Of a stretch of 64,000 nt of DNA, positions 1-64,000 are shown one piece after another; the stretch's first letter is position 1; each line of letters begins with the position of its first letter. The notes under the pieces were generated by a model. The model was not told the origin of the DNA. It made no database searches and was given only the letters and a program-made list of their open reading frames with translations. A program made the translations under genes and the position numbers. Source of the DNA: Flaccisagitta enflata (Eukaryota); contig OZ231126.1 of NCBI GenBank assembly GCA_965153355.1, forward strand, positions 6,076,001-6,140,000, written 5' to 3'.

Positions 1-75
<75 letters not shown>

Positions 76-315
76 AGGAGACAGAGAGAGGGAAACGGAC
101 AGAGACAGAGATAGGGAGACAGACAGACAGATGGACACAAACAGACAGACTGAAAAAGAGAGACAGAGAGAAATAGAGAAAGAAAAAGAGAGAAGAAGAG
201 AGACAGAGAAACAGAGACAGAGAGAGAGACAGAGAAACAGAGAGAGAGAGACAGAGAGAGAGAGACAGAGAGAGAGACAGAGAGAGAGACAGAGAGAGAG
301 ACAGAGAGACAGAGA
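1..315. repeat. (AG)n / GA-rich microsatellite
   Basis: Pure AG run followed by degenerate AGAC/AGAG units. Confidence 0.95.
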
Positions 316-349
316 AAGAAAAAATCTCGAAAGAGTATGGGTCCGCGAC

Positions 350-1265
350 ATCGAACGGCGGCTGTCGGCATCCAGTGCTGTCAACGGCGTTATCAACGCG
401 CGTTGGTTAAACGCATGTCGAACGCAGCGCGTCAAACGGCTGCTGCTGGGAACGGCGCTGCTCAACGGCGCTGTCAAACGGCGCTTGTCAACGGCGTTGT
501 CTAACGGCGTTGTCAAACGGCGTTGCCAAACGGCGTTAAGCCAAACGGTGTTGCCAAACGGCTGCCGGAACGGCGTTGTCAAACGGGCGGGTCAAATCGC
601 GTTGTCAAACGGCGTTGTCAAACGGCGCTGCTGGGAACGGGCGCTGTCAAAAACGGGCAAGGCGCCAAACGGCAAGGCGTCAAACGGCGCTGCTAACGGC
701 GCTGGCCGGGAACGCGTTGTCAAACGGCGTTGCCAAACGGCGCTTTTTGCCAAACGCGCTTGTCAAACGCGCCAACGGCGTTGTCAAACGCGCGTTAAGC
801 CAAAGCGCTGCCAAACGGCGTTGTCAAACGGCGTTGCCGAATCACGCGATCAACGGCATTGCCAAACGGCGTTGTCAAACGGCGTTGTCAAACGGCGCGG
901 TCAAACGGTGTTGTCAAACGGCGCGTTGGAACGCGTTGCCAACGGCTGCTTGTCAAACGGCGTTGCTAAACGGCGCTTTGTTGCAACGGCGCTTGTTTAA
1001 CGGCGTTGTTTAACGGCGCTGTCGAACGGCGTTGTCAAACGGCGCGTTGTCGAACGGCGCTGTCTAACGGCAAGCAGCCGAACTGGTGCAAGCACAACGG
1101 CGTTGTCAACGATGAAGTGTTATCGAACGCGCATATCGAACAAGATGTTGCTGAACGCTAATGTTGTCGGCGTTGTCAAACGGCGATGTTGCCGAGCAGT
1201 GATACGCGTTGTCGGCGCTTTGTCAAACGGCGTTGTCATCGGTGTTGGTCAGGCGTTGTCAACGC
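350..1265. repeat. Degenerate 13-bp minisatellite (AAACGGCGTTGTC)n
   Basis: Dozens of imperfect copies of aaacggcgttgtc; the overlapping ORFs are translations of the repeat. Confidence 0.9.
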
Positions 1266-1379
1266 CACACAAATACTATTGTTTGGTAACAAAGTTGTCA
1301 AATGTCTTGCTTAAATGGTCTGTCACATAAAGCCGTCAGCCACGCTGAGAGATAAGCTGTTGTCATGCTGCCAGGTTGA

Positions 1380-2331
1380 GCCGACAATTCCTGAGTCTAC
1401 ATACCAAGTTTTCATTGCTGTTTAAACCAAATCGATTAAGAGAATCATCTGTTATGTACATTTTCTACTTTTATGTAGGCTAGGCCATAGTATGCTAAAA
1501 TCTTTACAAATCAACACATATGTTGAGTCCTTCCATTTAGAGAAAATATACCAAGTTTACACCTAATCAGTTGAAAAACGCCAAAGTTATGAACTTTTTA
1601 CTTTAAGAAGCTGGTAGGCTAGTTATGCATAGGCTGTTTCATGGTTAGCATGCTGAAATTCACGATTCAAACAAATACTTATATTGAGTCCCAGTATTCA
1701 GAAAACTACGTGAGCAAGTTTCAACTAATCGGTTGAAAAATGAGTTATGCACATTTTTCACTATTCGGCTGGTAGGCTGGTTGGGTGGTAGGCCGGTTTG
1801 GCTGATTAGCATGCTGCTGAAATCTTTACAATTCAAATACATAAGTTGAGTCCTTCCATTTTGAGACTACATACCAAGTTTTAACCAAATCGGTTGAAAA
1901 ATGCAGTAGTTATTCATGCACGTTTTTCTACTTTTCGGCTAGGTAGGTAGTTGGGTGGTAGGTTTGTTTGGCTGGTTAGCATGCTAAAATTTACACCAAA
2001 TTGCTGTTGAGTCCTTCCATTTAGAGACTACATACTAAGCTTCAAAACTGAAATTTCAGTTGAAAAACAGCATAGTTATGCATGTTTTTACTTTGGCTGC
2101 AGGGTTGGTTAGTGGTAGGCCAGTTTGCATGGTTAAAGACAAGAAAAATCTTTACAATTCAAATATATATGTTGAGTCCTTCCATTTAGAGACTACATAC
2201 CAAGTTTCAACTAAATCTGTTAAAAATGCCAAAGTTATGTACATTTTTCACTTTTAGGCTGGTAGGCTGGTTATTTCCGGTTAGGGTCGGATCATAACAT
2301 ACGCATAGGCCGCAAAGCGGCTTACCCAAGT
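1380..2331 (+). mobile_element. ~160-bp tandem array ending in a GC hairpin; possible non-autonomous Helitron/Helentron-type element
   Basis: Unit gttgagtccttccatttagagactacataccaagttt recurs near 1522, 1683, 1845, 2006 and 2171; a subterminal hairpin gccgc-aaa-gcggc lies near 2308-2321. Confidence 0.5.
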
Positions 2332-2437
2332 ACAACTTCCCTCCCAATATGAAGGCAAACTGTCAGATATGTTCAAAAGGCTCATTTTTAACGACGACGA
2401 CAACAACGACGACAACAAACGACGACGACGACATTAC

Positions 2438-2505
2438 CTGCCTCGAATAGGGGTCTGCGTCGGGAATGGTATTTCTCTGTCGCGGTTAAAAATAGGAGAA
2501 AGAAA

Positions 2506-2563
<58 letters not shown>

Positions 2564-3270
2564 AGTTATTAACCTCAAATTACCTCATTAAAGAAACGAT
2601 ATTGTGGAAACAAGGAAATATTGCAAAACCAGTCCTCTAAATTATCGAGCGTCTCAATGAACATCAAATAAAATATATTGTTTAGTATCTTGTGTAATTA
2701 TGATTTAAGCGTTAATGTATCTTAAGCAAGGCTCGGAATTTGATAAAACCCAGCGCACTGGGAACACTGCACGTAGGTGGCTTGAGCGGGATAATATTAG
2801 GAAATTGATTTCCCATCGAGGTGAGATTTGGTGGTCTGTGCAGCTGTGTGCTTCCGTCCCCACACCGCACGCCGCGCATCTAGATGAGGTCGAATTTTCA
2901 CCTACCGCATTTGTGTATTTCAATGATGTGCGTCAAGATGTTTTCGGCGATGTCAAGGCAGTTGGTTTGCATTTTGGGTAACCAACTTGGATGTTGTCGG
3001 ATGTGAGCGAGCGCGTCATGGTAGTTAGGATAATTGATATATTCCTACATGGAACAATGAGAAAAGAGAATGTGGAAAGTTTAATGGGGGGTTGGTGAGC
3101 AGTGATTACGTTCTCAATCTTGGACACCTCTGGAGAGAAGAGATAATAATTTTTATCTTTGCAAAACGCATTTGTTTTTGGAATCACATACGCTCTTTCA
3201 GGCTCTCTCTCTCTCTCTCTCTGCTTTTCGCCTTCACTTCTTCAACTTCCGCTTCCACTTCTACTTCCAT
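2438..3270 (-). CDS. Unidentified multi-exon gene fragment (exons 3270-3192, 3129-3110, 3044-2902, 2835-2773, 2476-2438); continues leftward
   Basis: Five GT-AG-bounded, phase-compatible exons join into MEVEVEAEVEEVKAKSRERERESLKEQVSKIENEYINYPNYHDALAHIRQHPSWLPKMQTNCLDIAENILTHIIEIHKCGRPPNLTSMGNQFPNIIPLKPPTEIPFPTQTPIRG. No family recognised; the start codon and the 2773 donor are uncertain. Confidence 0.5.
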
Positions 3271-3534
3271 CTTCCTCCGGTTCTCCGACAACTGTTCCAA
3301 TCGTAATCGAGATGTTGGAAAGCTTATATTCTTCTACTTTTGCCAAATACTTTCATTATGAGCAGGTCAACCACGTTAAGCTTAGACAAAATGACCATTC
3401 CACTAGGCATTATGTCCCAATACAGTACAGTGCAGTACAGTTATGTACACATGGACGCAAAATACAGCGTGATGAGGCGCCAAAAGCCAAAAACAAATAA
3501 GCACCCCCCACTACAGCCATAGTGGCTGATTAAA

Positions 3535-3567
3535 NNNNNNNNNNNNNNNNNNNNNNNNNNNNNNNNN
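3535..3567. other. Assembly gap (33 N)
   Basis: Run of N. Confidence 1.
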
Positions 3568-4144
3568 AGGGGAAATAGTAGAGCAAAAATTCAAAACCTG
3601 TGAAGGGAAAATTCTAAGACTTGAGTAAATTGAACAATTTTGCATTTCTAAGAACATGGCCCTCATCTTATATGTTCTTAGAATGAGGCCATGTTTTTGG
3701 AAATGCAAAATATTGCATTTAGAGACAGTCTTAGAATTTTCCTTAAGACAAGTCAAGTTGCAAAATTAAATTTCCTATAGATTTCCTTCTTTTTTCTCCC
3801 CTTTTCACTGGCTCAGCACTTTTTTTTTTATCCAAAAATGATATTCTATGCAAAACTAAAAACAATTTAACATAACAATGATATTTTTTGATGAAAAAAG
3901 TTTAGATTTATAAGATTTAAAATATTCAAAAAAATGTTTTGACTCCCCTTATTTGTCCTCCATTTGCACCTCGACTTCTGTACTTGAACATCAATGTTCT
4001 GACTAATGGTGACAATCTTCCCTTCGTTTCTTCTACTCTCTTTGAGATTTTACAATCATCGTCCATTTCCTCCTTTCTCTTGACATGTGAATAAACTTGA
4101 TGTAGTATATTAACTAGTGGGAACTTTGCACCTTCCTTCAACAG

Positions 4145-4404
4145 GAATGGAACAAAACATTCGCGCGATCGAAGTTTGGGGATGTTCCAGTTCACGTGTA
4201 TTAGATCAACAAAAGAGCCAAAAGACTTGGGAACAAAAAGAAGCCGTCAAAGGACAAACAGTCAGAAGAGAAGCGGCTTTTGGAGGAGGAGGAGGAACAG
4301 GAGGAGCTGGAAGAGGAGCGGCGAGGGCGGGGTGGCAGGACAATCCAGATAGATTGCTGCTGGAAATGGGAGGCGTCTGTACGGATCATAATAGAAGGAA
4401 TTGA
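4145..4404 (+). CDS. Terminal coding exon of a TLDc-domain protein (MEAK7/Rtc5-like)
   Basis: Acceptor ccttcaacag|ga (phase 1); encodes MEQNIRAIEVWGCSS...KTWEQKEAVK...WQDNPDRLLLEMGG...*, i.e. the TLDc-closing IEVWG motif plus the W-x-D-x-PD-x-x-LL tail. Confidence 0.8.
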
Positions 4405-4410
4405 TGTTGG

Positions 4411-4481
<71 letters not shown>

Positions 4482-5200
4482 CCAACCAATGACGACTTGA
4501 CTCTATTACAATAGAAAGTCGAAAGAGGAAAAAATGTGACAATCTTATCGAAGGCACAAAGTATCTCCAAGCCCCTATGGGCGTTGCGAGTGTGGTTGTC
4601 AAACCGAGGTTCTTACATCGACTAAATTTCTGCAGTGGACATGGGACAATAATTCAGTTTCAAATCTGTGATCATGCGACTGTAATTGTGGTGACAATTG
4701 GTCCAGCTGTGTGATTAGAAAGAGGTTTTGGTTTCGGAATCTTGCCCCCCCCCCTCTTCCCCCCTCCTACCGCTCTTATCATTACGAATACGCGAATATC
4801 GAAAATAACTTTGCTATTGTTCCTTTTCATCTTTTAGCAATAAAAAGCGTGCTTTTTACCAGTTTTTGTCAGATTTTGCAGCGCCTGTGATATTTTAGGC
4901 AGAGGTTCGAAAAAGTAAACTGTATTAGATTTGACGCTGAACCGTTATCAAAATTACATCAGCTCAGATTAGGACCGTCAATGTTGGAAAACGCTTGAGT
5001 GGGGTGAGTGGGCAAAGTCGGTGAGGAAGGTGGAAACTGAAACTATAGAACGTTCTTGTGTCTCGTCGATGCAAACTATCAGCGTCGCGTCATTTTCCAG
5101 TATATGACACAGTCTCATACATGACGAGCTGAGAAAACGATCATAATTATCAGTTTCCAGTCAACGTGACAGCTTCTATATACTCATTAAGCTCGAAGAG

Positions 5201-6941
5201 ATGGCGTCTTGTCGTCGTCCCGAGCATTTGGCGCCTCCGGAGATTTTCTACGGCGAAGATGAAGCTCGCAAATACACGACCAACTCGCGCATGATCGAAA
5301 TTCAAGAGCAAATGTCCACCAGGGCTTTGGAACTGCTGGCGCTGCCCGATGAAACACCCGCGCTCATTCTCGATCTGGGTCAGTGTGTGTGTGTCAGCTT
5401 TTGGACGGGAGCAATGCTGTGAAAATCGTCTTTAAACGCCGGTGAAGCAAGGCGTAACCGATGAATGGACGGACGGACTAACATTTTAGTAATGGCTTCT
5501 GTATGTTCAGGTCAGGTTTCTAGTTTACGCTTCCGTGTTTTAGTTTCGGTGGATGAAATCCTTATTTGCATATTGCAGTCTCAAGTTTCATACACGCCAG
5601 AAAACGTTTTATAAAGAAGAGAAGAATCATTCTCCGCCCCAAATTTAATTATGGCAAAACAAAAAGATCCAAAGATCTCGTAATAACAATTCGAATGAGG
5701 GAGTGCAAAATTTCATTCTAGAATCATTTTACCGGTTAGAAAAATTGTGATTTGTTCGATGGGATGACCATGAAGAAAAATTATGTCGAGTGGAACGGAA
5801 TTTCCCGACATAGCCTATTTATATCTTAAGCTTCAGGCTTGATAGTAGTGCTGCATGCCAGGGCATTTGCGCAGTTTGCGTCATCTCGGACAGCCAATTA
5901 ACAGCACTGTCTCTGTCTTCGGGATTTAACCATGTTTCGAGTTGCGGATCTGGGTTGAACGGGGAGGCGAAAGAGGAGGCCGGCTAGAATTAACAGTTCT
6001 GTCTCTGTCTTCGGGATTTAACTATGTTGCAGGTTGCGGCTCTGGGTTAAGCGGGGAGGCTATCGAAGAGGCCGGCCATCAATGGATCGGATTTGACATC
6101 TCAAAAGCCATGCTGGATGTCGCGGTAGAAAGAGAGGTCAGTCGGACTGTCACGCTTTCGGAATCACCTCCTGTGCGTCGATACTGCTTACAGTAAAGAT
6201 GACAGATATGAGAATAAGATGATCAAAGGAGTCTATATTTCGTATTCAGAAAAATCTTTCGATTACATGTACATACTTCGAGCTTAGTGAAGCCCCAAAA
6301 ATGGTCTTTTTTTTTACTACCGTTTTTAGGCTTCCGGCGATCTTCTTCTGCACGATTTGGGTCAAGGTTTGGGACTTCGGCCCGGCTGCGCTGATGGCGC
6401 CATCTCCATTTCCGCTTTGCAGTGGCTCTGCAACGCCGATAAAGCCTTTCATAAACCCGCTAAAAGACTCGCCACATTCTTCGCTTCTCTCTACGCGGCG
6501 CTGGCCAGAGGCGCCAGAGCAGTTTTCCAGTTTTACCCTGAAAATGACTCGCAAGTGGAATTAATAACGCAACAGGGTAAGATGGCTTATCCCCAATTAT
6601 AGTCGACGTGCAGCTGCAACCAGCTATTATGGAACCAAGAATAACGGAAATCCGGTTACACTGAATGTATGAAACTATTGTCCTCATATCAAAGCTTTTA
6701 TTTCATACATCGGCAATAAGAAAAATCCACTTGTAATAGTGGTATCAGAAGGCCCTCAATCGCGTATGATTCTTCCGGCTTTGAGTTGCTAATAAATTCA
6801 TGCTTTATAAATTGTTAACTTTGACAGCAATGAAGGCTGGATTCAGCGGTGGTTTGGTCGTGGATTATCCCAACAGCTCAAAAGCTAAAAAGATCTTCCT
6901 CTGCTTAATGACGGGCGGAGGCAACGAGAAATTGCCAAAAG
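5201..6941 (+). CDS. BUD23: 18S rRNA m7G methyltransferase BUD23/WBSCR22, exons 1-4 (5201-5378, 6033-6136, 6330-6576, 6828-6941); C-terminal exons not found
   Basis: [12 protein letters not shown]...[29 protein letters not shown] motif across intron 1, [47 protein letters not shown]. All GT-AG junctions are phase-compatible. Confidence 0.95.
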
Positions 6942-7109
6942 GTATATCAAACTTAAATGCTTTAGCATCTGAACGATCGATTGATTGTCCTGCGAGTTTT
7001 GGTGTCAATATTAGGGTATTGGGGAGCTGTTCAGCAAAATTGATGTGAAAAAGGGCTTCTAACGTTCCCTTTGCCTTAACCATTAATACCTTCTGGCTTC
7101 TGATGACTA

Positions 7110-7923
7110 GGGAGGGGTGGGGCAAATCGGGCCAGGGGCAAATCGGGCCACTTGTGTATAATAATGTCACTTCTGAAATGAATATTGGGATAAAAGTAGT
7201 GATGATCCTGCTATGAGTTGCACCAGTCAATGGGGTTGTTGGGGTGATGTTTCTTCAGAACTGCTGCAGCAACAGCAGCATCAGCACAACTTCATTCCTA
7301 ACCTATACTGATACGATAACTGATAGATTGTGATAAACTTTATCACAACTTCAACTATTGTCATTTTGGGTAACTTTTTGTTATTGGATATGGGGATTGG
7401 GTCCAATACCTTACAAATTGCATGAATCTTTGATACCAATTTCCTAGTCTTGCTGTATGACAAGACGATCAAAACGTGGGGCAAATCGGGCCACCAGGAA
7501 AGTCCTTTAATTTCTTTGTTAGCAGATTTTTCATGGCTGTAAAAGGCAACATTTTTGGGCCCAGGAGTAGTTCTCTTTTTTCAGTATGTAAAATTGAACG
7601 AATTTGGCAATTAGGTAATTTAATTGAACCCCAACTCAGCTCCTGGCATCCTGGCAAAAAATTTTGGGCAATTTTGTGCGCCCCTAGAGGAATATGCAAA
7701 TGAAGCTTAGTGGCCCGATTTGCCCCACCTGGGGTAAATCGGGCCACAACAGGTTTTTTCAAAAATATGGGCCCCTATGGGGCTCACTCAGGAATTCATA
7801 ATGTCAGCCCTAAACCTATGGATAAATGCTACCTTAACATGGAAATCATTTGCTTTGGAGGATAAATTTGAAAAATTCCCATTACAAAAACCGTAAAAGT
7901 GGCCCGATTTGCCCCACCCCCCC
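7110..7923. mobile_element. Tc1/mariner-pogo-type MITE, copy 1
   Basis: TIRs GGG(A/G)GGGGTGGGGCAAATCGGGCCA / TGGCCCGATTTGCCCCACCCCCCC, flanked by TA; near-identical copy at 27178-27974. Confidence 0.9.
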
Positions 7924-7988
7924 TAGTAAATATGATGGTCAGCCCTGAGAATTTTGATGTGACTGAATTCTTGGAAAAAATGAATGAT

Positions 7989-8217
7989 TCTCTACACAAT
8001 TTTGTTTTTGTTTCTGAATCCTCCGCCAGAGCGAATTTAATTCGAATAGCTTCGGGCCGTAATAAATAAAACCCAGCCAACCCTTAGCCCTAAAGCTAAC
8101 CCTGTCCCTAACCCTAACCCTAAAACTATCCCCAACCCTAAATCTAACCCTGAACCCACCTCTAACCCTAATTTAGAAAACCGCTTAAAAAGTCTTAAAA
8201 ACAAAAGATCACAGATG
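7989..8217. repeat. Dispersed repeat carrying degenerate (CCCTAA)n
   Basis: Aligns with 57461-57684; a related reverse-oriented tract lies at about 21820-21925. Confidence 0.8.
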
Positions 8218-9009
8218 ATCGTACAATTGTACCGAATTCTCGAGCATGAGAAACTGTACTGTCATATGCTGTAATGTACCGTAGTGAAGTACTATATCAG
8301 AGAATGTACTTTGTGAGTCCTGGAACGTCACCTCAATATTTTTGTGAGTCCCCTCTCGTTTCCTCTTTTGTCAGCGGCGAAGTTCTGTAGAACACAAGGA
8401 AACTTTCATTCGTCTGTCCGTCCATTGTTTGTTTGTTCGTGCGTTCGTGCGTCTCCCCCCCCCCTGGATCAAGCCCATCAATCAACCCATATAGGGCTCA
8501 AGTCAGCCCCAAATCAGCCCTCAAATTAGTCTCTTTTGTCTAAATTTTTTATCACAACTCTTTGTGATTAGTTTTTTCAATAATTTTGAGTGCAGATTTC
8601 ATCTCAGATAATAGTTTCTGGTTTGTTTGATATGCTCACACTATATATTAAAAAAAAAGTTTATGTTTCTATATAAACATATAAAACAATGTTAAGATAG
8701 CAAAATAAACTTTTCATTTATTTTGCAAAAGTATATAGTGTGACATATCAAACAAATCTGCATATAAAAGAAGCGAAACTATTTCGCAAAAAGTTCTGAT
8801 AAGAAATTAACAAAATGGTACTATTTTTAAGAATATCGTAAAAAGTGCCCTGAAGCAGATTCCATTTTTCTTAGATATGTTTTATAAGCACCATCAGGGT
8901 CCTGAAACCATCCGAGTTGGTGGCGATCATTTCAGGTCAACTAGCTTCACGCTCTGGGTGGCTGTGGAGATTAATTGTAATAATATAAGCTGCCATTCTC
9001 TATCTTATA

Positions 9010-9597
9010 CAGTGGGGTTCGTGGAATAACAGCCTAAACTGGAGGAAGGTATTTAAGTGTCTTAATTTCATTTGACAAACTTGATATTTGAAATATAAGT
9101 TGTTCACTTGATGCTTTTGTCCCTGAGTTTTTTGGTTGCTATGGAAACCATAATTTTTTTTTGAACATTTATAACAACTAGAATATCAATATTTTGACAA
9201 ATATTATTAGGGAACATTGCTCATAATTAAATTTGCTACAACTTTCCCACAGTATGTCCTGTAAGAATATTGCTCGTTTAGCCTTTGCTAGGGAGCATCA
9301 TTTGGTTGCTAGGTGTGATGCCCCTAACTTAGCGACAAACAGGCAATGATCTTCTAGAGCTATACTGTGGAAAGATTATGCAAATTAATTCTGAGCTGTG
9401 TTCCCTGATAATATTTCTCAAAATATTGATATTTTAGTGGTTATAAATGTTTGAAAAAATAATTTTGGTTTCCATAACAACCAAAAAACACAGGGACAAA
9501 AGCATCGAATGACCAACTTATATTTCAAATATCAAATTTGTCAAATGAAATTAAGACACTTCCTCCAGTTTAGGCTGTTATTCCATAAACCCCACTG
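9010..9597. mobile_element. Foldback MITE, Tc1/mariner type
   Basis: CAGTGGGG...CCCCACTG termini, TA on both sides, arms complementary almost to the centre. Confidence 0.9.
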
Positions 9598-10246
9598 TAT
9601 GTCTTTCTTCATTAAATTGTTGAGACTGTAGGGGTGGGTTTTTGCAGGCTTAACTTCTTGTACTACACTTTCAACTGTAGGCCTAAGACTTATGAGTTTT
9701 CTGGCCCTCCAGGTCCGCTACCCTATTGTGATGACTTCTGACGAATTTACAAAAAAACAATAAAGGTGACTATCGCCGACCAGAAAAAAGTTGTTTACTT
9801 GGGATTTTTCTTGTTTATCAAGTCTTTCTTTTCTTTTTCTAAGATTTATTTTATTTATCAAGTCTTTCTTTTCTTTTTCTCCCCTTTTCGGGAAATTCAG
9901 ACATTGGAGAAGATTTCAACAAGCGCGATTAAGGCTCTCTTCTCCCCACCATTTTTGAGAGATCTAAACCAATTATCATGGATGCGTTGTGAAAATTCAA
10001 CTGTCGTGAATATTCAACAGCCGAAAGCAAAAGCATATAGGTTTCATTAATTTCTCTGAAATGGTGTGGCTAAATGAGCCATTTGAAAGTTTCTTTTTCT
10101 AGTCGCGGACGAGCGACTCTATAAGAGGCTTTGTCCGTCCGTCGGTCCGTTGGTGAGCACGAGTCGAAAAGTGGAAGAACCGAAAATTTCACCCTGTACC
10201 GTCCGCGACTGGTGATGGCCGTGTATCCGGCCTTGTTTATTCGCGT

Positions 10247-10570
10247 ACCTTTTATTTTTTATAAGAACGTGTTTTTTTTCCAAAGGCTTCATGTTCTTAT
10301 TTTTGAGGCAAAATTAAGCCTTCACTGTTCTTAGAGCGTTCTTAATTCTAGAAAACAAACAAATTATAGTAGACCTTTAAATTCACTATCGATTATTAGA
10401 AATAAATGTATTTCTATTAATAATTGCTAAAAGTGATACTAAATTATTAAGTCAAGGGATATTTTTATGGCATTTATGTTTGAAATAACAGAATTTTATT
10501 CTTAATTTTGGGGCAATTTGAAGCCTTGATGTTCTTATAAACTAGGTTCTTATAAAAAATAAAAAGTGTA
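10247..10570. mobile_element. Short AT-rich TIR element
   Basis: ttttattttttataagaac at the left end is complementary to gttcttataaaaaataaaaa at the right end. Confidence 0.6.
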
Positions 10571-10746
10571 GTATGACCCCAGTCAGTGACTCAACTTCCC
10601 TAACTGCCTAAGTGCCCCAAATCGAAAATGAAGAACTTGATTTCTCCCTAACATTTCAAAAAGGCGAATCACGTTATCCGACATTTTCCAATAAATCCGG
10701 GGCTACGGGTATCGGAATTAAAAATATTTCCATTTCCTGTATCTAG

Positions 10747-13700
10747 CCGAACTAAGGCCTTCTGGTTTTTCATTGCCTGATCATTACTTCGCAACGGCGA
10801 GGCTTGATGGAAAGCTGGTCGCCGCCAAACACCAGGACAAACTCAAAATGCTCGCGAGGGCCGCGTCCCATGAGGAGTTCGACGTGATGGTAATTTGTCT
10901 GTCTCGGTCTGTTTAGCTTTTTTAGTCGCCTGCACGTGACTCTACACCTTGGTCTGTCGGTATGTAAGTTGGTAACAGATATTTTTAGTCGCGTGCACGC
11001 GACTCTACAACCCGCTTTGTCCGTCGGTCGGTTGGTCGGTCGGTTGGTCCGTCACACTTTACTTTTTTTAATGATTTTATTTCTTTGACCTCACTGCTCT
11101 TACCCAAATGATCACTGGTGACCTCAAATATGGCCCCTGCCCACCGCACGCGACTTCATTGGCCGTGTATCCGGCCTTGTTTAAGATTATTTGAGGTATT
11201 TAAGGGTACATAAGGGTGGTTTAGGCTTTTCTTTCTGACAGAAGATTTGTGACAAAAATGAATGATATCACTCGGGTTTCTGCATTTTATGAAGGTCTTG
11301 AGCATACAAATCAGGAACTATCAAGTGGAAAATGATCCCTAGAGCGCATTTTGAAAAAAAGTCAAAAATCTATAATTTTTACCTTCATATTGCTCAAAAA
11401 ATTTTTCAATTTGGTCTTACTCTTTTTTTCATAGCATATTGTTAATCCTGATAACATTCCCTTTCATTTGATAGGTCGCACTATATGGTTCTGATGAAAA
11501 ATTCAATTTTCATATTTTTGTCCACCGTTGCAATTTTTGTAACGGTGGCGTAGAAAAAAAAAATGTTATTTCTTTTTAAAACCATATAGTGCGACCTATC
11601 AAATGAAAGGGAATTAGATCAGGATTGACCATATGCTGTCAAAAAATTAGTCAGACCAACCTGCAAAGTTATTCATGTGTAATGAAGCTAAAAATTATAA
11701 ATTTTTGACTTTTTTTAGAAATGCGCTCTAGGGATGATTTTCCACTGGATAGTTCTTGATTTGTATGCCTATGAACTAAACAAAAATGCTGAAAAACCTG
11801 GAGTGATATCATTCTTGTCACAAATCACCTGTCAGAAAGCAGTGTAGGGTACTTGAGGTACTTTCGGGTACTTTCAGGTGTTTTTGGATATTTTGGGGTA
11901 TTTATCTATTTGTGGAACATTTTGCAATATTGTGGAACATTTTGGAGATTGCGTTGTGAAATGGAAGAAAAGAAGGGAGGAAGGAAAGAAGAAAAGAAGA
12001 AAAGAAGAAAGAAAGAAGAAAGAAAAGAAAGAAGAAAGAAAAGAAGAAAGGAAATAAAGAAGGGGGAAGGGTGGTGGGGAAGAAGGGAGGAAGGAAGAAA
12101 TAGTGATTTAGGTTGAGGGGGAGTAGGGCAGCGGCCCTGAAGGGGATTAAGTCCTGTAGAACACAGGAGAATCTGTCCATCTGTCTGTCCGTCCTTCTGT
12201 CACGGATGCCCTGTTATTCAAACTTTCATTGAGTAACATGGAGAAATGACAAAAGACTGTATATGGATAATATAATGGTACCCATGCCCTTCTTGAGTAG
12301 TTTGTTGGTTAAGTTGAGGGCGGATCAGGTGTAGCAGGCCAGGATCTGGGTCTCGGAGTCCAGAGTATGGGTCACTAAGGCTAGGATGTGGGTTTTTGAA
12401 CTCAGAATCAGGATATCAGATGTCACCATCTAGATCTAAGGGGCCAAAATGATAGAACTCAGACCAGAATTCAGGTTTTCTAGCCAGATTTTGGCCGTTA
12501 TGCTTGGATTTGGGCCATTTTGCATGGACTTGGGCCATGCAGTTTGGATTTAGGCCCCAAAGGAGACAAAGCCCTGAGGATGCGGTAGGGGGGGACGAAC
12601 ATATGTACAGACTGATTCCCCCTGTGTTCTACAGGACATCGTCCCCTTGCCCACTGCCCAAAAAGGAAGGAATATGTATGTAGTAGTAGCAGTGTATTTG
12701 TGTAACGGGGCACGCGACTGCTGGCCTGTTGGGCTTGTTTCTACCAGCCTGGCTTTCTGTCCATCTTTCTGCTTTTCTGTCTGTCTGTTCGCCCGTCACA
12801 TTCTGTCCTTCTGTACATCGTCTTGTCTGTCTTTCTGTTTTATTTATGTGTGTGTTTTGTTATTTCATTTCTGGCAGCAATTTTGCAAGACTTACTGCCA
12901 TGGCAAATTGTGCTTGACTAATGGGCCCCATCTCTGTCCTTGTTACTAACAAGACCTTGTTAGTCTCAAGGCACTCTTGCTCTCTTGCTTGTCTGTTGCC
13001 TTTGTCCTCATGCATAATTATGTTAAAAAATCTCCGGATTATGTCGAAATTGGGGATTTTACCGTCCATCCCGTACTAGACCAATTTTGACCCAAGGAAT
13101 CCAAAACTGTAGTCAGAAATGGTCTCAGGTCAATTTTTTGATAGGCTACGGCTACATTTCTCAGGTTAAAATACTATATAAGGTCAAAATTGGAAATTAT
13201 GTCATTTTAATTTGCAAGGACGACTAAAACTAAGCAAATATTTGGGATGCCAAGGCTTTCGGTCGGTCCGTCGAATAGGCGATATTTTAAAATGTCGGGC
13301 TCATTCATCAGCCATTGCATTGGCCATCTTGGTCGTGTTTTACAGAAATTATCGCCCGAGTTTGTGGCGAATATTTACGGCATTGTCGTGGACGCGGAGC
13401 CGAATTTGATTCGTCAATCACAAAAGACGCCCTTTTCTTTACTACTGTGGTATGCTGACGGATGAATACGTACACTATCGAGTATGCCCCTCGACTGTAT
13501 CCATCCGTTTATTTGAACAACAACAACACAACAAAACAAAGGACAAAACGCAACCACAACACGATAACGCAATAATACAACACAATAACACAACAACCAA
13601 ACAACGACAACCACCACACCAACAACCGCACCAACAACAACCACAACGACAACAACCACAACGACAACAACCACAACGACAACAACAACAACCACAATAA

Positions 13701-15521
13701 CAACAACCACAATAACAACAAAACAACAACTACAACAGCAACAATAACAGCAACAACAATTACAACAACAACAATTACAACAACAACAACAACAATTACA
13801 ACAACAACAACAGCAACAACAACAACAACAGCAACAATTACAACAACAGCAACAATTACAACAACAACAACAACAATTACAACAACAACAACAATTACAA
13901 CAACGCAACAACAACTATAACAACGCAACAACTACAACAACGCAACAACGCAACAACGCAACAACAACGCAACAACAACGCAACAACAAGGCAACAACAA
14001 GGCTACAACAAGGCTACAACAACGCTGCAACAACGCTGCAACAACGCTGCAACAACGCTGCAACAACGCTGCAACAACGCTACAACAACGCTACAACAAC
14101 GCAACAACAACGCAACAACTACAACAACTACAACAACGCAACAACAACTACAACAACTACAACAACTACAACAACAACGCAACAACTACAACAACAACGC
14201 AACAACAACTACAACAACGCAACAACAACTACAACAACGCAACAACAACTACAACAACGCAACAACAACTACAACAACGCAACAACAACTACAACAACGC
14301 AACAACTACAACATAACTACAATAACTACATCAATAACAACTAAACCTCCTGCAGCTGTCCCAATCTCAGATTTGTCCCATTCTTTTTCCCCAAGCTTTG
14401 ATCATCGACGAATTGGACGGGTTAAAAAAGTCATCTCACGAAGTCCGCGATTCGATTCGGTGGCTCGAACTTCACTTCAAAAACGGAAATCGATTCGTTC
14501 GACCGCAAAATTCCGAAACCGAACGCGATGACCGTCTCGTTGACAAGATCATGGATGAGGAAGGGGAAGAAGTAGAAGGTGGAAAGGATGACGATGAAGA
14601 GGAGAAGGAAAGAGAAACACTCGATGATAACGAAGAACGGGCGGTAAAGCAAGAGGATCTCAAACGCAATTTGGATGGAGGGAAGGAAGGTTCAAATGAA
14701 ATGGGCGTAAAGAGAGATGAAAGAGACGACCATGGCGAAGGGTGCACCGGTATTGGCACCGGCAATGGCAAAAACAATAACTACAGCAGAAACAATAGCT
14801 TCGGTAAAAATAAGAATAATAGTATCAACAACAAAAACCGGGCCTTTTCCTCATCGCCGCGCGTCACCTCCTCGCCTATGAACGCCTCCTCGAAAAAGAC
14901 CTTCCAGCTGCGGCAGTTGCTCAGCTGCGCCGCTTTCTTTTCTCCTCGCGCGTCCTCCTCCTCTTCCTCCTCTTCCTCGCCCTCGCCGAACGCCGTCGAT
15001 CCAGACTCTGTTGGAGTAGAAAAAGGCGCCGATAAAGTACCGCTGGAAGACTTCGATAAAGTCGATGAGCGAGATGAAACAGCGAATGAATCGATGGGAG
15101 ACGGTGATGCCGCGGCGAAAAAGGAAAATGAAAGACGAGATGAAGCTGTTTCGGCAGGGATACAATCGGCGGCGTCGGTGGAACGAGTAACTGCGTCGTC
15201 GGAACGAGAAACTACGACGGCGACAAGAGAGACTGGGTCACGAGGCGTTATGGTCACGATTCTAACCGGCGGCGACGAAACCTGTTCAGTAAGCCAATTT
15301 ACTGACGTCGGCATTCGTTGCGAATGTTGTAGTCCGTTTAACAGTTTCTGTCTGCTCTTCGTTTTGTGCTACACAAGCTACTTCATTTTAAACCTGTCCT
15401 AACTTTTTTTTGTTCTCTTTCTCAGGTGAGTCCGAAGACGCTGCGTCGGTTCATCAGTCAAGCGGGAATTTCCATCGAATTTATCCGAGATTTCTACAAA
15501 AAGTGGACCAACGAAACATGA
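10747..15521 (+). CDS. SMG5: SMG5-like NMD factor, C-terminal PIN region only (probable exons 10747-10889 and 13346-13449; clear exons ~14396-15288 and 15426-15521)
   Basis: IIDELDGLKK...VRDSIRWLELHFKNGNRFVRPQ, MVTILTG and IRDFYKKW* match the SMG5 PIN domain (VIDGLDLLKK...ARDGIRYLEAEFKKGNRYIRCQ, MVTIITG, VLDFYKQW). The two upstream exons match only weakly, and the phase between 13449 and ~14396 is unresolved. Confidence 0.8.
10983..11181 (+). mobile_element. Short DINE-1/HINE-like (Helentron-associated) interspersed element, representative copy
   Basis: tttagtcgcgtgcacgcgact palindrome, (GTCG/GTTG)n tract, second cgcgact, 3' hairpin ggccgtgtatccggcc, T-rich flanks. Related copies near 10098-10236, 18350-18492, 24368-24553, 59676-59843, 62312-62450 and, reversed, near 30085-30270 and 33600-33640. 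Confidence 0.7.
11231..11839. mobile_element. Foldback (palindromic) MITE
   Basis: ctttctgacag...atttgtgacaa pairs with ttgtcacaaat...ctgtcagaaag; the ~300-bp arms are complementary throughout. Confidence 0.8.
13516..14342. repeat. (CAA)n-derived compound microsatellite in an SMG5 intron
   Basis: CAA/CTACAA/CGCAA units over about 830 bp. Confidence 0.95.
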
Positions 15522-16059
15522 ACCGCGTTTCCTCTTTTTTTCCTTTCATCCGCGAAACCTCGAAGCGAGATTTTTTATTAAAGGCCCTAAGCCGATGATT
15601 TGCAGACGATTTACTTCCGAGCATAAATGAATATTGATTCGGTAAACCAAACATTCTGCTTTCATTCGAATGGTCCGGATGTTATAGTTTGATGATCCGT
15701 GGTGATATTCTAGGGTGGGTTGGGTCTGGACTTTGATACGTAACCTTACGTATTTTCCGTACATATTTAAGATGCCCAAGATCTAGGATAAGTGTTAAAA
15801 GACGCTGGAACACGCGCGGTAATAACTCTACCCATAATAGTTTGCTCTTGGTGAATTTGGATACATAACTTCCTTGTCAGCATTCTATGATAATATTGTC
15901 ACGGTTAACACAATTGCAGAACTTGCTTGTTGTTTCAAAAAGCGGTCCAGACCGTAAAATTATCATCTTCAGTTGTTATAATCGTTCTTTTTCAAAATTT
16001 CAGAATCAGTTCAAACCAATTTATTAATCTTTTCTATAATTCAAAAATCGAACTCTTTT

Positions 16060-16091
<32 letters not shown>

Positions 16092-16093
<2 letters not shown>

Positions 16094-19000
16094 GGAAGAT
16101 GACTCAACAAATTCAAAACGGCCCGCTGATGATCCATCTCCGCCTGATCCTCCGGCACAAGATGATCCGGAAAGACATATTCAAGATTTACCTGCGCAGT
16201 CTTTCTCCTTTTTGCCGCCTCCCATTTTGGCCAAATTCTTCGCCTATCTGTCAACAAAAGATCGTCTTCGTTGCGCCGGAGTTAGCCAGTCTTGGCGGAC
16301 CGAGTTGACGCAGATGTCCTCCAACTGGCGCGATGTGTGTTTGGGCCGCAACGCCGTTTGCTACGACGCCGCGCCGCCGCACGCCGCCGATTTCCTGCCG
16401 CTGCCGCACGTGGAACAAGTCGTGTTCAAAGCCCGCGTTCCCTTCGTCCTCAAAGAGCAAAGCAAAAGTTTTCGCTTCCCGGACGATTCTCCGGATTCTT
16501 CGGTCGAGTACCGCATAACTAAGCTCCCGTTGGCGCGAGTCCGTCTCATCCTAAATCGTCGCTCCAATTTAAGGAAACTCGATATGTCTGAGATGTGGTT
16601 GGGAAGGGAAAACGCCGCCGCTTTCAGGTATTAGGAGTTAAACAAGTCTTTCTTGGCGCAAATGAGTCTAGATGTTAAAAGCTTAATTGGTTGCTTCTTG
16701 GTCTTAAGTGAATACCAGTGTTCAGTAGAGCACCGCCGGAGCTCACCCGCTAATAAGTCCTGCCCACCTTAAAGGCAAACTATTAACTACACATGTGGTT
16801 TTCCAGTTAATTCAGTATGGGCAGTTAAGTAGTCGCATTTGGATGCTTCGCATAGGAAACAGTTGTAGTATCCCTTCGTCCCGCTTACGCAATATGGAGG
16901 AACAAAAATCATGAAGATAAGCGTTTTCCTTTTTAAAAAATTCCATCATCTTCCGTTTTTGTTTTGACCTTGAAGTCACCCATAGAAATCGATGGGAATC
17001 GAAAATTCCTGTCATAGTTTTGTTATCGATAGGGCAGTTATTTGTATTGGAAAATCATAATATTTGTAAGCATAGACTTCAATATTATAGCAAAAAACTG
17101 TGTAAGAGCTAACTTAGGAAGCTAATGAACAATTTCATGACAAAAAAGAATTAGTAAAAATCATTTGAAAGAACATCAGCACAACAATTTATCCCACTGC
17201 ATTATGCAAATTATGTCTGACAAAAAGCTCGTTAAAAAAACGGAAGATGAATGATTTTGAAGAAAAGCAAAATAGTAAAGGTCCTAGAATTAACCATTCC
17301 ACATGAGGTAAGCGGGACGAAGAGAAATTCACAACTTTTGCTATGTGAAGCACCCAATAGTCGCATCTTAAGGCATAATTTTGCTCAGTCCCTGGACATG
17401 CGCTCCAGTGAATTCTATATCTTCAACCTGAATGGCTAGTATGAACCATTTTCTGCTTATTCGCTCTATTTCTGACAGGGCGCTGTGGTTCGGCTGTGCT
17501 GAGTTGAGTCAGCTCACTGACCTAAGACTACCAATGGGCTTTTACTCGAGCAGCAGCCTGTTAAAGAAAATCGCCACAAGACATCCAAAGATAAAGCACC
17601 TCACCCTGTCGACGCCTTTTGAGCGCCTGACCACCGACGTCTGCGAAAATCCTTTTCACGTCTTCAAGGATCTCAAGTCTCTGACGCTGTGGCCTGGGTT
17701 GAACACCTATGGCGAGGTCCGAGTTGCAGAACAGGGGGACCGGACCGTTCCAGGGGTTCGGAGTCATCCTATTGATCCAATGTTTGCAGCAGCTCTGGAC
17801 ACGCTACAGATTCAGTCTCTTGAGCTTGCGGGGGTGAATGCGGGGGTGATTGGTCATGACCATGAACAGTCAAGCCGAGAATTCAAAGTCCTCAATCTTG
17901 CTTCCACGCCTCAGCTTATTAAGCAACTAGTGCATCTCTCAATCCACGATTACGTCTATTACGACTATGTGGAGTTCTTGCTATACCACTGCAAAACTTT
18001 GAAAACTTTGTGCCTGGCCAAGGTGTGGCTCGGGGAAGAATCACATGGTCAACTTGACGGAAACAGCCCCGAACAAGTTGCGCCTTTGATGGAGACGCAA
18101 CATGATTGTTCGCCGAGTTTATGCTCGGTGACCCTGGGACTCCAAGCTTATGGATTGGTTAGTATCTTTGTGCTGATTGAAAGTTTAACATCTGTCAATT
18201 CCGAGTCTCTTTTCCCGTTCGCATTTCGAAACAAATCTCCGCCAGTTTTCCGCTTACCGTATTCCGAACATGATTTCTCCCAAACAAATCTTAGTTCTAC
18301 CAAAATTATGTGAATGGGATTGTCGTTTCGCTTTTGGATTGGAGAAGGCTTTTTAGTCACAGACAAGCGACTCTACACCTTGCGGTGTCGGGCGGTCCCT
18401 CCGTCCGAAATATTTATGAATTGCGAGCGGTTTATGCAATACTGCTCCTGCCCAACCGTCCGCGACTGGATTGCCGCGTATCCGGCCTTGTTTATTTAGC
18501 TTCGGCCCCTACATTACCCCTTCCTCACGTGAAATAGCTGATAGATTATGAACATCTAACTGACCACTTTATGCAAACGAGATAGTTGCTCATGGCTAAA
18601 ACTAAGTTTATACGCCCCATTTTTTTTTCTATCACGTGCCTCGAGCAAAAACCTTAATGAGTTAAAACGAATATGAATACAGATGTAACCAATACTGTAA
18701 TTCAATAAAATTTTAAAAACATGAATACAGTAAAGCAATCCAAATAACGTGTATAATTCGCTCGAAAAGCGCATGTCGCTTGCATTGTGAGTAAAATTGA
18801 AGTAATAGTTGAACCCTGCGAAAGGTTTGTTTCTACCCCTGACAATCGCGTTTTCTATGGGCCACTTGGTCGCTCGGTTGCTGATTGCTTGCACCTATCA
18901 CTCACTCGCCCCTCTGCGGTATACTCGCTCGTTCCGATCACAGGCATCGTTGTCTTGCTCTTTGACCCTTAGCGGTGGGAAAATTGATTATATATTAGTA

Positions 19001-22000
19001 ACAGTTCAATACCAGAAGCAGTTATATTTCGACGTTTGCCAATAACTTTGCTGAGGCCTTTACCCGAGTACTTACAACAATCAGTTTTGCTCCGTAGTTA
19101 GCAAATAGTTTCGTGAGTGCCCCAACAACGTTTTTCGTATTCCATTATAAATAGCTCGATCGTAAAAATAAATAAAGAAAAAAAAAAGACCTTCATGTCT
19201 CTGATTTGTCAATGTAAGGTAGAGTTAGGATTAAAGCCGGATTAGTAACGACTTTCTCCAGATGAAGTCGGGTGCAGGTGATCTCTTAAGTTTCTCTGTC
19301 AGTTCGCCAGCTGTCATGTCAAGCGCCCAAATGCTAGATTTCCACTTTTATCACCCTGCCCACTTTGGTGCGACATCAAAGTGGTTGCGTATCTGCCCGT
19401 TCTGACAGTCTTCGGTATTGATACAGGAAATAGGATTATAGTACGTTCTGGATTTTCTTGTAAATGCGAATTAATTGCAAATGTTGACTGATTCTTTGTC
19501 TACTACTGTCTCAGCATGTCAAACGCTCTCGTGGTTATCGTAGAGTCTTGAAGCTTCTTGCCTTTCTTCCGACCAACGTGGACATCCAACTCATGCCGCG
19601 CAACATTTTGGTAGAGGCCCTCGAGCTTACTGTCCTCGATCTCACCACTTTCTCTGCCCTGACCAACTTCCAAGTGTGGACAAACATATCCTCGGCTTAT
19701 TTCGCGTTGAAAACCCCCGCGGAGTGGATTCGTCTGAGAGCCATGCTGGGGCAGTTCGTAAAGCTCAAGTCCCTCATGCTCTTATTCCATCGGGGAGATG
19801 AATTAGCCAACGTCGCGGAAGCGATTGACGTTACGCCGACTGCGCTTTTACCGCCGCTCGATTCCCTCACTTACATGTTCCTAGATGGTACGATTAGTGT
19901 CAGAATATCGGGAAATGGATGGTTTGGGCTCTTTCGGATGACATAATTCGGATTGGGGTACACTGCGAACCATAAAAAAGGTTACAACTGTTCTAAAAGA
20001 TATTTCTCATGAAAAGAATGACTTTTCAATATTCTTTTTGTGAGAATTAAAAATAGTGTCATCAAATGAAGCGAATATCACAAATCCCATGAGTTTTCAT
20101 CAATTATTTTGGAGTTTATGATAAAAAGAAGATAGTAGTGCCAGAATCTGTGTCTGAACTATAAATTCTTCATAAAGTATTGAAAAGGGACCTTTTTTTT
20201 TTATTTTGGCATTAGCAGTGCAAGAAATCAATTGAAATCATAAATCATTTGAAAGATATTTTAAAGAGCTTTCATTTGCTGCCAATCTCACATTTCTAGC
20301 TCAATTCTTTAAGACGCAGTCAAAAAAAGACTGAAGAATATTCATTTTCACGTTTCAAAAGGCGCAACACCAAAATGTACCCATTTAACTTCAAATGGAT
20401 GTCATTTCCAAACGAATAAAGCTAGGAGTCTGGGATTGGTCTAGAATGAAAGATCTTTTGAAAATCTTTCAAATGGTCACTGATTTTGTTTACTTTCTTT
20501 TATTCAAACATGGATATTTTAAGAGAAAGAAAAGATCAGTATTTTTTTAAATTTGTGTGATGAAAAAATTCCCTCAAATAATTCATAAAATGTTCAAATC
20601 AAGTAAAAACTATCAAAATCAATGACATTGAGAAAGCCCTTCAAAAAATCTGTCATTTGAGCCGTTTCTTGAGTTACTAGCTCAAATGGTATACAAATTA
20701 CAATAGTTTTAGTATAATTTGTCATTTACAAACTATCACAGAAAATCTGTTGTTTTCCCACTTAGGTTTTGATACATTTGTCTTCATTCTAACATAAACT
20801 CCAAACAAATTGATCGAATTTGATGGGATTGGTGGCAAATTGTTAATCTTTTGAAGCTCTTTAAAATGCTTAAGAATAACAATAAGATTTGTTGAATCTA
20901 AAATATGTAAAACTATACTGAAAGTTGTAACTTTTTTTATGAGTCGCACTGTATGGTATTTAAAAAAGGCAGCAAAAGCGACCTCCCCCTAGGGCCTCCT
21001 GGATAGATTTCTTTATTCTTAGTTTTCACATTCGTCTTAGGTTCCATCGGATCCAAGTGGTTAGAAGAGATCCCGCTGGCCTGCTGGACTAGCGTCAGGC
21101 GTTTTGCTATGGTGTTCGAACTTTGCGAAGACGCAGAGTTATTTGTCTCTCGTTTTCCGCTACCGGACAACGTTCCCGCAAGTTTCCAACTGGAGGAGTT
21201 CTTTCTGTGGTACGACGCTGTTTGGATCGAGCGCGGGCACCACTTGGCTCGATCTGTCTGGCTCTGTGGAGATAGACTTCAAAATTTGAAAACTCTGGCC
21301 CTCGATGTTGCCGTCCAGCTAGAACCAGGCAGCTTGGCGACGATCGTTGAAGCAACCCCTCATCTGGAGAATTTCAGGGGAATCGCCGAGGATTGGCCGT
21401 GGCAGGGTGTCTACGGTATCTCGCCTTCGGAATTGCCCGCAATCTCGGCGTGGAGTCAACTTCGCACCTGTCTTATCGCCGTCGACCTGTATGAAAAGGA
21501 CCTAATCACCATCCCCCCAGATATTGGAATTGAGTGGAAGGGACTGGACAAAGCTGATATCAATTTTGTGGAAGAAACGATGCGCGCGAGAAGGAAATTC
21601 ATTCAGCTGAAGGACGCGACAGTGGTCCCGCGATTGGTTGATGATTGGCGAGAGAAGTTGCATCGACTCGAAACCATGGACGTCATTTCCGGCTTCGTGA
21701 CGGACGACAATGGCAATATCCGCTTCTACGAACGACTTAATCTTTTTACTGACGATACAGACGCACTTGCCTTCGGTACTGTTTTCGAATTCGGTGATGT
21801 CTTTTGTTTTACTGACTTTCTAAGCGGGTTTTTATTTAGGGTTAGGGGTAGGGTTAGGGTTAAGGTTGGGGTTGGGGGTGGTTTTAGGGTTAGGGTTAGG
21901 GTCAGAGCTAGCGTTAGGGCAAGGTGAGAGCTGTGTTAAATACATTTCAACTCGAATCTACTCGGATTAAAGCTTCGCCCAAACGGGAAAACCTGATAAA

Positions 22001-22153
22001 AACAAAAGATCAGTATCGTCTTCGAAATTTTTTTCCCTTGCCTTCTATCCCCTCATCTTCGGCTGCCGATGCGATTGCGGAGACGTCCATTTTTGGACGG
22101 ACGCGGAAAGCGCCTCGGCCAAGTGCCTCGGGTTTTTGGAACCGGCAGAGTAA
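16092..22153 (+). CDS. F-box protein with LRR-like C-terminal region (exons 16092-16627, 17479-18157, 19515-19887, 21041-21775; last exon uncertain, ~22083-22153)
   Basis: F-box motif FSFLPPPILAKFFAYLSTKDRLRCAGVSQSWR; repeated LxxLxL motifs (LRKLDM, LTDLRL, IKHLTL, LKSLTL, LKTLCL, LKSLML, LKTLAL); the first four exons join in phase via GT-AG. Confidence 0.8.
19961..20951. mobile_element. Tc1/mariner-type non-autonomous element in an F-box intron
   Basis: CA(C/G)TGCGA..CATAAAAAA..TTACAACT TIRs, TA flanks. Confidence 0.75.
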
Positions 22154-22622
22154 ATGCAGTAAAGGCTACTGTAAAAGCGTGGAGAAAGACTCAAAGCGGC
22201 GGCACCCAAACTTTTCATTGTTTGATAGTTAACTGTAGGTCGAGTCTCTCAAAACTGTCTTGATTGATATCTGTAGGTCTAGTCTTGCAATAACTAGGAA
22301 TAACTAGGAATGACTAGCAAGGACATTTTCTGCGCTCTTGCTTCTAATTCAGTGATTAGGTTATTTTTGTTATTCCAGTATCTTGGCGATGTGTACGAAT
22401 TGTGAATTTAAACATGATTACAAACTTTTGTCCATTTAACATTCTTTGATTGTGAATCGTCCCTTCTCAATCGATATTTCGCCAACAGTAAGAGCCCAAC
22501 ATTTCGAGCTTTTTTCTCGCCAATCATCACGTTGGATTTGGATTTTAATGTGAGAAATCGATTGTTATTCAGGTTTTTTATTATTCTCACCGTTGAAACT
22601 GTGACCCATTTTGAAAGACGTC

Positions 22623-23196
22623 ATGCAGAGCATCGGGTCTGAGTGCAATGAACTCAAGAAATCTTACGAGGCTTGTTTCAATCAATGGTTCTCAGAAAAG
22701 TTTCTCAAAGGCGAGAAAGAGGACACCTGCGCGCCCGTTTTTAAAGGTCAGTAGACTAGAAGTGCATTCTTAGTCTCTGCTGCATCTGATCCTGAACTAC
22801 AGGCTTACAGTTACATCCATTATCTCTATTGTTGTTTATGCATACTTTGATCTTTCCATTGGCTTTACAACGTTGTGTCTAAGGCTTGCTGTTCTACTTC
22901 TAGTGAGCGTTACGGAGGGACGTATAAACCGATAGTTGGTTATATCTACTGATAGAGATGCGTGGATGTCAACAAAAAGAATGATCAAATGATCGAGCTT
23001 CTTTTGCCATTGGATTTCTTCCAAAACAATTCATCTTCTCTCTTACTTCCATTCTTTCCCGTCCTCGTCATTTTCTGCTCCAGTTTATCAAGAGTGCGTG
23101 AAGAAAGCGTTGAAAGAAAAAGGAATGCAACTCCCAGAAATGGACGAAACCGTTTTGGGGACTTACAAAGACAAAGAAAGACAAACTCCTCAATAA
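22623..23196 (+). CDS. TRIAP1: TRIAP1/Mdm35 twin CX9C-type mitochondrial intermembrane-space protein (exons 22623-22746, 23084-23196)
   Basis: MQSIGSECNELKKSYEACFNQWFSEKFLKGEKEDTCAPVFKVYQECVKKALKEKG...* across a phase-1 GT-AG intron; absent from the ORF track. Confidence 0.95.
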
Positions 23197-23265
23197 TTCT
23201 ACAATTTTTTAAGTGACTTGGTGGGCGGAAAAAAAGGTCACCAAAATTGACAGTACACGTCAAAC

Positions 23266-28387
<5,122 letters not shown>

Positions 28388-29200
28388 GTGAGAAGTTATC
28401 AAATGGAGTTTAACGGATTCATTGAGGGAGAGTTAGTATCGAGCATCAATCACTGTATGTTAGCTAGTGACGCGCGGTCACAATATCGTTGCGGACCGGT
28501 GGGCAGGGCATCCAATCCCCAGCCTCACCCAACCCCGTCCCCCTCCCACACACACGCACACCCACAACAACAACTGCAGCGTTCCTGGCGTTTTCAACTT
28601 GAGCGTAACGGACCGACGGACAAAGCCTCTAATAGATTTGCGTGTCCGCAACTAAAATTATTGCACGGGTTTCAAGTGATTTCCTGAGCCTCAGTTTGTC
28701 CAAGGCAAGCATGCTGGATTCGTGTATTTTCATTAAACCTCATTTAAGTTTTTACTTATGTCGAGGTGCAAACAAAGATAAAATTTTGGTTTCAGTCTCT
28801 TTTCATAACTATATTAGTCCAAATCCCTTTGCTCCAACAATGAGAATGTCTATAAACACGACCAGATATTGGTATATGGGCCAATTATAAACTGATTTGT
28901 GCAATTTTCAACCCCCTAACTCAATTTCCCATAGAGGATAAATTGAAATTAAGTTTCCTTATGAACTAAAACCCTCGCGAGCACGTAATTTCGGAAATAG
29001 CGCCTAAGCGAGCGCCAATTGAAACAACAAAAATAAAGCTAATGTGTTACAACAATTGGACCTAACTTTTATGAGGCAGATTATGCCATGAAAGCTGATT
29101 TCTGTGAAAAACTTTTAATTAAGTTGAATAGCTGCTTCTTTTTGATACTTCTTCTGCCTCTTTTCATATTCTTTTCTTTTTTCTCCATATTTCTTTACTC

Positions 29201-29267
<67 letters not shown>

Positions 29268-29714
29268 TTTTTCCTTTTTTGCATCAAGAGTGCAAGTTTT
29301 TTATACTGGACAAATTATTCTATTGTAATTAAAATACACACACAGCATAAGATACTGAAAAAGAGACAATTTAAACAGAGAACAATGTCAAAATTATTGG
29401 TGAAGTGATTCTGGAGACACAGTTAAATCATTGTATGACTTTGATTGAGCAAAACAACAATCTGTTCCATATTTTGAGGGTAAAAAATTCAGGGTATCAA
29501 AAACCTTGAGCTACGGAGAGTATGGATGAAGACAACAACAGGTTAAAAAACATGAAACCTGTCCTTTAGTGAAGGTCGGGTGAAAATGCTTCAATAAACT
29601 CATGATTGAGTAATGCAAAAACAGGCTCCTTCCTTTTGATGTTTTTGGCAAGTGTCAAGGAGGGCCTGACTGAGAGGATGTGCTTTTCTTCATATATACA
29701 GGGGTACATATATA

Positions 29715-30872
29715 CAGGGGTACCTATGCTAAAAAATTTTTAACATTTTTTAACATTTTGTAACTTTTAAAGTTTTTGTTAAAAAATGTTAAAAAATGTT
29801 AAAAAATGGTAATGAAAAAACTCTCAAAAGGTTATCAAAATGTTTTGAATATGTTAAAAAATGTTATAAGAATATCATGAAAGAATATCATGAAATAATT
29901 AAGAAAATAACACATTGTCAAAAAAGTTAATAAATGTTGAAAACTAATATATTAGGATAACTTGAAACAAGAAATTGTTAAAAATGTTAAAAAATTTTAA
30001 AAATTGTTAAAAAATTGTATAAAATGATATGGCACAAATGAAAATGTAAAATAAAAATGCAAAAAATATAAAAAATATAAAAGAACAAGGCAGGATACAC
30101 GACTACTCCGGTCGCATGTAAGTGGGCAGGGGCCATATTAAAGGTCACTAAACCGATTGGGCGAGAGCAGCAAGGTCATAAAATCATAAAAAAAGTGTGA
30201 TAGACCATCCAACTAGCCAACAGATGGACCGTTGGACGGATAAAGCAAATTGTCCAGTTGTCTAGCACATGACTGAATTTTTGCATACATTGTAATGTAT
30301 TGTAATTCTTGCAAATTATTATTTTAAACTAAAGCAAATACTGGGAAAAAAAACATAAAAATCTCAGAACTCTTGAACATCAGAATTGCTAGAAACTATC
30401 ATTTGAGACGGGAAAAAATAAAATACAAGAAACAAGCAAAATTTATGGTTTTGCGTTCAAATTAACTGTTTTCATTTGATGTTTTTCAATGCTTTTTTGA
30501 TATCCTGGAACGATATTCAATGATCTTACATTTTTTAATGTTTTTTTTACTATTTTTTATTACGTTTCGATATTTTTAACCTTTTCTGATATTTCAACAT
30601 CTTTTAACACTTCCTAACATTTTTAAAAATTTTTAATATTTTTTAACATTTTTTAACATTTTTAAACATTTTTTAACATTTTTGACATTTTTAACATTTT
30701 TTAACATTTTTTAACATTTTTTACCCTTTTTATTATTTTTTAACCTTTTTTAACATTTTTTAACATTTTTTAACCTTTTTTAACATTTTTTAACATTTTG
30801 TAACTTTTAAAATCTCAAATTTGTTAAAAAATGTTAAAAAATGTTAAAAATTTTTTAACATTGGTACCTCTG
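29715..30872. mobile_element. Non-autonomous TIR element filled with (TTTTAACATT) motifs
   Basis: CAGGGGTACC...GGTACCTCTG termini, TATATA on both sides; it interrupts the transposase frame. Confidence 0.8.
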
Positions 30873-31043
30873 TATATATCTACACTTTCTTCTTCAGAAT
30901 AAACCCAGTAGGTTTTTCCCACATCATCCTTGGCTCTTGTCTTGAGGGGATTGAGTTGTTGAGCTTTTATGGAATTGCTAGTTTCATCAAATGAAAGCAC
31001 CGAACATATGCTCCAGCCATCCTCCTCTCCCTCAGATGCATAT

Positions 31044-34855
<3,812 letters not shown>

Positions 34856-35986
34856 ATATGCATGTAACGGCTCTAATGACACAATAAACTCTTCATCATG
34901 TGGTGGCCATTCCGCCTCAACCAGGGATGTTTCTGAAGTGTCAACTTGTGCTTCTCTAGTTTTTTTCTTTGTCTTTGACGCAGTGAGTGAGGGATTGACT
35001 GAAAGATCATCAGTGGCAACATAGATATCTGCTTTTGAGACTGTCTCTTGATTGGCCGGGTCAACAGCATGAAGATCCAGGAAATTTTTGTACATTTGAG
35101 AGGAAGAGAGATTGTACTGTTTGAACAAGACAAAATCTGCTGGGAGCTGAGAGAACATCATTTTCTTGAGTTTTACCTCTTTCCTCATGATGGTAAGCCG
35201 GTCCTGTTCACTCAACTTTTGGATTTTTGTGAACATCTTGTTTACATCTGCCTGGGATGACATAGGAGCTTCATAATTGAACTTTTCTCTATTGCGTTTG
35301 CAGTCAGAAATTTGCTTGTTTTTTGCTTGCTCTCTTGTTAAGATATCTGCTTCTACATCAAAAACTGCTATTTTAGCCCTTGCCATATCTTTTTGGGCTT
35401 TTGACCATTGTGCATCGAGCTGCTCTATTTCCTTCTTCCTTTTCTTCAATTCCTTGTCCTTTTGAGAAGGCCAAGTTAGCATTTGAGCTAAGAACTAAGC
35501 GCTCCCCAACAGCACAAAATGCAGATCCACCTTTTTTTCTGAGCTGCTCTGACAACTCTCCAAAGTAATTTTCTCCAACTTTGTTGTCAATGGGGATTTT
35601 GTCAAGCTGTTCATCAGAGAAAATCTCTGAAAGTGGTCTCAGGTGTGACCGCTTTAAGGTCCCTGTAGCTTTTTGAGCAAGATACTCTGTGTACTCAGGG
35701 CCAAACTCATACTGAATGCCATGCTGGCTTGAAAGGCAATTTGCGAGCATTTTCATTACTGTTTGCATGGCATTTTCCAACTTGTCTGCATCAAATTCCT
35801 CCAACTTTTTTTTGAAAGAAGTCAACTATGTTTTTTTGTATTCTTTTGCAAATCCATCAGATAGCGCGGGTAGAGCATGCCTTTCAATGGAGCTAAATCG
35901 GAGTCCTTCAACAGGTGTGATCATTTGCTTGTACAGATTCTGGAAAATGATTTTCAGCTCAGAATGAGTTGGCCTTTTTGAGGAGT

Positions 35987-36069
<83 letters not shown>

Positions 36070-37998
36070 CACAATAGAGAGACAGAGAGAGAGAAAGAAG
36101 CTCTCTGATTGAAAAGATAGGATTTTTCATGTTTTCCTCTCTTCTAGGCGAAGCCTCGTCGTAAAAGTTAGGTCCGATTCATGTAACACGTTTTGCTTCA
36201 ATTCTATGATACATCAGACTCGAATATTGTTCCTATCGATTGAAATGCGAGTGCGCGAAAAATCTGCTCATTGTAAAAACCTTAATTTAAATTTATCCTC
36301 TATAGGAAATCGAGCTATTGACCTGAACTTTGTTCTAGTCAGTTTGTTTTTTGCCCATACAACATAATCAAGTTGTGTTTTAGGACTTTTGCAAAAAAAG
36401 TTTCAAAATTCAGTAAACGGATATGGACTAACTATATTTATAACTATTTATTGATTTTTTTAATGAAATTTGTGATTTTATAGTTTTATATTATTTTACT
36501 TATAAAAGAAACCCTAGTTTTATAAAGGCGTTGCTATGTTTTATTGACGAAGACAAGAATGAATTACTGGAAATAATAGATTCCTTTAAAAATAGTAAAT
36601 TATTTCCCCTGGCTATAAGTTTACGATCCCCCCTGCCTCCATCTCACCTATGGTTGTGTTTAGAGGCGGGCGAGATGTCCGTGGACGATGTCATCGGCGG
36701 GTCAAGGTTGTCGGTATGACGACGCAAACAGACGCCGGCGGCGGTTGACGGGGTGGGGGTGGGGCCAAAAGTGACGCCACCGCAAACCACGCCAAAGAGC
36801 CGCGCCAAATGATGATGGTTCCGCGTCACGACACCAGGACACCACGCCAATACGCCACACCAAAGATAACCGCGCCAAATGAAGATTTTTCTGCGTCACA
36901 ACACCAGGACACCACGCCAATAAGCCACAACGAATATAACCGAAGGAGAAACAAAAGGGACAGCAATTAAGACAGGAAATGATAAATATGAACAATATAT
37001 ATGCAGCCAAGTCAATCAACTGCGCTCAAGTCGCTATACCAAAGTACTCAGCTACAAGCTCTCCAACCTTCATGATCCACCGTGAAATCCTCCACGAACC
37101 TGGGTGAGCTGGAGAGCAGGGGAAATAGTAAATTATTTCCCCTGGCTATAAGTTTACGATCCCCCCTGCCTCCATCTCACCTATGGTTGTGTTTAGAGGC
37201 GGGCCAGATGTCCGTGACGCTGATCAGCGGGTCAACGTCGGTCTTCCGTCTTGACAGCCGCAGGATCAAACCACCCAACACTCACCCAATACTGATCCAG
37301 AGTGATTTCCCTCTCCCCTAGAAGTCAAAAGCAACGCAATAACCCAGTCACCAACAAGCGCCACCCCAATGTAACACATCCCTATGTGTGTAACCTAGTA
37401 AATCAGAGCCCGTTTAACAATATCCCAACAATGCAACATATCCTGATGTCTACAGCCCAATAAACCAGAGCCCCATTTCCTTATGTCACTCCAACGTGAC
37501 ACATCCTGATGTGTGAAGCCCTACAGACCAACCAAAGCCCATTAAGCTTGTCTTCCAATATCATTTCAAAGCCCGTACCCCAAAGCCATCTCAAAGCCTG
37601 TACCCCAATGTCCTATGTTCTTCTCGACATTGTAGCACATTGTCCCACAACGTCCCACATTGTTCCATATTGTCCTGCATTGTTCTACATTGTCCTACAT
37701 CGTTCTATATTGTTCTATATTGTTCTATATTGCTCTACATTGTTTTACATTGTCTTTTACTATCACTTAAACACCACACATCTTGAAGCGTAGCCATACA
37801 GGCCCGGTGGCCCAGCAACAGACAACAGCATGACCATACAAGAGCAAAGGGTGGGCAGCGCGACAGCACAAAGCAGGCAAAACATCACTTCATACACACT
37901 AGCACAGCAAAACGGGCACTGCTGGCTTAACTTGCAGCAGCGCAGGCCAAACATTGCATCTATCCTCACAGCCAAGCAACTAAAGCCCATAGGCACAT

Positions 37999-38913
37999 TG
38001 TTAGAAATGTATGTCTGTCCGTTTCTTAGGTATGTGTGCTTTTGTCTCTTTTGCGTGCTTTTGGCTTTTCCTCTTTCTCGATTATTCAATGCCCGTGTCT
38101 TTTGTTTCTCGCCATTTTTTATATTGAACGCTAGATGGGTAACCATATGGTTGCGCCTTGTATTTTGTGCCATTTGTTTTTATTACGTAGGCGAACATAC
38201 GTAACTCGTCTTTCGTATCGTCCAATTTTTGGATTGATTGATTTTATTTATTTACGGCATTGCTTCCTAAAGTGATTGATTGATTTTTCGTGATCGTTTG
38301 AATGCGCCCTTGGAATTCACTAATTTCAATAATCTCTCATCTTTTTATTGCAGATAAACTTATGAACGGACAATTAACGTTAATTTGACTTCGACAGACT
38401 GTGGGTTGAAACCAACGAAAGTGGGCCTAAAAGTAAGTTTTATAGACGCGTCTTTGCTTTTATTAACGTTGTTTTTTATCTTGTTTTCCGGTCTGTTATT
38501 TTGTCTTTTGCTCTTTTGCATTTTTATCGCCGGATTTTAGTATGGTTTTATCGCTTGCCCGATCAGCTTGCTATAGGGATGATATGGATGAATTTAATGG
38601 GATGGGCCGGGGCAGGGGCAGGTATTATCAGGTGGCATGGGCTCTGAAGAAGATGAACATGTTGTCATGTGCTGTTTCTGTCCTTTATTGTGTCCTATCT
38701 CGATTTCATGTTATCTTTTGCGTTTGCTGATCACAATTAACGCCCACTTTCCCTTTCATTTTTCCCCCTCTCTTCAGTTGTTGAAATTTTTATGGAATAA
38801 ACGAGACGATCGCCTTCCTATTTTCCAATCGGCCAACTTTCTTTCACCACAAGTCGTCAGTCAGATAGACGCTCATAGACAGTGCCAGTTGAAACTCGTG
38901 GGCGTAATTTATA
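37999..38913 (+). repeat. 5' LTR
   Basis: TGTTAGAAATG...GTAATTTATA; nearly identical to 50319-51230. Confidence 0.95.
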
Positions 38914-38977
38914 TTTCAACAATTTAAAAAACGACTCGACTCTTTCCGTCTTCGACCTCCGAAAACGAAATTGGACA

Positions 38978-41900
38978 ATGGCAGCCGCGCGCAACGACGA
39001 CACCGTCTCGACCGCTTCAACGTCATCTCGTGTATCTCACTTCGGTTTGAATCAGTGTCCGAGGTCGAATCGTTTGCGCGCAATGAGGAACGACATCACT
39101 GCGGAAATGGAAGGATGCCGGCGCCTTTTCGACGCCGTTTCTACTTGCACCGAAGGAACGAATGATTTCGACGACGCCGCCTGTGAATCAGATGGCGCTC
39201 GACACGGCCTTCGGGATATGGTTTACGACTTTATATCGTATGCAAGGCAAATGGCGCTCGACTCGATGCCCGGCGACCCTCTTCGATTCGCGGCGTCTAC
39301 TTTGCGTCGAATCCGGCGCGAATGGGACTCCATGCGTTTCTTTGATCGTGAGAACTATCCAGAGGGTTTTCCTTCCAACGCCGACATCGTGAACGCAGTG
39401 CACAATGACATTGGGAATCGCAAAAGACCCGTCAATGAATTCTCATGGAACAGTCTCCCAACTGACACTCACGCCGCCCGTGACAATGTTACCGGCGCTC
39501 CGACTCCAAGGATGCGAACGTCTTCGCCAAACCCCGACGGATCCGAGTATCTACCACTTCCGGTCCCGCGACATGGTGCGCAATCTCCAACTGGCGGCCA
39601 ATTTTTAAATCTGCCGCCGATCCAAAGAGGAGATGCCGTCAATCAATGGGTATCAGATTTGGTCTCGGAAATTGAACCTGCGCGTGCGTCTCCGATGGAG
39701 CAAGCTGACGACATGCTTGCGGATCTCGACGACGCCGACGCTCTTGCAAGAGGCCGCGGGATCATCAACGGATTGACGCCGCAGGAGAGGGCGAGGCGAC
39801 GCTTCGTCAACAGGAGTGCTGAGAGAGACAGATGGGGTAGGCAGTTGGAGGAGGAAATGCGACAAGGCCGTCGGCTGATTGACGATATGCAGCAGCAACA
39901 ACGGGAGGAGGAGCAGCGACAGCAACAGGAGCAACAGCAGCAGCATCAATTGCAGATGCAGCAGCAGCAACTCCAACAGCAACGTCAACTCCACCGACCA
40001 CAGGAGCAGCAGCAAACGACGGCTCAACGGCAGCAGCAAGAGCTGTTGCAGCAGCAGCAGTTGCAGCAACTCCAACAATTTTGTCAACAAGATCAACAAC
40101 AACATCAGATCCTGCAGCCGGCGCCACAACCTGTGGCTCAACAACAGCAACAATACGATCAACAGCAGCAACAGCAGCAACAGCAACAACAACAAGAGCT
40201 GCGACAACATCAAACGGCAATGCAGCCGCATGAACAACAACAACAGCGGCAAAACGATGCAGGAGAAAATACGCAACAGCAACTGCAGCAGCAACAGCAA
40301 CCTTCCGCCGCGATCCCAGCGGTGGTAGTGGATCCTCCAGCTTCAAATAACCATCCTGTCGAAAGCATGAACGTCAGTGAGGAGACAGAAGAAGAGAGAC
40401 AGCAACGCCTTGCAGATCAACGTCTGCGCATGATGGCTGAAGGTGAAGGTGGTGGTGCAGCAACAGCTCCAAAGGCGCCGATCGCGGTGCCATTGGGATT
40501 CCAACAGCGAAGCTCATCACAAGAAGACAAAGAGTTATACGACAGAATGTGTAACTTTCGCCAGCAGCAGCAACGAGATGAAGATAGAAGAGCAGGAGTA
40601 TTCAACAATGCGGCAGAAATGCAACGAAAGCACTGGAATAGCCTGAACGACGGCGGCATTGGTGGAGCTTTAGAGCAGCGGGATGTGAAGCTTAGACAAC
40701 TGTCTGAGCTGGACCAGCAGCAGCCGCAGCATCCGCCAAAAGACCGTCGATCTATCTTCAGAAATTTCAATCCGGGATTGTTCAATTCGAACATACAGCA
40801 ACGTCATGTGCAGTCAGTGGAAACGTCCGTCAAGCAGCCGATGCAGCAGCAGCAACAGTTGGAGCAGCAGCAGCAGCAAGGACAGCGTCAGCGTCAACTG
40901 CAGCAGCAGAATGAACAGCAACAGCGTCCTGACCAGCAACAGCAGCTTCAACATCAACAGTGGCAGCAGCAACGGCTTCAACAACAGCAACAGCATCAGG
41001 ATCAGCATCATCAAACCCCAGCAGCAACGATTCTCCCTACCGCACCGGAAGTGATCTTCGAGAAGCAGATTGGTTCTGCTAGAAGGGAGACTGGTCTTCC
41101 CCATCAAGAGGAAAAGGTCTTCAACACAGCCGGAAGCGGAGGTGATGCGACGGAGGCGATGCGCAGGAGGCAGAAGCAGGAGGCCGCTGACGCGAAGTTG
41201 GCACAGCAGCTGCAAGATAAAGAAAGAAGAAAAGTCGCTCCCAAGAAGACAATGAGTGGATTGCAGCCAAAGGCGCCGAAAGTAGCGCAAGCGCCTCTAG
41301 CAACGCCTCAAGCGGAAGTCATCCAGCAGAATCAACGTTTGCAGCAAGAAGTGGATAGTTTGAAGATGCAGATTCAGCAGAGAGACTTCGACCTTGCCGC
41401 AGCAAGAGCAGAAGAGAAACAACGAAAAGAGGAACAACAACAGCGACAGTACGTCCGCCAAGATTTTGATGCTCCCCGATTCCATCAAGATGATCGTCAA
41501 CAACAAGTGAATCAGCAAGAGGAAGTTGGGTGGAGTGTAAAAACCACCAAAAAGAGATCTCCGGTAAAAGTCGGGGGTCAATACGCCTTTATCCAACAAC
41601 CCCCAGCGTATCATCAAGTGGAGCATCATCAAGTAGCCCGTCAACCGGAAGTCCATGTTCAGATGCCCAACAATCCGGCTCTGGACAGGTTTTTGGAAAG
41701 AGCGACGTACAATGATCTCATGCGAGCAAGGGAGGTCGGCCTCAAAGCGTTGGAGAGAGCAAGACCTGAGAAGCCTCTGCAGGAGCTTTCATCCACCGAC
41801 TTCATGATGTGGAAGAGGAAGTTCAAAGATGCTGAGAAGCATGAGGGCTTGACGCAAATGGACATCTTATTGGAATTGCCTAAGTGGTTTGCTGGTCCGG

Positions 41901-42802
41901 CAAAAGAGATCATTGAAACTGCGACGATTGATGCAACTGAAGCGACAGCAAGAGGAGAAATTGACGACGCCTTCGCAAAAATGGACGTCGTCTTCATGGC
42001 AAGGCGCTGCAACATTGCGGCGCTGTTCAACGAAATCGTCGCGGAGGCGAAGATCCAGTCGGCCGACCATGCAAGGCATTTCAATTTGTCTGCAAGGTTG
42101 CAAAAGGCAAAGAAGATTGCGAGGACCTGTGGAGAAGTGCAACAATGCTATCGTGACGAGCTGCTGCAGGAGATCCTCAACAAGAGGGTCCCTCATCTTG
42201 CAGATAAATTCTGGGAAAAGCAACATGAAGCAGCCCAAAATGGACAATTATTTTCATTCGACAACTTGGTCAATATGATCGAGACATGGGCGGTGATTCA
42301 GCGCAACAAAGGCGCAAGCTGCAAAACAGCATCAGTGGCAGCAGTCGCAACTACAGAGAAAGAAGCGCCATCATCATATGAAGATGCTTTGACCAATGGC
42401 AAGCAAAAGACGCAGTCGACGGACCGCTGCAACGTCTGCAGTGGAATGCATCAAACAGAAGAATGTCATCAGCTGTTAGAGTTGGAAGTGGACGCGAGAG
42501 TTCAAAAGATCATGTCTCGTCGTCTTTGCTTCCACTGTCTCGCGCCAGGACACAACGCCAAAGGATGCGCGAACAGACCGACTTGCCAAACCTGCAAGAA
42601 GCGGCACGCAACGATTCTCCACGGGCGCACCTACAAGAAAGAAGAAAAGGAAGAGAAGAAAGGAGAAAATAAGCAGGGAAATAAAGTACCGCTGGCTCCC
42701 TTCAAAAAGTCAGAGGATGCGGCTGCAGCAGCACCAACAGCTCCGTCGACGGCGGAGGCAGCCAATCCTACGGAGGTGATCTCTTCTAACGTCACGGCAT
42801 GA
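38978..42802 (+). CDS. gag: Gag, very long and polyQ-rich, with a BEL/Pao triple zinc knuckle
   Basis: Uninterrupted frame; CNVCSGMHQTEEC, CFHCLAPGHNAKGC, CQTCKKRHATILH. Confidence 0.92.
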   Translation: MAAARNDDTVSTASTSSRVSHFGLNQCPRSNRLRAMRNDITAEMEGCRRLFDAVSTCTEGTNDFDDAACESDGARHGLRDMVYDFISYARQMALDSMPGDPLRFAASTLRRIRREWDSMRFFDRENYPEGFPSNADIVNAVHNDIGNRKRPVNEFSWNSLPTDTHAARDNVTGAPTPRMRTSSPNPDGSEYLPLPVPRHGAQSPTGGQFLNLPPIQRGDAVNQWVSDLVSEIEPARASPMEQADDMLADLDDADALARGRGIINGLTPQERARRRFVNRSAERDRWGRQLEEEMRQGRRLIDDMQQQQREEEQRQQQEQQQQHQLQMQQQQLQQQRQLHRPQEQQQTTAQRQQQELLQQQQLQQLQQFCQQDQQQHQILQPAPQPVAQQQQQYDQQQQQQQQQQQQELRQHQTAMQPHEQQQQRQNDAGENTQQQLQQQQQPSAAIPAVVVDPPASNNHPVESMNVSEETEEERQQRLADQRLRMMAEGEGGGAATAPKAPIAVPLGFQQRSSSQEDKELYDRMCNFRQQQQRDEDRRAGVFNNAAEMQRKHWNSLNDGGIGGALEQRDVKLRQLSELDQQQPQHPPKDRRSIFRNFNPGLFNSNIQQRHVQSVETSVKQPMQQQQQLEQQQQQGQRQRQLQQQNEQQQRPDQQQQLQHQQWQQQRLQQQQQHQDQHHQTPAATILPTAPEVIFEKQIGSARRETGLPHQEEKVFNTAGSGGDATEAMRRRQKQEAADAKLAQQLQDKERRKVAPKKTMSGLQPKAPKVAQAPLATPQAEVIQQNQRLQQEVDSLKMQIQQRDFDLAAARAEEKQRKEEQQQRQYVRQDFDAPRFHQDDRQQQVNQQEEVGWSVKTTKKRSPVKVGGQYAFIQQPPAYHQVEHHQVARQPEVHVQMPNNPALDRFLERATYNDLMRAREVGLKALERARPEKPLQELSSTDFMMWKRKFKDAEKHEGLTQMDILLELPKWFAGPAKEIIETATIDATEATARGEIDDAFAKMDVVFMARRCNIAALFNEIVAEAKIQSADHARHFNLSARLQKAKKIARTCGEVQQCYRDELLQEILNKRVPHLADKFWEKQHEAAQNGQLFSFDNLVNMIETWAVIQRNKGASCKTASVAAVATTEKEAPSSYEDALTNGKQKTQSTDRCNVCSGMHQTEECHQLLELEVDARVQKIMSRRLCFHCLAPGHNAKGCANRPTCQTCKKRHATILHGRTYKKEEKEEKKGENKQGNKVPLAPFKKSEDAAAAAPTAPSTAEAANPTEVISSNVTA

Positions 42803-45800
42803 CTGGCGGCGACGGCAACGTCGCGGTCCGTCTCTTCATTCGACGACGTTGTCCGTCCGATTGTTCCAGTGACTATCATAAACAATTCTTCGGGTGCGCA
42901 GAGGACGATTTACGCTATGATCGACTCAGGCGCTGATCGCGACGTGATCAGTACCAATGTCATTCGCAGTCTTCTGATTCCAACAAAAACAGTGCAAATG
43001 ACGGTGATTACTGTGGGAAGTCATGTTGTTGAGGATCGTTTCATCGCATCATTCACTATGCAATCGGTCGACGAAGAATACGTCGTCGACGTCAACGACG
43101 CATTGGTGGGTGATTTGTTAACGAGTGAACGCGACATTCCTCCTTTTCTCCGCGACCTATCTGACCAACCTCACATCGAAGGCATAAAATTTCCAGAAGC
43201 TGAAGGCGGTGTGATGATGATCATCGGAGCGGCGCATGCGGATGCCGCCGTCGCTCAAGAAACCGAGGGCCTTCAGGATCTTTGACTTGCTTCAGATGTC
43301 TATTCGGTTGGACTGTATGTGGAAAACGGGCAAGAGAGGACGAGATATTGCGTCGATCAACGCTATCGCGACGGATGACCCGTCCTCAACGATAACATCG
43401 ATCGCATCCTCGACAATCGCGTCCTCAACAGCAACATTGACCGCATCTTCTACCATGACTTTGCATCATCAATCGTCTCGCAAGAGGAGATGGGTGATTC
43501 CTTGAAAATGTCAGAGCGTGCAAAACGCGTTAGAGGAAAAGACATATTTTTGCCCAATTGTGAAAAAGTACTTTGCTCCCGTCACATGGAAATTTCATCA
43601 CGAAAAAATCATGAGATTCTGAGAAGAGTGAAATCACGACCGATCATGGCGAAGCGACTCGGTAACCAACGTTCGTTTAAGCGTGATCCAGCCTTCAAAG
43701 AAAGAGTCTTCCGTGAAATCGAGAAGTTTTACGAGACGGGAGTGGCGATTGAGATTGACAACGCCGGATTTACTTAAGACGGCATTGAGAAGCGCAGCTG
43801 GTACTCTGCCGCTTCATATTGTTGAATTGCGCGGAAAAACGCGCGTATGTCACGATGCGCGTGCGGCGACCGACGGGATCTCACTCAATGATTTGCTCGT
43901 CGGAGGTCCAAACTTAATGAACAGCTTGATGGACATCCTCATGCGTTCGTCAGTGGAAGATCGCTTTATGTGTGATATAAAGGCGTTCTTCCACCAGATC
44001 CGTCCATCCTGACGACGCTGATCTGTTCAGATTCTTTTGGTTCAAAGACCGTACTCTACGAGAAGCCATTTTGAATCTGTTCTTATCACATGTCTTCGGC
44101 AGCCAATCCAGCTCATTAATCACGTCTTTCACCGTCAGAAAGCATGCTGAAGTAATCCGGCCCAAATATCCCTACAACGTCTACGATCTTATTCGCCGCC
44201 TACTCGACGTGATGGAAGTGGGGGTGGGGATTCGGTCGACAAGCACTGCAGTTGAAGGTGGATGCAGTGGCGGCGATGGCTGAAGGCGGGATGGATCTTG
44301 TGAAGTGGAAAAGTAATGCGGCAATTGATGGATGGAGATCCGACGCAAGCAATTCTCATCTCAGATAAGCAAGATGATGCGCCGACGAAGGTGTTGCGTC
44401 TCATGGCTTCCGGCGGAAGACGTCTTCATCTTCATCTGCGACGAGGAATTCAAAACTCTTAGAGCAAAAACACCTCGTCAATTGGTCTCCATGCAAGCTA
44501 AACTTTATGATCCATTGGGATTTTGGAGCCCAAGCGCATACATCGGTAGACGACATCTTCAACTCTGTCGTCCACAGGAAGTGGGATGGGATTCGCCCTG
44601 GAAGAGAGCGCCGAGGAATCCTTCTTCCGCTACACTTCATCTTGGCCTCTTCTGCAACAATACCGAATTGAACGCTGGTGGAATGGCGGCGCGACAATAG
44701 TGACATTGCGGAAATAACAATTGAGATCTTTTGCGATGCGGCTCCAAAAGGCGGATATGGAGCAGTCGCATATCGACGTCAAGTCAATCGAGATGGAGAT
44801 GTTCACATTTCGTTCATCGCCTCCAAATCCCACGTCATTCCACTTAATCCCAAACGCGCTTCTCATCACAACAGCGTTCCACGCGTCGAGATTGTATCCG
44901 CAGAAAAAGCAGTGCAGCTCAAACGCTTCGTCGGAAGGACCATCGAATTGGACAATCTTGTCGTCAGATTTTGGTCTGATTCTGAATCTGCACTGAAGAT
45001 GATTTACAATCCGGCGAAACCGAGGCCTGTATTTTTCGCCAATCGTCTCTCCAAGATCCATAGCGGGTCTGATCCTCAACAGTGGCGCTGGGTTGATTCG
45101 TCAAACAACCCGGCGGACCACTGCAGCAGAGGCATCCAGGCCCATGAAGCCGAAAAATGGCGTCAATTCCATCACGGTCCTGCATTTTTGCGTTTCCCTA
45201 AGATCAATGGCCAAAGACGAACATCGCGACGCGCCCTATTTCTGCACAAGTCGCCGCATTGTATGTGGCTGAAAGTGAAAAGAAACAAGTGGCTGACGCG
45301 ATACTTCTGCAGCAGCGGGGAAAATGGATGCATGGAGTTGCGGATCATCGGCATGGTTCTTATCGCAGTCAAAAGGTGGAGAGCGTATCCAAGGGCGAAG
45401 ACACGAGCAGCAAGGGATCTCCTTCCTAAACCGGAAGTGACGCAAGACGTTTTGGAGGAGGCGCGCAAACAGCTCGTCAAGTCAATGCAGCGGCATCATT
45501 ATTCAGACGTCTTCGAACAATTGGAGTTGGGAAAAGTCTTTAAACCAGAAAGCCGTCATGACTTCATCATAAAAATAAAGAGATGCGGAAATTGAATCCT
45601 TTCGTCGACGACGACGGTATCATTCGCGCGGCAGTCGATTGGAAAACGCCGACATCGCACATGACGCTAAATTTCCCTTCATCCTGCCGCCAAAAGACGA
45701 GAATGTGAAATCATTGATTCGCCATTATCATCACAATGATTTTCACGCGGGTGCAAAGCATACATTGTGCCAATTACGCCAATTTGTGTGGATTACAAAA

Positions 45801-46812
45801 GGTCTTCAGGCTGTCAAGAGCGTCGTCAACACGTGCTTCAGATGCCAGAAGAACTTTAAAAGAACGCAAATCAGCAAATGGCCAATCTTCCATCAAATCG
45901 TCAATCCTGCGCCTGTCTTTGCAGAGACTGGATTGGATGTCATGGGGCATTTCCTAGTTAAGATGAACGGGCGTGCTGATCACAAGGTGTGGATCGCAGT
46001 GTTCACCTGTTTCGTGTCACGCCGCCGTCCATGTGGAATTGCTTCAACATGTCAGCCGATGCGATGGTAATGCAATCATCCGCTTGCAGCAAGGTAGCGC
46101 CCAGGAACTGCTTCACATCAGATTGCGGGACGAATCTAGTAGGCGCCAATAATATCCTCAAGAAGGAGATGGAAGCTTGGAACCGCTCGTCAACTCCCGA
46201 ACTGCAGCGGCGCGGCCTTCTGCGTGGGATTTCATCACATTGAGAACACCCAATTATGGAGGGGTGGGAGAGAATCGTCGCTCTCTTAAGCGCCATCTTG
46301 CTTCCATCCTCGACTGGCGCCATCCTCCACGTCGACGCCCTTCAACACTGCCGTTGTCGGTTGAAGGAATTCTCAATCGTCGTCCTCTAACAGCGCTCAG
46401 CGATGATCCAAATGACTCTGAGGCCCTCACACCGAATCATATCCCCAATCCATCGACATCCGGTCACGCCCCTCTGGATCTGGTGCAACAAGGCGCCAAC
46501 TCTTGACGCCGACTCCGCGAAGATTCACGGAGGCAAACGCGTGTGGATGCATTTTGGAAATCGTGGAGGGTCGAATATTTGTCGCTTCTTCACGCGCGAA
46601 GCAAATGGTCGAGATCCGAGAAAGACTTTGCGGTTGATGACATGGTCATCGTCATGGACGAAACGCTGCCTCGTCACAATTGGAGTTTAGGACGTGTCAT
46701 GGGCGTCGAGGGATCATCAGCCCATGTCCGGAGGGCTCACATCCGGCGCCAAGATGGAAAGATCGTGACGAAAGACCGCACAAAGCTCGTGCGGCTTGAA
46801 TTGGACTCATAA
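42803..46812 (+). pseudogene. pol: Pol (protease, RT, RNase H, integrase) broken by many frameshifts
   Basis: YAMIDSGA; RVCHDA...SLNDLLVGGPNL...DIKAFFHQI; IFCDAA...YGAVAY, FWSDS, NPADHCSRG; H..H..C..C zinc motif, GLDVMG, SDCGTNLVGA; FWKSWRVEYLSLL...KW tail. Confidence 0.92.
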
Positions 46813-47656
46813 AACGCTAAGTTTTGAGAGAGAGAGAAAAAGGCGCATGGGCCTGTCCATTAGTAACTATAGATATGAGTGATTGAAACTCTGACTTGTT
46901 ATATTTACAAAGAGTTGTTATTATTCATATTTGGTTCTGATTATCCATGCTTTCATCTTTCCTCTTGTCAATTATGTTGTCCATTTCCACTTACACATCA
47001 AACACTGATTCATTCGCTCTGTCTATATGTACATATTATTGTGCCAAATCCGTTCTTACCATTATCAGTTCTCAATACGAACATTTCAAAGCTTCCGCTG
47101 ACGACGTCATTCCATCTACGAGGTCAGTTCGCATCTTGAAGTCGCTCGTCGGAGTCAAGATGTCCCGCCAGCAGCGCCTCGGCAGAAGCCGACGTGTCGA
47201 CGTCGCACGGATCCTTGGACCTTCATCGACTCTTCAACGACGGCTCGACTCGAGAAGGATCTGCATCCACGACGTCGTCGGGTGGAGGAGGAGGCTGTCG
47301 CGCTGGCAGCCTTCAATGGCGACCTCGTTCCTCGTAGACGCAAAATGGCGAATAAAAAGCGTCAACAAGATGATGCGTTGGTAAATCGTCAACAGCCATC
47401 CAACGCCGTTGATCCCGCTCGCTTCCTCCATTGGTGGTCATCAAAGATGGAGGTTCGAGGCGGATCTCGATCAATCGGCCGCCGACGGACTTATCCACCA
47501 CTTCTGCGGCGGCGTCATCATCATCGGATTTGCCCCCATCGCCTCGCCACCCTGCCTTGATTTCGTCGCCCAGCGTCTCGTGATCAAGCGCCTGCAGCTG
47601 CACGTCAACGCAGCGGGGGCGAAGAGAGAGAGAGATCGGTCAATGATGGAGCAAGA

Positions 47657-49273
47657 GTGGAGGAGGAGGGGATGGAGACAGAGGAGGAGGTGTTAGTGAA
47701 TGGGGAGGCGGTGGAGAAAGACATTGACCCGGAAGTGGACACTGCGACGCCGGAAGAGAAACACCAACGGATGCAGGCGCGTTGGTGGTATCGTATCATC
47801 AGTCCGGACGTCGAAGTATCTCTCCTCTTCAAAGAGTTTGAGAAACTTTCGGTTTGCTGCAACAAACAAACTCTCATGCGCTCATCGGCTAATCAAACAG
47901 AGCTTGGCTCGGAGACTCTGGAGCGCAAAATCCAAAGTAACAAAAGAAGGAGGGAGCATGATAAGGAGGTTCGTCGCATGGTCCAGGCGACGAAGAGGAA
48001 GAATGCGGCTCCGAAGCCTCCTGATGCAACTGCAAATTCATCTGCAGCAACTTCCGTCGACGCTTCCGCAACTCCACCAGCGGTATTTGTGCTCGACGCA
48101 GCCGCAGCTACATCAGCGGCAATTCACTCTACAGCATCAGGAAGTCGTCAATCGCGCCCTGGATTGGTTCATCCCCCAAATCAGCAGCAACAGGGTCCTC
48201 GTGACATCACCCCTCACAACAGTCGAAGAGATCACGTCGGGGAAAGACTCCACAAACGCGCAACGTGCCGAGTCAACAAAGGGCCAAATTCCCAAAGCCA
48301 AAGCCCCCTTCAAGCGCCTCCAGGCGCGCCCCCTGCAGCAGTAACGCCCAAAGGCCAAGGAGAAGCCGCGGCTGCCGACGGCAACGTTGGCAGCAACCCA
48401 GAAGCTGAATCAGGCGCCTGGGCAGCGGCAGCAAAGGGGAAGAAGACCAAGAGAGCTGGGAAGAAGCATAAAGCAGCAACCAAGGGAGGTTCTACTTGCG
48501 GTGCTTCGGCGTCCGCTGTTAAACCTCAAGTCTCTGGTCAGCAGACGGGAGCGTCTTCCTTTCACTCGCAGCCATCAAAAGCAGCGGTAGGAAGCGAACT
48601 AGTTGGCGGTGCTTCAGCATCTGTTAAAGCTGGTGTAGCGCCTCGTCAGCAAACCGAGTCTGCCCAAGGTCTGCAGCAAGTGCAGAACCCGCCTCCCCCG
48701 TCGGATCCAGCCTTTGATCCTGCGCATGGACACCACATCGCCGAGTCATTGCTACGAGAAGCCTCTTTACTGACCTCAAATGCTCCATTGGGGGTGGTGA
48801 AGAATTTAGCATCAAGGCTTCCAAAAGACTTCTTCGCGTCGCTTCCTCCGCGTCAACGAGTTGAAGCGGCTCGTCAAGTCTTAGACGAGAGGATTCGTCG
48901 CAACATCCAAAAGGAGAGAGACGATGCTCGTCGAGCAGCAATGGCTGCGGACAATGAGGTGGTCAAAGGCAATAAGCAAGTCGTGGAACTGGAGAAGCAG
49001 CTTGAAAAGGAGAAGCAGGCCTGTGCGATGAAGGCTAAGAAGAAAGAGGAAGCGGTGGAACGCGCAAAGGCGGCTATGGCCGTCGACTTCAAAACTGCGT
49101 CCGCTGTGCGTCCTAAATTTCGACTGGCGCCGAATTGCGATGCAGCATCTCCACCTCCTGCGTCTTCTCCTGCAGAAAAAGTCGGTCAGCAGATCCTGTC
49201 GCAAAAAGACGCTCCCAAGCCTGGGAATAAGAAAAATCGAACCAGGCCTTGGAAAAATCAGACCGCCAGCTAA
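47657..49273 (+). CDS. Additional ORF of unknown function between pol and the 3' LTR (probably extends 5' to ~47160 through frameshifts)
   Basis: 538-codon open frame, A/K/Q/S-rich, with a charged helical C-terminal region; no obvious signal peptide or transmembrane segment. Confidence 0.7.
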   Translation: MEEEGMETEEEVLVNGEAVEKDIDPEVDTATPEEKHQRMQARWWYRIISPDVEVSLLFKEFEKLSVCCNKQTLMRSSANQTELGSETLERKIQSNKRRREHDKEVRRMVQATKRKNAAPKPPDATANSSAATSVDASATPPAVFVLDAAAATSAAIHSTASGSRQSRPGLVHPPNQQQQGPRDITPHNSRRDHVGERLHKRATCRVNKGPNSQSQSPLQAPPGAPPAAVTPKGQGEAAAADGNVGSNPEAESGAWAAAAKGKKTKRAGKKHKAATKGGSTCGASASAVKPQVSGQQTGASSFHSQPSKAAVGSELVGGASASVKAGVAPRQQTESAQGLQQVQNPPPPSDPAFDPAHGHHIAESLLREASLLTSNAPLGVVKNLASRLPKDFFASLPPRQRVEAARQVLDERIRRNIQKERDDARRAAMAADNEVVKGNKQVVELEKQLEKEKQACAMKAKKKEEAVERAKAAMAVDFKTASAVRPKFRLAPNCDAASPPPASSPAEKVGQQILSQKDAPKPGNKKNRTRPWKNQTAS

Positions 49274-50318
49274 ACGCTGATTGGTGCCACGCCCAGTTGC
49301 TGTTCAATTTAACTACAATTTGCAACATGGCGTGGAGAGCGCCATTCGCTGAGGATCTGATTCACCCATCACATCCTCATCCCATCGATGGACAGGCCGG
49401 CAAGTCGGGGGCGCTACCCGGGGCGTGGAATGACGTCCGCCCCGGGGCCTGGCGAAAAACGCCCGCGTAAGTATCATGGTTTGGGAAGGGTTGAGGTTGA
49501 GTTTTTGTGGTAAATTTGAATCTGTGTACGATAAGAACTTTACTAATCAATCTGCCCCTGTTCTTTCTCTTTCTTTTTCTTCCCTTCGGGGAGGATTCAC
49601 TCTCAGACGGCTGCACCACCTGCGCCTTTCGATGCGGTCGCCGTTGACGACATCATTCATCGCCTTTCGCCCACGAGTTGACGAGGTGTTGGAGCCGGAA
49701 TGACCCGCTCGTCTCTGTAATGGAGAAGGCGCAGGTGATGTGGTCGTTCCATGATGCTTACTAATTTTTCTTTTATTTAACAGATTCGTTTTTATTATAT
49801 AGTTAGTAATTTATTTAATTTTGTCTTGTTTTGTTTGGTTCTTTGGAACATGTACATTTTTGTTGTGTTTGTTTTAGACATGGTCTTTTAGTCATTATTA
49901 CGAATACTTCGTATGACATGTTTTTAGTAGTATGCCCCACTTATTATTTTCCACTCTCAAGTCAAATCCCAGGCTTGAGTGCTCCAAGGCCCCTCCCCCC
50001 CCCTTCCCTTTAACTTTCACAGAACGGGCGCCTCAACCTCCTCGTCGCCGCCTCGCCTCCATCCGCGTCATCGTTGATCGCTGAAAATTTGCTGGTGGTG
50101 GATCCTTTCCGGACGGAATCATCATTCGTGCAGTCGTCGATCTGTTGATAGTTAGGGTGGGGATGTAAGAGGCGGTGGACGGGGGGGGAGGGGCGGGGGC
50201 TGTATCTATGTAAATTTTTTTTTAAGGAAGGTAGTATCGGTTTTTTAGTAGGGTTTCCCCGACTGGAAACTAGATGTCGGATTTTTGAAATTCGTGAAAT
50301 TCCAAAAATGGGGCAGAA

Positions 50319-51230
50319 TGTTAGAAATGTATGTCTGTCCGTTTCTTAGGTATGTGTGCTTTTGTCTCTTTTGCGTGCTTTTGGCTTTTCCTCTTTCTCG
50401 ATTATTCAATGCCCTTGTCTTTTGTTTCTCGCCATTTTTTATATTGAACGCTAGATGGGTAACCATATGGTTGCGCCTTGTATTTTGTGCCATTTGTTTT
50501 TATTACGTAGGCGAACATACGTAACTCGTCTTTCGTATCGTCCAATTTTTGGATTGATTGATTTTATTTATTTACGGCATTGCTTCCTAAAGTGATTGTT
50601 TGATTTTTCGTGATCGTTTGAATGCGCCCTTGGAATTCACTAATTTCAATAATCTCTCATCTTTTTATTGCAGATAAACTTATGAACGGACAATTAACGT
50701 TAATTTGACTTCGACAGACTGTGGGTTGAAACCAACTAAAGTGGGCTAAAGTAAGTTTTATAGACGCGCCTTTGCTTTTATTAACGTTGTTTTTATCTTG
50801 TTTTCCGGTCTGTTATTTTGTCTTTTGCTCTTTTGCATTTTTATCGCCGGATTTTAGTATGGTTTTATCGCTTGCCCGATCAGCTTGCTATAGGGATGAT
50901 ATGGATGAATTTAATGGGATGGGCCGGGGCAGGGGCAGGTATTATCAGGTGGCATGGGCTCTGAAGAAGATGAACATGTTGTCATGTGCTGTTTCTGTCC
51001 TTTATTGTGTCCTATCTCGATTTCATGTTATCTTTTGCGTTTGCTGATCACAATTAACGCCCACTTTCCCTTTCATTTTTCCCCCTCTCTTCAGTTGTTG
51101 AAATTTTTATGGAATAAACGAGACGATCGCCTTCCTATTTTCCAATCGGCCAACTTTCTTTCACCACAAGTCGTCAGTCAGATAGACGCTCATAGACAGT
51201 GCCAGTTGAAACTCGTGGGCGTAATTTATA
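50319..51230 (+). repeat. 3' LTR
   Basis: Matches the 5' LTR with only a handful of substitutions and 1-bp indels. Confidence 0.95.
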
Positions 51231-53329
51231 CACATGCAGACCACTCCAGCATTGCAGGCACAAGAACACAGGAGCACTGGCGCTAAACACTACAGCACTG
51301 CAGACACGGCAAATCAAAGTCACCACTACAGGCACAGTGGCACAAGCGTAACAGTGCAACGATGGGAGCAATATCACAGCAAAGCAGAATCATTATTGAA
51401 TTGCTTAACAAAATACAACACTATCAACAGCAAGGCCACAATAGCTGGATAGCAAGCAGGCGCAGCAACCCAGCAAGGCATCATGATACAGCACAGCAAA
51501 GGGCAAACAGCAACATAACACAGATCAGCATTGCGGCAAACACAACATAGCAACACAGGTGTTAGAGCTTTGCCAAGCAAATGTCAGAGTTAGGCAATTC
51601 ATGTCGGAACCTAGCGATGCAAACGCTACAGTGATATCAGCAACACACATATGACAATACAGCAACACACACGCCAAAGCTGAGCAAAACAAACGACACA
51701 GCTCAGCAATGACTTGACTCAACAACATTGATATCGCAGCAACAACAGACTAACACTCAATGACACTAACGTAACCGCTCGACCAAGCAGATGGCGTGGC
51801 CAACCACGCAGCTCAACAACACACTCATCGCAGCACAACAGTATACATGTCAAGTACAATGATGCATGTGTCGCAGCACAACAATGGGCATCTTGCAGTA
51901 CAACATAGCACAAGGCAGCACAACAATTCACAACGCAGCACAAAAATATAATACCATCAATGGCAGGGCCAAAACAGCTGGATAGCAGGCTGGATAGAAG
52001 CAACCCAACAAGGCGGACAAGATTATACAGCACAGCCAAAGGCTCACAGCAACATAAACATCACGGATCATCATTGTGGCTACAGCAACACTTGTGTTAA
52101 CAGAGCAATACAAAAGACACAGCTTAGCAAAGTAACGAGTCAACAACACTAATGTCACAGCAACAACAGACTCAATGCTCAATGACTCAATGCTCAATGA
52201 CTCAATGGCTCAACCAAGCATATGGCATACTCAACCACATGTTTCAACAATGCACTATTACAGCACAATAATGCACATTTCGCAGCACAACAGTGTACAA
52301 GGCAGCACAAAAATGCACATGGCAGCACAACAAGGCATATGTAAAAGCTCAACAATGTACACATCAGAGCACAATATTGCACATGTCAAAGCAAAACAAT
52401 GCACATGTCAAAGCAACATGTCAAAGCACAACAACACACATGGCAAAGCACATCAAGGCACATGGCAAATCTGAACAATGCACAGGTCGAAGTTCAACAA
52501 ACAGATAGCACAGCTTAACCACGCAACCTAACAACACACATCCACACAACGCATGTCGCGACGCAGTGTAACTATCGCGGCACAATTATGCACATGTTGC
52601 TGCTCAATTACACAAATGTCACCGCACATTTAGGCTTACGTTGCCGCACAATTATGCACATGTTATTGCGGCAAAACCATGTGGCAGCAGGTCAACATGT
52701 CACAACACAAAAACACAAATTAAAGCACATGTCATAGTTTAACAACCCACATATCAAAGCTCAAAAATGCACATGTCAAAGCTCAGCTGGCCACATGTTA
52801 AAGCTTAACAAAACACATAATGGGGCACATCTCAGTAAAACACATGAAGCTGCTGCACAACAAACGTTTCATCACAAAATTGCAGCTCCACAATGCGCAT
52901 AAAACAGCTCAATACATGTCACAGCTTTACACAACATGCAACATGCAACTTGATAAAGCATAAGCAACATCCCAATGAACACATGCCACAGCTCGATAAA
53001 GCATGTGCCACAGCTTGCTTAAGCTCAAGCCTTATGCCAAAGCCAAACAAGCTGTCACAGCTCAACATGACATATGTCACAGCTTGCAAGCAAACACTTC
53101 TCACTGCACATCAACACAGCTTCAAAGCTCTTTATGCGGATGCTATGGGCCCAGGATTGCAGACAAAAGCAGCATCGCATACAATAGAACCTAGCAGAGC
53201 ATTAGTTTGGCCATGCAAACATCAGATAGCTCAATAAAACATACAACACAGCTTAGCAATGCAAATGTCACCACTTGACCATGTGTATGTCAATACAAAA
53301 ACAAAAAACAGAAAACAAAAAAAAAACCT

Positions 53330-55075
53330 TAGCACTCCCAGACAGACCTGCATTGAGACTCCTTCAGCTGTTTCAGATGGTCACTTGGCCATTAAGGACA
53401 GACTTCTACTAGTATCCAACCCCGGCCACTCCAGACAGAACCCAACTGAGACCCAACCCCAGCAAATTCAAAATTCCTGCTGAAACTCAAACTCCAGCAA
53501 CTTCAGACTTGACTAGCAACCCAGACAGACTTTTACTAGGACACAACCCCACCAATTCAATCAGGCTTCTATGATGACAACCAGACTTCTACCGGAATTC
53601 AAACTGGCTATTCTGGACAGACTTCTACTTGGCCTCAACCCTGGCTTCGATATGCAACCTAACTCTAGCAACCCAGACTTCTAGTGGGACACAACCCCAG
53701 TGACTAATCCAACCCCAGACAGGCTTTGACTGGAACCCAACCTCAGCTTCTCCAGACAGGCTTCAATTGGGAGTCAACCCAAGCAATTCCAGTCAGGCTT
53801 CGACTGAGACCCAACCCCAGCAATTCCAGGCAGGCTTTGACTGGAACTCAACCCCAGCAATTCCAGACAGGCTTCGACTGGAACTCAACCCCAGCAATTC
53901 CAGACAGGCTTCGACTGGAACTCAACCCCAGCAATTTGGACAGGCTTCGACTGGAACTCAACCCCAGCAATTCCAGACAGGCTTCAACTGGGACTCAACC
54001 CCAGCAATTCCAGAAGGTTTTGACTGGGACTCAACCCCAGCAATTCCAGACAGGCTTTGACTGGAACTCAACCCCAACAATTCCACAAGCTTCGACTGGG
54101 GCTCAACTCAACCAATTCCAGACAGGCTTTGACTGGGACTCCAACCCAGCAATTCCAGACAAGCTTCGACTGGGACTCCAACCCAGCAATTACCGACAAG
54201 CTTCGACTGGGACTCCAACCCAACAATTACAGATAAGCTTCGACTGGGACTCAAACCCAGCAATTACAGACAAGCTTCTACTGGAACTCCAACCCAGCAA
54301 TTACAGACAAGCTTCGACTGGGACTCAAACCCAGCAATTCCAGACAAGCTTCAACTGGGACTCCAACCCAGCAATTACAGACAAGCTTCGACTTGGACTC
54401 CAACCCAGCAATTACAGACAAGCTTTTGACTGGACTCAACCCACCACAGACAAGCTCTACTGGGACTCCAACCCAGCAATTACAGACAAGCTACTGGGAC
54501 CTAACCCAGCAATTACAGACAAGCTTCAACTGGGACTCCAACCCAGCAATTACAGACAAGCTTTGACTGGGACTCCAACCCAGTAATTACAGACAAGCTT
54601 CTACTGGAACTCCAACCCAGCAATTACAGACAAGCTTCGACTGGGACTCCAACAACCCAGCAATTACAGACAAACTTCGACTGGGACTGCAACCCAGCAA
54701 TTACAGACATGCTTCGACTGGGACTCCAACCCAGCAATTACAGACAAGCTTCGACTGGGACTCCAACCCGGCAATTACAGACAAGCTTCGACTGGGACTC
54801 CAACCCAGCAATTCCAGACAAGCTTCAACTGGGACTCAAACCCAGCAATTCCAGACAAGCTTCAACTGGGACTCAAACCCAGCAATTCCAGACAAGCTTC
54901 AACTGGGACTCAATCCCAGCAATTCCAGACAGGCTTCGACTGGGACTCAATCCCAGCAATTCCAGACAGGCTTCGACTGGGACTCAATCCCAGCAATTCC
55001 AGACAGGCTTCGACTGGGACACAAGCCCAGCTGCTTCAGACAGGCTTCAACTGGGGCTCAACCCCAGCAATTCCA
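53330..55075. repeat. 37-bp tandem minisatellite (CAGGCTTCGACTGGAACTCAACCCCAGCAATTCCAGA), degenerate at the left end
   Basis: Period 37 (unit starts at 53831, 53868, 53905). Confidence 0.95.
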
Positions 55076-55479
55076 ATATTCTTGCCATGAGTCTCCATCG
55101 CCATTTCTGTCGATATTTCCAACACTATCCCACCACTATTTCCATCACTCTTCCATTGCTATCACCGATGCCACTTGCCACTGCTAACACTGCAGTCTGC
55201 ATCTCCGATGCCGAAACAAAAAGCGCTTGATGTCTTAAATCTGATGTTGACCAATAAGTCAAGAAAAGAATGCATCAAACGGAAATTGCCCCGACAAATC
55301 CTAGCTCATATTCAATTCCCAATGCAGAGCCAAAAACCATGCCACCTGAACCCACAATGCTAAGATCTCCCTTAGCTTATCGATTCACTGCAGAATCTCT
55401 TCCCCAGACTAACTACAGCAAAGGTCAGGAAAAGAAAACATCAAATATCACCAGCTATGGATCTTCTCTTAACCAATCT

Positions 55480-56085
55480 ATTGACTTCTGAATCTCAACT
55501 ACAGCTCAACAACAGCAAATAAAATTTGATGTCTTATATCGGATGGTGACCAAAAGGCCAGGAAAAGAATGTACTATTTTACTCCTGAATCTCAACTTCA
55601 GCTCAACCACAGCTCAACCACAACAAATAAAATTTGATGATATTTATATCAGATGGCAATGAAGGCCAGGAAAAGAATGCATCAAATATCAAATGCTATG
55701 GATCTTCTTCAACCAATCAATTCACTTCTGAATCTCAACTACAGGTCAATCACAGCAAATAAAATTTGATGGCTTATATCAGATGGTGACCAAAAGGCCA
55801 GGAAAAGAATGCATCAAATAGCACATGCCATGGATCTTCTCCAACCAACCAATTAAATTCTGAATCTCCACTTCAGCTCAACCACAGCAAACAAAAATTT
55901 GATGGCTTATATCAGATGGTGACCAAAAGGCCAGGAAAAGAATGCATCAAATATCACATGCTATAGATCTTTTTCCACCAATCAATTTACTTTCGAATCT
56001 GAACTTCAGCTCAACCTAAGCAAACAAAATTTGATGGCTTATATCAGATGGTGACCAAAAGGCCAGGAAAAGAATGCATCAAATT
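55480..56085. repeat. ~132-bp tandem repeat
   Basis: ggaaaagaatgcatcaaat recurs at 55801, 55934 and 56066. Confidence 0.9.
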
Positions 56086-56151
56086 TCTTACTAGCATTGA
56101 GGATTACTCAAAGGGGAAGCTTTGCTTCATCTCCTGCATGAACAGGAACAG

Positions 56152-56607
56152 GGTCTGAGATCAATTATCTATAGTACTATGCTGACGTTCTTATGTTGAA
56201 AGCCATTGGTTTGCTTGAATAGTTTGTCCACAACATCAATTTGAAGTAAAACAATCATTTACAGTTTTAACTTAAAAATCTTGTTTGATTTTCAAAACGG
56301 ATTTCTTTTTAATTGCTTTTATTTCCAATTAACTTGAGCTATAGAGTTCAAATTGGTTTCAAATGAAAGATTATGCAAATATCTTTGATTTGAGACCAAT
56401 CAGGCAACTGTAGCTCAAGTCAGTCTGAGATAAGAGAATTTTGAGAAAATCTGCTTTGAACATTCTTACTAGATTTTCAGCTAAAACTGTAAATCATTGT
56501 TTTACTTCAAATTGATGTTGTGGTCAAACTATTCAAGCTAAACCAATGAAATTTTAACACAAAAAACGTCAAACATAGTACTATGAAAGAAAATTGATCT
56601 CAGACCA
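56152..56607. mobile_element. Palindromic MITE-like insertion
   Basis: ggtctgagatcaatt / aattgatctcagacc with complementary inner arms; shares caacatcaatttgaagtaaaa with a palindrome at ~60015-60300. Confidence 0.65.
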
Positions 56608-57460
56608 CAGACTTGATGCATATAGGAATGTAAGCTTAATACTTTTCCCACTTTGAGATTGATCACCCTGTATGAATCGCCTTCTTATCTACTAACCAAA
56701 CATATAACTGAATCTCATCTTCCGCTCAACCTCAGCAAATAAAAAACTTTTCCACAGCTTATGTCATCAATGATTTCCGCGTCTTCAGCCAAACTGCAGC
56801 CAAAACAGACTTAGCACTGACTGACCGGGCTATCTGGCAAGAGACAGCACCCAAGCCAAGGCAGACAGAACTACTATTAACGTTTGTTCCAACAAATGAC
56901 TCGAACACTGCGGAATTTAAAGCAAGCGTGAGAGAATGCAATAATGCTAAAAGGGGAGATAAGGCGGATTAAGACAATTATCTCAATTACCAAACATAAA
57001 ACAAATAACACGGGCTCAAACCTCAGAACAACATGACGTGACCAAATACCACACAGACAAAATGAATGCCTAAAGTCATGATAGGAATGAGACATAATAC
57101 ATCACCCAATGGTTTAAGCCGAGCGACAATCCAAATTTGAAACTTGCAACACGCAACGGATTTTCCTCCCGTAACAACGCCAAACAAAGGAACGATATCA
57201 AAGCGACTTGAGCAAAAACACGACAACCCATGATCCACCGTGAAATCCTCCACGAACCTGGGTGAGCTGGAGAGCAGGGGAACTAGTAAATATCTCTGTG
57301 GATATCTCTGTAATTTAGACGCTCGGATGAAAACTCGGATACAAACCTGTGGCTGATGCAGTTAGATAAAATGGTACAGCACCATATTGATGAGAAATTT
57401 GATAACATACACATGGAAAAAGAAAAGTGACATGGTACCAATTCGGAGCTGCTGATTGAG

Positions 57461-57684
57461 TCTCTGCACGATTTTGTTTTTCTTTCAGAATCCTCCGCCA
57501 GCGAATTAAATTCGAATAGCCTAGGTCGCACACATAAACCCAGCCAACCCTTAGCCCTAAAGCACACCTTGTCCCAACCCTAACCCTAAAACTATCCCCA
57601 ACCCTAACTCTAACCCTAAACCCACCCCTAACCCTAATTTAAAAAGACGCTTAAAAAGTCTTAAAAACAAAAGATCGACAGATG
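57461..57684. repeat. Dispersed repeat with degenerate (CCCTAA)n, copy of 7989-8217
   Basis: Direct alignment by eye. Confidence 0.8.
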
Positions 57685-58026
57685 CTTGTACAAGTGTACC
57701 CAAAAGTCTTTGCTCGGTTTTCAAACGGTGAGCGTCATAATCTTCTGACTGCCTCCTCAGATTGCAAGGTACAGTTGAACCCCACTCTAGTGGATCCGGT
57801 ACTGGCGGAATTCCGCCTACACTCTTTTCTTTTTATTAGAACATGTTATTTTTTTTCTGAGGCTCAATGTTCTTATTTCTAAGGCGATTTGAGGCTCAAA
57901 TTGTTTTTGGGATATTCTTATTTTTCTTATTGCCAGCTTAAATAAGAATGTTCTTTTTTTTGGTTTTTTAACAACACTGATCGCCTATTGAAAGGTTGAG
58001 AAAACTATTGAAAGGTTGAGAAAAGA

Positions 58027-58329
58027 ATGCATTGCCAAACTGTAGGAGCCATATACGGGATGTTCTGTAGGAAGTGTGCAAAAGTAGTTTATGTTGGAAA
58101 AACCAAGAACAGGATAAGTGAGAGGTTCAACGGCCATAGAGCGGACATGCGATCAGAGGACGAATCGAAGCCGGCGTACCGTTTCAAGAAAGAAGGGCAT
58201 GTTGAAGATGACATGGAGGTGATTGGGCTGGAGTACGTGCCGGGGGAAGATGACGTCTACAGGGTCGCACGCGAACGATGGTGGATGAACCGTATGGGGA
58301 CATTTGAGGAAGAGAACAGAAAAAGATAG
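58027..58329 (+). mobile_element. GIY-YIG endonuclease fragment, probably a 5'-truncated Penelope-like element
   Basis: AIYGMFCRKC..VYVGKT...ISERFNGH...ERWWM matches the GIY-YIG pattern with the CxxC insert typical of Penelope-like elements; no RT seen upstream. Confidence 0.75.
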
Positions 58330-59383
58330 GCCTCTGATACCCTGGGTTTTTTTTAAAACTAAAAACTCACAAACTAAAGAAAACAAAAATCATTACCCAG
58401 GCGTAGAAAGGGGTTCTTAATGTAAATGATGGTCCTAATTTTAGTGCTTACCAAGTACGCTTCATCAGACAATCTCATTGGAGGCACTACAAAAAATTCG
58501 AATATTGGAAGTTTTTTATGGTAAACAGACTAGTGAAATGAGATGGAATGTGGTTTGACACACATTTTTATGGTCGACTGAAATGATTGAATATTGTTGT
58601 TCTCAGGCTCTAACCCTTGAAAAAGTGCGTGATGAACGAAATATATTGGGGTAACTTTTACACGAAAACTATTGTGTTAATTACAAATAAATAAGATTTT
58701 AGTTAAAAACTAATTGATGTCAACCTTTACAATAACACGGTCATTATTCTTTTAGTTTCCTGCAGTTCCTTTATTAAGTTTTGCTAGAAGAGCGGAGGGT
58801 CCGCTGGAACAATGTCTGCCGTCATTGGATCAATAGTTGTATATCTTATTATATTTGATAATGTTAAAATTGGAATGTTAAGAAAAAAAAACATAACTAG
58901 AATCGTGAGACTCTCGCCTTTAATATGAATGTAGACTTGACAATACATTTGCTGTACATGAAAATTGTTTGTTACATAATTAAACATCAAAAAATCATTA
59001 AAAAAGTTCTCTCATAGAAAAACGATACGCAGAGTATAGATAAAAATATCAATTTTTCTTTTTAGAATCTTGAACAGAATGAGGTGACGATGATTTGAGC
59101 CAAATTTGAAATATACATCTTTTTTTCTTGATATTTTATTACATACTTAAAGTATTAAAACTTTGATTTGACCAACTTGCTGTGCTTGCTTAAAGCCGCT
59201 TAATGAGATTAAGCTAGCCCTGATATATATCTATGTGTATGCCAAAGCTCAATATGAACAGTTTTGTCAGCTAGCGTCAGCCAGCATTCAAAGATATCCT
59301 ATCATATGCAAATTAAGTTTACAAACGCAAAAAAATTTTATTCGAAAATGATCTGAGAGTGAAAGAGGGGGGGAGAGAGAGAG

Positions 59384-59476
<93 letters not shown>

Positions 59477-62400
59477 AAAGAAAGATTGGTTTAAGTGAAT
59501 TTGTTGCTTTAGATTATTGATTCTTTAATTTTCTAGTCCCTTACTTATACTAATCCCTAAAAAAACAGATCATGAGTTTTGTCCTTTAAATAGATATACA
59601 TTTGTTGTCATAATATTCTGAAATGTTGCATTGTATTTTATGATTTTTATTGCTCTGAGGTATTTGATATTTATAAGTCGCGTGCACGCGACTCTACAAC
59701 CCACGTTGGTTGGTCGGTCGGTTGGTCACATTTTACTTTTTTTTATGATTAAATTTTTTGCTCCTGCCAAAATGGTCTGGTGACCTCAAATATGGCCCCT
59801 GCCCACCTGTACGCGACTTCGATAGCCATGTATCCGGCCTTGTTTTTAGGTAAAAAGTGATGATACAGGGTGTTTCACACCAAATTAGATATAAGAAAAC
59901 AACGCCATTTTGCTTCTAAAAATACAAAAATAGTTCTGGAAAAAAATTTAAAAAGCACTTAAGCTCCGATTTTTTGTGTAAAAATTTCATGGGTTTGGGA
60001 TAAATATCTTGGCCAACAACATCAATTTGAAGTAAAATGAGCATTTAAAGGAGAAGCTCTTTTAACATAATTTTGATTTTGAAAATTTTTCTTTGAAGTG
60101 CTTTCCTTTTTAAACGGCTTGAGCCACAATTAGACTAGTCTCAAATTCGAAAATTTGAAAAGCTTTAATTTGAGACCAATCTGGCATTTGTATCTCAAGC
60201 CGTTTAGAAATGAGAGCATTTTGAAGAAAAACTTTTAAAAGCAAAATTATGTTAAAAGAGCGTCTCCTCTTAATGCTCCTTTTATTTCAAATTGATGTTG
60301 AGATCGGAAGTCATTATGCTGTCATTATTCTGTCGTTACGTCTTGCCTATGAATGATTCATTACCTAACGTTCATTCTCTTATCATTCATCAGTTGTTCA
60401 GCAGTGGCATGCGCGTCTAGTATAGCATTATCTTCTCATATAATTCGCGTGGCAGCTTCTCCTCTCATATATCTCTACACTGTATTCTTTGCCGTTTGCG
60501 TCGTACCTCAATACAACGTCATCATCAACCCCTATATGTCATTTCAGCCTTCTTTCTCTCTTCCAAGATCCAGATGATACTTCTGTACATAGACTCCATC
60601 GATTACCCATTGACCAGGGGAAATCCCTACATCTTATCAGGTACGCCCCCAATAGCTGGTGCTTCGTCCGTTCTCTAACACACACCGTGTTAGGGAAGAT
60701 CCCCGTCCGTCATTTGTCCGGGGGACCTCCCCATCTAACTTCGTTTTCTATTTCTACTTTTGTTTTCTACCTCTTCGCTTCTACTTCCCGATTATTGCTG
60801 AATGGTTCGCTTATGATCGGCTGCGGACGCTTAGCACTCCTCAGTGATACCCGCCATCGCCAGAATTCGCTTTTTACCGGGATATGAATCCATGAGAGGA
60901 TCCCAATATAGATTATGGTGTCTTCGGGTGGCCGGTGCTTTGGAGCCCTTACGACGTTGCGGGCCCTTAAGATCATTCGTCCCTCTAGGTGCTAATTGTC
61001 GACTTTCTCCATAGATCTGCATTGAACACTTTGCTTATGGTCGTCCATGCATGCGCAAGAAAGCCATTACTAACCCTCCATCGCCGGACATGTCCGTCAC
61101 TTCTACACGCACCCCCTGGGTGGATAGGTGTTTTGGGACTACTATGCGTAAGAAGACCCCGTGACCATTCAATTTACTAGGTGTAGATCAGCTTCCGAGT
61201 GTTCTTGGGGAAACTTTCTGTCTGTGGCAATAGAACACTCAATTTCTCCTCCGACATTCTGCGTTACTCGGAGGGCAAATCCAACCTTTGGCGCCTTCTC
61301 CTCCATACCTCACTTGAGTTCTGTTGGCACTCTTGCGGCCCTGCCCCAGAGCAGTTACGAGATCTGCCAAGTCCGGATGTGGCGGGGCGTGTCCATCAGT
61401 TCTCCTTTGCTTCGTTGCTAATTCTCTACTCCATCACCGCATAATCTTCCGTCTCCGTCTCCTTCGCTTCTGCTCCATCACTACTGTGCATCCGATCAAA
61501 AACAAAACTTCCCTTTTATCTGTAAAATTACTTTAAATACTGTATATGTTAGTCTAGACGCGTGTGCCACATAAACGGGAGGAAATTGTTTGAATGACTC
61601 TATTTAGCTTCGTATTGAAATCTGTATTTTAAACATAAAAAAAAACTTGATATAAATCTTGAATCACTAACTTTAATCAAAAATCCGATCCTCTTACCAA
61701 ACATCTTTATTGGAAAAATAGAAGCATTTCTCTCTACATGTATCCTGTCAACAATCCTGCTATGGCAACGGTGCCATTTCACCCATCAGTGCCGACAATG
61801 TTAACCCCATGTAGTGGGAGTGGATTTTATTATCAAGGACAGCACAATTACAGATATCTTCAAATGCTGCAAAATCCTACCGCGACTGTGCCATTTCTCC
61901 CGACTGTACCATTTCTACCATTTGACGCATCAATGTTAACCCCATGGACTGGCAGTATCGACCCTGCTAGTAGCACGAGTGGAGTGCCACCTTTGGTTAA
62001 CATGCCTCCCAATCTTCCATGGCCTGTGGGCCCGCTATCCCCCACCATTTGGCCACCTTATGGATTATCGCCGCCTTGTCTTCCTTTTGGATATTTTCCT
62101 CAACCATCGTCAGATTCACATCTACCTCAACCTCCTATGCTCTGTGTGGATCCCGACCGACCGACGGACACAGCCAGTTATAGAGGTGCTTTGTCGCACC
62201 TAAAAACGACAAGAAATGTGCGCAGTAACTAGTTTTGGGAATGAGTAGCTGATCCACGGATTATTACCTGCTTGAATGCTGGTGGCAATGTGCAATTCAC
62301 GCATCGCCTGATTTTTAGTCGCGGACACGCGACTCTACACCATGCCGTGTTGGTCGGTACGTACAAAAGTCACATTTTTGAATTGCGAGCAGTTTTTGCA

Positions 62401-62741
62401 TTACTGCTCCTGCCCATCCGTCCGCGACAGGATTGCCGTGTATCCAGCCTCGTTCTTTCAATATGCAGGTTTATATGACAAAGGCAGAATATTGATTTTC
62501 ACGCTAGGATAAAATTGTTATATAAAGAGAAGAAAAAACTAGTTGTTTGTTTGGTGTGTATAATTGTTTCCACATGTTTGCTTTTTGTTTTTTTGTGTTT
62601 TTTTTTTGGTACTTAATTTCATTGGATTTTTTCATCAATTAGAGAAAATTCACATTGCTCAAACATAATCGGATTCAGTAAGAAATAACGTCGAAGGGTG
62701 GATAAATTCATTATATAACTCAAAAAGAGATTAAAATGGCT

Positions 62742-63262
62742 TCAAGGACGCTTTACAACTTGAAAATGCCTCATTCTAGGAATGTTTGCAATAAAAATGG
62801 ATTCCTCGTCGTCAGAAAAAGGAATACCGGCGTAAGGGTACCGTTCATATCTCCATACTCTTGGAGAAATTTCCGCACAAACATAAATGGGCGTTTTTAG
62901 AATCCGCGCGAAAGCATTTATTTCTTTGTCCCGCATCCACACGCCATTCACGGACATTTGATTGACTTCCTCCTCATCTTCGCCCGCTTCTCTTTGAAAA
63001 TCAGTGACAAGTTTTCGTAACTCTTTATCGTGATTTTGACGTCCAGTGATCGCAACGGAGAGTGCATGAGCCAAGCAATTGCCGTCTTCGTCGACGTTGA
63101 TTAGAACTTGAGGCTTTCGTTGTGGAAGTGGCATTGTTCTGGCTCCTGACCAAACTGATCGTTTTGGAGACGCAAATCCAAGGCTTTCAGCAGTGCGTCG
63201 TTGCCATTCCGCACTCACAGGGCGAAAAAATCGTACTGGTCCCTTCACCGTTTCTTTAAAAA

Positions 63263-63301
<39 letters not shown>

Positions 63302-63311
63302 CCGAGTCAAA

Positions 63312-63386
<75 letters not shown>

Positions 63387-63489
63387 ACCAGATCCTGTAC
63401 ATATCACGGAGTCATCCTTGGTTTCTACATTGCCCGACGGACATGGTTGTTGTGTTGGACTCATATTAGACCCAGCGTGCCCATGCGAC

Positions 63490-63530
<41 letters not shown>

Positions 63531-63702
63531 TTTGTGAGTATAGATAATTTCAGCTCCTCCTGCAACGCTGCCCCTGTCCAACCACGGCTTGCTTAGGCCC
63601 TTTCAATCAACCTGTTTGATTTTTCCACAAGACTGCAAAGGTTGTGAGATGGTCTTCAGCTTTTCCAATTTGATCGGTTTCTTTGAACGTGGGGACAGGT
63701 TC
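62742..63702 (-). CDS. OTU-like cysteine protease gene, 3' exons (~63702-63613, 63488-63389, 63253-62742)
   Basis: DGNCLAHALS, W-x-x-x-x-EI-x-AFA and terminal HF motifs of OTU domains; phase-compatible GT-AG introns. Confidence 0.8.
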
Positions 63703-63834
63703 TAAAAATGGAAGGAATTGCAGGATGAAAAGTATCTTATACAGATTCCCAGTTACCTCGATTCTGAGTGCTTTGTGCGGTTATACGTTTGACCATGTGT
63801 GTGTGCGTGCGCGTGTTTGTGTTGCGTGTTTGTG

Positions 63835-63933
<99 letters not shown>

Positions 63934-64000
63934 TATGTGTATGAATCTGTATGCGGTTCCGTGAAAAAAGGATCATGACACATTGGACCTGAAAAAGAAC

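Follow-up and report, generated by a model that had tools for sequence, protein, structure and literature searches.

What kind of element occupies positions 36595 to 57291 of a 64,000-nucleotide stretch of the Flaccisagitta enflata genome (the window), and how did it enter the DNA? The region is a non-coding 7.4-kb mobile element composed of two units, arranged head to tail, that meet at a perfect 28-base inverted-repeat site. Judged from their sequence, the junctions suggest entry by site-specific recombination rather than by ordinary cut-and-paste. The element, and the retrotransposon nested in it, are built from the following parts:

36595-36600, plus strand: spacer GTAAAT, copy 1, at the left junction
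36601-36705, plus strand: X1, copy 1 of repeat X, starting with the arm TATTTCCCCTG (36601-36611)
36706-37063, plus strand: unique segment of the short unit, 358 bp, holding a 70-bp x 2 tandem repeat (36800-36942)
37064-37127, plus strand: Y1, copy 1 of repeat Y, with the arm CAGGGGAAATA (37117-37127) at its end
37117-37144, no strand assigned: complete site CAGGGGAAATA-GTAAAT-TATTTCCCCTG (11-bp arm, 6-bp spacer, 11-bp inverted arm), the Y1/X2 junction
37134-37235, plus strand: X2, copy 2 of repeat X
37236-37998, plus strand: long-unit interior, part 1, A-/C-rich on the plus strand, with 10/20-bp repeats at 37637-37754
37999-51230, plus strand: nested BEL/Pao LTR retrotransposon, not part of the host element
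51236-57223, plus strand: long-unit interior, part 2, non-coding and mostly tandem arrays
52245-52818, 53715-55075 and 55602-56084: tandem arrays in part 2, of 22-bp units, 37 bp x 37 and 132 bp x 3.7, respectively
56152-56606: nested foldback in part 2
57224-57285, plus strand: Y2, copy 2 of repeat Y, with the terminal arm CAGGGGAACTA, 10/11
57286-57291, plus strand: spacer GTAAAT, copy 3, at the right junction, followed by ATCTCTG and not by the flanking repeat R

Two direct repeats define the layout. Repeat X (36590-36705 and 37123-37235) is 94.8% identical over 116 columns, its outer 82 bases being identical, and repeat Y (37064-37133 and 57224-57291) is 95.7% identical over 70 columns; the short and long units have only these 116 and 70 bases in common. 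On the plus strand the order is X1..Y1X2..Y2, equal to A1..B1A2..B2 on the minus strand, with Y (70 bp) corresponding to A and X (116 bp) to B. Repeat comparison thus reproduces the split-direct-repeat layout that a first-pass annotation had read on the minus strand, and the computed length of 7,448 bp, less the nested insert, agrees with its estimate of ~7.5 kb. The insert had been called a BEL element, and it is indeed of the BEL/Pao type: its LTRs (37999-38913 and 50319-51230) are 99% identical, it is flanked by a 5-bp duplication, CACAT (37994-37998 and 51231-51235), and its coding part has Peptidase_A17 and Integrase_H2C2 matches. Both units have a plus-strand AT skew of +0.15 to +0.46 throughout (A-rich, T-poor), with either flank unlike them; the nested BEL element has the same skew on its sense strand.

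The spacer GTAAAT is present three times: at the left end, at the Y1/X2 junction and at the right end. The 11-6-11 palindrome at 37117-37144 and the left half-site, spacer plus right arm (36595-36611, or GTAAAT+TATTTCCCCTG), have the sequences that the annotation gave for them. At the right end (57275-57291, or CAGGGGAACTA+GTAAAT) the left arm and spacer that it had placed there are present, but the arm matches at only 10/11 positions (C at 57283), which it had passed over. Seen as terminal inverted repeats, the ends match at 11/11 positions in the short unit and at 10/11 in the long unit, with a displaced 24/30 inverted match further in. Tyrosine-recombinase sites are described as having arms of 11-13 bp with 6-8 bp between them (PMC3212892). 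In its sequence, 37117-37144 has this canonical geometry, common to lox, FRT and dif: inverted 11-13-bp arms around an asymmetric 6-8-bp spacer. The window contains 2 perfect 11-6-11 palindromes, whereas 100 Markov shuffles average 0.02 and never exceed 1. It also contains 6 matches to the arm with at most one mismatch, against 1.27 expected; none of 100 shuffles reaches 6. The other palindrome, at 31188, is part of an unrelated repeat.

A full-text literature search for both 11-mers returned, among the matches listed, only unrelated primers or sequences. Scans for the X-start/Y-end pattern gave two matches in viral contigs and two in metagenome contigs, all four attributable to chance: beyond the pattern itself the viral pair (L001, L002) has nothing in common with X or Y, and the metagenome pair (L003, L004) has no blastn match to the window at E 1e-5.

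Sequencing reads bear on whether the structure exists as assembled. This evidence consists of contigs placed on 36150-37998 (the listing covers 24 of the 205 loose ends and 32 of the 1022 pieces). The Y1/X2 junction is spanned with 0 differences by contigs 37071-37216 in run X3 and 37071-37193 in run X6, metagenome runs of two different studies, and contigs 36654-37100, 37071-37216 and 37218-37734 overlap or tile across it. Because it is bridged without differences in both runs, the junction is not an assembly artefact, and a misjoin there is excluded. In all four runs the short and long units are alike in the depth of their unique parts: 797.6 vs 895.6, 425.7 vs 356.9, 43.7 vs 31.9 (X3) and 12.9 vs 10.3 (X6). 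The junction contigs reach 75.2 in X3 and 19.6 in X6, consistent with X and Y each being present twice, and the junction once, for every copy of the unique parts. Some contigs extend 819 letters (X3, X5) or 1704 letters (X6) past 37998, and none of the repeated 31-mers in the window accounts for their break points.

The reads also contain a diverged second version of the short-unit interior, and the contigs of diverged copies of both interiors break exactly at the X and Y borders. Their depths in the short and long units are 321.6 vs 87.1 (X5) and 151 vs 41.7 (X7), a 3.6-3.7-fold gap, so that the two unit types are not strictly 1:1. Summed over X and Y, the depth in X5 and X7 reaches 5-13 times the value for the unique interiors. 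Some variant contigs have a low depth (~79-93 in X5 and 32-42 in X7, where the main version has 800-900 and 360-425), compatible either with a copy number of about 10 or with polymorphism in a pooled sample. RNA runs contain small shares of the sequence words, 0.05-0.17.

The target is the other half of the problem. The left flank belongs to a high-copy interspersed repeat, R, and a second end of the element lies against the other half of R near the start of the window:

36150-36597, plus strand: R_left, left half of R, the target, ending in the core AAATAGTA (36590-36597)
3568-3580, plus strand: end of a second element copy, AGGGGAAATA+GTA, adjoining an N-run (3535-3567)
3581-3780, plus strand: R_right, right half of R, its right limit approximate

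The summed word depth of R_left is 10-70 times that of the element interior (X5, X7). Beyond 36597 other copies of R continue with GAGCAAAAATTC, reading ...AAAAATAGTA-GAGCAAAAATTC, and in all four runs the loose ends at 36584-36597 continue with (TAGTA)GAGCAAAAATTCAAAACC; those listed at 36591/36597 include at least 21 contigs in X5, at least 5 in X7, at least 6 in X3 and at least 5 in X6. Within the window the continuation GAGCAAAAATTC is found at 3581, immediately after the second element end AGGGGAAATAGTA, and the first 30 bases of R_right equal the loose-end consensus found behind 36597. The second end therefore joins R_right at the same R nucleotide as the 36.6-kb junction. The 8-base core AAATAGTA is common to the element junction and to the consensus of the R target; the left flank and the internal junction have 11 matching bases (AAATAGTAAAT), of which the first 8 are R consensus. 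The 8-mers beside the arms, AAATAGTA at R and AACTAGTA at 57281-57288, agree at 7/8 positions. The first-pass annotation had the element integrate by site-specific recombination at a short sequence. Junction and target do share one, but in the one known target it is the core AAATAGTA and not TAGTAAAT.

The observed pair, R_left-AAATAGTA-AAT-TATTTCCCCTG on the left at 36.6 kb and CAGGGGAAATAGTA-GAGC-R_right on the right at 3.5 kb, is the pair predicted by one crossover inside AAATAGTA that joins the complete site to consensus R, with no substitution assumed. It stems from two loci (36590-36611 and 3568-3590), and a 6-bp or 8-bp duplication also fits it. The two R junctions might go back to one insertion that was later duplicated with R; they would then not bear independently on how the target is chosen. 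Behind the copy at 3568 stands GTAGAG, the R target 6-mer, from which the left-flank 6-mer GTAAAT differs at 2/6 positions; the R copy in the left flank is strongly diverged from the R majority. None of the insertions shows both of its flanks along with its empty site. The right flank, from 57292 (ATCTCTG), is not R_right. Since other R copies continue with GAGCAAAAATTC, it is not the continuation of the left flank; the two flanks are not halves of one sequence, and a single clean insertion into an intact target does not describe the locus. The empty site tttaaaaatagtaaatatctctg that the annotation had predicted accordingly finds no support, either in the other copies of the left-flank repeat or in a right flank that is not R.

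No other copy of R_left or R_right lies in the window, and 401-3534, to the left of the N-run, does not resemble the element interior. In Rfam and tRNA scans the window gave no matches, so that nothing marks R as a small-RNA gene and Penelope-type hammerheads are lacking; Dada-like targeting of RNA genes is likewise without support. Among the 10 longest stop-free ORFs of the element (both strands, out of 36 listed), none reaches the Pfam cut-off, and no gag, RT/RNase H, methyltransferase or recombinase remnant was found in them, in line with the absence of RT and recombinase noted earlier. Outside 36-58 kb, no recombinase domain was found in 10 scanned of 27 ORFs of at least 130 aa.

The chances are about even that this is a non-autonomous element moved by a tyrosine-recombinase-type mechanism, being either a derivative of a split-direct-repeat retroelement or two units accreted in tandem. 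Directly seen are the repeats, the palindrome, the hybrid ends, the core shared with R, the second junction at the same R position and the lack of coding capacity. From their sequence, the ends of the family would be the two half-sites of a lox/dif-like site, with 11-bp arms inverted around the asymmetric spacer GTAAAT. We infer a circular form, a recombinase and mobilisation in trans: the circle would carry the complete site Y-end|GTAAAT|X-start, and a tyrosine-recombinase-type enzyme supplied in trans would exchange strands between this site and a genomic match to its short core, which in R is AAATAGTA. The outcome would be an element lying between hybrid half-sites, without a true target duplication, and the A..BA..B layout would be a head-to-tail pair of such units. 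Two origins of the pair carry about equal weight: (i) a derivative of a split-direct-repeat retroelement of the PAT/Ngaro type, whose internal junction would template the circle junction, or (ii) a second circle that would have integrated at the hybrid site which a resident copy provides, much as bacterial integrative elements accrete in tandem.

Several observations favour the recombinase mechanism. The two arms and the asymmetric spacer lie exactly at the Y1/X2 junction, with one arm and the spacer at each outer end; identity with the target extends past the 6-bp repeat, to 11 bases, 8 of them in the R consensus; a second element end lies at the same R nucleotide, and one crossover explains the pair; and the 8-mers beside the arms agree at 7/8 positions in the two known sites. 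The reality of the junction, the similar depths of the short and long units and the A-rich skew common to both point the same way. Against it stand the lack of a recombinase or RT in the scanned ORFs and a family known from one complete copy. A further event, or an R copy truncated beforehand, must be assumed for the right flank. Terminal inverted repeats with a 6-bp direct repeat are the signature of a DDE transposon too, Cryptons and Ngaro elements are described differently, and the diverged interiors are not strictly 1:1.

That signature makes it possible, if rather doubtful, that the locus holds two non-autonomous cut-and-paste copies of the TIR (DDE) type, a short one (36601-37127) and a long one (37134-57285), lying side by side with a common 6-bp duplication, GTAAAT. 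Most of the same sequence facts are compatible with such a pair. The palindrome would be TIR-duplication-TIR, and a strong target preference, about AAATA|GTAnnn, would account both for the repeated use of the R site and for re-insertion beside a resident copy. The perfect 11-bp terminal inverted repeats with their 24/30 inverted match inside, the identical 6-mer at left end, junction and right end, and the exact R target 6-mer GTAGAG behind the copy at 3568, as a duplication would give, all fit. So do the X and Y depths of 5-13 times the unique interiors, typical of conserved ends with varied interiors, and the non-coding, tandem-repeat-rich interiors, which are common in non-autonomous class II elements; TIR elements are, moreover, far commoner in animals than recombinase-borne elements. 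However, the 2/6 differences between GTAAAT and the R consensus call for a variant R copy (possible, as this copy is heavily diverged), and five further upstream bases (AAATA) are identical between the R target and the element tip, a coincidence that the base composition of R puts at an estimated ~0.5%. That a second copy should insert precisely into the 6-bp duplication is very unlikely unless target specificity is unusually long, which is rare among eukaryotic DDE families. No transposase is seen, the tips TA...TA match no superfamily consensus that we know of, and the right flank is still not the continuation of R. An hAT-like element with an 8-bp duplication was also considered and rejected, since its tips would then be offset by 8 bases and not be inverted repeats. 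Helitrons and Helentrons are marked by 5'-TC / CTRR-3' ends and A|T or T|T insertion; on inspection, the ends show neither on either strand.

The mismatched flanks, R continuing elsewhere with GAGCAAAAATTC and not ATCTCTG, raise the possibility that two independent insertions, one in R and one in a site ending ...ATCTCTG, were joined by a later deletion or ectopic exchange, or that two loci were misassembled through short shared repeats. That the units have only 116 and 70 bases in common, that an orphan Y-end|R_right lies 33 kb upstream beside an N-run, and that the diverged interiors differ in depth would all agree with this. It is nevertheless improbable: within 36150-37998, the part covered by the reads, contigs of X3 and X6 bridge the Y1/X2 junction with 0 differences, and a deletion at random would be expected to spoil the complete site, which is perfect. 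So exact a join needs site-specific exchange between ends, which is the same mechanism as in the recombinase reading. It is harder still to believe that the structure is not mobile DNA at all, but a satellite-rich region or local duplication, with replication slippage or segmental duplication as the source of its short repeats and palindrome. The interior does consist mainly of tandem arrays with no coding capacity found, yet a second copy of the Y-end lies in a different context at 3568, the reads contain diverged interior copies whose contigs break exactly at the X/Y borders, X and Y outnumber the interiors, an intact high-copy repeat is broken at a defined nucleotide, and the palindrome is far above chance.

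Among known systems, the PAT and Ngaro elements of the DIRS order come close. They have the same A1..B1A2..B2 order, with an internal B|A junction equal to the joined ends. They also lack an evident target duplication and have a short sequence common to junction and target, as the present element may too. DIRS-order elements are reported to integrate, without duplicating the target, by recombination of a short junction sequence with its genomic counterpart of identical sequence; of 28 annotated elements, 23 start and end with NTT, mostly ATT (PMC3266345). The minus strand starts here with ATT, the commonest terminal trinucleotide of DIRS1-like elements in that account, and the core in common with the target has 8 bp instead of 3. 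PAT-like elements vary in where their internal repeats lie (PMC4157794). Ngaro is drawn as B1A2B2 with adjacent repeats, and solo AB repeats are known (PMC8547959), whereas 358 unique bases separate A2 from B2 here. The element differs further in its short repeats (116 and 70 bp), in the absence of any gag, RT/RNase H, methyltransferase or recombinase remnant from its 10 scanned ORFs, and in a B|A junction that is a perfect 11-6-11 palindrome, a feature not described for these families in the cited passages.

Cryptons, which carry a tyrosine recombinase only, are likewise proposed to have a circular intermediate. Their 4-6-bp terminal direct repeats are interpreted as microhomology with the target and not as duplication (PMC3212892; PMC13465315), and the 6-bp repeat GTAAAT may be of this kind. 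In the passages cited, Cryptons are without terminal inverted repeats, 50 copies of animal Cryptons have no terminal repeats, and non-autonomous families are noted from Rhodnius and medaka (PMC3212892); the 11-bp inverted arms are excluded by these descriptions. No recombinase gene is seen in the scanned ORFs of the element, and head-to-tail pairs are not found in the same accounts of Cryptons. TIR (DDE) transposons resemble the element in their terminal inverted repeats, in a 6-bp direct repeat on either side, in internal tandem repeats and in having non-coding derivatives with nothing but the ends in common; it departs from them in a target identity that reaches 5 bases into the element tip, in units set in perfect tandem with one common repeat, and in the use of the same R nucleotide twice. 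In bacteria, accreted CIME, IME and ICE structures can excise whole or in part (PMC5704250). As described there, CIMEs are gene-less elements that keep only attL and attR, and the arm-spacer-arm geometry matches. Bacterial systems have known integrases and tRNA or gene targets; here the genome is that of an animal, the target is an interspersed repeat and the enzyme is putative. The likeness to bacterial accretion, lox and dif would thus concern a possible mode of working and not membership.

A broader proposal, which is tentative and rather unlikely to hold in full, is that this is a gene-less animal family whose function resides only in the two halves of a 28-bp lox-like site. A recombinase acting in trans would insert it into the R core AAATAGTA, and the hybrid sites so formed would permit head-to-tail accretion, as in bacterial CIME/IME islands; the split direct repeats of the PAT/Ngaro type and tandem accretion would then be the same phenomenon.

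Little is settled about the DNA sites at which the tyrosine-recombinase transposons of eukaryotes (DIRS, PAT, Ngaro, Crypton) recombine: in the sources cited, the specificity of the DIRS-1 recombinase is said not to have been examined experimentally (PMC7192593), and Crypton boundaries are described as hard to define (PMC3212892). Were the element a TIR pair instead, the finding would be an ordinary one, save for its unusually long target preference. If the recombinase mechanism is true, the locus would provide a candidate site of 28 bp that is complete and minimal, along with a natural target core and both kinds of hybrid junction; recombination assays and the search for a partner enzyme would become straightforward, and the puzzling split-direct-repeat layout would be tied to simple tandem integration. 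If lox-like accretion proves true as well, the site at which a recombinase-borne transposon of eukaryotes recombines would be known to the base.

The element at 36.6-57.3 kb consists of a short unit followed head to tail by a long one. Its short direct repeats, here X and Y, are ordered X1..Y1X2..Y2 on the plus strand, which is the order A1..B1A2..B2 that the first-pass annotation had read on the minus strand, where Y is A and X is B.

Direct repeats of the element
36590-36705 and 37123-37235, plus strand: the two copies of repeat X, 94.8% identical over 116 columns and without a difference in the outer 82 bases
37064-37133 and 57224-57291, plus strand: the two copies of repeat Y, 95.7% identical over 70 columns

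Inspection of the Y1/X2 junction confirms the palindrome described there, CAGGGGAAATA-GTAAAT-TATTTCCCCTG at 37117-37144, a complete site of two inverted 11-bp arms around a 6-bp spacer. At the left end, 36595-36611 likewise reads as the half-site ascribed to it, GTAAAT followed by the right arm. The right half-site at 57275-57291 does read left arm then GTAAAT, but its arm has one mismatch (C at 57283) that the annotation had omitted. The palindrome is above chance, since the window holds two perfect 11-6-11 palindromes where 100 Markov shuffles give 0.02 on average and never more than 1; the arm, allowing up to one mismatch, was counted 6 times where 1.27 were expected, and 0 of 100 shuffles reached that count. 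Inward of the 11-bp tip, 24 of 30 positions agree between X positions 30-58 and the reverse complement of Y positions 6-35, which makes the element ends an extended inverted repeat with an interruption. Another perfect hairpin pair lies at 31188-31215 (11-6-11) and 34678-34707 (11-8-11), one hairpin in each of two inverted copies of a separate repeat (31080-31320 and 34580-34820, 3.4 kb apart), which may bound another element, of foldback or TIR type.

Part of 36300-37998 is contained in 20 public sequencing runs, comprising marine metagenomes and a coded ‘organism A’. Contigs, rather than reads, from four of these runs (X3, X5, X6 and X7) were aligned to 36150-37998 at 80% likeness, and the comparison draws on 24 of the 205 loose ends and 32 of the 1022 pieces. 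The Y1/X2 junction is genuine: it is crossed with 0 differences by contigs at 37071-37216 (run X3) and 37071-37193 (run X6), and adjoining contigs tile the region. The depth of the junction contigs, 75.2 in X3 and 19.6 in X6 where the unique parts have 43.7/31.9 and 12.9/10.3, matches expectation because X and Y each occur twice, and the junction once, per copy of the unique parts. Among the pieces listed, X5 and X7 contain a diverged short-unit interior (36686-37084; depth 321.6 and 151, respectively) and a diverged long-unit interior (from 37217, ∼81% identical; depth 87.1 and 41.7), and the contigs of both end precisely at the borders of X and Y. In these two runs the depth summed over X and Y exceeds that of the interiors 5-13-fold. 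The border breaks and the depth excess together identify the ends as conserved features of a family, attached to differing interiors. Short-unit and long-unit unique parts have similar depth in all four runs. In X7, one contig of depth 173.8 links the Y end at 37128 with 37822; two extra letters lie between them, and the short side spans just 22 letters. A diverged long-unit copy has a joint likewise ending at 37822. Either a deletion derivative or a different context of the Y end may account for this.

Without the nested BEL insert the host element measures 7,448 bp, in agreement with the ∼7.5 kb first estimated, and the absence of a visible reverse transcriptase (RT) or recombinase also holds. 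Among the longest 10 of 36 listed stop-to-stop ORFs on both strands, none reached a Pfam cut-off, and no coding capacity was found in them; the best score, 18.4 bits against a cut-off of 22.9, came from an ORF produced by a 37-bp array. Most of the interior is tandem arrays (22-bp units; 37 bp x 37; 132 bp x 3.7). Both units have an AT skew of +0.15 to +0.46 on the plus strand (A-rich, T-poor), non-tandem parts included, which is absent in either flank. A TATA-like CTATAAG lies on the A-rich strand 13 bases inside each X repeat (37146-37153 and 36613-36620); it would suit a candidate transcript initiated within X, from which the first bases of the element would be missing, as DIRS-type replication models envisage. 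A foldback inside the long unit (56152-56606, arms 79% complementary, similar to 59970-60230) is compositionally symmetric, in contrast to the remaining element, and probably inserted separately, as a MITE-like element. Outside the BEL element, the rest of the window yielded no recombinase, RT or transposase among the 10 ORFs scanned, out of 27 with 130 aa or more outside 36-58 kb; these matched only F-box, OTU and a weak Tau95_N.

The insert itself is, as proposed, a BEL/Pao LTR retrotransposon of 13.2 kb (37999-51230), with LTRs 99% identical, a 5-bp duplication (CACAT) and matches to Peptidase_A17 and Integrase_H2C2. Its first ORF (1307 aa, 38879-42802) has long Q-rich stretches and no Pfam match. 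The Peptidase_A17 match is divided between two frames (44329-44700 and 44672-45595), so that pol is broken despite the 99% identical LTRs. Contigs extend beyond 37998, unbroken at the LTR start, by 819 letters in X3 and X5 and 1704 in X6, and the most frequent haplotype of these three runs may lack the insertion.

The left flank of the element is not unique DNA: it is a high-copy interspersed repeat, R, with a summed depth up to ∼70 times that of the element interior in X5 and X7. Other R copies diverge from the window sequence at 36584-36597 in 4 of 4 runs and continue (TAGTA)GAGCAAAAATTCAAAACCTG; among the loose ends listed, divergence at 36591/36597 is shared by 21 X5, 5 X7, 6 X3 and 5 X6 contigs. 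The 18-base continuation is found once in the window, at 3581-3598 with 0 mismatches, in a match that extends to 30/30. Immediately before it stands AGGGGAAATAGTA, the terminal part of the Y arm followed by GTA, adjoining a run of 33 N (3535-3567), to the left of which 401-3534 showed no relation to the element or R by sequence comparison. Consensus R reads ...TTTAAAAATAGTA/GAGCAAAAATTC..., the junction at 36.6 kb R_left-AAATAGTA-AAT-TATTTCCCCTG, and that at 3.5 kb (C)AGGGGAAATAGTA-GAGC-R_right. Both halves of R are orphaned in the window (R_left, 36150-36597; R_right, 3581-3780), co-oriented and broken at the same R nucleotide; R_right, which lies 33 kb upstream of R_left, holds an imperfect palindrome of 137 bp (3606-3742). 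The two junctions, at different loci, may be independent insertions at one R nucleotide or one insertion copied along with R, and either way show the form that insertion into R takes. The observation of the site stands, reinforced by the second junction and the contigs, and its interpretation, in which retroelement origin and mobilisation in trans are putative, is partly supported. A non-mobile origin is very improbable.

Integration of the recombinase type ranks first among the readings, at about an even chance. The complete site CAGGGGAAATAGTAAATTATTTCCCCTG would recombine with R at any point within the 8 bases they share, AAATAGTA; the left product would retain the element spacer GTAAAT and the right product the target spacer GTAGAG. 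The junctions at 36.6 and 3.5 kb are the product pair expected from such an exchange. Also counted in favour are the arm-spacer-arm layout, canonical according to PMC3212892; target identity extending 5 bases into the element's own tip (chance estimated at ∼0.5% from R composition); the use of one R nucleotide by both junctions; and 7/8 agreement between the 8-mers adjoining the arms at the two known sites. The main rival, two TIR DDE transposon copies with one 6-bp duplication in common, starts from the higher prior and accounts for the inverted termini, for the direct repeat of 6 bp and for the conserved ends with varied interiors. It ranks second, as the less probable reading, and would need a target specificity of unusual length, a variant 6-mer in the R copy at this locus, off consensus at 2 of 6 positions, and the coincidence of AAATA. 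An 8-bp duplication of AAATAGTA formally fits both junctions as well, but the element tips would then cease to be inverted repeats.

Site-specific integration, originally proposed with an empty site tttaaaaatagtaaatatctctg, is retained as the best reading through the core shared with R, but the empty site is not: the right flank from 57292 (ATCTCTGTGG...) differs from R_right, which leaves tttaaaaatagtaaatatctctg unsupported, and no other R_right copy occurs elsewhere in the window. The R copy was possibly truncated exactly there beforehand, its right half was possibly replaced later, or units from two loci may have been joined. An exact join with a perfect complete site would arise most easily by site-specific exchange between one copy's right end and another's left end; a chimeric or rearranged origin that involves no transposing A..BA..B unit is improbable. 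A further interspersed repeat begins 161 bases right of the element (57453-57700), with copies at 7981-8233 and 21800-21924 (87% and 82%).

Within the recombinase-type reading, two routes to the head-to-tail pair carry about equal weight. Integration into a resident copy's hybrid site would give such a pair with a central complete site, and parts of PMC5704250 describe this route for tandem accretion of bacterial integrative elements. The same arrangement is the built-in layout of PAT/Ngaro retroelements, according to sections of PMC4157794, PMC8547959 and PMC13465315. The retroelement is favoured by strand asymmetry, by nearly matching depths of the two units and by an ATT start on the minus strand; an extract of PMC3266345 has 23 of 28 DIRS1-like elements beginning and ending with NTT, mostly ATT. 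Against it stand 0 RT remnants and the 358 unique bases separating A2 from B2, a segment that the usual Ngaro drawing lacks. The element differs from described Cryptons in its inverted arms, PMC3212892 reporting no terminal repeats in animal Cryptons. No description of a palindromic 11-6-11 B/A junction was found for DIRS-order or Crypton families in the main-text portions of the literature searched. Because the defining genes are absent, no membership of the DIRS order or Cryptons is claimed; as far as sequence permits a judgement, it is in its integration that the element would resemble them.
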